The notes beneath the pieces were generated by a model, which was not told where the DNA came from, made no database searches, and saw only the letters and a program-made list of their open reading frames with translations. Positions 1-25,243 of a DNA stretch of 25,243 nucleotides are shown here, piece after piece (within the stretch, counting starts at the first letter, position 1; every line of letters begins with the position of its first letter). The position numbers and the translations under genes are program-made. The stretch comes from Proteromonas lacertae (Eukaryota): the NCBI GenBank assembly GCA_002245135.1, contig NGBS01000297.1, positions 248,001 to 273,243 on the forward strand. The letters are read 5' to 3'.

Positions 1-983
1 TCTTCACTTTCATCAGATCCAATTTTTGCTATCACACATTTATCACCTTGTTTATATATACACCTATCACCTTTTTTGAATTGGTTGTACAATCTAATGT
101 CTTTACATTTAATATAATTATCATAATCTCTAATTTTGAATTCTATAATACCATCATCTATTAAGGATTCAATATACTTTTCATACACAAAATGTTCAAC
201 TTTATCATCATAGAAATTACATTTTAATAATTTTTCATCCATATTGTCTATATTACACAATTCTATGTGTTTCTCAACTAGACTTGTATTGTCACAATTA
301 TCATCAATTTCATTCAACATTCTTTCATAGATTTTATAGTCGTCTATCAAATTATTTTTTATTTCATTTAACTTTTCATTTAAATAACTACATTTTTCTA
401 TATCATTATCATATATCCTTAATAAATCATATCTATTAACTATAAATAAACAATATACATATTTCCTTCAACTTTATTTCTATATATTTTCAGTATTTCT
501 GTATCATTTATTCTTTTGGAATACTCTTCTTCGTTTTGTTTGATTAAAGATGTGTAATAATCATAAATGATATTGTTGAATGTGATTTTGTTTATCAAAT
601 ATTTGTAATTGGAAAAATATATCAATGTCTTTAATAAACGATTTATTAATCTCATTATATAGTCATTACATTCCATTGAGTCATTCTTTTCTACTTTTAA
701 TAATTTGTTTATTATTATTTTCAGTATTTCATTTTCAATCTCGAAATTTTTGAATCTATTTTCTTTCATCATATCACTCATTTTACACATTATTGTCAAT
801 AAGTTTTCTATTATTTCTTTCAGATTATATACATCTATGTAATTGGTGTTGGTGATTGGATCATTATTGATATAAAGATTATTCACATTGATATTGTAAC
901 TATTAAAATATTCACTCATTAAACTTATCTCTCCTTTCATTTTAGGAAATAATTCGATTATCTAATATCATTAATATATCATC

Positions 984-1014
<31 letters not shown>

Positions 1015-1342
1015 GAATTTTAGATATATGTTTCAGTTGAAGTATTTTCTTTTTTATATCTCTCAAACTCATTTTACTGTCTATCTTATTGTACATATAT
1101 CTATTTAATGTATTTTCTTCTTTCAATATGAATGGATATTCATTTAAGTATAATTTCTTATAATATATTTTATGCTATTTCATTTTATTATTATTATATA
1201 TATATATTATACTTTTATTGAATACAATAATGATAAATCTATCACTCTCTTTTCTTTCATCTCTTGCATTTTCATCAAGTTCTCTTTACAACTCTCATCA
1301 TCATAACATAATATTTCATTTATTAATTCTTTTCTATTTAAA

Positions 1343-1373
<31 letters not shown>

Positions 1374-4294
1374 CAAGTTTAATTCATCTATCTCTTTTAT
1401 TGACAGTATTGAATTCATCTCATTCAAATAATTATAATTCTCTTTTAGTTCACATAGTTTGTTTATATTTATATCATATATATTCTCATTCTTCTTTTCT
1501 ATATCATCTAAGTCAATTATTAGCTTGCTTTCTCGAAGTTCATATTCATTTCTCATTAATATGTTCTTTAACATATTTCTATTCATTATATTCATCAAAT
1601 ATATACATATGTATATCCATTTTGGGAATTATATCTCTCACATATTTTACTTCTATCTCATCTAATACTCTTTCTAATATCGTATTTATTGTATTATCAT
1701 CATAGTCTTCTTCTTTCAGTAATACACTTATATCAGTCTCTTTTAAACTGAATTTGTTTATTTCATTTATATTATTCTTTAATTCTTCTTTTATATTATT
1801 CACATTTTTCCAATTATCTAAAAATTGATTTATCTTTTTTAATTTGGTTAGTAGAATCTCAAGTATTTCTTGATCACTCTTTTGTAAATCTAAATTGTTC
1901 ATTTCTATGTATAGTTTCAATAATATTGATTTGTTTATTAGATTAAATCTATCTTTTTCTTCTAATTTATACATTTCTTCTTTTATCGTATTATATTTTA
2001 TCATTTTTAGCTTTATCTCATTTATCTATTATTCATTACATTATATTAACATATATATATATATATATATATATATTCATACATTCTCATTACATATATT
2101 ACATATTATACTCTCTTTATAGTTGTTTAGTATTATATCACTTTTCTCTAGTAACATTTCACAGTCTAATTCTTTCAGTATTTCCATTTTACTTTTATAT
2201 TCTTCCATTGAATATTCCATTGAAGGTATTTCATCTTTTAAATCTATATCATTATTTTTCTCATATTCTATTAGATTTAATAGTTTTAAATAGTTTAGAT
2301 TATCTTTCATGATTTTCATTAATTTTTCATTTTCTTCTTTCTTTTCTAACATCTCACTTATATCTTTCAATATTATATCATTATAATCATTGATATAACT
2401 CTATATATATATATATATTATAATTATCATTTTAATATATACATTTATTTCTTTATTACACTCATTCATATCTTCGATTGTTGTATTTTCTGATAAGATC
2501 TTATTCTCATTTTTTTTCATTTCATCATATGATTCTTCATATCTGTTGAATAATTCGGAATAAACGTCATTGTCATATAACTTGTATGTATTGAGTTTGA
2601 TGAAGATATAATCCCTAAATAATAATAACTATACTAATAATTCATACAGACATGAAAGCTGGTTATAAGTATTCTTTGAAGAATGGCAGTAATTAAATGA
2701 GTTCATTAACAACATGTCTAATTTTAAGATATATTTTATAGGTTCTTCATATTCTAAGAATTTGTAATTCTTGTGTTTATTTGATACTTCAATACTATTC
2801 ACAAATTCTTTAAAATACTCAAAATTTCTGTTTTCTTCTATACTTTTGACTATTTGATTGAATGATTCATCTGAAAGTAAATCATTATAAAACATTAAAC
2901 AAAAGTATAATTTAGCTTTATTACAATCTTTTTCTTCCTTATATTTTTCTATCAACTCTTTTGATCTTTTATTCTTTAATCTTATTGAATCCAACTGAAC
3001 ACAATGATAGTTCCATCTTCCCTCATAGATCATATTATAATAATCTGCCCCATATGAATTAGCTTCATCATAATTTAAAGTTTTCTCTATCTTATATTCT
3101 ATACCTAACGATTGCATGTATTGTTCAATGGCTTTTTGAATGAATGGAATTCTAACTGATCCTCCTAAGATTACTACATTACATTCATTAAAATTTGACA
3201 TTGTTTTTCCTTCAATAGTAATTGCTCTTTTTATGAGATATTTTAATCTTATATTGACAAATTTAGAGTTTAATAAATCATTCAATTCATCTATTCTAAA
3301 AACTCCACTATAATCACCTTCTTCATAAATATCATCAATCTCCACAGCAATCTAAATTGAGAATAATCAATAATTATACTTCAGAAGCACCATCTGCTGA
3401 TAACTTACATTTACAACTTTCTATTACTTTCTTGATCTTTAATATATTTCTTCTATCATTCTTTAATATATAACCATGTTGTTCACCATATTCATTGATA
3501 TTACTATAGAAGTAATTAAAAAGTATATTATCAATTTCATTACCTCCTAAACTATTATCACTCACATGATTTATTATCTCACATTTACCCTATTCACCAT
3601 TATATTACAATTATATATACTTTCGTATATTCTATTACACTAATCTCACTGTTATTATATCCTATATCCATTAGAATTATCTTTCGATTTTCATTCTCAT
3701 TTAGTTGACTGTCATTTTCATAACCATAACATAAACTACTACTTATATAGTTTGGTATTATTTCGATATTATTTATTCCATTTAAATTATATAAACTATA
3801 TAACAAACTCTGTTTGAATTTGTCTATATAAGATGGAACAGATAAACATAGATTAAAAGGATAATTTATGTCTCTTTTTTTTAATTGTTCCATTATTTTA
3901 TTTATAAACATGTATTCTATTTGATCAATCGTATATATAGTATTATCAACATAAAATCCTATTCCATTAACACCTATATTAATCAACGAATCTGGTGAAT
4001 GTAATGGTATATTCAATATCATTTCTGAGTTTATATTTCCAAATAAATCCAATGGTTTGTGTAGTGTACAATTGCCTTTCATCTATTACCTATTATCTGA
4101 ATATAATACATTGTGTTGGGCTGTTTCTCCAAATAATCTTTCTGTTTCCTCTAATCTTATAATAAAACTATCAAAATGTAGATGAATTTATACGGTGTGG
4201 ATTTCTTAGATAATTCATTTTCTATTATGATTGTTGGATGTTTACTAGTCAAAACGTATTTACTTCCACCAAAATCACATCCTACACACTCCAT
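1..4294 (-). CDS. Host spliced gene: divergent Hsp70/Hsp110-family nucleotide-binding domain plus long N/E/K-rich helical extension; 3' end lies beyond the window
   Basis: ATG at 4294 (MECVGCDFGGS). Hsp70 motifs: TPFIIRLEETERLFGE, IILMDIGYNNSEISV, LGGNEID, CKCKLS, VVILGGSVRIPFIQ, TLNYDEANSYGA. One open frame results after removing GTAT..TAG introns at 4168-4193, 4083-4109, 3590-3620, 3352-3379, 2615-2647, 2401-2442, 2026-2082, 1579-1606, 1334-1374, 1175-1212, 962-1009 and 433-458 (about 1290 codons in the window). Confidence 0.88.
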
Positions 4295-4411
4295 AAAACA
4301 AAAAATATGAAAAAGAGTCAAACTTGTTTGTTAATCTATTTTGATTTGTTACAGTTATTATTGAATATGTCTCAAGATTGTATAGTTGGATGTGATTCAT
4401 AATAATGAAAG

Positions 4412-4479
4412 AAAGGGGGAAATGAGTACAATTTGAAACCCCTATTTTTTTTGTATTTTTTGTATTGATTTCCCCCTAT
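4412..4479 (+). repeat. Direct repeat copy 1 (~68 bp) with internal 18-bp imperfect inverted arms
   Basis: aaagggggaaatgagtacaatttgaaacccct...ttgtattgatttccccctat recurs at 19396-19462 with one substitution and one T-run indel. Arms 4414-4431 and 4460-4477 are 16/18 complementary. Confidence 0.95.
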
Positions 4480-4526
4480 TGTTTTTTCACCCTTAGAAAC
4501 ATAATTAAACAATAAAAATAATACCA

Positions 4527-4555
4527 ATCGATTCAGCTCATCATGCTGAATCGAT
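4527..4555. repeat. Perfect 11-bp inverted repeat, 7-nt loop
   Basis: atcgattcagc-tcatcat-gctgaatcgat. Confidence 0.9.
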
Positions 4556-4560
4556 ATAAA

Positions 4561-4631
4561 CCAAAAAAATGGATCCTTTACTCGATCGTGAAATGGATTT
4601 CACGATCGAGTAAAGGACCCATTTTTTTTGG
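4561..4631. repeat. Near-perfect ~34-bp inverted repeat with 2-nt loop
   Basis: ccaaaaaaatggatcctttactcgatcgtgaaat-gg-atttcacgatcgagtaaaggacccattttttttgg. Confidence 0.95.
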
Positions 4632-4747
4632 GTTCATTTGAATTATGATTTTATGATTTTTATTATAACCCCATAAAAACAATAATAATAAAATATATGA
4701 TTTAATTTTGATTATGATTTTATATGACTTAATTAGCAGTCATTATA

Positions 4748-5005
4748 TCAATCAATATCAATCACATCCATATCATCATCATCTTCAAATCTCTTTCTTT
4801 TTCTTTTTGTTTCTTCTTCATGTTTTTCAACATCATGATGATCATCTTCTTCTTCTTTATATATATAAATTATTTCTTGCTTCATTTGTCTATGACAAAT
4901 GATATCATCGTTAGGGTTAGCTTGATCCTCGCTTTGAAAGCCAGATGGTAGATCGCCATCGCCCCATTCACTTAGCTCATCTCCACATAACTTTTTCAGA
5001 TCCAT
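4748..5005 (-). CDS. Small acidic hypothetical viral protein with NLS-like KRKRKR
   Basis: 85-aa ATG ORF with protein-like composition and a T-rich leader. Confidence 0.6.
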   Translation of the reverse strand: MDLKKLCGDELSEWGDGDLPSGFQSEDQANPNDDIICHRQMKQEIIYIYKEEEDDHHDVEKHEEETKRKRKRFEDDDDMDVIDID

Positions 5006-5422
5006 ATTTTAGGGTTAAAAAAATAAATTAAAATAATACAAAAATACTAATGTATTATATGTATTATTTTACTTGTATTTTATGTACTCTTTATTGAGAT
5101 TGAATTGACTTTAGCTAACTATAATTTATATATACTTACTAGGGTATATACCCATCTCAATTATATCAATATCTTATTTCAGGCAATAATCTAAATCATC
5201 TTTGATTATGAAACATATATGAAATCTAACTACATCAATCGATTGCTCATGATATGCCATATAATAAGAAACACATCAGATTATTCATTATGTCAATGGA
5301 TCGTGAGATATTATTTTTTTTTAACAAACCTCAAACATTTGTATTACTAAACAAACAATAACTTTATTGATTAGACCCATAAAAATTTAATAATATATAT
5401 AATAGCAAAAAATACAAAGAAT

Positions 5423-5920
5423 ATGCCTGACCATTTAACATATAATATGCTTAGACAACCTAACGGTGAATATGCTTTTTACATTCATAGATATAGAGAC
5501 AATAGAGCACATAGATGGGTCATTCAATTTCCAATTAAAACAATGAAAATATTAAAAAGAAATAAAGTAAAGGTGTTTATATGTGGTTCACTCAGAACTA
5601 ATAGAAATGATCCAGAAGCACTAGGTGATTATAGACATCATGGCGATCAATTAATGATAAACCTCAAAACCTATGGGTATGACAGAAGAGCTTCAATATT
5701 AGTAATGAATAGAAAATTAAGAAATGGAGAACATGAGTATGCAGATGGTGATTGCATTCCTCAAAAATTTAAAAAATATGTTTTTCATCATATGAGTTAT
5801 CAATGGAATGGAGGGAATTTTTATCACATACATCCAGTTGATAGAAATGTTGCTGATGGAATTAGTAGTAGTAGTGATAGTAGTGATAGTAGTAGTAGTA
5901 GTAGTAGTGACTCTGATTAA
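5423..5920 (+). CDS. Hypothetical viral protein, basic/His-rich with Ser/Asp tail
   Basis: 165-aa ATG ORF; no family recognised. Confidence 0.75.
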   Translation: MPDHLTYNMLRQPNGEYAFYIHRYRDNRAHRWVIQFPIKTMKILKRNKVKVFICGSLRTNRNDPEALGDYRHHGDQLMINLKTYGYDRRASILVMNRKLRNGEHEYADGDCIPQKFKKYVFHHMSYQWNGGNFYHIHPVDRNVADGISSSSDSSDSSSSSSSDSD

Positions 5921-6031
5921 ATACTTAAAAATTCTATTATTATATATATATATATATGTTTGTTTTTGTTTGATAAACATACTATTAATAGTTACTATAT
6001 TTTAAATAATATCAATTATAAAAATCACAAC

Positions 6032-6415
6032 ATGTCTTATTATGGAGGATGGCCAAAAGGGTTTAAAATTAGTAAAGACTGGAATACATATATTCCTAAA
6101 TCAGTTAATAGGAGTAAATGGAGAAAGAGCTATGATTTGTATAGAGACAAAGTAAAGAATGCACTACAAAACAAAACAAAAGTTAAATTACAATATAGAC
6201 AATTAATGAAAATGTATGAACGATTATTAGCTGCTAATCCACCTAAACAAAGAGGAAGACCAAAAGGAAGTAAAGATAGAGCAAAACGTAAACCAAGACG
6301 AGCAGGGCCACGAGCCGCGCCACGAGCCGGGCCAAAGAATGATCCACATCGTATTGTTGTGCATAATGGCAGGCATTATCAGTATGGTATTCCAGTTCCT
6401 AATATGGATAATTAA
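6032..6415 (+). CDS. Basic AT-hook DNA-binding protein (candidate core/chromatin protein)
   Basis: First ATG at 6032. PPKQRGRPKGSKDR matches the HMGA-type AT-hook (RGRPKGSK) and is followed by PRA repeats. Confidence 0.75.
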   Translation: MSYYGGWPKGFKISKDWNTYIPKSVNRSKWRKSYDLYRDKVKNALQNKTKVKLQYRQLMKMYERLLAANPPKQRGRPKGSKDRAKRKPRRAGPRAAPRAGPKNDPHRIVVHNGRHYQYGIPVPNMDN

Positions 6416-6491
6416 AATAATTCTTTATATATAATTTTTATGTAATGTTATGTGTGTTTGTTTTTTGGTGTTTGGTACTGCTATATCCGGC

Positions 6492-6580
6492 GGCCACTTG
6501 ACAACTTGAATTGTAATATAAGTTACAACTGGGGCCACTTGACAACTTGAATTGTAATATAAGTTACAACTTGGGCCAGT
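6492..6580. repeat. 41-bp-period tandem repeat (2 copies plus the degenerate start of a third)
   Basis: ggccacttgacaacttgaattgtaatataagttacaact at 6492 and 6533; ggcca again at 6574. Confidence 0.93.
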
Positions 6581-6647
6581 TGTAAGATACAAGTTTAACC
6601 AAAAGAAACATAATATAATATAATATAATATAAAAAAGCGAAATAAA

Positions 6648-6884
6648 TTAAATAGTCATTTTCCTTTGTTTAGTGATTTCAATAAGAGACTGAATATCCT
6701 TAAGTGTCTTATCATGTTCTAACCCTTTATTCATCATGGCATCTATATTATTTCTAAGTTCTTCTATGTCTGTATTGTTTGGAATACAATTGTGTGCCTT
6801 TAAGTATTTGAAAAGAGCCAAAGCTATCATATACAATACAAATACGAGAACTGAAAGCAAAACAGTTATTACATCAAAGTCCAT
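6648..6884 (-). CDS. Small membrane protein (N-terminal TM helix plus coiled coil)
   Basis: VITVLLSVLVFVLYMIALALF is followed by heptad-like IEELRNNIDAM..LKDIQSLIE. Confidence 0.7.
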   Translation of the reverse strand: MDFDVITVLLSVLVFVLYMIALALFKYLKAHNCIPNNTDIEELRNNIDAMMNKGLEHDKTLKDIQSLIEITKQRKMTI

Positions 6885-6951
6885 GTGTGTTTATGAGAAT
6901 CTTATATAAGAAAACAAAATTAATCAAAGTAATGTATTTATTATCAATAAA

Positions 6952-7551
6952 CTAACTTACAAGACATTGGTTATTATTAATATATTCATCCTTAATGGAT
7001 CTTGGTGATATTGGAGATAAGTCATAATCTGTGAGATTGACATTGTCATTGTCATTTTCAAGCTTGACTTGTATTTCTTCTATTTCTTTATTATCATTAG
7101 GAGGAGGAGGAGGAGGTAATATATTAGCTTCATGATTCATCATAATAATACTTTCTAATAATTGATGAGTTTTTTCAAAAGATGGGTTTCTTTTCTCCTT
7201 AATCTTGTTAACACACTCAAGGAACATATTAGGTGTAATGCGCACAGTCTCATCTACATCAGAAATACCTAATCGTTGAATTAATTTCTCTTTACTCTCA
7301 TCCCACCAACATCCATTTTTGAATCTATATTCCAAGTCTAATCTATACTGTTCATCGACGTATTTGAGTATATATCTGATCTCACTATAAGTTAATTCCT
7401 TTTTCTCGCCACATATCAAATTCCATAATTTCGATTTGGTTGGTGCCCTCATTTTGCCATCCTTTCTAAAGCAATTAATGAGTATTTGTTTATCAGAGTT
7501 CCAAAAGTTATATGGCACTGTTCTAAATTTGTGCTCCTGATCGTTATTCAT
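6952..7551 (-). CDS. Hypothetical viral protein
   Basis: 199-aa ATG ORF transcribed divergently from the penton gene. Confidence 0.75.
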   Translation of the reverse strand: MNNDQEHKFRTVPYNFWNSDKQILINCFRKDGKMRAPTKSKLWNLICGEKKELTYSEIRYILKYVDEQYRLDLEYRFKNGCWWDESKEKLIQRLGISDVDETVRITPNMFLECVNKIKEKRNPSFEKTHQLLESIIMMNHEANILPPPPPPNDNKEIEEIQVKLENDNDNVNLTDYDLSPISPRSIKDEYINNNQCLVS

Positions 7552-7583
7552 TTTTAAAAAATAAAAGTGTAATTAATACTAAT

Positions 7584-7604
7584 AATGACAATATTGACAT
7601 TATT
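7584..7604. promoter_or_regulatory. Putative bidirectional promoter motif (copy at 14875-14895)
   Basis: aatgacaatattgacattatt vs aatgacaatattgatattatt (20/21). Both lie between divergent start codons; palindromic core caatattg. Confidence 0.55.
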
Positions 7605-7636
7605 AACGAATTTATTTTCAAAATAGATTTTATCTT

Positions 7637-8596
7637 ATGTTAGTTTCGAATCATCGTGTATACTACTTAAATTCTGATATGATTGTATTATCTGATTCCA
7701 TGGGTGGAGGAAACAAGTATAAGAAGACATTAAAATTGCAATCATTCGATGATGATTATACTCATGTCAGCTTATTACATGCTGTTATACCCAATTCATT
7801 CCCAACTATACAGGAAGAAACAAATGATGAGTTTTCATTAGTATTCACATTGGGATGGAGACATGATGTTCAAGTAGATGCACCAAAGTATCCAAACATC
7901 ATAAAACACCTCAAAATACCAGAAGGATTCTATGATGAAACTCAGATATTAAGTATGATTAATAATTTAGTAAAAAATATGACATATGATGTTTTTGGAA
8001 TAAATGATGCTGCATATAATGAAGAAGGTTCACATGTGTCTATTATACAAGGAAAAGGAGATTTATTTCGTATAGACAATTTCGATGATAATCAAACATA
8101 TCATATTGAGGTAGCTAATGATATGAATATTATATACTATCAAAAAGACCCAGTATATTGGATAGAAAAATTAGAGATCATCACCAAAGATCTTAGTTAC
8201 AAAATATTAGGTATACCTAAAAACAATTACTGGTGTTGTTTTAAAGAATATATTCCATCTGAAGAACCAGAGAATCAACAAGAAATTATGGTTAAGCCAT
8301 TCCCATTTACTCAATTACCATTTCGTCCTTCTTTGATATGGGTTAATTCTATATCTATTAGATTAGACATAGTGAATATTATGCAGGATTCAAATGTATT
8401 AGAAAATATACCCGTTTCAAATCCTGAGTTACCATTTATTACATATCAGAATAATGACATATTGAATACATCGAAGAGATTTAATAATACCTATAGCAAT
8501 GGTATGATCACTATTCAGATTACTCAACAAAATGGTTATGAACTTAATCTTGATAATATTGAGTTTAATTTAGATATTGTTGTATTTAAAGTCTAA
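7637..8596 (+). CDS. Minor capsid protein (penton, single jelly roll)
   Basis: Motifs YYLNSD, VSLLHAVIPNSFPTI, LKIPEGFYD, VLENIPV and ITIQITQQNGYELNLDNIEFNLDIVV are typical of PLV/virophage/Polinton pentons; the gene sits directly upstream of the MCP. Confidence 0.85.
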   Translation: MLVSNHRVYYLNSDMIVLSDSMGGGNKYKKTLKLQSFDDDYTHVSLLHAVIPNSFPTIQEETNDEFSLVFTLGWRHDVQVDAPKYPNIIKHLKIPEGFYDETQILSMINNLVKNMTYDVFGINDAAYNEEGSHVSIIQGKGDLFRIDNFDDNQTYHIEVANDMNIIYYQKDPVYWIEKLEIITKDLSYKILGIPKNNYWCCFKEYIPSEEPENQQEIMVKPFPFTQLPFRPSLIWVNSISIRLDIVNIMQDSNVLENIPVSNPELPFITYQNNDILNTSKRFNNTYSNGMITIQITQQNGYELNLDNIEFNLDIVVFKV

Positions 8597-8627
8597 TTTT
8601 TTTATTTCTTTATTCTTTTGTTTTCTA

Positions 8628-10085
8628 ATGGCTTTATCTATTCCAAAAGAACAGAAACATGGTGTAGATGTCCCTGTGATGCTACCCTTCTATAATTATG
8701 TGAGATTGTCTCCGATGGGATCAACATCAGAATACAAGTTGGATACAAATACTTATTCAGAAGAGATTAGATGGGAGATAAGTGGAGATAATATTATCAA
8801 TTTAGCTAAGTCATATATCCAATTCGATATCGAAGTAAAATTAAATCCTTATGATGATGGTACCTATGCAAGCGATGGTAGTACTGGTAATTTAGTCGGT
8901 AAAGGTTTATATCCGAGTATGATAAAAGGAATTAAAGAAGGGTTTGGCTTGGCCTCTTTTAGAATTTGTAATCAGACCGGAACAGATCTGGTCAAGCTTG
9001 ATGATTCGTATGAACCATATCGTGTATTTATGGACGAATTAGTTAGAAAGAGATCTGATATATTCTATCAAGACAATTACTATGATGGAATACAATTAGA
9101 TTGGGATGATGATAATCATAATTATAAAGTTCAAGATATCAATAAGTGGAAAGTAGAACCTAGTACACAATATGTTGAATTAAAAGCTAGTACTAGTGCA
9201 TCTACAGCAACAGCATATGCAGTTCAGTATAAAGATTCAGTTATATTACATTTCAAATTACAATTAGGTAAATTTTACAATACATTTGCTGCATTAAAGA
9301 GCGATGTATTCTTTGGAGAGAGAATGTATATATGCATTCGTTTTCAAACCACAAGTAATTATGGTTTATTAAAAGCATATACACCAGATGAATATGCAAG
9401 AATGAAAAATGATAAAACAAAAGATAATGTAAACTATACAGTATCACATGCAGAAGTTGATATAAATGAAGCAATATTCAAGAATTTCAAATTCTATGCT
9501 TATATCAACAAGGATACTCAATGCAACAACAATACCAAACAATACTGCTTATCAAAACCTATTCAATTCAATGATTTTAGATGTCATCAAATTAAAATAC
9601 CATCAGGTGGATCTGGCATATTCAATTATTCATTCACATTGAATAGTTCCAATGGACCATTTGTTCGTTACATAATCTATAGGCCATGGATAGAATCATT
9701 AAAAAGATATGCACATGTACCTGAAAATGCACAATTCAGATGGATGATCAATGATTTTGTATATCAGCCAGATTATACACTTATGCAATATTATGATAGC
9801 TATATGACTGTCCGTGAATATTTCCAAGACTCATGGTATGATATATTCAGAAAAGATGAAAAATTCAATGACAAGTTCTTTGAGATATTGAATTTTGGCT
9901 CTAAGGATTTGGACAATATTAAGAACCAGGCAGGTAGACCTTTGGCTACTGATTTGAAAATAACCTTTGAATTTTCAACACCTGGTACAAATGACTTTAC
10001 TAATAATGATATCACTCATCGTTTCTATATCATCACTGGACGTATGGTCACTATTAATGGAAGTGGTATTGTAAGTGTAGTTTAA
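8628..10085 (+). CDS. Major capsid protein (double jelly roll)
   Basis: 485 aa from the first ATG. YVRLSP...EEIRWEISGDNIINLAKSYIQFDIEV resembles the Polinton/PLV MCP N-terminus; beta-rich; C-terminal MVTINGSGIVSVV; lies between penton and ATPase. Confidence 0.85.
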   Translation: MALSIPKEQKHGVDVPVMLPFYNYVRLSPMGSTSEYKLDTNTYSEEIRWEISGDNIINLAKSYIQFDIEVKLNPYDDGTYASDGSTGNLVGKGLYPSMIKGIKEGFGLASFRICNQTGTDLVKLDDSYEPYRVFMDELVRKRSDIFYQDNYYDGIQLDWDDDNHNYKVQDINKWKVEPSTQYVELKASTSASTATAYAVQYKDSVILHFKLQLGKFYNTFAALKSDVFFGERMYICIRFQTTSNYGLLKAYTPDEYARMKNDKTKDNVNYTVSHAEVDINEAIFKNFKFYAYINKDTQCNNNTKQYCLSKPIQFNDFRCHQIKIPSGGSGIFNYSFTLNSSNGPFVRYIIYRPWIESLKRYAHVPENAQFRWMINDFVYQPDYTLMQYYDSYMTVREYFQDSWYDIFRKDEKFNDKFFEILNFGSKDLDNIKNQAGRPLATDLKITFEFSTPGTNDFTNNDITHRFYIITGRMVTINGSGIVSVV

Positions 10086-10093
10086 AAATAATC

Positions 10094-10117
10094 ATAATAT
10101 CGATAACGGCTATATTT
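10094..10117 (+). promoter_or_regulatory. Putative promoter motif upstream of the ATPase (copy at 17632-17655)
   Basis: ataatatcgataacggctatattt vs ataatatcaataacggctatattt (23/24). Confidence 0.6.
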
Positions 10118-10146
10118 CTTATAATTATGTTTTTGTTATTTTTGTT

Positions 10147-11004
10147 ATGAGTAAAGTTAATTTAGAAAAAATAAACAACATAGTCATAAATCCTGTTGAG
10201 ACAGTAGTCAAAGGATGTGGAAAACGCTCCAAAGATAGTGTCCTTGGATATGACTATTTCCAGGAGCCATTCTGCAACATATTTATTTTAGCTAAGAAAA
10301 ACAGTGGTAAGACTACACTTATATTTAATATGATCCAACACTTGCTAAAAAAGGGATATGACCAAGTAGTGTATTTTTTCGTTGCAACTATATCCAAGGA
10401 TATCATATATGAGAAAATCACTGATATGCTCAAGTATAACCAAATTGAGTACCATTGCTATGATTCAGTAGTGAATGAAGATAGAGTGAATATATTGGAT
10501 GCAGTATTAGATAATATCAAAGATATAGACAAAGATAATTATGATTACCCAGAGAATATATTTATATTCGATGATATATCATTCGATTTAAGAAATAAAT
10601 CCGTTTCTAAATTACTTAAGTCAAACCGTCATTACAAGTCAAAAGTAATTATATCAAGTCAATATGTCACTGACATTACTCCCTCTGTTCGTTTACAGCT
10701 TGATTACTGTTTGGTATTCAAAAACCTGAGTATGGCTAATTTACGAAATCTGTATGCAAGTTTAGATATATGGATCGATTTTGATGTTTTCAAATCATAT
10801 TATGATTATGCAACTAAACAGAGTAATCACTCATTTTTATATATCGATTTATATAATCATGAATTTAGAGTGAATTTTGATAGCAGAATTAGAGATAATA
10901 GTAATAATAGCTATAATCACAATAATAAATATGATCACCTCATTTCCTATAGCAGCGATGATGAGTCCACTGATTCATCAAGTTATCCCAGCGATTCGGA
11001 ATAA
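10147..11004 (+). CDS. A32/FtsK-HerA family genome-packaging ATPase
   Basis: Walker A variant AKKNSGKTT, Walker B IFIFDD, NRHY arginine motif, IISSQY, PSVRLQ and HSFLYID. Confidence 0.93.
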   Translation: MSKVNLEKINNIVINPVETVVKGCGKRSKDSVLGYDYFQEPFCNIFILAKKNSGKTTLIFNMIQHLLKKGYDQVVYFFVATISKDIIYEKITDMLKYNQIEYHCYDSVVNEDRVNILDAVLDNIKDIDKDNYDYPENIFIFDDISFDLRNKSVSKLLKSNRHYKSKVIISSQYVTDITPSVRLQLDYCLVFKNLSMANLRNLYASLDIWIDFDVFKSYYDYATKQSNHSFLYIDLYNHEFRVNFDSRIRDNSNNSYNHNNKYDHLISYSSDDESTDSSSYPSDSE

Positions 11005-11059
11005 TAATAATCCCCATATTGTCACTAATATAATTTTTTTGTTTATTTTGCTATATTTT

Positions 11060-12055
11060 ATGTTTGGCCGTCCTATTAAAAAACAAGCTGTATCAACAGA
11101 TCTAACACCTGTCACGAGGGCACTAACATCGATTACAAGCAATTTGGGAGAAAAAGTTGGAGATGCTAAATCGATTAGAGAAATGTTGGTCGATATCAAG
11201 AATAGTGGTACAGGAGGATCATCTGGATCAGGTGGTGATATTGATAGTGCAACTAGTGAGAAAATTGATAAAATTGTGAATGTCATTGGAAAGACCAAAT
11301 TAGAGAGTTGGGAAAATAACATATATTATATGATAAATAATATGTATGCTTATTCTGTTACTGATGCTGATTCAACTTATAATATTGCCAATGGGTTGGT
11401 AGGAGTTATTGGTAGAAATCAATTAACTGAAGGTGAGAAAAATATATACAATATGTTATCTGTTTTGTATTCTACAATTTATGATGATGCTAATTCAATT
11501 GCTTATAATGTCAATAGTATAATGTCCTTTATAGGATATCGAAGTGAATATCAAGATAGTTCATGGAAAATGGAGAATCGTATAAAATGGAGTTCTATGG
11601 GTGAAAATAACATGATATTAAAATCTGTAGATGGTCAATTAGAAATTATTCAAGCAAGACAAGTTTTACCAAACTGTTATTGCTTTATAAGATATGCAGC
11701 TTTTCAAACATATTTGCAAATAGAAATACTAAATCCTGTTAGAATAATAACAAGCGAACTAATAATTAATTCAATCTTAACTCCAGATGTAGAAAAATTT
11801 TTAAGCAAATATTTAAGTTTTACAAATAATGTACCAAGAATAGATATATTTTTTGAGTCATTAAGTGGGCATCATCAAGTATGCTTTTTTGAAATTACTC
11901 GTGATAGATGTAGTTTTAGTATGAAAAATCCTACTACAGAACATAATGTGGATAACTTTGAAGGTAATTGTATTCTAATCCCACAAAAAATAATATTTCC
12001 ATATGGTAATAATGTTATAATTCATAAAGATGATGCATTTGATTTTAATATATGA
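11060..12055 (+). CDS. Fibre/spike-like protein (putative)
   Basis: First plausible ATG (MFGRPIKK) follows a T-rich leader. Helical N-terminus, GTGGSSGSGG hinge, ~41-aa tandem repeat and beta-rich C-terminal domain; located in the structural cluster. Confidence 0.5.
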   Translation: MFGRPIKKQAVSTDLTPVTRALTSITSNLGEKVGDAKSIREMLVDIKNSGTGGSSGSGGDIDSATSEKIDKIVNVIGKTKLESWENNIYYMINNMYAYSVTDADSTYNIANGLVGVIGRNQLTEGEKNIYNMLSVLYSTIYDDANSIAYNVNSIMSFIGYRSEYQDSSWKMENRIKWSSMGENNMILKSVDGQLEIIQARQVLPNCYCFIRYAAFQTYLQIEILNPVRIITSELIINSILTPDVEKFLSKYLSFTNNVPRIDIFFESLSGHHQVCFFEITRDRCSFSMKNPTTEHNVDNFEGNCILIPQKIIFPYGNNVIIHKDDAFDFNI

Positions 12056-12062
12056 ATTATAA

Positions 12063-12765
12063 TTAATTCTTCTTGTTTCTCTTGTATTGTTGGTTTTGAT
12101 TATCACTCTCAGTTCTTCTTTTCATCGGAGCAGGTGTTGTTGGTACTGGAATAATATCATAATCTGCAGGTTGTGTATACATATTCTCCAAATCTATGTC
12201 ATCTACATCCTGATTCTCAGCACACTGATCCTCATCATCCTCCTTCTCCTTCTCAAGTTTTTGCTCAAATTTCTTGATACTACTATGCACCTTCAAATTT
12301 TGGGATAATAGTGTATTTTTCTTTATCCTTCTTATCTAATACAGTTATCTGTCTAATTCTCAAATCACACTGACACTCATAAAATAAATAACTTGGAGGA
12401 TCTTTAATCTTGTTTAACCATGCCCAGAATCTGACAGTGTTATTATCGTTGTCTTCAGGAAATATCACTTGGAAGCCACATTTCTTATAGTCTTTGACCA
12501 TATTTGAGTCATCTGTATACTTGATGGCATAATCCACAAACATTTTTTTCAAAGGCTCCTTTACATCTTGATAATAATTTTTAATAGGTCTTCTGTTCTT
12601 AAATAAGAACCTTCCTGGAGTAAAACTCATGATATAGTACTTTGCATCTTCAATCTTTTCTGTATTTGGTTCAGCTTCATTACACCATCCTTTTACAGTT
12701 AAATAAGTAACATCTCTATCATCTAATGTTATAAAATTAGATCCATTATTGATATTTGAGCTCAT
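12063..12765 (-). pseudogene. Frameshifted gene, possibly an ssDNA-binding protein with acidic tail
   Basis: ORFs 12283-12765 and 12063-12296 join by a 1-nt shift near 12295-12301 (..YTIIPK/LKVHSSIKKFEQ..). The beta-rich core plus acidic C-terminus is only suggestive of an SSB. Confidence 0.45.
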
Positions 12766-12958
12766 GCCGCCAAAATGAATATTATATATCCGTTTCACAA
12801 AAAAGATTTATGTGGTTTGAATATATTTGATACATTTGGAGCGGTTATACAAATTACCGCGCATACTATGAACATGTGTAAATTGTATAGTTTGATTACA
12901 CAAGCTTATTTGATAGATTCCATTTCTTTTAAATTATATCATATCATTACACTCAAGC

Positions 12959-13189
12959 ATGTCAGACAACCAAAAAGATACTTCAGAAAAATATAAGGAC
13001 TTAGATTATTGTGATTACATGCCATTCGAAGATGCTCGAAATAGATTCTGGGAGCGTATGGAGCAATTAGACCCTAATGGGAGTGATGCTTTATCTAAAG
13101 AGTATAATCGATTTTTAAAGAATTTTAATCAAGAAAGAGAAGAAATAATGAGAAGTAATTATAATAATTATAATAATAGTAACCATTAG
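12959..13189 (+). CDS. Small hypothetical viral protein
   Basis: 76-aa ATG ORF with charged helical composition. Confidence 0.6.
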   Translation: MSDNQKDTSEKYKDLDYCDYMPFEDARNRFWERMEQLDPNGSDALSKEYNRFLKNFNQEREEIMRSNYNNYNNSNH

Positions 13190-13210
13190 TTAATTAATTA
13201 ATTAATTAAA

Positions 13211-13848
13211 TTACGGTCTATAGTATTCTCTTTTTGATATGACTCCCACAAATTTACAAAGACAATGATACACGTTCCATATTAACCGCTCATACTCATC
13301 TAACTCCCTCTCAAAATGCACCAACTCATAATGATTTCCTTCTTTTTCATTATTACGTATACGTTCCCATAGACATATTAATACATTATGAACTCCAACT
13401 TTTACTGCAGAGTATCGGAACAGTATCTTTCAAACATAATTTTATAGCATCATCTACTCTATTACTCACCTCTATACAATCTTCTACACTGAGATTAAAA
13501 AATCTTGTTTGAATTCTATAATGAGTTAGAGATTCTTTAAAAATTTCTAAAATATGCTGAATTTGAGTTATATTGAATTTCACACGTGGTAAACTCTCTT
13601 CACCAATTGGTAATGCTAAACCAGCATGTCCCTCACAATCACATATTGCTCTCTCACTATGCTCCAAAACATCTAAATTAGCTTTATATGTATGCACATC
13701 CATTTTCTTTACATCTTTTCTCATTGAATAGGCATACTGGTTTTACAGCATCTTCAATCGGCAATGCTCTTTCTAATTCAGTGAAATCTAGAGGTTTAAC
13801 AATACTTTTAGGTGAGTCAGTATGTTGTAATGGTGGTACAGTGTTCAT
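13211..13848 (-). CDS. Hypothetical gene in three frame segments (two frameshifts or two 31-nt introns)
   Basis: MNTVPPLQ.. (13848), the 13386-13724 ORF and ..ILFRYSAVKVGVHNVLICLWERIR..YYRP* (stop 13211) are successive +1 frames. Confidence 0.5.
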
Positions 13849-13907
13849 GATAAGCAAAAAAAATTAATTAAAAAAAAATAAAGTAATTACGTTTAATCAC
13901 TTAACAC

Positions 13908-14431
13908 TTAAAGATCTTCTAAATCTTCTTCTTTATCAAGGTTTTTTGAATCGTCACATTGCATGTTTGGCTTGATCAAATGCTTATGTTTTTTTGATGG
14001 TACTAATTCATCTAATGATTCAGATATAGTACTTAATAATTTTCTTTTAGTGGTGTGGATTACACTATCTGGTGTTACAATATCTGCAATATCATAATCA
14101 TCGTACCATGTGTCCATTTTCCATCCTCATCATCATTGAACTCAGCATCATATTCTACATCATCATCAATGAAATCCTTTAAATTACCATTACTATCAAC
14201 ATCACTTGCATTTGGATCATCTTCAGGATCATAGTCATCAGAGTCATCGTCAGTACATTCTGCTTCTCCATATAAGTACTTATACACATTATCAATCATA
14301 TCCCTTTCTCTTTTTCTTTTTTGACTGAATCGCATTTTCTTATCTTCTAAATTTTCTTTCTTTTGGTCTTGATCATTTGATTTACCCATTATGCCTATAA
14401 CGTGTATGGTATTATGGTTGTTTGAATCCAT
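13908..14431 (-). pseudogene. Acidic low-complexity protein, frameshifted at 14117-14120
   Basis: Adding one A to the A4 run gives ..DDEDGKMDTWYDDYD.., which fuses ORFs 14075-14431 and 13908-14117. Confidence 0.55.
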
Positions 14432-14499
14432 AGAACACAATATACAAAAAATAATAAAATGAAACGAATATATTTCAAATATTGATATTATGTTAATTA

Positions 14500-14859
14500 T
14501 TAACCTATTAATGTCATATTTTGTCTAGCATATTGCACAGGAGTTAAATTCTGTACTGGGTATGGCTGTTGTTGTTGTATTGGTGTTTGATTTCTCTCCA
14601 TTAACACTTCATCTGTCAATTTATTTAATATAGCTTGTGCTTCCTTGAATCTCCATGGATTAATACTCTTTAACATCTGTTGTGCCTCTGGAGGTAATGT
14701 TTCGAGTGTTTTCAGTACTTGAGCTTGTTGATCATTTTGTACCGATTGTTGCGATTGTTGATTCGGTTGTGGCTGTGGTAGATATTGAGGGTGTTGACCA
14801 TCTTGTTGATATGCAACACCACTATTAAAAGTTATTTGAGGTATTGGACCAGCTGACAT
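14500..14859 (-). CDS. Gln/Pro-rich hypothetical viral protein
   Basis: First ATG at 14859 (MSAGPIPQ), 119 aa. Confidence 0.7.
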   Translation of the reverse strand: MSAGPIPQITFNSGVAYQQDGQHPQYLPQPQPNQQSQQSVQNDQQAQVLKTLETLPPEAQQMLKSINPWRFKEAQAILNKLTDEVLMERNQTPIQQQQPYPVQNLTPVQYARQNMTLIG

Positions 14860-14933
14860 ATTAAAAACGGCTATAATGACAATATTGATATTATTGACTA
14901 TATTATCACTCAAAAATATAATTATTTCAAATT

Positions 14934-15463
14934 ATGGTTAAAAGAAGTTCAAAAGTGAAATATCGTAAGTATATCATAGGTAAAGGCAAGTTCTGGGATG
15001 GAGTAAAGAATTTCTTTAAGAAAACAAAAATTTTATCAACAGCAGCTAGTTTAATCCCAGGTGTAGGTCCAGCCTTAGGTAATGTTGTATCCAATGTAGG
15101 ATATGGTAGAAAACGTAGAAGAAGAGGTGGACAAGCAGAATGGAATTATGATGGTGGTATAAGTGGTGCTGGTTCTTTTGGAATAAAGTTAAGAATGCAA
15201 AGATACCAAAGGAATTAAAAAATGTAATTAGTGGTGGTCCAGGCAGTATGCCCTATTTAAAAAATGGTGGAATGGCTAATCCATTTGCTGTAAAGATGTT
15301 AGGTGGTCCAAGCACTATTCCAAAAAAGAATTGGACGAAAGGTGGTCCAAGTACTATACCGAAATTTTTGTTAGCAAAGAAAAAGACTGGTTCTGGTAAA
15401 AGACGTAAAAGTAGTAATAGTCTCGATAATCGATATATTGACAATAAGATTAGAGTTTTCTAG
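14934..15463 (+). CDS. Arg/Gly-rich core / protein VI-like precursor, frameshifted at 15176-15179
   Basis: GKGKFWDGVKNFFKK. Adding one T to the T4 run yields a second motif GAGSFWNKVKNAK and fuses to ORF 15248-15463 (GGPSTIPK x2). Confidence 0.7.
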
Positions 15464-15522
15464 TCTAATTTTATTTTTTTCTATTTTAATCGTATTTCTT
15501 TATTTTCATTCGAAATAACATA

Positions 15523-15816
15523 ATGCCAAAAGGTGGTAGAAGACGTAGATGCGTTTATGGAAGAAGGGGTGGTTCATTTTGGGGTAAGTTAAAAAATTGG
15601 GGTTCCAAAGCATTTAACTGGGCAAAGGATCATAAAATAGCATCCAAAATAGCTAGGGAATTTGGAAAGAACGATATCGCAGATGGATTATCAACAATGG
15701 GATTTGGTCGTAGAAGACGTAGGTCAGGAAGAGGTAGATTACCATTCAATGGAGGTGGGAGTAATCAACAAGCATTATTGAATGCATATTTAAAATCAAA
15801 GGTGGCTCGAATGTAA
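15523..15816 (+). CDS. Arg/Gly-rich protein VI-like (membrane-lytic/core) protein
   Basis: RRGGSFWGKLKNWGSKAFNWAK amphipathic helix; G(F/Y)GRRRRR motif shared with the upstream gene. Confidence 0.75.
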   Translation: MPKGGRRRRCVYGRRGGSFWGKLKNWGSKAFNWAKDHKIASKIAREFGKNDIADGLSTMGFGRRRRRSGRGRLPFNGGGSNQQALLNAYLKSKVARM

Positions 15817-15911
15817 GCTTGACTTTTAATAATGCTAATAATACTTATATTATTATTATTTTCATTGTTCTTTTTGTTAATTTTATTTTTCATAACATAG
15901 AAATAAAAAAA

Positions 15912-16526
15912 ATGAGTGATACTGAATCAACTGAATACGTGAGTGATGATAGTTCTACTGATGAGTCTGATAGTGAAGTAGAGTCAATAAATGAAAATGA
16001 TTCCAAGATGTCCAAACCAAAAATCGCAGAAGCTGAACCAAGTGATGCTATGATCAATGAATTACTATCACAATTCTCTCCAAAGGATATATACAACATA
16101 TTACAGAATGATGGATCATCATCTCATAAAAATTCAATAAAAGGTAAAAAATACTCCCATAAATCCAGATCAAGATCAAGATCACATGAGAGATCCAAAA
16201 GAAGATCTAGCAAGAAACAAAAATCAAATGCTTTAGACGAGCCAAAGTCCAAACGTGGTGGTGGTAGAAAAAATAGTAAAAAGGATAGGGACTCATCATT
16301 ACCTCCTCCTAGTCGTATGACAAAAGCTGAATTACAAATAGCTTTGAAAGAAACCAGAGATCAATTAGGCAAATATATGAAGAAATTAGAAAAGAGTTCA
16401 AATCCAAAGAAAGAGAAAATAGAGAAAGTAAAAGAACCAGAACCAGAAGAAGATAAACCATTAGGTAATGATATTGCAGGTAGAGAAATACAAGGCGAGC
16501 CTATCGAGCCTGTTTATGTTCAATAA
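15912..16526 (+). CDS. Charged low-complexity protein (acidic N-terminus, RS/K-rich middle, coiled coil)
   Basis: First ATG at 15912 (MSDTES); SRSRSRS tract. Confidence 0.75.
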   Translation: MSDTESTEYVSDDSSTDESDSEVESINENDSKMSKPKIAEAEPSDAMINELLSQFSPKDIYNILQNDGSSSHKNSIKGKKYSHKSRSRSRSHERSKRRSSKKQKSNALDEPKSKRGGGRKNSKKDRDSSLPPPSRMTKAELQIALKETRDQLGKYMKKLEKSSNPKKEKIEKVKEPEPEEDKPLGNDIAGREIQGEPIEPVYVQ

Positions 16527-16597
16527 TATTAATAATACTTATATTACACATTATTATTATAATTAAATTGTTTCTTTTTATTTTCTATTAAGTTATT

Positions 16598-17620
16598 ATG
16601 AAAAAACTAAATAAGAAAATACTGCTTGCTGTGTTTGCTCGGATGAGAGGCAAAGGCAAAAGAAAGAAGATACGGAGAGGTGAAGGATATAAAGGACATG
16701 ACAAATATTATCAGAGTTTATATAATAATTTTTATAGAGAAAATGCGAAAGATTTAGTGGATATAAGAAACAGTCGTTTAAATGAAATAAAAGATGAGAT
16801 TACTAAGTTAAATTCTAAAGACACTCCTCCTAATGAAGGTGATATTCGTAAATTGAATGATGAGCAAAAATTTTTAGAGAGACAGAATGCAATCGATTCT
16901 ATGTTATCTACATCATTACATGAAGGTAATGCAATGGCTATACCACTTGCTAATAGTTTAAGAGAGATTGATGATCAGCATTTGTTTGGTCCTAACATGT
17001 ATGTGAATATGAATAGACCTAATTACAATGAAATGGCTCAAGCAAGTGCAAAGACTAGGATGCAGATGGGTGAGTATATGAGTAATCCAATTAACCAAAT
17101 CAAGATGTCACAAATGCAACAAATGGTATATATGCTATATGTTTTGATTTATATATAATAGTAGAAGTTGAATAAATTGATTACTCCTAAAGCAGAAACA
17201 GATATTAAAGTACAGCCGTCTACTGGTAATACAGATGATGTTAAAGAACAGACTGATCATGATCCTGTTGATGATATTACTATTGACGATGTTAAAAAAT
17301 TTACTAAAGAACAAATGGATGAAATATTTGATGAATATGACTTTACAGAAGCTCAGAAAACTAAAATAAAAGAATTATGGGAAGAAGCTCAAAATATTAA
17401 ACAATATGAAGAATGGGTTGCAAATGGAAAAACAGATGATGATGATGATGAAAATGAAGATATTGAATTCAATAAACCAAAAGAAGAAGAAGAAGAAGAT
17501 GATGATGAATTTAAATCTGATTTTGAAGAAGAAGAAGAACAAGAAGATGAGAATGAGGATAATGTTAAAAAAATTGATAGACAGTTAAACAGAATTTTTG
17601 ATGAACTGGGTATTCATTAA
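16598..17620 (+). CDS. Spliced viral gene (intron 17126-17164): basic N-terminus with GxG motifs, acidic C-terminus
   Basis: ORFs 16598-17158 and 17168-17620 share a frame. Removing the 39-nt GTATAT..TAG segment deletes the stops and gives QMQQM/KLNKLITPK. Confidence 0.75.
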
Positions 17621-17631
17621 TAATATCATCT

Positions 17632-17655
17632 ATAATATCAATAACGGCTATATTT
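17632..17655 (+). promoter_or_regulatory. Putative promoter motif (copy of 10094-10117)
   Basis: 23/24 identity; 45 nt upstream of the ATG at 17701. Confidence 0.6.
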
Positions 17656-17700
17656 TTAATAGCATTGTTTCTCTATTTTTTATATTGTTTTATATATTTT

Positions 17701-19032
17701 ATGGGTGTTAAACGAAAGCATAAGCAACAATCATCACCAAAAGAAGAAGCAATTGATTTTGAGAATCCTTCTGTGTATCATAATGCACTTAAGAGAAAAT
17801 TGAAAAAGATCATCTACAACAAAGTGAAAGATAACAAAAAAATAAAACTAGATCTTAGTCACATGGCTAACCCAACAGTCAATGTTGACAAAGGCAATGG
17901 TACATATGGATTAGGCATCTATGATCCTAAATCTAATTTCAATAAATTTTATGATACTATAGGAGATGATGATGATATAGAGGAATTATCAAAGCCTGTT
18001 AATCCAAATATAAACGCAACAAAAAACAATTTCATGACTGATGAGATGAAATACAAATTATATATGTCAGGCATCACAGATCAGTTTGGACGATATTATA
18101 GGAACATAGGTAAGTATAACAAACCATACTCAGATTATTATGCTCAACCAGAGAATTTAACATATCAATGGCAAAATCCATTTTTATCTCAAATTGAAGG
18201 ACAGCCATTACAACAATGGGGATCACAGTACAATGTAAATTCATATCAATCCAATCCAAGATGGAATAATAATGCTGGTACAACACAAAAAGATCACGAG
18301 TATGAATTACAACAAGAAAATGAAATAATGAAAGCAAGGAATGAAGAATATCAGAGAAAGATAGCAACAATGGAAGAAAGAGAAAAAGAGTCATTAATTG
18401 CAAAAATTGATAAATATTTCTCAGGTAATACAACATACGATTGGTTGAAATTTGGTGTGAAGTTCTGCTTATGTACTATGACATTAGGTTCTATTTCACA
18501 AGTGTTTGATATACTATTTCCTGATAGTACTGTTGGTGCAATATTAAAGTATTTAGTAAATGCAGGAATAGGATATAGTGGTGTTATGCAATGGATATTT
18601 GGTTTATCTCCAGCATGGGTTAATGCAGCATCTTTTCTGTCAATGTTAACTCCTAATTTTGTCAGTTTGGTATATAATCGTTGGAAACAAGTTCCTCCAA
18701 TGGATATGTCACAATGGATTCATTCTAAGTTAGATAGTATAATGGGTTTCTTTACTACATCACTAAGTAATATATACAATTGGTTCAGAGGTATATTTGG
18801 TGCTACTCCTACAACAACAACAAATTCGACGAGTGCGCCGGCCACTTCAAATATTCAAGCATCGAATGTTACAACTGCTCCCAGTTATAATAATACAACT
18901 AATAGTACTACAATTGCCCCCAGTTATAATAATCAAAGTTCAAATGCTGCAAGTTACGCCACGGCGGCAGCAGCCCAGCCAGCATTCCAAAATAACTATA
19001 ACAATATGTTATACCATGATAGAAATATATAA
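17701..19032 (+). CDS. Large hypothetical protein with coiled coil, hydrophobic/amphipathic helices and T/S/N-rich tail
   Basis: 443 aa from the first ATG; hydrophobic block FGVKFCLCTMTLGSISQVFDILF..AASFLSMLTPNFVSLVY. Confidence 0.8.
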   Translation: MGVKRKHKQQSSPKEEAIDFENPSVYHNALKRKLKKIIYNKVKDNKKIKLDLSHMANPTVNVDKGNGTYGLGIYDPKSNFNKFYDTIGDDDDIEELSKPVNPNINATKNNFMTDEMKYKLYMSGITDQFGRYYRNIGKYNKPYSDYYAQPENLTYQWQNPFLSQIEGQPLQQWGSQYNVNSYQSNPRWNNNAGTTQKDHEYELQQENEIMKARNEEYQRKIATMEEREKESLIAKIDKYFSGNTTYDWLKFGVKFCLCTMTLGSISQVFDILFPDSTVGAILKYLVNAGIGYSGVMQWIFGLSPAWVNAASFLSMLTPNFVSLVYNRWKQVPPMDMSQWIHSKLDSIMGFFTTSLSNIYNWFRGIFGATPTTTTNSTSAPATSNIQASNVTTAPSYNNTTNSTTIAPSYNNQSSNAASYATAAAAQPAFQNNYNNMLYHDRNI

Positions 19033-19395
19033 TCTTATGATAGTTTATAGTGTATTGGAAATAGAAAAAACGAATTAAAAAAAAGAAGGCTTGAAGGCTC
19101 GAAATTGTTTTTAACAAAAAATAAACTGTTTTTTGAGAGCAATCCAGTCCAAGATTAAAGGCTTGAAATATATATTACAAAGCTTGTAGAATATTCTGCA
19201 AAGCACTGTAAATCTTAAAAAATAAAGATTAACTTAGTCAAACCATCAAGCTTGATGTTTTTTTCTTTTGATTTTTTTATTCTATAATTAATTTAATACT
19301 ATGTTAATTATATGTTATTGTGAGTCATCATTGTGAGTGCATCGACTGATAGTCAAATTTGATATTTGAAAGATGATGTATAATAATAATGAATA

Positions 19396-19462
19396 AAAGG
19401 GGGAAATGAGTACAATTTGAAACCCCTGTTTTTTTGTATTTTTTGTATTGATTTCCCCCTAT
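19396..19462 (+). repeat. Direct repeat copy 2 of 4412-4479
   Basis: Near-identical sequence in the same orientation, 14984 bp downstream. Confidence 0.95.
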
Positions 19463-19657
19463 GTGTTTTTTGTCCGTTTCATAATCAAATCATAATTCAA
19501 GCTTACATTATTTTTCGCTTTTCTGTTTGAATTTAAACAAAAATAATTATTCCATTTGAATCCTCATCTTATGATGAATCTATTTATGTTGTTAGTTCAA
19601 ATTATAGAAAGTGAATGACATATAATTTCAAAAAATAATTCAATAAAAACAATCTCA

Positions 19658-19709
19658 ATAGGATGGTCAACACATGGTGTGATATGACACCATATAGTGA
19701 CCATCCTAT
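19658..19709. repeat. Imperfect hairpin
   Basis: ataggatggtca..atggtgt-gatatg-acaccat..tgaccatcctat (12-bp and 7-bp stems). Confidence 0.85.
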
Positions 19710-19884
19710 GTAATAAAAAACAAAACAAAAAAATGGAGTTCAAGTCAAATCTCGAAACGCATCTATTTTTCTATTATTGATATTTCTTATAAGACTTGTT
19801 ATAATGCTAATTAATTATGTAAATTATGAAAACAACACTCCCACACAAACACAATCAATCATTTGAACCAATTAGGACCAGAGA

Positions 19885-20683
19885 TTAATAATCATTTTGG
19901 TACTCTGGCTCCTCATCATCATCATCTACTATATATTGTGAGAAGTTATCATCATCATCTTCCTCTGTAGTACTATCTTCTTGTTCTTGGTTTTTGGTTG
20001 AAATGTTTTTTTGATTTATTTTCTTTCTTTTGAATCTTGGAGTTTTAGATGTACTGCGCTTTCTTTTTGTGGATACCACCTTTAACAACTTGTTGTTGTT
20101 GTCATCATCATCATTATAATCATCATCATTCAGGTTATCAAACAACGATGCTATAGAGACTTTACTACTTACTATACTTTCAGCAGTACTTCTGTAAACA
20201 ATATCTCCTTTCGAATTCTTGTTTTCTTCTTTTTCGCATTTTGCTAAATCGTTGTCACCGAAATGTATGATATACATACAAGTCAGTTCCACCATGTCCT
20301 CCATTGCATGGTCAAGCATACGATCATACTATTGATTCAAAATTGAAATATATATTAAATGGATATACGATGCTTTTGTCCAGATCCTTTTTATACATGA
20401 TATTACATAGCAGGACAGACATCAACACTCTGGACATTTTTAATCTTTCATGTCGAGCATCAATCTTTTCAATTTCTGTGAATCTTTTGTACCATGTACT
20501 GAAACGCCTTATACTGAAGTTACCATTCCAGCTATAGACATATAATAATATATTATACCTATAACGTTGCAAATCTTTCTCATGTTCTACAATCGTCTTA
20601 AAATTCTCACAAAAAATTTTATATATGCTCGGATTTGGATCATTAATGAAACTATTTTTGTATAGTATCTTCCAGTTGCTCAT
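19885..20683 (-). CDS. Spliced viral gene (intron 20329-20368): helical domain plus acidic/NLS tail
   Basis: Removing the 40-nt gtatatcc..aatcaatag segment joins ..DLDKSI/YDRMLDHAMEDM.. in frame. Confidence 0.75.
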
Positions 20684-21015
20684 AATAAGTGAATTGAAAG
20701 GGAAATAACGTTGAACAATGAACAAATGTTATATGTATATATGAAACGGATATATATATTTTTAAATGTTGCTATAAAGACATATAACTCTATTAATTTA
20801 GATAATAATCATAATGAAATGAATTTCATTATTACTTTTGTTTTTTGTTTTTGGACCATATGTTTAGCACTAATAGTTACGATCCACATTTATACAGCTC
20901 ATATAGCAACCAGAACCCATATCCTGTCAAACCGTTACCTACAAATGGTAACTTATCACTTGCAACATATATTAACCATGATAATAATATATATTAAGGG
21001 CTACAGACCCAAAAT

Positions 21016-21058
21016 GGCTTGACGCTAGACCACGAGGCTTGACGCTGGACCCGAGGCT
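21016..21058. repeat. Short GC-rich tandem repeat (~19 bp x2)
   Basis: ggcttgacgctagaccacga ggcttgacgctggacccga ggct. Confidence 0.8.
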
Positions 21059-21106
21059 AAAATTTATATATTCGTTTCATTTTTCTTATTTTTCATTTTA
21101 TTCAAT

Positions 21107-21207
21107 AACCGTTCATTTGTACAACGGTTTTAACGGTCGTTACGAATCCGTTACATGTCAGTTACATAACTGACGTGTAACTGACGGTGTAACTGCCGTC
21201 CGTTGTA
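21107..21207. repeat. Imperfect palindrome rich in AACGG/GTTAC motifs
   Basis: Core gttacatgtcagtta-ca-taactgacgtgtaac (14/15); outer arms tacaacgg/ccgttgta. Confidence 0.8.
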
Positions 21208-21342
21208 AACATTTGTTCAATTATGTTATAGAGACTGATATAAACCTTAAGAAGGCCATATACACCACCTAAGACTCGTTTTCACTTTCCCTTGTTTTCA
21301 CTTTCCCTTTTCTTTTACTCATTTAGTTTTTGAAATGCGGAT

Positions 21343-21465
21343 TTCATAATCGATTTTCCTTTCCCTTTCTTTTTTTCACTTATTTACCTAGAGAAAAGTG
21401 ATCGACTTCACTTTCCCTAAGTAAGGAAGTGAAAAAAAGAAAGGGTAAGAAGAATCGGTTATGGA
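21343..21465. repeat. ~120-bp imperfect hairpin
   Basis: Perfect 19-bp arms ccctttctttttttcactt / aagtgaaaaaaagaaaggg plus inner and outer partial stems. Confidence 0.85.
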
Positions 21466-21584
21466 TTTTTTATGTTATTTTAAATAAACCCTTAAAAACA
21501 CACAGTCTTCTTTTTATTTTAATTAATCTCTGTATTAGTATTTAAAATATATAATTATTTAATCATAATTAGATAAATTCATAT

Positions 21585-21998
21585 TTACTTACTTCTTTTT
21601 TTGATATCTGCATCCATTTTCACTCTAGCTGCTAAAGCATCACATAATAAAGATAGTAATCCATTAACTGCGTAATCTAATTTGTTATCAATAAATAATT
21701 GATTATTCTCAATTAATTCTTTCTTAAATCTATTACCATCTTTTCTAATATTATCTAAATATGTGATAATTTCCAATCTTTTTTTCGTTGCATACTGATT
21801 AGTATAATAATGCTTAACTTTGTCTAGTATAGCTTTTAACTTTGCTAGATTAGCTATGCTCTCTTCTAAATAATATAAGAAATGAACTTCTGTATATCCA
21901 TTTAATGCTAATTCTCTAATGCTATTAAAAACTTTGATCCAAAATGGTATTTCTTCTTGAACCATTGTTATATCTCTCTGATAAACAAAATGACGCAT
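21585..21998 (-). CDS. Hypothetical helical viral protein
   Basis: First ATG at 21998 (MRHFVYQ), 137 aa, divergent from polB. Confidence 0.7.
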   Translation of the reverse strand: MRHFVYQRDITMVQEEIPFWIKVFNSIRELALNGYTEVHFLYYLEESIANLAKLKAILDKVKHYYTNQYATKKRLEIITYLDNIRKDGNRFKKELIENNQLFIDNKLDYAVNGLLSLLCDALAARVKMDADIKKRSK

Positions 21999-22193
21999 TT
22001 TAATATAGTAAAAAATCAAAAAAACAATAAATTAAAAGTAAAGTTAATTATTTCTTTGATAATCAAAGAAAAAATTTTAACTATATTATTACAACTCCTT
22101 AATTATCAAGGAATTTCAATTAGCAAATCATATTAATACATTTGGAGTTATTTTATTGGGTATATTTATATCTTTCTCGTTTTATAGGTTCTA

Positions 22194-25100
22194 ATGTATC
22201 CCAGCTATCCTCCTTGGTTTAATCCGTGGTATTACCAGTCTCCAAGTACTTCTATGCCTATTCAAGGCAATAGTCAAGCAAATCAGATTCCAATGTTGCC
22301 ACAAAGTTATTTTAATCCCTGGATGAACCCTTATTTTACTCCAGCTATCCCACCACCACCATCCTATTACTATCCTCCACCATATTATGTAGGATCATTA
22401 AATCAACATCCACAACAACCTCAGCAGCAGCAGCAACAACAACAACAACAACAACAATCAAACACTACTAGAAGTACTAATGGAACTAGTTTCATAACAC
22501 CAAGAAGAAGAACAACATCTTCAATTGTAATTGATTAACCACCTCCTCCACCTCCAAAAATACAGCGATTAGCAGAAATCCCAGATGATTTATTACCAGA
22601 TACACCTCCTCCTGAAGATCCACCAACACTTTCACCAATTAATGATGGACCAATTCCTGAAATACATCCTCAATCAACTACAGATGTTGAAAGAAGAAGG
22701 CAGCTACAGGAAGAAATGATTGCTCTGGATGTTGTTGATAATCATCCAGAGCAGCTGAAAACAATGTCACATCCTGAAAGAGTAAGTTTGTTACAACTTG
22801 TAGAGAGAAGTAGTAGAGACTACGAACGTACCTACGAGAAGATTATAAATGAAGAAGATGGAAAGAAACCTGAGGATTTGTTTACCCAAATCTGCAATGC
22901 ATCAAGTGATTTTATGGTTACCATACGTAACTACATAAATGAGAAGAAATTTTCTTATATAAAAGTTTATTTCAGATTCAGAGTAGGTTATATAGGATCC
23001 GATGAACCAGCCAATGCACAAGTAAGTTGTTACAAAACATTCGAAACAGCGCCAGAAATTATAACTTCTCAAGAGTTAGGTACAATTGGTTCAAAGTTAA
23101 ACAATGCCATGATTCGAGATTTAGGTTCAATTTTCAACACTGAAAGATCTGAACTAAAGTTCAGATATATTAAGAAGGTAGAGATGATACTGATGAAAAG
23201 TTCAATGGCTGCTGGATCCTCTACAGAAGATGACAACATAAAGTTACCAGCAAGTCTCAACAATAGAAAGTGCGTTATTAATTTAGTAAGATATAGTGAA
23301 GAATGTAAGAATATGTGCTTTTTATTTAGTGTGGCAGCTGGTTTACACTATATAGAGTTCAAAGACCACCGTAACAGAGCAATGAAATATAAACAGTATG
23401 TAGACTTAATGGATGTAAGTAGTTTAAGGTTTCCAGTAGATGCAATTAATGATAGTGACAGAATTGATGAGTTTGAACAGCTGAATCATATTACTATCAA
23501 TATATTTACAATAGACCAGAATGAACCAATACCTTTATACGTTACCAACATAGATAAAAGAAAACACTGGCCTCATGTGAACCTATTGATATATAAAGAT
23601 CATTATATGGTAATAACAAAGTTAGAAGCCTTCCTATCACCTTCTGGTAAAAGGTGTCATAATTATTATACCAGATGCCAGTATTGTTTCTGTACTTTAT
23701 CAACAGCTGATATGATAATTCAACATCAGAAAGAGAATTGTCAATTACAAAAGGAATCATTCGTCAATTTCCACCTCCAGATACCTTCATCAAGTTTCAT
23801 AATTTCAAATACCAACAAATGATTCCTGTAGTATTATACTGGGATACAGAAGTTATACAAGTACCAATAGATCCTTCTGAAGTAATACCTGGAGCCAAAG
23901 GAGCGTTTAAAAAACATATTCTCAGCAGTTGGTGCATTCACTTAAGTTCCAGGTACCCTGAAATCATCAGCGAAGAAACATTCTTCGGAAAACTGGAATT
24001 GCAGCAAGATCCACAAGATTTGGAGATGCAACTAGTAAAGAAGTTTGTTGAGATTCAAGATTATGTATTGAAGAAGTATGAAGATTATAAAAGTGGTGAA
24101 TTGAAACCATTAGATGAAAGCACTTATATTCCAGCTCATAAAAATATCGATAAATGTATGTGGTGCAATACACCCTTCAATGAAAACGACAGAAATAGAA
24201 GGCGAACAAGACACCATGACCATTTTACTGGCAAGTATATTGCAACCTTATGTTCAAACTGTAATTGGCATTGTAGTTTACAACATATGCCTATACCATG
24301 TTTGGCACACAACAGTAAAAACTATGACAATAACTTTATAATACGCGGATTATCAAAGTTGGATAAAGAAATGGAAGCAAAATGGTACAATGATAATAAT
24401 ATTCCTATTCCAAATGATGATGATGATGATGATGAAGATAATGAAATTATACAATTACCAATACCTGAACCTGAACCTGAACCAATTGCTGATAGATTAG
24501 CTGAATACAATAGAGGTATTGAAGAAGAAAAGAAACAAGAACAAGAAGCAAAAACAGTTGATGATGAAGAAGATGCAGAAACAGAAGAAGATACTGATTC
24601 TGATTTGCCATTACCAGAAATACCACCAAATGCAATTGAAATAGTTGATGAGAATGATCCAGCAAATGAAGAAGCATTTAATGAGTTGTATTACATGTTA
24701 CATAGTAGAGATCATTACATATCACCAAGAACAGCAGAAGATATTGGATTAGAAGAAGAGATGGGAAATATTATTGTTTCACAACCTAATTCAACAACAA
24801 CTGAACAACAACAACAACAACAACCAACACCAAGAAAGAAGAAATATCATTCAAAACTATCTGTATTGTTAAAAACTGATAATAAGTTTTTACTTATCAA
24901 GTTCATGAAGTTACACTTTATAGATAGTTGTCAATTTATGCCAGCATCATTAGATTCATTAGTAAAATCATTGAAAGTCGAAACTGATGCACATGCTAAT
25001 CATAAAGTACTCTTTAAACCAGTTTATCAATATGTAACACAAACAAAAGAGATAAATGATTGTTTAAAAGAGAGAAACTGGACAGTGGATGATTTTATAG

Positions 25101-25243
25101 CTAAGTGGGGTTTACAGAAAGGTCATTTCCCCTACGAATACGTAGATAGTATTCAAAAGTTATACCTTACTGATTAATTACCTAGAAAAGAAGATTTTAA
25201 GTCTCAATTAAAACAGAATGAAGGTATTTCTGATTATAACTAT
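22194..25243 (+). pseudogene. polB: Protein-primed family B DNA polymerase (Polinton-type), 5' part, interrupted
   Basis: Motifs KLPASLNNRKCVIN..CFLFSV, FPV, EFEQLNHITINIF, HVNLL..HYMVI, PVVLYWDTE (ExoI), HHDHFTGKY..CSNCN (EndoVII-like), AHNSKNYD (ExoII), FIDSCQFMPASLDSLV and KGHFPYEY. In-frame TAA at 22536 and 25175; -1 shift near 23749-23752. Confidence 0.92.

Follow-up and report, generated by a model that had tools for sequence, protein, structure and literature searches.

Nested and tandem elements have been published among polinton-like viruses (PLVs) and their relatives (10.64898/2026.07.28.741278, section 8; 10.64898/2026.10.13.758929, section 13). An endogenous major capsid protein (MCP) cluster from Proteromonas lacertae, with 285 hits in one cluster at a criterion of 25% identity over 30% of the length, is entered under 'Iterative HMM searches' by Bellas et al. 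(2023, PMC10120064, Tables S1, S3, S4), where ten Blastocystis assemblies are given without an MCP count. As stated there, this main protist survey works on the premise that these viruses 'do not contain introns'. For PLVs, the literature that we found so far reports group I introns and introner insertions. In the values taken from PMC12129017, reptile-associated Blastocystis has a GC content of 21-23% and variable introns.

We analyzed a stretch of 25,243 nucleotides (the window). From 4399 to the end of the window, the ORF layout is that of a compact viral gene array of more than 20 kb, in agreement with the original prediction (Table 1). The array differs from positions 1-4398 in GC content (30.3% vs 22.2%) and GpC observed/expected (0.92 vs 0.40). 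The change point in GC lies at about 3970 and not at 4399, so the host-virus junction rests on a repeat and not on composition. The capsid fold, the ATPase, the polymerase (pPolB) and the host gene support that this is real endogenous PLV DNA in a protist with mini-introns, as had been proposed. The proposal of one element is likely wrong, as a second end in the same orientation is found at 19383. We instead favor, with a probability of roughly 0.6, two related endogenous PLVs, of which the second lies inside the first or directly next to it; the likely integration site is exon 1 of an Hsp70-like gene in what is likely a Blastocystis/Proteromonas-type gut protist.

Table 1 Features of the host flank and of the two viral units, in window coordinates.
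Feature	Position	Strand	Basis or remark
Host Hsp70-like gene; runs off window	1..4294	-	splice model
Likely first ~10 codons (..IVGCD) of second, head-to-head Hsp70-like host gene	4367..4398	+	motif match
Element end X1; starts with AAT triplet repeat, internal inverted repeat	4399..4487	+	94.4% identity to 19383-19471
Sub-terminal region: 56 bp, then hairpins 4527-4555 and 4563-4628	4505..4628		fold z -11.2
Acidic ORFan, 85 aa	4748..5005	-	coding score +51.7
ORFan, 165 aa	5423..5920	+	no family match
Basic protein, RGRP motif, likely DNA-binding core protein	6032..6415	+	sequence; no family at cut-off
Tandem repeat, 41 nt x 2.2	6492..6582		repeat search
Small ORF, one hydrophobic segment	6651..6884	-	sequence
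ORFan, 199 aa, divergent from penton gene	6952..7551	-	ORF list
Likely minor capsid protein (penton), intact	7637..8596	+	Atlas features; adjoins MCP
Double jelly-roll MCP, intact, Proteromonas-type family	8628..10085	+	predicted fold, Foldseek, motif blocks
A32/FtsK-type packaging ATPase, intact	10147..11004	+	profile of six Pox_A32-positive ATPases
Protein with 41-aa internal repeat and C-terminal domain	11060..12055	+	coding scores
ORFan, acidic tail, frame change near 12300	12063..12765	-	both parts score coding
Small ORFan	12959..13189	+	coding score +30.5
ORFan, frame change near 13745	13386..13848	-	coding scores
Acidic ORFan, frame change near 14120	13908..14431	-	coding scores
Gln/Pro-rich ORFan	14500..14859	-	ORF list
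Basic core-like protein, amphipathic helix after Gly-rich site; frame change near 15200	14934..15463	+	sequence
Basic core-like protein, pVI/pX-like in character	15523..15816	+	K+R 26%
Acidic/basic Ser-Arg-rich protein	15912..16526	+	ORF list
Viral gene, 327 aa if 39-nt GTAT..TAG intron 17126-17164 is spliced	16598..17620	+	coding scores
ORFan, 443 aa, Ser/Thr/Ala-rich tail	17701..19032	+	ORF list
Element end X2, start of second unit	19383..19471	+	same orientation as X1
Hairpin after X2, sequence unlike hairpin after X1	19658..19709		fold z -5.4
Two adjacent ORFs, possibly one gene with 40-nt GTAT..TAG intron 20329-20368	19885..20683	-	weaker case
Non-coding control region: 20-nt and 16-nt tandem repeats; hairpins 21147-21184, 21345-21463	21016..21463		fold z -5.4, -8.7
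ORFan, 137 aa	21585..21998	-	ORF list
pPolB, N-terminal two thirds, broken; runs off window	22194..25243	+	identity to P0118

The two copies of the element end differ at 5 of 90 columns (E 3e-33), and X1 folds with a z of -3.3. The 56 bp in the sub-terminal region behind X1 are 75% like 19533-19586, and this extension was equalled in 4 of 1000 shuffles. The sequences to the left of X1 and X2 were found to be unrelated (p 0.05-0.37, 30 tests), and a repeat extending left of 4399 was rejected as not significant. The gene sets that follow the two ends differ: unit 1 (4399-19382, about 15 kb) contains capsid genes only, with no replication or integration gene in Pfam, profile and other family searches, while unit 2, from 19383, carries the polymerase. 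The presence of the same 90-base sequence before the capsid set and before the broken polymerase is what suggests two stacked related viruses. No inverted copy of X was detected within the window, and X was not found in a viral contig collection (viral_contigs). The window, which ends inside pPolB, contains only the same-orientation repeat and no right end, terminal inverted repeat (TIR) or target site duplication (TSD). Nesting is thus not established, as the right end, TSD, integrase and protease are all unseen in the window.

The internal X could instead be the fixed scar of a module swap within one chimeric virus of more than 21 kb, in which a capsid module was joined to the left end and replication module of a relative. 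The two units together have a single copy of each core gene with none duplicated, they are similar in composition (GC 31.5 vs 32.7%, GC3 0.23 vs 0.25) and have a common upstream motif, and repeats bracketing replication modules have been described (10.64898/2026.10.13.758929, section 13). Such near-equal composition, common motif and complementary core genes are as in a single genome and speak against two viruses. However, the internal X is 94% like the terminus and has its own sub-terminal extension and hairpin, which suggests a recent separate end, and nesting of insertions is frequent in a related stramenopile (10.64898/2026.07.28.741278). We consider a single chimeric virus unlikely.

On the host side, removal of 12 GTAT..TAG introns of 26-57 nt in the splice model leaves a single frame that is open for at least 1289 codons, bearing out the expected mini-introns, and two exons have Pfam HSP70 matches (E 3.7e-6 and 2.9e-5). 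The array had been placed just upstream of this gene, and its ATG at 4294 is indeed 104 bp from 4399, but on the + strand the insertion likely interrupts a further Hsp70-like gene. In the 32 bases before the junction, 12 of 13 nt match the VGCD codons of the neighboring gene, and an ATG with this motif, which was picked after being seen, occurred in 14 of 300,000 shuffles. The insertion therefore likely cuts the second gene after about 10 codons, in its first exon. The GC of 22% and the 12 short introns are in keeping with the values in PMC12129017 for reptile-associated Blastocystis; together with the MCP motifs, the flank points to a likely Blastocystis/Proteromonas-type host. A homology search with the host protein gave no match, so this host assignment is drawn from composition, introns and MCP motifs. 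The Blastocystis end signal TGTTTGTT, which is not enriched in the tortoise isolates covered in PMC12129017, was set aside, having only 4 copies, two of them downstream of viral genes.

Structure prediction of the MCP candidate gave a double jelly-roll (pLDDT 85, pTM 0.84), as anticipated. The model is closer to the PBCV-1 capsid chain 8h2i_bC (Z 22.0, rmsd 3.5, 336 aligned) than to the Sputnik and mavirus MCPs (Z 15.4-15.9), and Foldseek matches have E values of 1e-11 to 2e-13 at 7-12% identity. By its predicted fold, this ORF is a double jelly-roll MCP. None of 76 family members matches Pfam, PDB sequence searches with the MCP profile returned no match, and no relatives with gene context were found in viral_contigs or metagenome_contigs. 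The window MCP sits in a different subclade from the Proteromonas cluster (nearest Logan proteins 59-67% identical), and the MCP tree does not include named reference MCPs. Compared by eye, to about residue 400, the window MCP and the 450-aa Proteromonas representative have four ordered blocks in common at 59-100% identity: 10/17 (window residues 50-66), 13/20 (332-351), 6/6 (WMINDF) and 9/10 (KFFEILNFGS). The proposal of a possibly undescribed lineage is weakened by this match to a host-specific cluster (PMC10120064, Tables S3/S4): judged by these blocks, the lineage is not wholly undescribed and its MCP family is already known from Proteromonas.

The neighboring ATPase matched the six-sequence profile with an E of 1.7e-24 and retains the invariant residues GKT, DD, R161, Q172 and R182, confirming the A32 type; Pfam Pox_A32 itself gave no match, the PDB sequence search was blank, and no relatives with context were found in viral_contigs or metagenome_contigs. 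The predicted single jelly-roll penton at 7637-8596 is likely, by a weak Atlas match (0.98, 219/256 features, to a cluster with Sputnik V18/19 in 26%; recognition 1960, below the 2300 mark). Its single-sequence fold is unusable (pLDDT 31), just a G-x-Y block aligns with the pentons of the comparison loci (profile probability 1.5), and the PDB sequence search was blank. The predicted fibre is unsupported, as the ORF that probably starts at 11060 (the preceding 129 nt score non-coding) has no family or PDB match. Among the remaining unit 1 proteins, the RGRP motif is one that we take to be AT-hook-like, the core-like protein at 14934 has 23% K+R and a hydrophobic moment of 2.15, and that at 15523 matches adenovirus pre-protein VI with an E of 1.4, a lead only. 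Hydropathy is at most 1.6 in every 19-aa window of the 443-aa ORFan. A single-stranded DNA-binding protein at 12283-12765 was dropped, with no usable Atlas match. Across the window, Rfam gave 0 matches and a sigma-70 scan was at chance level (124 vs 138).

The pPolB called in the original prediction is present, yet not as an intact gene. It has a Pro/Gln-rich leader, a vOTU with Cys and His, and an exonuclease with an EndoVII/HNH insert (Endonuclease_7 E 0.002, below the cut-off). Its two frames are 38% and 40% identical to the polymerase P0118 (1673 aa, PF03175 E 3e-20), and the vOTU catalytic motifs align with P0118-P0120. Stops at 22536 and 25175 and a frame change near 23750 indicate that the copy is dead as assembled. 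Stop-codon reassignment was rejected, as normal viral ORFs terminate in TAA and different residues stand at these sites in the homolog; introns were rejected because none of six frame-opening candidates spans the breaks. No pPolB relatives with context were found in viral_contigs or metagenome_contigs, and the PDB sequence search with P0118 was blank. As expected, no recombinase was recognized in the window by family and profile searches, nor an rve integrase (six frames, 6-sequence profile, best E 1; Pfam) or Ulp1/adenain protease (2-sequence profile, E 0.23; Pfam). Since an rve ORF adjoins pPolB in 6 of 10 related loci, an integrase is predicted just to the right of pPolB, beyond the window.

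Host-type introns may also occur in the viral genes. The 39 nt at 17126-17164 contain three in-frame stops and score -25.2, while the 90-nt flanks score coding (+16.9 and +12.5), and the GTAT..TAG form is that of the 12 modelled host introns. Frames are opened by 6 of 121 such candidates, some of which arise by chance. This gene likely carries a host-style mini-intron, and the 40-nt candidate possibly joins the two ORFs in unit 2. If real, the intron would break the no-intron working assumption stated in PMC10120064 and argue for host-nuclear transcription.

As assembled, the four capsid-module genes are intact and the element has seven breaks (two stops, five frame changes) vs none in 1289 host codons. 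All five frame changes fall within short A/T runs, the pattern of long-read error. The breaks would fit a poorly polished repeat at which the assembly joined unrelated contigs through X, or free viral DNA to host DNA, although the difference in rate is not significant by estimate (0 breaks in the host against an expectation of about 1.6). X1 and X2 are not identical, the host side of the junction has a plausible cut exon, and the intron ties virus to host; an assembly chimera is the least probable of the explanations considered.

With two stacked viruses, the MCP, by its predicted fold, and the putative penton would build an icosahedral shell. ATPases of the A32 type package linear genomes, and this one, assigned by profile, presumably does so. 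The basic core proteins would serve to condense DNA; once cut by a protease that is not among the window genes, they would expose amphipathic helices for entry. The vOTU, whose residues are present, may free the terminal protein of pPolB, with priming at the AAT-repeat end, and an rve integrase, as in relatives, would insert the element. The intron and the common upstream motif suggest that viral genes are read by the host nuclear machinery. The replication genes and inverted right end of unit 1 would lie beyond unit 2.

A different arrangement would be a two-part system, in which a 15-kb capsid-only unit and a transpoviron-like pPolB-integrase unit with a common terminus complement each other. 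X begins each unit, unit 1 has four intact capsid-module genes yet no replication or integration gene in our searches, and the Logan contigs with family MCPs (at most 7.8 kb) include no linked pPolB. Short Logan contigs are expected anyway, however, and unit 1 lacks the inverted right end due in an independently integrating unit, making this very unlikely. A split system of gut stramenopiles whose units share the 90-bp end and carry their own host-type spliceosomal mini-introns is quite unlikely; if true, it would be a nuclear, host-spliced virus and not an intronless giant-virus parasite.

To our knowledge, this is the first genome layout for a capsid family that has so far been known from Proteromonas MCP hits, and it likely extends the family to Blastocystis-type hosts, for which the ten assemblies screened in PMC10120064 gave none. 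The two ends, nearly identical, record an early stage of nesting or of a module swap, and what should lie on the right flank, outside the window, can be predicted sharply from the cut Hsp70-like exon. The Proteromonas cluster has a PBCV-1-like fold match, as does the window MCP, and among the rows listed in PMC10120064 it is known from MCP hits only and stands outside the Maverick-Polinton columns; here, the gene neighborhood is available too.

The locus has the Polisuviricotina features of a double jelly-roll MCP, an A32/FtsK-type ATPase and its own replicase (pPolB, broken here), and the Polintoviricetes feature of a pPolB with vOTU catalytic Cys and His. It resembles Polintons/Mavericks (Polintoviricetes, HNH-bearing pPolB2; PMC10748475, 10.1101/2024.03.18.585575) in the vOTU residues and HNH/EndoVII insert, the A32 ATPase, the double jelly-roll MCP and the likely minor capsid protein, the pPolB2 likeness being one of domain content. 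The triplet repeat at the element end has a counterpart in (AGT)2, an end motif that PMC8097293 quotes. Unlike in Polintons/Mavericks, the MCP appears to be of another cluster, and rve, Ulp1 protease, TIR and the 5-8 bp TSD are unseen in the window. The locus lacks the adintovirus (Eupolintoviridae) combination of an animal host and adintovirus-like virion proteins: the host flank has 22% GC and 26-57 nt introns, the MCP matches a stramenopile cluster, and the adintovirus match to it in BFVD is 9% identical. The Blastocystis hominis MELD virus (Starrett 2021, PMC8502044, section 3.4), compared by description, similarly has a gut stramenopile host, a pPolB and atypical virion proteins, but its PolB is Alpha-type and it encodes an integrase, and the best MELD match to the window MCP in BFVD is 10% identical. 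Stacking at one site is also seen in the nested and tandem PLVs and virophages of Halocafeteria (10.64898/2026.07.28.741278), and repeats between capsid and replication modules in polisuvirus mosaicism (10.64898/2026.10.13.758929). Unlike in the nested and tandem PLVs and virophages, the two ends here share 94% identity and, as far as the window reaches, the units complement each other exactly.

The array that begins at 4399 was originally predicted to be one divergent endogenous Polinton-like virus. We found that it contains two like-oriented element ends. The 90-bp end X1 (4399-4487) recurs on the same strand as X2 (19383-19471) with 94.4% identity over 90 columns, and the likeness continues past both copies for a further 56 bp at 75%, which was reached by 4 of 1000 shuffles. 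Both copies open with an AAT triplet repeat and are followed by a strong hairpin (z -11.2 and -5.4), the two hairpins differing in sequence. Short repeats at a terminus are suited to the slide-back priming of protein-primed polymerases. PMC8097293 quotes an (AGT)2 end motif. Left of X1 and X2 no significant likeness was detected (p 0.05-0.37), and no inverted X was found in the window besides the internal palindrome. Unit 1 (14,984 bp), delimited by the two ends, carries capsid and core genes only, and the polymerase gene pPolB lies in unit 2. We favor nested or tandem elements from 4399 onward, with a probability of about 0.6. Nesting of such elements has been published (10.64898/2026.07.28.741278), as have tandem or repeat-bracketed modules (10.64898/2026.10.13.758929). 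A single chimeric genome spanning both units appears unlikely; the second end at 19383 tells against one element, and GC, GC3 and the motif AACG(G/A)nTAT, all common to units 1 and 2, tell against two.

This motif, a pattern picked by eye, occurs 10 times in the element and 0 times in the host flank, compared with a mean of 1.07 and a maximum of 4 in 200 Markov resamples. Two of the 10 sites are inside genes, and four sit 29-68 nt before an ATG. The motif, which is often near a second motif, ATATTGATATT, is a candidate viral promoter common to both units.

Coordinates of viral ORFs, motif sites, repeats and palindromes in the window
Feature	Position	Strand	Remark
Penton candidate	7637-8596		unit 1
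Major capsid protein (MCP)	8628-10085		unit 1
ATPase	10147-11004		unit 1
pPolB	22194 onward		unit 2
AACG(G/A)nTAT	10105		intergenic
AACG(G/A)nTAT	12794	-	intergenic
AACG(G/A)nTAT	14463		intergenic
AACG(G/A)nTAT	14866		intergenic
AACG(G/A)nTAT	17643		intergenic
AACG(G/A)nTAT	20745		intergenic
AACG(G/A)nTAT	21076	-	intergenic
AACG(G/A)nTAT	21113	-	intergenic
Short repeats, core GGCTTG/AGCTTG	19087-19261		unit 1, right side
Short repeats, core GGCTTG/AGCTTG	21016-21058		unit 2, control region
Small palindrome	19175-19211
Small palindrome	19240-19261
AT-rich palindrome, ~60 bp	5020-5081		directly upstream of ORF 4748-5005
AT-rich palindrome, ~60 bp	22033-22091		between ORF 21585-21998 and pPolB

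The assignment of pPolB was borne out by a homolog that spans both of its frames, in a copy broken by two stops and a frame switch. The homolog, P0118 (1673 aa; PF03175, E 3e-20), aligns continuously through the frame switch near 23750 (38% to frame 22539-23819 and 40% to frame 23711-25174), and its Pro/Gln/Tyr-rich leader resembles 22194-22535. The in-frame stops are at 22536 and 25175. Both are TAA right after GAT (22533-22538 and 25172-25177), which may be chance. The polymerase contains Cys and His motifs of the vOTU type, a pPolB domain defined in 10.1101/2024.03.18.585575. An EndoVII/HNH-like insert was below the cut-off (E 0.002); an HNH insert is a mark of oomycete and nematode pPolB2 (PMC10748475). 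The exonuclease region also has a long acidic low-complexity insert (24380-24840), which is a lineage trait since it is also found in P0118. As originally noted, no rve integrase or protease was recognisable in the window in six-frame searches with small profiles (best E 1 and 0.23). Genomic context came from 10 loci retrieved with the pPolB alignment, two of which were unrelated phage matches. An rve-matching ORF adjoins pPolB in 6 of the 10 (E 8e-16 to 7e-3), one locus stops just past pPolB and one has no rve ORF. This arrangement in 6 of 10 loci predicts an integrase just beyond the right end of the window.

For the MCP, 6 homologs with 32-67% identity, all from Logan, were found among 5555 candidates. 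The MCP profile collected 100 proteins at E<=0.001 and 12 at <=1e-30; nine of 10 clusters examined were Logan-only, and Pfam matched 0 of 76 aligned family members. An AlphaFold2 model built on the family alignment (pLDDT 85, pTM 0.84) revealed the double jelly-roll fold expected of such a protein. Double jelly-roll capsid proteins were the best Foldseek hits among the matches listed (6-12% identity), and VIA superposed the model on PBCV-1 chain 8h2i_bC at Z 22.0 (rmsd 3.5, 336 aligned), against Z 15-16 for Sputnik and mavirus. A quick tree covered 38 rows (the window, 33 of the 104 proteins from the MCP search and 4 locus MCPs) and placed the window within a 10-row clade with SH-aLRT 100 and a stem of 1.92. 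A sister set of 11 proteins has whole-length homology to the MCP (prob 99.8). The MCP of an IMG/VR contig (L003:5865-7286), matched by the broad family profile A2 at E 4e-8, forms a long branch outside the window clade.

At the curated cut-off, no viral ORF was matched in Pfam (29 proteins) or NCBIfam (29), and PHROGs (22 proteins) gave weak matches only, the best being the ATPase at E 4.5e-6. The ATPase has no direct match to Pfam Pox_A32; its assignment to the A32 type was confirmed with a profile built from six proteins of the fetched loci that are positive for Pox_A32 (E 1.7e-24), with Walker A, Walker B, R161, Q172 and R182 invariant in 7 of 7 rows. The penton candidate gave a weak Atlas signal (0.98, 219/256 features, in a cluster with 26% Sputnik V18/19; recognition 1960), a profile match of prob 1.5 and an unusable fold prediction. 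ORF 11060-12055 has a 41-aa internal repeat and no match was found for it, so that calling it a fibre was guesswork. Amphipathic helices occur in two basic proteins (K+R 23 and 26%), and adenovirus pre-protein VI was matched at E 1.4 only.

The penton candidate, MCP, ATPase and 11060-12055 are unbroken. Elsewhere the element has two in-frame stops and five frame changes (near 12300, 13745, 14120, 15200 and 23750), all five in short A/T runs; those in pPolB were checked against the homolog and the others by coding scores on both sides. Either decay or uncorrected long-read error would account for these breaks.

The element contains 121 GTAT..TAG stretches 24-60 nt long, six of which opened a frame on removal. 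The strong candidate, 17126-17164, is 39 nt long and in phase, with three in-frame stops at its end. Coding scores are +16.9 and +12.5 in the flanking 90 nt, -25.2 inside and +24.5 in the 150 nt that follow, compared with at most +6.7 in 566 non-coding windows; training-set overlap affects the upstream side only. Splicing would join two ORFs into 327 aa, and this viral gene likely carries a host-type intron. A second candidate (20329-20368; -1.3, +8.9) is weaker, a third at 5341 is doubtful and the other three look like chance. Literature searches on spliceosomal introns in such viruses turned up introner insertions in dinoflagellate elements (PMC12166617) and group I introns (PMC12220804); Bellas 2023 reports these viruses as lacking introns.

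The host flank (1-4398) has a GC of 22.2% and a GpC o/e of 0.40, compared with 30.3% and 0.92 in the viral gene-dense stretch (4399-25243). The best GC change point is at ~3970, away from 4399, and composition therefore does not fix the junction. The Hsp70-like gene runs on the minus strand from an ATG at 4294 to position 1. A splice search recovered 12 introns, each GTAT..TAG and 26-57 nt long, and a frame of at least 1289 codons without frame change. The mini-introns ascribed to the host were thus found, and the array starts 104 bp from the host ATG, close to the ~100 bp first proposed. HSP70 was matched by two exons in Pfam, and the one exon searched gave no homolog. At 1289 aa or more, this is an unusually long Hsp70-like protein: its N-terminal part is divergent and Hsp70 ATPase-like, and the ~800 aa that follow are rich in Lys, Glu, Asn and Ile.

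On the plus strand, an ATG at 4367 opens a frame, MSQDCIVGCD, that ends at the junction. The neighbouring Hsp70-like protein starts with MECVGCDFGG, and 12 of 13 nt agree between the motifs. In tests devised after the motif was noticed, the 13-mer match occurred in 37 of 200,000 shuffles of the 104 nt, and 14 of 300,000 gave the motif at the junction together with an ATG in frame. This suggests that the virus interrupted the first exon of a head-to-head Hsp70-like paralog. Exon insertion is common in endogenous virophages, at 13 of 22 listed sites (PMC8547959). The 72 bp between the divergent ATGs (4295-4366), with TGTTTGTT at 4325, are a candidate bidirectional promoter of such a pair.

Judged from its gene content, the element probably works like a polinton, with a capsid module, a vOTU-pPolB and a predicted integrase. 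It is not an adintovirus. A Proteromonas lacertae MCP is given in the Bellas 2023 supplement as one cluster with 285 hits. Four blocks in the same order are common to it and the window MCP (10/17, 13/20, 6/6 and 9/10 identical, by eye), and it is nearer to another protein, P0006, than to the window MCP. By this likeness the MCP family had been detected before, and the proposal of a possibly undescribed lineage is weakened; what is added is the pair of stacked ends, a likely intron of host type and a putatively cut host exon. The element would belong with the Proteromonas-type MCP cluster, a likeness judged by eye, and the MCP family would link the host to Opalinata. Ten Blastocystis assemblies are without an MCP count among the rows listed in Bellas 2023, and a MELD virus has been described from Blastocystis hominis data (PMC8502044). 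The GC of 22%, (AT)n intron tracts and variable short introns of the host flank fit reptile-associated Blastocystis, with its 21-23% GC, longer variable introns and canonical stops (PMC12129017).

Follow-up and report, generated by a model that had tools for sequence, protein, structure and literature searches.

Directly oriented repeats on either side of the capsid genes in a Polinton-type provirus of Proteromonas lacertae are probably terminal repeats

How does a provirus with the genes of a Polinton, an element whose ends are normally inverted, come to carry two copies of one repeat in the same orientation, with the capsid genes between them and the polymerase gene outside? The question is posed by a stretch of 25,243 nucleotides of the Proteromonas lacertae genome (contig NGBS01000297.1, positions 248,001 to 273,243), which we refer to as the window.

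The repeat pair and the host boundary

Self-BLASTN of the window aligned copy A (4399-4487, plus strand) with copy B (19383-19471, plus strand) at 85 of 90 columns (94.4% identity, E 6e-32) and at an offset of 14,984 bp. The alignment score of the two is 151, while the maximum among 100 shuffles was 34. This bears out the first-pass annotation, which had placed near-identical copies in the same orientation at 4412-4479 and 19396-19462; the common stretch is longer, at approximately 89 bp, since it begins 13 bp before 4412 and 19396 and extends some 8 bp beyond the end given there. The 18-bp inverted arms around an asymmetric spacer described in that annotation are also present (4414-4431 and 4460-4477 in copy A; 19398-19415 and 19443-19460 in copy B). 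In both copies 16 of the 18 arm positions are complementary, and the spacers of 28 nt (A) and 27 nt (B) are one substitution and one indel apart. Folding of the plus strand gave z scores of -3.3 for copy A and -2.9 for copy B relative to 200 shuffles. The window has exactly two copies, both direct, and the repeat as a whole does not recur there in inverted orientation. At a tolerance of two mismatches, a 12-mer from the arm matched at five places against 2.2 expected; these are the four arms and position 13334, the latter with two mismatches. Copy A opens with (ATA)2 and copy B is preceded by a third ATA at 19380-19382.

Copy A lies at the boundary between host and virus, a point absent from the first-pass annotation. 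The left flank (1-4294, minus strand) is the N-terminal part of a host gene of the Hsp70 family, with Pfam HSP70 recognized in two exons and a frame that is open from an ATG at 4294 to the start of the window by way of 12 GT-AG introns of 26-57 nt. Short introns have likewise been described in Blastocystis (peak 30 bp, PMC5608401). Copy A is 105 bp from this ATG, which we count in favor of a terminal repeat. The G+C content is 22% in the host part versus 30-31% in the viral part, and the step is located at copy A. The motif TGTTTGTT was seen four times, against 2.1 expected, and is not diagnostic of the host.

The likeness between the copies begins abruptly at ATAATAATGAA and fades inward, and this too speaks for terminal repeats. 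A second homologous block, a small hairpin at 4505-4558 (plus strand) with its counterpart at 19533-19586 (plus strand), reads as a faded inner extension of the copy A repeat: 42 of its 56 columns are identical, the frequency among shuffles was 0, 0 and 16 per 1000 under three scorings, and the pair is reciprocal best among 656 tiles. Two results count against terminal repeats. In longer downstream windows the signal is lost in two of the three scorings (248 and 283 per 1000), and the upstream sides are not fully unlike; the 150 nt upstream of the copies gave 81, 6 and 126 per 1000 under the three scorings, and the nearest 30 nt gave 43-160 per 1000. The region after each copy is rich in hairpins, as had been noted earlier, with strong examples at 4563-4628 after copy A (a 32-bp hairpin situated 3' of the minus-strand ORF 4748-5005) and at 19658-19709 after copy B; the stretches holding them have z scores of -14.8 and -5.4, respectively. 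Rfam gave no match.

We put hardly any weight on two insertions of a small host MITE or dispersed hairpin as the source of the repeat. Such an arrangement does exist in a distant Polinton (locus L026), in which a 410-bp quasi-palindromic element occurs twice in direct orientation, each time with a 3-bp target duplication, but no target duplication lies beside either copy here. Furthermore, the 13 bp shared before the palindrome, the approximately 8 bp shared after it, and the block 20-60 bp downstream would be unexpected for independent insertions.

Gene content of the capsid and polymerase arms

The first-pass annotation was right in placing the capsid and packaging genes between the copies and polB outside them. 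The capsid arm starts with an accessory region (4748-7551), in which five small ORFs belong to no known family and a tandem repeat of 41 bp occupies 6492-6573. It continues on the plus strand with the genes for a minor capsid protein or penton (7637-8596; E 1.9e-11 with a profile of 30 pentons from the fetched loci), a full-length double jelly-roll major capsid protein (8628-10085; profile E 1.9e-15) and a full-length A32-type genome-packaging ATPase (10147-11004; 86 homologs, the best at 89%, many with PF04665). The assignment of the major capsid protein is also based on six homologs of 32-67% identity, covering 100% of its length, and on a predicted fold (pLDDT 56) which matches double jelly-roll capsids, that of mavirus among them (best E 4e-8). 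The closest relatives of the capsid protein and the ATPase are all unnamed Logan proteins. The rest of the arm (10931-19032) consists of ORFs without a known family or a usable fold, among them a 443-aa ORF at 17701-19032, for which single-sequence folding gave an unusable pLDDT of 37.5, and small Arg/Gly-rich ORFs at 14934-15816 which we take to be core-protein-like. The non-coding share of the arm is 20%. Neither a replicase nor an integrase was detectable in it, and no usable match was obtained for the ORFs at 17701-19032 and 5423-5920, either of which might have concealed a recombinase or replicase.

Beyond copy B an accessory region (19658-22091) contains, in addition to the hairpin at its start, hairpins at 21345-21463 and 22033-22091, three minus-strand ORFs, and GC-rich short repeats at 21014-21210. 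It is followed by a Polinton-type family B polymerase gene (22194-25243, plus strand) which is cut by the end of the window. The gene matches P0093, a protein carrying PF03175, at 35% and 49% identity in two frames, and judged by its sequence it would specify a protein-primed family B polymerase, the priming itself being presumed. Its reading frame is interrupted by stops at 22536 and 25175 and by a frameshift near 23750. An altered genetic code was rejected as the reason for these three breaks, one of them being a frameshift and the TAA of the capsid gene matching the end of its homologs.

The two arms have no gene in common and are equal in composition (GC 30.0 and 31.2%; CpG o/e 0.48 and 0.49), which is what two halves of a single family should show. 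Between the repeat and the core module lie 3.2 kb (A) or 2.8 kb (B) of small ORFs, and each core module is read away from its repeat, a further point for terminal repeats. Vertebrate Mavericks are described as possessing two modules that face the centre, with accessory regions on their flanks, and terminal repeats of 46-1447 bp tipped with (AGT)2 or (AG)3 (PMC8097293); the trinucleotide repeat at the start of both copies is likewise counted in favor of terminal repeats. Together with the part of polB beyond the window, both arms amount to approximately 23 kb or more, which is in the usual range; the PLVs of one host average 22.2 kb (PMC12220804).

Within the window no rve (DDE) integrase was found by a search in which the control locus L026 was positive, nor was a maturation cysteine protease (19-sequence profile and Pfam, with a control); the element continues past the right end. 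Among the 86 frames of at least 55 aa in the window none belonged to the tyrosine or serine recombinase families, and a loose recombinase motif scan of the window had the ATPase frame as its sole match.

It had been suggested that the repeats are recombination sites, in other words att-like sequences through which the 14,984-bp capsid module is excised as a circle by site-specific recombination. The direct orientation, the inverted arms around an asymmetric spacer and the 94% identity would all suit such sites, and homologous recombination by the host could in principle produce a rare loop-out. We nevertheless regard programmed excision as highly improbable, given the lack of any recombinase in the 86 frames and the spacers of 27-28 nt, which are not identical between the copies. 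The cores recognized by tyrosine recombinases have spacers of 6-8 bp that must match. attL and attR share the core alone, whereas here the likeness is one-sided and extends downstream of both copies, and the would-be circle contains no detectable replicase. Moreover, pPolB is reported to go with DDE integrases rather than with tyrosine recombinases (bioRxiv 10.64898/2026.10.13.758929).

Origin of the direct orientation

What has to be explained is a repeat that sits at the host boundary, a likeness that fades to one side only, the division of the gene content, and the breaks in polB. We consider it probable that A and B are Polinton-type terminal repeats, with B representing the polB-side end of either a sister element or an inverted arm of the same element. 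Copies A and B are each followed by some 3 kb of small genes and then by a core module reading away from them, as at the two ends of a Polinton, and for this reason B is most likely the polB-side end. An intact element would bear the 89-bp sequence at both ends in inverted orientation; a second insertion the opposite way round, or an inversion, would turn these ends direct. The (ATA)n tip may serve in protein-primed initiation and in joining by the integrase, the inner palindrome and the hairpins could act as protein-binding or transcription-end signals, and the integrase and protease would be encoded beyond polB, outside the window. On this reading the provirus would be nested, tandem or rearranged and in decay, and not a programmed excision unit.

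A rearrangement of this type is likely of a known kind, both tandem Polintons and the conversion of terminal repeats to direct orientation having been published before. Polinton terminal repeats are reported as direct repeats following multiple insertions and an inversion (bioRxiv 10.1101/2024.01.15.575659); tandem integration is described, as are repeats that enclose a replication module and separate it from that for the capsid (bioRxiv 10.64898/2026.10.13.758929); and one morphogenetic module is described as common to two adjacent PLVs (PMC12220804).

Several further observations count against terminal repeats. The end motif is ATA versus AG or AGT in vertebrate Mavericks (PMC8097293), and the model offers no explanation for an 18-bp palindrome within a terminal repeat. 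Copy B lies in the intergenic gap immediately after the last gene of the capsid arm, so that the modules are split cleanly; with only 20% of the arm non-coding, a random nested insertion into this gap needs some luck. No intact member of the family was seen in the contigs searched, and the repeat was therefore never met as an inverted pair. Exact and gapped patterns of the repeat had no match in viral, metagenome or prokaryote contigs and none in phage records, and the matches in 83 fetched loci were all short (13-19 bp) and AT-rich. Searches for related loci with the capsid protein and with polB yielded none that was confirmed. Those with the ATPase led to 3 and 80 loci, all of which are distant (27-37% identity, with one partial match of 43%) and hence uninformative on the ends of the P. 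lacertae element family.

The clean split also belongs to the other proposal of the first-pass annotation, a bipartite or helper-satellite system. Here capsid-only elements and transpoviron-like polB/integrase elements with one shared terminus would have co-integrated and would complement each other in trans. We hold this to be unlikely, although the arms are fully complementary, the repeat starts each of them, B lies exactly between the modules, and neither replicase nor integrase is detectable in the capsid arm. There are three breaks in the 3.05 kb of polB versus none in the 3.3 kb of the three capsid-core genes, a difference which is not significant (p ~0.11-0.18). Capsid-less pPolB/DDE modules with repeats of their own on both sides are on record (bioRxiv 10.64898/2026.10.13.758929), and the bidnaviruses, whose polB derives from Polintons, offer a precedent with two segments (PMC4061559). 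Against this, the right end of the capsid arm is without an inverted terminus (the half-arm within B aside), which a self-standing linear segment needs, and the arm has no detectable maturation protease, an enzyme encoded by 20 of the 83 distant loci. The arms agree in composition (GC and CpG), and the Blastocystis virus, likened here by description, has polB, integrase and virion genes together in a single genome (PMC8502044). The proposal that shared terminal sequences stand between a morphogenesis and a replication arm is supported; two co-operating elements are the less likely reading, the capsid arm being devoid of an inverted end of its own, and an ordinary Polinton layout with one flipped end accounts for the picture without them. 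The wider proposition, that a protist Polinton lineage has been split into capsid and polB/integrase elements that have the same palindromic terminus, co-integrate and trans-complement, is decidedly unlikely in our estimation. No report of a bipartite or helper-satellite dsDNA Polinton was found in the literature searched by title and abstract opening.

Lastly, there is a small chance that the assembly has falsely joined two copies from a multi-copy family at 19382/19383. Multi-copy endogenous virophages are described as often mis- or partly assembled (PMC8547959), and the window ends inside polB. A false join needs common sequence on both sides of the junction, however, and the 350 nt that precede B have no counterpart elsewhere in the window at E < 0.01; in addition, the host flank is free of frameshifts over 4.3 kb.

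Relationship to known systems

If the copies are terminal repeats, the nearest comparison is with the Polintons/Mavericks and their Polintoviricetes layout (PMC8097293), with which the locus shares a Polinton-type polB, a double jelly-roll capsid protein, a penton and an A32-type ATPase, together with an end tip of short tandem units and accessory genes between the end and an inward-reading core module. It differs from them in that the two visible ends are direct, the end unit is ATA, neither integrase nor protease is seen in the window, and all close relatives of the capsid protein are unnamed proteins. The ATPase is found here with the capsid genes, whereas in vertebrate Mavericks, as described in the same source, it accompanies polB and the integrase accompanies the capsid genes.

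Tandem and mosaic polisuviruses and the transpoviron-like replication modules resemble the locus in their tandem integration, degraded endogenous copies, and repeats separating replication from morphogenic modules (bioRxiv 10.64898/2026.10.13.758929). Those cases were chosen for having two replicases, while one is seen here, and their inner repeats are described as distinct from the terminal ones, whereas here the inner repeat equals the outer end. At eri-6/7 of Caenorhabditis elegans the Polinton terminal repeats have also become direct after insertions and an inversion (bioRxiv 10.1101/2024.01.15.575659), but they are ~700 bp in length and flank host exons, in place of the ~89 bp flanking viral capsid genes in P. 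lacertae. The MELD virus of Blastocystis, compared by its description, is likewise a protist virus in which a Polinton-type polB occurs with divergent virion proteins; it is described as a single genome with an integrase (PMC8502044). The Bidnaviridae, with two segments, a conserved terminal structure and a Polinton-derived polB, are the model for a bipartite reading; they differ in possessing ssDNA, a single jelly-roll capsid and inverted ends on each segment, the capsid arm here being without the right one (PMC4061559).

The locus is likely another snapshot of tandem or rearranged Polintons, which have been proposed as a route for the exchange of capsid and replication modules (bioRxiv 10.64898/2026.10.13.758929), and loci of this type could feed that known exchange. 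The 89-bp repeat is probably the end sequence of a little-sampled family of protist viruses. Should the arms prove to be separate elements sharing their ends, they would constitute a segmented or helper-dependent Polinton system, and the independent movement of replication modules would become directly testable.

The direct repeats and the host junction

The two repeats, copy A (4399-4487) and copy B (19383-19471), lie in the same direction at an offset of 14,984 bp, and share 94.4% identity over 90 columns (self-BLASTN of the window, E 6e-32), a stretch somewhat longer than the 68 bp claimed in the first-pass annotation. Both contain the 18-bp inverted arms which it described (16/18 positions pairing) around a spacer of 28 nt in A and 27 nt in B. 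The copies differ by two neighbouring substitutions before the G run and, past the C run, by one indel; within the spacer a further substitution and an indel in the T run set them apart. A scan of the window with an arm 12-mer recovered the four arms and one chance match with 2 mismatches; there is neither a third copy nor an inverted copy of the repeat in the window.

The likeness begins abruptly on the outer side at ATAATAATGAA, where A has two ATA units and B has three. Inward, past a 45-nt indel, a second matching block forms a small hairpin (4505-4558 versus 19533-19586, 42/56 columns), the two blocks being reciprocal best matches among 656 tiles. The score of the 150 nt downstream was reached by 0, 0 and 16 of 1000 shuffles under three scorings, and that of the 150 nt upstream by 81, 6 and 126; with longer windows the counts were 0, 248 and 283 downstream, and 312, 257 and 715 upstream. 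By these counts the downstream likeness is genuine, though short, and upstream it stays for the most part, but not entirely, within what chance gives. Two homologous ends are expected to show such a pattern, a sharp outer edge and a likeness that fades inward. Had a MITE inserted twice, the flanks would be unrelated and target duplications present; instead the likeness extends inward. Two such insertions, unlike A and B, are illustrated by L026, a distant Polinton with polB, rve integrase, helicase, protease and capsid genes, in which a 410-bp quasi-palindromic MITE occurs at 5379-5796 and 10279-10688, at the ends of the protease and polB genes, each copy with a 3-bp target duplication. Three distant PLV-like contigs carry internal inverted pairs 3-7 kb apart, possibly inserted elements or invertible segments (L001, 2097-2355/8244-8500; L010, 12589-12777/19515-19704; L003, 243-307/2967-3030).

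Copy A stands at the edge between host and viral DNA. To its left, 1-4294 is a single minus-strand gene with Hsp70 domains, open through the window start and interrupted by 12 GT-AG introns of 26-57 nt; 105 bp separate its ATG (4294) from copy A. The G+C content is 22% in 1-4294, compared with 30.0% from A to B and 31.2% beyond B. These short introns recall Blastocystis, for which PMC5608401 gives an intron size peak of 30 bp; the Blastocystis polyadenylation motif is not above chance in the window (4 seen, 2.1 expected). An ATG-started frame at 4367-4402 (+), MSQDCIVGCDS, stops at the start of copy A and resembles the start of the host gene (MECVGCDFGG, minus strand). Possibly this is a divergent paralog that the insertion truncated near 4397; if so, the junction lies there.

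Gene content of the two arms

As first annotated, the virion genes lie between the copies (the capsid arm) and polB lies beyond B (the polB arm). Copy A is followed by five small ORFs within 3,238 bp and, beyond them, by capsid genes pointing away from it. The first, at 7637-8596 (+), encodes the penton, identified with a profile built from 30 pentons of the fetched loci (E 1.9e-11). Next comes the double jelly-roll capsid protein at 8628-10085 (+), found by profile at E 1.9e-15; its model (pLDDT 56) matches the capsid of mavirus and further capsids of the double jelly-roll type. An A32-type ATPase with 86 homologs follows at 10147-11004 (+). Capsid homologs numbered six by word-indexed search, all from Logan, and 12 clusters at E < 1e-30 by exhaustive search; ATPase relatives with DNA context show just 27-37% identity, and one partial match 43%. 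The virus is poorly sampled.

A candidate GT-AG intron of the AT-rich host type (17126-17164, +; 39 nt, 18% GC) would link ORFs 16598-17158 and 17315-17620 into a spliced viral gene. Three short intergenic repeats confined to this arm (at 7583 and 14874; 10105, 14866 and 17643; 15839 and 16533) stand upstream of structural-type genes and are candidate late promoter elements. The small ORFs at 12066-12765 (-) and 13908-14431 (-) seem to continue in another frame, and from these apparent frame changes the capsid arm may be decaying too.

Copy B is followed by three small ORFs within 2,811 bp and, beyond them, by polB, which points away from B, starts at 22194 and runs past the window end. Its sole long relative found, P0093 (1673 aa, PF03175), matches in two frames at 35% and 49% identity. 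Decay is visible in two stops, at 22536 and 25175, and in a frameshift near 23750; the first stop could instead fall within a 39-nt intron candidate. The N-terminus is Pro/Tyr/Gln-rich, and a long acidic low-complexity insertion (~24390-24850, +) past the second exonuclease-region motif occupies a position common to P0093.

A 41-bp tandem pair (6492-6573) lies 2.1 kb inward of A, and short GC-rich repeats are clustered 1.6 kb inward of B (21014-21210); each of the two sites holds CTTGAC twice, and they are possible origin or binding arrays. The strongest hairpins (4563-4628, 19658-19709, 21345-21463 and 13182-13217) follow the 3' ends of minus-strand genes or occupy gaps between convergent ones, positions also taken by the hairpins that end transcription in giant viruses and virophages.

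Pfam analysis of all 86 frames of at least 55 aa right of 4400 revealed no integrase, recombinase, protease or helicase; the same library detected integrase, protease and polymerase in L026. Protease (19-sequence) and helicase (7-sequence) profiles and a single integrase probe likewise found nothing in the window.

Origin of the direct arrangement

The 14,984-bp circle proposed at first, excised by site-specific recombination, is highly improbable. No recombinase was found in the window, the 27-28-nt spacer is far from the 6-8 bp of tyrosine-recombinase cores, and an att pair would have just its core in common, whereas the A/B likeness extends downstream. Furthermore, pPolB is reported to accompany DDE integrases (bioRxiv 10.64898/2026.10.13.758929).

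Copies A and B are best read as two same-direction Polinton ends in a rearranged or nested provirus. The 89-bp sequence would be the terminal repeat of the family, and its tandem ATA tip would serve integrase joining and protein-primed initiation, as in adenovirus and Polinton models. The arms have no common gene and the same composition, and the window reads as a capsid-side Polinton arm, then a polB-side arm viewed from its own end; that their join is an assembly chimera seems quite unlikely. The direct arrangement would have arisen either when a sister element inserted in opposite orientation directly after the final gene of the capsid arm, or when the right arm was inverted; integrase and protease would be located beyond polB. 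Five differences in 90 columns and a faded inner block fit both two different copies and two long-diverged ends, and do not discriminate between these routes.

A bipartite or helper-satellite system of two elements with shared ends is rather unlikely; neither an inverted end nor a protease was detected in the capsid arm. In its favour, and against two rearranged Polinton ends, B sits cleanly between the modules though non-coding DNA makes up just 20% of the capsid arm. No intact relative or inverted pair of the repeat was found among viral, metagenome and prokaryote contigs, phage records and the 83 fetched loci, and the three breaks in polB versus none in three core capsid genes, a difference which is not significant (p ~0.11-0.18), hint at separate histories.

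Comparison with known elements

Vertebrate Mavericks are described as two modules facing the centre with accessory regions at the flanks, and with terminal repeats of 46-1447 bp opening with (AGT)2 or (AG)3 (PMC8097293), and a Blastocystis virus as a single genome with polB, integrase and virion genes (PMC8502044). The arrangement of rearranged or nested ends already has precedents. They include tandem integration, repeats bracketing replication modules and transpoviron-like inserts (bioRxiv 10.64898/2026.10.13.758929), Polinton terminal repeats left direct through multiple insertions and inversion (bioRxiv 10.1101/2024.01.15.575659), and one morphogenetic module common to two adjacent PLVs (PMC12220804). 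The locus behaves like a Polinton, but its formal placement is provisional, since integrase, inverted partner and target duplication would lie outside the window.

Follow-up and report, generated by a model that had tools for sequence, protein, structure and literature searches.

Two small arginine-rich genes in a likely integrated Polinton-like virus are homologous to the virophage capsid tail and may encode a protease-released entry peptide

The window analysed here is a stretch of 25,243 nucleotides composed of two unlike parts. The left 4.3 kb has a GC content of 20–25%, carries an Hsp70-like gene in pieces and contains candidate GT..AG introns of 26–40 nt, a size that recalls the short introns of Blastocystis; the composition, the Hsp70-like gene and the short introns together point to a single-celled eukaryote. 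From approximately 4.4 kb rightward the DNA is gene-dense, has a GC content of about 30%, and is likely an integrated, decaying Polinton-like virus. The features considered below are listed by position, with an arrow marking the predicted point of cleavage.

8628 to 10085, plus strand: likely double jelly-roll (DJR) major capsid protein (MCP) of Polinton-like type, 485 aa, with no C-terminal module
10147 to 11004, plus strand: packaging ATPase, homologous to the ATPases found beside the free module gene in relatives
14934 to 15463, plus strand: gene 1, a small basic precursor, in two partial ORFs with a frame change within 15152–15218
14985 to 15104, plus strand: module copy 1 of 40 aa, bounded by the predicted cuts IIGK↓G and NVGY↓G and headed by an amphipathic helix (motif 1)
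15105 to 15131, plus strand: Arg/Lys tract ending in GG, seen in the sequence and kept in homologues, a predicted DNA-binding fragment
15159 to 15202, plus strand: "motif 2", straddling the frame break, a Gly site with a brief W-x-x-V-K stub
15416 to 15463, plus strand: C-terminal peptide of gene 1, DNRYIDNKIRV, near-invariant in 11/11 close homologues, a candidate cofactor or capsid-binding end
15523 to 15816, plus strand: gene 2, an intact basic precursor of 97 aa with a net charge of +21
15574 to 15705, plus strand: module copy 2 of 44 aa, bounded by the predicted cuts RRGG↓S and TMGF↓G and headed by an amphipathic helix (motif 3)
15706 to 15813, plus strand: Arg tract of gene 2, with another GG site and the conserved peptide QQALLNAYLK at the C-terminus
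22716 to 25243, plus strand: polymerase-B-like gene, shifted in frame near 23.8 kb, interrupted by an in-frame stop at 25175–25177 and leaving the window

The element was compared with the hallmarks of Polinton-like and MELD viruses, namely a DJR capsid, a penton, an A32-like ATPase and a replicase within an integrated element of 15–40 kb; in the window the ATPase is clear and the capsid is recognized at weak scores. In the ESM Atlas the 485-aa capsid was placed at 0.97 with clusters carrying the Capsid_N and Sputnik MCP families, at a recognition score of 1719 that lies below the tool's mark of 2300, and it aligned with the capsid of the relative L005 at 22% identity (E 3e-4). It was matched neither by a virophage MCP HMM, nor by a profile built from the capsids of L005 and L008, nor by the tail and module HMMs, and its single-sequence fold reached a pLDDT of 32. 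A minor capsid gene is likely also present. The polymerase-B-like gene is a putative assignment from motifs resembling those of a B-family polymerase. It shows a weak match to Endonuclease_7 (E 0.0018) and contains a zinc ribbon of endonuclease VII type as well as a long insertion rich in acidic residues. No library searched gave a match confirming either the penton or the polymerase, and exact look-up of ten other window proteins returned no identical record. A protease, an integrase and terminal inverted repeats were not found within the window, which the element leaves at the right end. Classification of the element as a virophage (Maveriviricetes) was considered and rejected, the set of virophage-like hexon, ATPase and protease given in the available text of PMC9952930 not being found in the window.

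Several further observations were made along the element. The motif AACGRMTATA, a likely viral promoter element, occurs seven times in the window against 0.2 expected (at 10105, 12785, 14463, 14866, 17643, 20745 and 21067), mostly 20–70 bases from gene starts and with one copy in the gap that separates two divergent genes (14859 and 14934). The gene at 16598–17620, in which a basic tract and an MRGK↓G site stand at the start of the ORF, contains a 39-nt GT..AG stretch (17126–17164, 18% GC) that holds stops between two same-frame ORFs and is likely a spliceosomal intron in a viral gene. A direct repeat of 96 nt at 4399–4494, on the border of host and element, and at 19383–19478 may indicate that another element, in tandem or nested, begins at about 19.4 kb; hairpins lie at 4563–4628, 19658–19709 and 21345–21463, and a tandem 41-nt repeat at 6492–6573. 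Two more basic proteins (15912–16526 and 6032–6415), one RS-rich with a KRGGG site and one with a net charge of +26, are candidate extra core proteins. The 443-aa ORF at 17701–19032, with a coiled coil, a long hydrophobic helical region and no family match, possibly encodes a membrane or tape-measure-like virion protein, and for 12283–12765 PHROG gave a weak hit to phrog_2926 (E 3e-4), a virion structural protein.

Gene 1 is of about 176 aa when its two partial ORFs are joined; because all 11 close homologues (123–165 aa) carry the N- and C-terminal halves in a single ORF, 14934–15463 is regarded as one broken gene, and the copy in the window is likely a pseudogene. The frame break could sit at any point in 15152–15218, where short GT..AG stretches that restore the frame are also found, for example 15157–15188 and 15188–15231, whose splicing would delete motif 2. 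For gene 2, an identical protein is on record in a 1044-base Logan contig, and five homologues were found at 64–74%; its end region (15706–15813) contains invariant alignment columns and is also present in P0045–47, P0050 and P0082. The ESM Atlas placed gene 2 with hypothetical clusters alone (0.88–0.90), and scans of IMG/VR and of metagenomes returned no close relatives of either gene, of the capsid or of the ATPase.

A preliminary description of this region had proposed three amphipathic motifs like that of adenovirus protein VI (pVI), each behind a Gly site, in two genes sharing a G[YF]G-Arg tract. The pattern W-x-x-[VIL]-K has 11 matches in the six frames of the whole window, three of which fall in the region of genes 1 and 2, and a Gly site stands ahead of motifs 1 and 3 alone. 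Motif 1 (GKGKFWDGVKNFFKK, 14979–15023) and motif 3 (RGGSFWGKLKNWGSKAFNWAK, 15565–15627) are both in frame. Helical hydrophobic moments were calculated and ranked against 4326 windows of 19 other ORFs of the element, giving 0.79 over 11 residues for motif 1 (percentile 100.0) and 0.54–0.61 for motif 3 (percentile 97.8–99.2). The value for motif 2 was 0.01–0.26 (percentile 0.2–47), and motif 2 is therefore non-amphipathic, its periodicity being gone after five residues. Motif 2 is also split between frames, with the Gly site in one and the W-containing part in another, and its stretch is an insertion found in this copy and not in the 11 close homologues of gene 1, none of which (0/11) has a second W-x-x-[VIL]-K. 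For these reasons, namely the non-amphipathic, frame-split and inserted nature of motif 2, we count two sound motifs and not three; motif 2 is a degenerate, non-amphipathic partial copy of the module. Motifs 1 and 3 each follow a Gly site and are conserved in homologues.

Other points of the description were borne out by the sequence. A G[YF]G followed by an Arg tract is seen in both, and the proposed duplication of a Gly-site-bounded amphipathic helix joined to Arg tracts corresponds to two modules in paralogous genes, which align over approximately 58 columns (hhalign 89.7%). At the DNA level similarity between the genes is confined to Arg codons, and the duplication is therefore old.

The module itself measures 40–50 residues and is present in about 70 relatives, often in tandem. 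It opens with GG↓X or GX↓G, followed by the amphipathic helix and K-h-h-S; a pair of short helices comes next, and then G[YF]↓G and the Arg tract. A full-library profile search gave 69 representatives (50% identity) at E≤0.001, many with 2–5 copies. A pattern search of 84 relatives, from which P0093 and P0113 had been left out as repeat-driven matches, recovered 100 modules, distributed over 70 proteins. Since the pattern itself includes G[YFL]G, that end does not count as evidence. A GG↓X or GX↓G site lies 11–32 residues upstream of the core in 96/99 modules, versus 47.9±4.3 (maximum 62, n=1000) in shuffled controls, and at least four K/R within eight residues after the module are found in 83/99. 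Helix 1 outscores its own shuffles in 90 of 94 modules. No convincing Pfam family was found among the 69 family proteins scanned; the sole match above a curated cut-off, HTH_8 on the four-copy protein P0053, was set aside as repeat-driven. The family alignment A4 is headed by the homologue P0105 rather than by a protein of the window; its predicted fold has three helices (pLDDT 60), and Foldseek with this fold returned no useful match. PDB searches with the A1 and A3 alignments and with the L001 tail gave nothing meaningful, and the window module had no PDB match at E≤10.

Profile comparison identified a relative outside the family of small genes, the C-terminal tail of the virophage MCP, of which genes 1 and 2 are free-standing, duplicated homologues. 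A profile of free modules (A4, which contains no capsid sequence) matched 97/120 virophage MCP tails at ≥10 bits and 0/600 tail-shuffled controls, the 120 proteins having been picked by similarity to a capsid that carries the module. In the reverse direction, an HMM built from 119 tails only ranked genes 1 and 2 first among the 202 window ORFs, at 25.7 and 18.0 bits; the next ORF scored 5.2, the best of 1000 shuffles 9.4 and 6.0, and the reversed sequences 0.7 and −0.8. The hhalign comparison of the modules with the tails gave 95.5% for module copy 1 and 96.5% for module copy 2, and gene 1 shares 49% identity over 49 aa with the tail of the virophage MCP L049. The full module is found at ≥10 bits in 26/56 non-redundant IMG/VR virophage tails, and it is therefore common among virophage tails, though not universal. 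In the L001 genome, found in the IMG/VR scan and carrying a penton and a protease, the module forms the C-terminus of a virophage capsid protein that is complete. At E≤10 only two PDB chains came back for each of two module profiles, and both times one of them was full-length mavirus MCP (6g45), at E values (0.75 and 0.5) not significant alone.

A full-capsid alignment shows that the module spans mavirus GG↓S to GY↓G, while mature Sputnik MCP stops where the module starts. The tail cuts of mavirus were mapped by mass spectrometry and define the fragment MCPC1 (517–567), in which an amphipathic helix was proposed, and the cuts are conserved in virophage tails (PMC6048507, available text). The two ends of the module align with the mapped cuts that bound MCPC1. 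In eight virophage loci (L068, L076, L078, L082, L083, L084, L087 and L088) the C-terminal part of the capsid was observed as a separate ORF of 167–227 codons, and the capsid match there stretches over as much as 2.4 kb, which suggests that the capsid gene contains introns or insertions.

The gene context of the module differs between the two groups of viruses. Among the 64 virophage loci checked none had a separate module gene within its flanks, and a clan CE protease was found in 67/71 virophage loci. In the 16 metagenome loci fetched by the module, most of them 1–4 kb long, the module is a small free gene; an ATPase homologous to that of the window (26–40% identity) is present in 9/16, usually adjoining the module gene, and the ATPase of L003 matches Pfam Pox_A32. 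Tail-less capsids occur in L005, L008, L090 and the window, where the module gene is free. These comparisons show, at the level of sequence, a module fused to the capsid in virophages and a separate gene in Polinton-like viruses with tail-less capsids, a pattern that speaks for gene fission or fusion between the capsid tail and a core protein. The preliminary description had also asked for an adenain/Ulp1-like protease in sister elements, and such genes are present: L013, which passes Pfam Peptidase_C5, and L016 have a protease beside or near the free module gene (2/16 metagenome loci), and a His..Gln..Cys pattern is found in the proteases of L016, L090 and L001. L090, which was fetched by its ATPase alone, has a tail-less capsid and, directly after its protease gene, a module gene of divergent sequence, and is a single unbiased case of a protease next to a free module gene.

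We consider it fairly probable that the two genes of this likely integrated Polinton-like virus encode a packaged and cleaved DNA-binding core protein that releases a membrane-active entry helix. The Arg tracts would carry the precursors into the particle on DNA, and a clan CE protease would cut them at the Gly sites, freeing an amphipathic peptide of 40–44 residues; at entry the freed helix would break the endosomal membrane, as adenovirus protein VI does. The window is without a protease and the element leaves it at the right end; the enzyme is proposed to be encoded in a portion of the element that lies beyond the window, or to be supplied by another copy. Packaging, cleavage, membrane activity and the supply of protease are steps that we infer.

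A core or scaffold function without lysis, in which the Arg tracts would condense DNA, the helices would tether the genome to the inside of the capsid and cleavage would detach it, is the main rival and seems to us rather unlikely. The net charge of +19 to +21 and the up to 3–5 tandem copies per protein fit a structural or DNA-packing role, and amphipathic helices also suit binding to the capsid interior; pVI itself binds hexon via its amphipathic helix (PMC8310329, available text). Born et al. also proposed genome tethering and assembly roles for the mavirus tail; they could find no fragments of the tail in native virions, and its lytic role is a prediction (PMC6048507, available text). However, the helix starts right at the predicted cut, is cationic and contains Trp in 53/96 copies, and the virophage tails retain it, including those in which acidic residues make up the segment behind G[YF]G. 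The relatives also show a weak Pfam likeness to membrane-active peptides (dermaseptin, scorpion antimicrobial peptide; E 0.003–0.04), which likewise argues for the entry helix over a purely structural one.

We regard true orthology of genes 1 and 2 with adenovirus pVI as improbable. The virophage-tail profile does align with pVI residues 30–53, that is, with the cut site and the lytic helix (residues 34–54; 10.1101/857581, available text), and Starrett et al. label a "VI"-like gene in a protist MELD virus (PMC8502044, available text). However, this best PDB trace has an E value of 3.4 and ranks below designed helical bundles, and MCPVI (PF02993) was matched neither in any Pfam scan nor in a direct search of the L001 virophage record. 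The proteins are 97–180 aa long versus 250 for pVI, PPxY is absent from both genes and from the 84 relatives, and P4 is M, I or L at 13/96 upstream sites. The likeness to pVI extends over about 20 residues and is no better than that to nodavirus gamma peptides. A reading of pVI as the closest relative is thus not upheld, the demonstrable homologue being the virophage MCP tail. The view that the genes are accessory genes for a host-directed or antimicrobial, cupiennin-like peptide acting outside the virion, suggested by the weak antimicrobial-peptide matches in Pfam and by the cupiennin-, PLA2- and gasdermin-like genes of adintoviruses (PMC8502044, available text), appears very improbable given the homology to a capsid tail, the position of the module gene among morphogenesis genes in relatives and the lack of a hydrophobic leader in either gene.

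The entry-helix reading bears on how naked Polinton-like viruses and virophages cross the host membrane, and the homology connects a peptide of the cultured mavirus with a widespread, unannotated family that counts 69 representatives at 50% identity. Since the ends of that peptide have been mapped, the entry hypothesis is testable with synthetic peptides and mavirus mutants. We further suggest, tentatively and as a doubtful proposition, that a single ancient, protease-released penetration peptide belongs to small DJR viruses of eukaryotes in general, capsid-fused in virophages, split off and multiplied as Arg-flanked core genes in one clade of Polinton-like viruses, and surviving as the lytic helix of pVI; if true, the shared peptide would give pVI an origin and name an entry factor of Polinton-like viruses. 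Membrane-active, pX/pVI-like core proteins have already been proposed for Polinton-type viruses (PMC8502044, 10.1101/341131), though the available text of these two sources draws no link to the virophage capsid tail. Neither pVI nor amphipathic helices nor core proteins come up in the available portion of 10.64898/2026.06.19.733378, and the available portions of PMC9952930, 10.1101/2025.02.07.637071, 10.1101/2025.10.09.676808 and 10.1101/2024.03.23.586382 contain nothing on the module. Searches of openly available article text turned up no publication that connects free Polinton-like genes with the virophage tail. Thus pVI-like entry peptides in such viruses have already been proposed in print, while the link to the virophage tail and the distribution of fused and free forms are seemingly new.

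Among known systems, the gamma peptide of Alphanodavirus (1NOV_D, 2BBV_D, 3LOB_D) is similar in being a capsid-derived, cleaved peptide of about 44 residues with a W-x-x-h-K helix followed by IPG. It differs in coming from an RNA virus and in having no Arg tracts, and the window module has no match to it. Nodavirus gamma peptides are membrane-lytic, and in the alphanodaviruses the cut is autocatalytic. One virophage tail (L040:6450-6632), picked after the fact from 35 tails, matched gamma peptide 1nov_D at an E value of 0.003 and the C-terminal end of Peptidase_A6 at 6.6e-4. The likeness of the L040 tail to gamma peptides could reflect convergence or an exchange of capsid tails between DNA and RNA viruses; the overall likeness to the alphanodavirus peptide is likely convergence. 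The Cupiennin, PLA2X and GasderminX proteins of adintoviruses and LO6 of adomaviruses are, like the products of genes 1 and 2, small virion-core candidates with predicted membrane-active helices and adenain-type sites; they are described from animal viruses (PMC8502044, 10.1101/341131, available text).

Adenovirus pVI is characterized by a precursor of approximately 250 aa with a 33-aa N-peptide, a PPxY motif and an 11-aa C-terminal cofactor (PMC8310329, 10.1101/857581, available text). The window genes resemble it in the amphipathic helix placed directly after a Gly site (motifs 1 and 3) in a likely virion precursor and, loosely with respect to pVIc, in a conserved C-terminal peptide after basic residues. 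They are unlike it in lacking a significant sequence match and PPxY, in being far shorter, in their protamine-like Arg tracts and in a module repeated within or between genes. P4 is also looser: the adenain consensus, (M/I/L/N/Q)xGG↓x or xGx↓G (PMC6048507, available text), fits gene 1 and not gene 2, and it fits 27/96 upstream sites in relatives, where P4 is mostly Arg, Gln or Lys. The module thus probably works like pVI yet fails pVI membership, because of the E value of the alignment and the missing PF02993 match.

The closest system remains the C-terminal domain of virophage MCPs (mavirus MCPC1–C4, PDB 6G45; Sputnik V20), which is cut by the virophage clan CE protease (PMC6048507, available text). 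The window module is unlike this domain in that it is encoded apart from the capsid, in a small gene of its own that is duplicated, with Arg tracts on both sides and a conserved C-terminal peptide of its own in each gene; the window capsid is tail-less and not of virophage type, and no protease lies within the window. The two are alike in the placement of the module between GG↓X and G[YF]↓G (predicted cuts in the window genes), in the amphipathic first helix, in the basic tract and further GG site that follow, and in their reciprocal profile matches.

Follow-up and report, generated by a model that had tools for sequence, protein, structure and literature searches.

We propose, and on balance believe, that a gene of an integrated Polinton-like virus carries a host-type mini-intron, and that a tandem TAG-TAG acceptor gives two spliced products. 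The gene lies in a 25,243-nt window of Proteromonas lacertae DNA, whose features are listed in Table 1. From the ATG at 16598, the unspliced frame encodes 186 residues, meets TAA TAG TAG and then stays open for 151 codons to 17620. These three stops, all inside the segment 17126-17164 (GC 18%), are the only stops within 16598-17620. Removal of the 39 nt rescues the frame and gives 327 residues with no internal stop. The earliest in-frame ATG 3' of the segment is at 17315, 50 codons into exon 2. The original prediction was therefore right that a 39-nt AT-rich segment holds the sole stops between two same-frame ORFs, and that the downstream ORF lacks a nearby ATG. Judged from the DNA, the segment is probably a real spliceosomal mini-intron. 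Summed over the three readings that need the donor at 17126, its use is quite likely. A self-splicing (group I/II) core was absent from the segment, which is 39 nt long and has a fold z of +0.85; Rfam gave no match in the window.

Table 1. Features of the window and their coordinates.
Feature	Position	Strand	Description
Host HSP70-family gene, reference set	1..4294	-	Two Pfam HSP70 matches; 12 modelled GTAT..TAG introns
Major capsid protein, double jelly-roll, intronless	8628..10085	+	Structure model, pLDDT 56 (low confidence)
P-loop ATPase	10147..11004	+	Weak P-loop matches; phrog_2666 E 4.5e-6; adjoins capsid gene
Exon 1	16598..17125	+	176 codons
Candidate spliceosomal mini-intron, distal acceptor	17126..17164	+	39 nt, phase 0, start GTATATA, end TAGTAG
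Same donor, proximal acceptor	17126..17161	+	36 nt, ends AATAG as in 7 of 12 host introns
Exon 2	17165..17620	+	151 codons, acidic, D/E = 55
Predicted two-intron viral gene	19885..20683	-	243 aa with both candidates removed; 252 aa with the 40-nt one only
Second viral intron candidate	20329..20368	-	40 nt, GTATATC..AATAG; acceptor is the first AG; removal fuses two frames into a single gene
Third candidate, weaker	20532..20558	-	27 nt, AG|GTATAAT..TAG, in frame, stopless
Polinton-type family B polymerase region	22194..25243	+	Two in-frame stops and a frameshift; cut by window end

The exon 1 product has a basic N-terminus, with K/R at 13 of the first 30 residues, and is predicted to form long helices. 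Searches of Pfam, PHROG and PDB sequences placed it in no known family, all Atlas matches were below 0.9, and its structure model had a pTM of 0.23. The combination of a basic, helical N-terminus with an acidic tail that only one form would have points to a protein that may bind DNA or regulate assembly.

As reference for host introns, we used the neighbouring HSP70-family gene, which was modelled by dynamic programming from the ATG at 4294 and runs off the window at position 1. The model contains an open 1289-codon frame and 12 introns of 26-57 nt, all GTAT..TAG. Because the scoring rewarded GTAT/TAG ends, this uniformity is partly built in; the model is also constrained by the open frame and by the two Pfam matches. 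In each of the 12 modelled introns, the acceptor is the nearest AG that lies 24 nt or more beyond the donor. Seven of them end in AATAG and none has a tandem acceptor. All are of low complexity, and they yielded no consensus for the branch point. The ends of the viral segment are splice-like, and the claim that they match those of all 12 neighbouring host introns held for these modelled introns, with the same reservation about scoring. The GC content of the host flank is 18-26%. In GC and intron size, the flank is like the low-GC Blastocystis lineages described in PMC12129017. The host gene itself is divergent and very long (>1289 codons), and it starts ~105 bp from the left end of the element.

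The GTAT..TAG motif alone is no rarer than chance. Between 4401 and 25243, 2 donors scored at least as high as the donor at 17126, compared with 1.4 ± 1.2 in shuffles. A frame-rescuing GTAT..TAG appeared in 323 of 15,746 stop-containing shuffles of the segment (2.1%) and in 98 of 13,209 stop-containing spacer-like 39-mers (0.7%). The motif plus its context is moderately beyond chance. Coding scores were 1.03 bits per codon for exon 1 and 0.97 for 17165-17311, the 49 codons before the ATG at 17315. The 10 codons retained in the unspliced frame scored below all 3888 ten-codon windows from 16 other viral ORFs. Both flanks are coding-like, and the segment between them is non-coding-like.

These scores bear on the possibility of two genes, in which a gene A ends at a T-rich spacer and a gene B has no near start and begins at TTG 17168 or ATG 17315. 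The segment is 49% T, as in viral spacers, and composition barely separates it as an intron from a spacer (1.5 bits). Real viral spacers, however, are 31-111 nt long and end in ATG, and GTAT is present in only 1 of 10 of them. Two genes would also require, by chance (0.7-2%), a maximal donor at the coding/non-coding edge together with an in-frame acceptor, and would leave 49 coding-like codons ahead of the first ATG. Chance joins do occur in the element, which favours two genes; on the whole we find that arrangement rather improbable.

The same comparison was made across the whole element. GTAT/TAG pairs joined long frames 3 times, a count that 5 of 71 sham donor/acceptor pairs also reached. 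When coding-like flanks were required, 2 ORF-joining GTAT/TAG introns were found and none of the 71 sham pairs reached 2 (mean 0.15), with flank thresholds chosen after the data had been seen and the 40-nt candidate passing narrowly. With stopless candidates admitted the count was 3, which was reached by 3 of the 71 sham pairs. The join at 17610-17662 was rejected as a spurious chance join; its downstream flank scored -12.2 bits.

The acceptor of the mini-intron is a tandem, TAG-TAG, with the proximal AG at 17161 and the distal AG at 17164. On the host-trained model, the 36-nt form scored 17.2 bits and the 39-nt form 13.6 bits. Both acceptors fall inside the leave-one-out range of 6.2-25.3 bits. 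The donor scored 8.8 bits, the maximum of the host model, and the 36-nt form ranked second among 3609 GT..AG candidates. The intron originally predicted stood up in the sequence tests of ends, frame and flanks, but its single 39-nt boundary was incomplete, with a better-scoring acceptor at 17161. This proximal acceptor obeys the host first-AG pattern; splicing there leaves TAG as the next codon and ends the product at 176 residues. Exon 2 is translatable only from the distal AG (17164, or 17167). The long product is disfavoured because all 12 host introns use the first AG and none is tandem. Because exon 2 looks coding, the distal acceptor is presumably used at least part-time.

We propose the following scheme. 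Host RNA polymerase II would transcribe the gene in the nucleus, and the transcript would be spliced at donor 17126. Use of the first AG would yield the 176-residue protein, and use of the second AG a 327-residue protein with an acidic tail. Use of the distal acceptor would be frequent enough for coding selection to act on exon 2, and retention of the intron would give a 186-residue form. All forms would share one N-terminus and have the C-terminus set by splicing, as in adenovirus L4-22K/33K. Those two proteins are described as products of unspliced and spliced mRNAs with a common N-terminus and different C-termini (PMC4346872). The adenovirus case is also alike in belonging to a related double-jelly-roll virus group, in being nuclear and in using the host spliceosome, as is proposed here. 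It differs in that the present intron is a 36-39-nt protist-type intron and the switch would be a stop-bearing tandem acceptor. No sequence homology of the exon 1 product to L4-22K/33K was found in Pfam, PHROG and PDB searches.

Among human NAGNAG acceptors, a stop is given as the second triplet in about 2% of cases (PMC2699507). Here too the second triplet is a stop, kept or removed by the choice of acceptor. We found no stop-bearing tandem acceptor in a virus in the literature searched. One is reported as a disease allele, CFTR E831X, in which the stop is removed by tandem-acceptor splicing (PMC2951375). That allele is a precedent for a different account, in which the 36-nt intron is real and the second TAG is a nonsense mutation in a decaying copy, so that the gene is truncated or is rescued only by the tandem acceptor. 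The higher score of the 36-nt form, its host-like AATAG end and the first-AG rule seen in 12 of 12 host introns would all fit, as would the two in-frame stops of the polymerase region and the several frameshifts. However, this copy has few in-frame stops (2 compared with about 4050 sense codons), so that a nonsense change would be unlikely to fall precisely on the opening codon of exon 2. We regard this account as improbable.

Two Logan proteins, P0001 and P0008, are 99% identical to the exon 1 product. Since the 10 retained residues recur unchanged in P0008, the segment is shared beyond this assembly. P0001 includes a single residue of the segment and then ends, either with its contig or at a stop. 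A real stop at that point would favour two genes, but a contig edge, or a stop belonging to an intron, may also account for this end. The distant homologues P0020 (35%, 194 aa) and P0021 (31%, 191 aa) have no acidic tail, and they end within ~10 residues of the donor position. These ends are a point for two genes. Because all homologue proteins are intron-blind ORF calls, they are as compatible with a short protein that is conserved as with an intron near the same position. In the P0021 tail no residues correspond to a GTAT donor, and an AG|GTAA donor could lie at its end. Alignments of the homologue tails favour neither isoform, and the training set for the tail scores included three ORFs in the wrong frame. 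Among 583 candidates no homologue of 309-2000 aa was found, which is a weak test. No locus was recovered from viral_contigs with exon 1, the exon 1 alignment or the capsid protein as query, nor from metagenome_contigs with exon 1. On exact look-up, 0 of 3 window proteins were present; one query began a codon before ATG 17315, so its miss is uninformative. In a second set of window proteins, 1 of 10 was present.

We also considered that, in place of splicing, translation continues past the stops by readthrough or by recoding to glutamine. The end of exon 1 is glutamine-rich, and in-frame TAA is also found in the polymerase. Against this, three stops stand in succession, the retained codons are non-coding-like, and capsid homologues end at the TAA position. 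CAA/CAG is used 196 times in 16 viral ORFs, and TAA or TAG follows 14 of those ORFs. Stop recoding was rejected on this codon usage and on TAA/TAG as ORF ends, and we consider the reading extremely improbable.

The window is gene-dense from about 4400 on. The top matches of the capsid model are all double-jelly-roll capsids, from mavirus, Sputnik, PRD1-type and related viruses. The capsid protein matched the mavirus MCP with E 4e-8, and its model matched the Sputnik MCP with Z 9.5 and rmsd 9.8 (325 aligned). The double-jelly-roll capsid expected of a Polinton or Polinton-like virus is present here in a low-confidence model. The ATPase is likely a genome-packaging enzyme, as inferred from its position. 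Features of the polymerase region scored 0.92-0.94 to Endonuclease_7 and DNA_pol_B_2 clusters. The viral identity of the gene, part of the original prediction, is supported by these sequence and structure comparisons of capsid and polymerase. Small basic Gly/Arg-rich ORFs at 14934-15813 (+) may resemble adenovirus-type core proteins. No integrase and no terminal inverted repeats were seen within the window, and the element runs off its right end. Among 22-30 scanned ORFs there was no RNA polymerase gene, which favours transcription by the host enzyme. The window likewise contained no recognisable protease gene. By description, the element can be set beside the Blastocystis MELD virus (PMC8502044), which is likewise mid-size, with a Polinton-type polymerase and highly divergent virion proteins; the main text of that paper does not contain "splic".

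A direct repeat of ~90 bp with an internal inverted repeat is found at 4399-4494, the host/element junction, and 15 kb on at 19383-19478. The first unit holds the capsid module and the second holds the polymerase. These units may represent two segments, or else elements in tandem whose ends match. This terminal-type repeat had no match in viral_contigs. The in-frame TAA codons of the polymerase region are at 22536-22538 and 25175-25177, and GAT precedes both. Apparent frameshifts at about 15180, 13690 and 23770 coincide with low-complexity runs. Together, the stops and frameshifts represent either decay or assembly error.

Another viral gene (19885..20683) holds one or two candidate introns on the basis of its sequence. 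For the 27-nt candidate, the motif alone had a P of 0.43 in codon shuffles, and its composition was equalled by 2 of 3920 windows. A 28-nt GG|GTATATT..TTATAG segment with a pyrimidine tract lies at 22160-22187 (+), 6 nt 5' of the ATG at 22194, and may be an intron in the 5' untranslated region of the polymerase gene. The candidate introns are not repeats of one another, and so no introner family was seen; the repeat families listed for the window also included no introner copies.

Introners are relevant here, as dinoflagellate integrated Maverick/Polinton-like elements are reported to carry them as spliceosomal introns (PMC11957031). According to that paper, they form transposon-derived repeat families and were mostly inserted after integration. 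Unlike them, the present candidates are unique, host-sized and of low complexity. A real intron might nevertheless have been gained after integration as genomic erosion, with no part in the replicating virus. Introns in endogenous giant viruses have been read as erosion (PMC13692296), this copy is damaged or noisy, and the six Logan homologue clusters of the capsid ORF (32-67%) are full-length single ORFs. However, two other sequences share 99% identity with the gene, and in one of them the segment has the same translation; such closeness leaves little time for a gain. Since the candidates are also not a repeat family, we rate post-integration gain a slim possibility.

Other viral introns differ in size and context. 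Host-like GT-AG introns are described in mirusviruses (PMC12768974) and in punuivirus (10.64898/2026.10.09.758095), where they are read as a sign of nuclear transcription. Pandoraviruses and some chloroviruses also have introns, as cited in PMC12768974. Unlike the present element, these intron-bearing protist viruses are described as large or giant; they belong to other phyla, and their introns measure about 80-180 nt. The punuivirus introns are reported in latency genes and not in late-promoter genes, and the candidates here likewise avoid the capsid gene. Cryptophyte Polinton-like viruses are reported to have group I introns (PMC12220804). We found no report of mini-introns or of a tandem-acceptor switch in a Polinton-like virus in the openly available main texts that were searched. 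The original prediction called such introns uncommon in Polinton-like viruses. This is fair in that one large survey on integrated viruses of protists takes them to be intron-free and predicts genes accordingly (PMC10120064), but introns are reported in the dinoflagellate elements and also in further DNA viruses of the nucleus. Viral introns as such thus have precedents; what would be new is the proposed tandem-acceptor arrangement in a Polinton-like virus.

If functional, the mini-introns would put transcription of this virus in the nucleus, which speaks against a cycle in the cytoplasm like that of virophages. Some short orphan ORFs of Polinton-like viruses would then be exons, and two proteins could be made in a very compact way through a tandem acceptor that bears a stop. 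More tentatively, and with considerable doubt, we suggest that a lineage of compact gut-protist Polinton-like viruses inherited host-sized mini-introns in several non-capsid genes, that a stop-containing tandem acceptor switches between a short and a long protein, and that intron-blind calling has split such genes throughout endogenous-virus catalogues.

Some further sequence features of the element were observed. A motif like AACGGCTATA lies at 7605, 10105, 14866 and 17643, in each case upstream of a viral gene. A 14-base motif at 15839 and 16533 lies ahead of the genes at 15912 and 16598. These common upstream motifs are possible promoter classes. Near-perfect hairpins and a 41-bp tandem duplication are found in non-coding parts of the element, at 4563-4628, 6492-6573 and 21345-21463.

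Follow-up and report, generated by a model that had tools for sequence, protein, structure and literature searches.

Endogenous Polinton-like viruses and Maverick-Polintons have been described in protist genomes (PMC10120064, PMC8502044), and a virus of the same general type, the MELD virus of Blastocystis, was described by Starrett et al. 2021 (PMC8502044). According to the methods of the largest protist survey (Bellas et al. 2023, PMC10120064), endogenous viruses of this type "do not contain introns", and, as those methods describe, surveys of this kind use prokaryotic gene finders that assume no introns. Split ORFs in such surveys are interpreted as decay. Group I introns are mentioned for some Polinton-like viruses (PMC12220804), and a dinoflagellate study states, where it deals with splice sites, that GT-AG sites were sought and none found (PMC12721341). 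Spliceosomal introns in eukaryotic DNA viruses are nevertheless established, and PMC12768974 names mirusviruses, pandoraviruses, some chloroviruses and decaying endogenous elements. In the punuivirus GEVE, introns are present in 61 of 506 genes and are enriched in latency genes (bioRxiv 10.64898/2026.10.09.758095).

The element in the window analysed here (the whole stretch of 25,243 nt) is like the protist elements as they are described in PMC10120064 and PMC8502044 in its integration next to a host gene, its putative capsid-like protein, its A32-type ATPase and its putative PolB-like gene. We interpret it as an endogenous Polinton-like virus, and the host gene next to it is Hsp70-like. Within the element, a 40-nt segment on the minus strand is likely a real spliceosomal mini-intron of the host type, and it is probably the second of two in its gene and one of three in the element.

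The viral element and the neighbouring host gene

The features of the window are as follows.

1 to 4294, minus strand: host Hsp70/Hsp110-like gene, parsed into exons and 12 introns (26-57 nt, GTAT...TAG in every case) on which the intron model was built
4399 to 4487 and 19383 to 19471, plus strand: 90-nt direct repeat, 94% identity, opening both modules; the second copy opens the module of the intron-bearing gene
7637 to 11004, plus strand: virion cluster with a putative minor capsid gene (from position only), a major capsid-like gene (8628-10085) and an A32-type packaging ATPase gene (10147-11004)
17126 to 17164, plus strand: likely mini-intron of the capsid module, 39 nt, phase 0, with three in-frame stops; its removal would connect the ORFs at 16598-17158 and 17315-17620
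19885 to 20328, minus strand: exon 2, encoding about 60 ordered-looking residues and then acidic tracts around a K/R-rich stretch resembling a nuclear localisation signal (NLS)
20329 to 20368, minus strand: mini-intron B, likely spliceosomal by its joint score, 40 nt, phase 0, GTATAT...AATAG; break shared with the copy P0087
20369 to 20531, minus strand: exon 1b, predicted to be helical at low confidence (mean pLDDT 46)
20532 to 20558, minus strand: mini-intron A, likely, in the same gene, 27 nt (3n), phase 2, without stops, AG/GTATAA...CTATAG
20559 to 20683, minus strand: exon 1a, starting at ATG 20683
22194 to 25243, plus strand: protein-primed PolB-like gene, broken by TAA 22536-22538, a frameshift near 23770-23820 and TAA 25175-25177

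The host gene gave two HSP70 Pfam matches above the cut-off (E 2.9e-5 and 3.7e-6) and lies in a region of 18-26% GC; its protein is at least 1289 aa long, with a long divergent C-terminal extension. The compact, virus-like element begins at 4399, approximately 105 nt upstream of the start codon of the host gene, measures approximately 20 kb and extends past the end of the window.

Eighty-six homologues of the A32-type ATPase were found, many of them with PF04665, the closest in public assemblies being 89% identical; one of them (P0008), 62% identical to the ATPase, clears the Pox_A32 cut-off. An alignment search with the ATPase returned five loci from 84 stretches, corresponding to five viral contigs of 18-21 kb in IMG/VR with ATPase identities of 28-35%. 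Sixteen of the ATPases (P0001-P0016; 47-89% identity) come from Logan only and suggest that related elements form a clade not yet described. The major capsid-like protein (485 aa) had no Pfam match and its predicted fold was unusable (pLDDT 32). In the Atlas, capsid clusters of Preplasmiviricota and NCLDV are among its look-alikes at 0.97, a weak language-model result of low recognition.

In the PolB-like gene, which is truncated by the window end, the Pfam matches to DNA_pol_B_2 (E 0.016) and Endonuclease_7 (E 0.0018) were weak and both below the cut-off. The gene also contains putative exonuclease motifs. None of its breaks is explained by an intron. Three further frame breaks between adjacent ORFs, near 14117, 13724 and 12283 on the minus strand, are likewise without a good intron and could be mutations, sequencing errors or true gene boundaries. 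Altogether, the element contains six other breaks that no intron explains, and frameshifts are common here.

No integrase match was obtained among the 21 ORFs scanned in the window, and terminal inverted repeats were not found in it, the repeat present being direct. Virion genes are present in the first module, where neither a replicase nor an integrase was recognised, and the second contains the PolB-like gene. The arrangement of the 90-nt repeat could reflect a tandem insertion, an element flanked by direct repeats or a two-segment virus with shared ends. Long inverted repeats at 4563-4628, 19658-19709, 21147-21184 and 21345-21463, near the module starts and upstream of the PolB-like gene, are possible origins or terminal structures. 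A 41-nt tandem repeat (98%) in a non-coding gap at 6492-6573 and a GC-rich short tandem repeat at approximately 21014-21060, upstream of the intron-bearing gene, are possible promoter elements. Three small G/K/R-rich ORFs at 14934-15816 on the plus strand resemble virion core proteins, and one of them gave a weak match to a viral contig (L003, 3200-3343; E 0.002).

The 40-nt segment and the gene that carries it

The earlier note had placed a phase-0 segment of 40 nt at 20329-20368 on the minus strand, and its coordinates, phase and length were all found to be exact. The part upstream of the segment (20683-20369) is 315 nt or 105 codons long, hence phase 0, and the part downstream (20328-19885) is 444 nt long, corresponding to 147 codons and a stop. 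When both parts were joined by script without the 40 nt, a single frame of 252 codons with no internal stop was obtained. Read unspliced, the upstream frame runs for 119 aa to a stop at 20326-20324, and the acceptor TAG of the segment doubles as the final stop upstream of the downstream frame. The GC content of the segment is 17.5%, compared to 33-36% in the exons on either side, and its codons in the upstream frame fall within the 7 least coding-like of 3855 windows. Its ends, GTATAT and AATAG, fit the host consensus GTAT...TAG (12 of 12 host introns), and at 40 nt and 17.5% GC it falls in the host intron length range of 26-57 nt (host GC 13%). By-eye inspection of the 12 host introns and the candidates revealed no clear common branch point motif. 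Eighteen GT/GC..AG pairs are able to fuse the two frames; the 40-mer has the best score among them, and the remaining 17 were rejected on that ground. A self-splicing group I or II intron, for which an Rfam structure and hundreds of nucleotides would be expected, was rejected for a segment of only 40 nt in a window with no Rfam match. The possibility of an alternative genetic code was also dropped, since the standard code leaves the long viral ORFs open.

The intron model was derived from the 12 introns of a single host gene, parsed in this analysis. A GT..AG parse in which only the intron count was minimised yielded 12, of which 11 were GTAT...TAG although this motif had not been imposed; with GTAT required, 12 of 12 were GTAT...TAG, with lengths of 26-57 nt and 13% GC. 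A first scoring, in which the repair was chosen by splice-site score alone (7/6-nt sites), failed to discriminate and was superseded by a joint score of sites and body composition. By splice sites alone, the 40-nt segment scored 9.0, under all 12 leave-one-out host values (10.7-14.7), and this value was attained by approximately 13% of simulated frameshifts (196, 198 and 192 of 1500 each). The site-only score thus speaks against the intron reading, and only sites and body composition together discriminate. Moreover, some GT-AG repair exists for 1348-1370 of 1500 simulated frameshifts (approximately 90%) and 18 pairs fuse the frames, so that GT...AG ends alone do not settle the choice between an intron and a frameshift.

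The joint score of the segment was 13.9 bits (13.6 with longer sites), higher than 3 and lower than 9 of the 12 leave-one-out host scores (range 6.9-26.4). Indels were simulated at alternate positions in 17 viral ORFs with intact frames, 5121 for each type of change. Repair at 13.9 bits was possible for none of the duplications, two of the one-base deletions and none of the two-base deletions, or 2 of 15,363 overall. None of 12 co-oriented real gene junctions (top 9.4) and none of the 6 other breaks (top 5.1) reached the same score, and 5, 3 and 1 of 3000 dinucleotide shuffles in three windows around the junction, in which AT-richness was kept, did reach it; all of these controls use one small model and are not mutually independent. 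The segment ranked sixth among the 2443 GT..AG windows present in the viral ORFs, which total 17,247 nt. It was outranked by two versions of the 17126 intron, by the 27-nt segment at 20558-20532 and by two windows, 22 and 25 nt long, that lie in intact frames; the latter are shorter than every host intron, their exclusion being a post hoc filter. The full match to the host intron type exceeds chance, unlike bare GT-AG ends. The mini-intron reading of the earlier note is partly supported and is the best one: the segment fits the 12 parsed host introns, scores above three null controls and sits at a break common to an independent copy, and the splicing itself is predicted from sequence.

The gene model with one intron overlooked the 27-nt segment at 20558-20532, which scored 16.7 bits and ranked second among the 2443 windows. 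AG directly precedes its GT, its 9 codons are among the lowest 7 of 3923 coding windows, and TATAG closes both the upstream exon and the segment itself at its 3' end. This intron is less certain because the frame is open without its removal. In the other module, the intron at 17126 needs the acceptor at 17164 (39 nt) for an open frame, since the 36-nt version leaves a stop. It passes too, so host-type introns are likely present in both modules, as had been proposed; the further statement that both modules are adapted to the host spliceosome exceeds the data, in which a benefit is not demonstrated. By eye, the sequence common to the three segments of 27, 39 and 40 nt is the splice consensus only.

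The product would be 243 aa long if the 27-nt and 40-nt segments are both removed and 252 aa if the 27 nt are kept. The fusion of about 252 aa that had been proposed is thus borne out as an open frame, but 243 aa is probably the likelier length, given the additional 27-nt segment. Pfam, PHROG and PDB-sequence searches gave no match to the gene and the Atlas no usable one; these searches covered the unspliced frames, and a domain spanning the junction could escape them. The single-sequence folds were of low confidence. The product is an orphan and, judged by its tail of acidic tracts around a K/R-rich stretch, most likely a nuclear regulatory protein.

The copy P0087 comes from a separate Logan contig of 1671 nt, from an independent public assembly; it is identical at 113 of 119 residues (95%) and ends at the same residue. 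It was the sole match both in a HMMER scan of 1.84 billion representatives and in a word search. Because P0087 stops at the same residue, the break is no error of the present assembly and is older than the split of the two copies, and an assembly error private to the window was rejected. Two of the six changes fall inside the 22 intron-like codons (p = 0.31; protein only), and the residues bearing the splice ends are unchanged. P0087 is unable to separate an intron from an inherited frameshift, the two copies being so similar that common ancestry could account for a frameshift in both. A fused homologue was found in 0 of 44 candidates among longer proteins, and DNA homologous to exon 1 in 0 of 18 stretches in viral contigs and 0 of 244 in metagenome contigs. 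Homologue DNA was likewise not found by a terminal-repeat motif search or by searches with single ATPase and PolB sequences, and the gene was not found in the five viral contigs sharing the ATPase. The earlier note had named homologues in which the segment is coding as evidence against an intron; these searches yielded no fused or diverged homologue, and the sole one, P0087, is 95% identical and represented by protein only.

Alternative readings of the segment

With its length of 40 nt (3n+1), an intron changes the frame in the same way as one additional base does, and the segment could be coding sequence of one gene whose frame was lost when a single base was inserted during decay of the endogenous copy. 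Decay is visible nearby, with a frameshift and two in-frame stops in the PolB-like gene of the same module and three more breaks in the other module, but none of the six other real breaks reaches the joint score. Although approximately 90% of random frameshifts permit some GT-AG repair, only 2 of the 15,363 simulated ones were repairable at this level, and the segment is poor as codons. By inspection, the extra base would be confined to the few bases between two stops, 20331-20324. P0087 could have inherited the break from a common ancestor, whereas its identical stopping residue makes an insertion by error in this assembly alone unlikely. We consider a broken coding sequence of this kind improbable.

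Very improbable, in our judgement, is an arrangement of two separate genes of 119 aa and 144 aa (ATG 20319), in which the AT-rich segment would form the end of the first gene and serve the second as promoter or leader. Both ORFs do have an ATG and a stop, and the stop of the first is kept in P0087, but the spacer between them would be 4 nt, compared to 29-111 nt in the 12 other co-oriented pairs, and at none of those 12 junctions can the genes be fused by an intron of equal score. T-rich sequence is found upstream of most start codons in the element; shuffles that keep the AT-richness nevertheless reach the score only 1-5 times per 3000. A different question is raised by intron-generating transposons (introners), from which a real intron could have been gained after integration; such a gain bears only on where the intron came from and does not contradict splicing. 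According to PMC12166617, 25% of the integrated viral elements in dinoflagellates contain introners, and the TATAG at the upstream exon end and at the 3' end of the 27-nt segment is in keeping with such a gain. The three segments, however, are unlike in length (27, 39 and 40 nt) and by eye share the splice consensus only, and no family of repeated copies was found within the window, which makes this origin unlikely.

Expression, origin and comparison with known systems

With the 40-nt segment read as a host-type mini-intron, the gene would be transcribed in the nucleus by host RNA polymerase II, and the host spliceosome would remove the 40-nt segment and probably the 27-nt segment. The predicted product would consist of a helical N-terminal domain and an acidic tail with a basic, nuclear-localisation-like stretch, and retention of the 40-nt intron would lead to a 119-aa protein without the tail. 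Introns of this type would imply dependence on the host spliceosome. We infer that they were already present in the working virus, because three gains beside only about six other breaks are hard to obtain under neutral decay and because the three segments have no transposon-like sequence in common. More speculatively, and with considerable doubt, the infectious form of the lineage might carry its own host-calibrated mini-introns in the capsid and replication modules, which would mean transcription in the host nucleus and not in a giant-virus factory, with retention of the 40 nt switching between a 119-aa form without the NLS tail and a 243-aa form with it.

If the mini-introns are real, some genes scored as broken are intact and some elements are less degraded than scored. 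They would also provide a sequence marker for expression in the host nucleus as against dependence of Polinton-like viruses on giant viruses, and the intron type would tie the element to its host lineage. Host-sized mini-introns in Polinton-like viruses were not found in the openly accessible main texts searched, and supplements may list introns. Viral spliceosomal introns are known already from other viruses.

Compared to the elements as described by Bellas et al. 2023 (PMC10120064), the present one likely has two or three host-type introns, and in its window no integrase was recognised and terminal inverted repeats were not found. The host part, with 18-26% GC and introns of 26-57 nt, resembles, in these features only, a low-GC Blastocystis lineage, reported in PMC12129017 with 21-23% GC and introns longer and more variable than 30 nt. 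Mirusviruses (PMC12768974) and the punuivirus (bioRxiv 10.64898/2026.10.09.758095), from what these accounts relate, are alike in having host-type GT-AG introns that are read as a sign of nuclear transcription. In contrast, they belong to other phyla, are large or giant in size and have RNA-supported introns of approximately 80 and 176 nt, respectively, and here the element is approximately 20 kb, with introns of 27-40 nt proposed on sequence alone. The introners in dinoflagellate eupolintoviruses, as PMC12166617 presents them, are alike in being intron-type sequence within integrated Maverick-Polinton-like viruses, but those are repeated transposon copies, whereas the three segments here share the splice consensus only.
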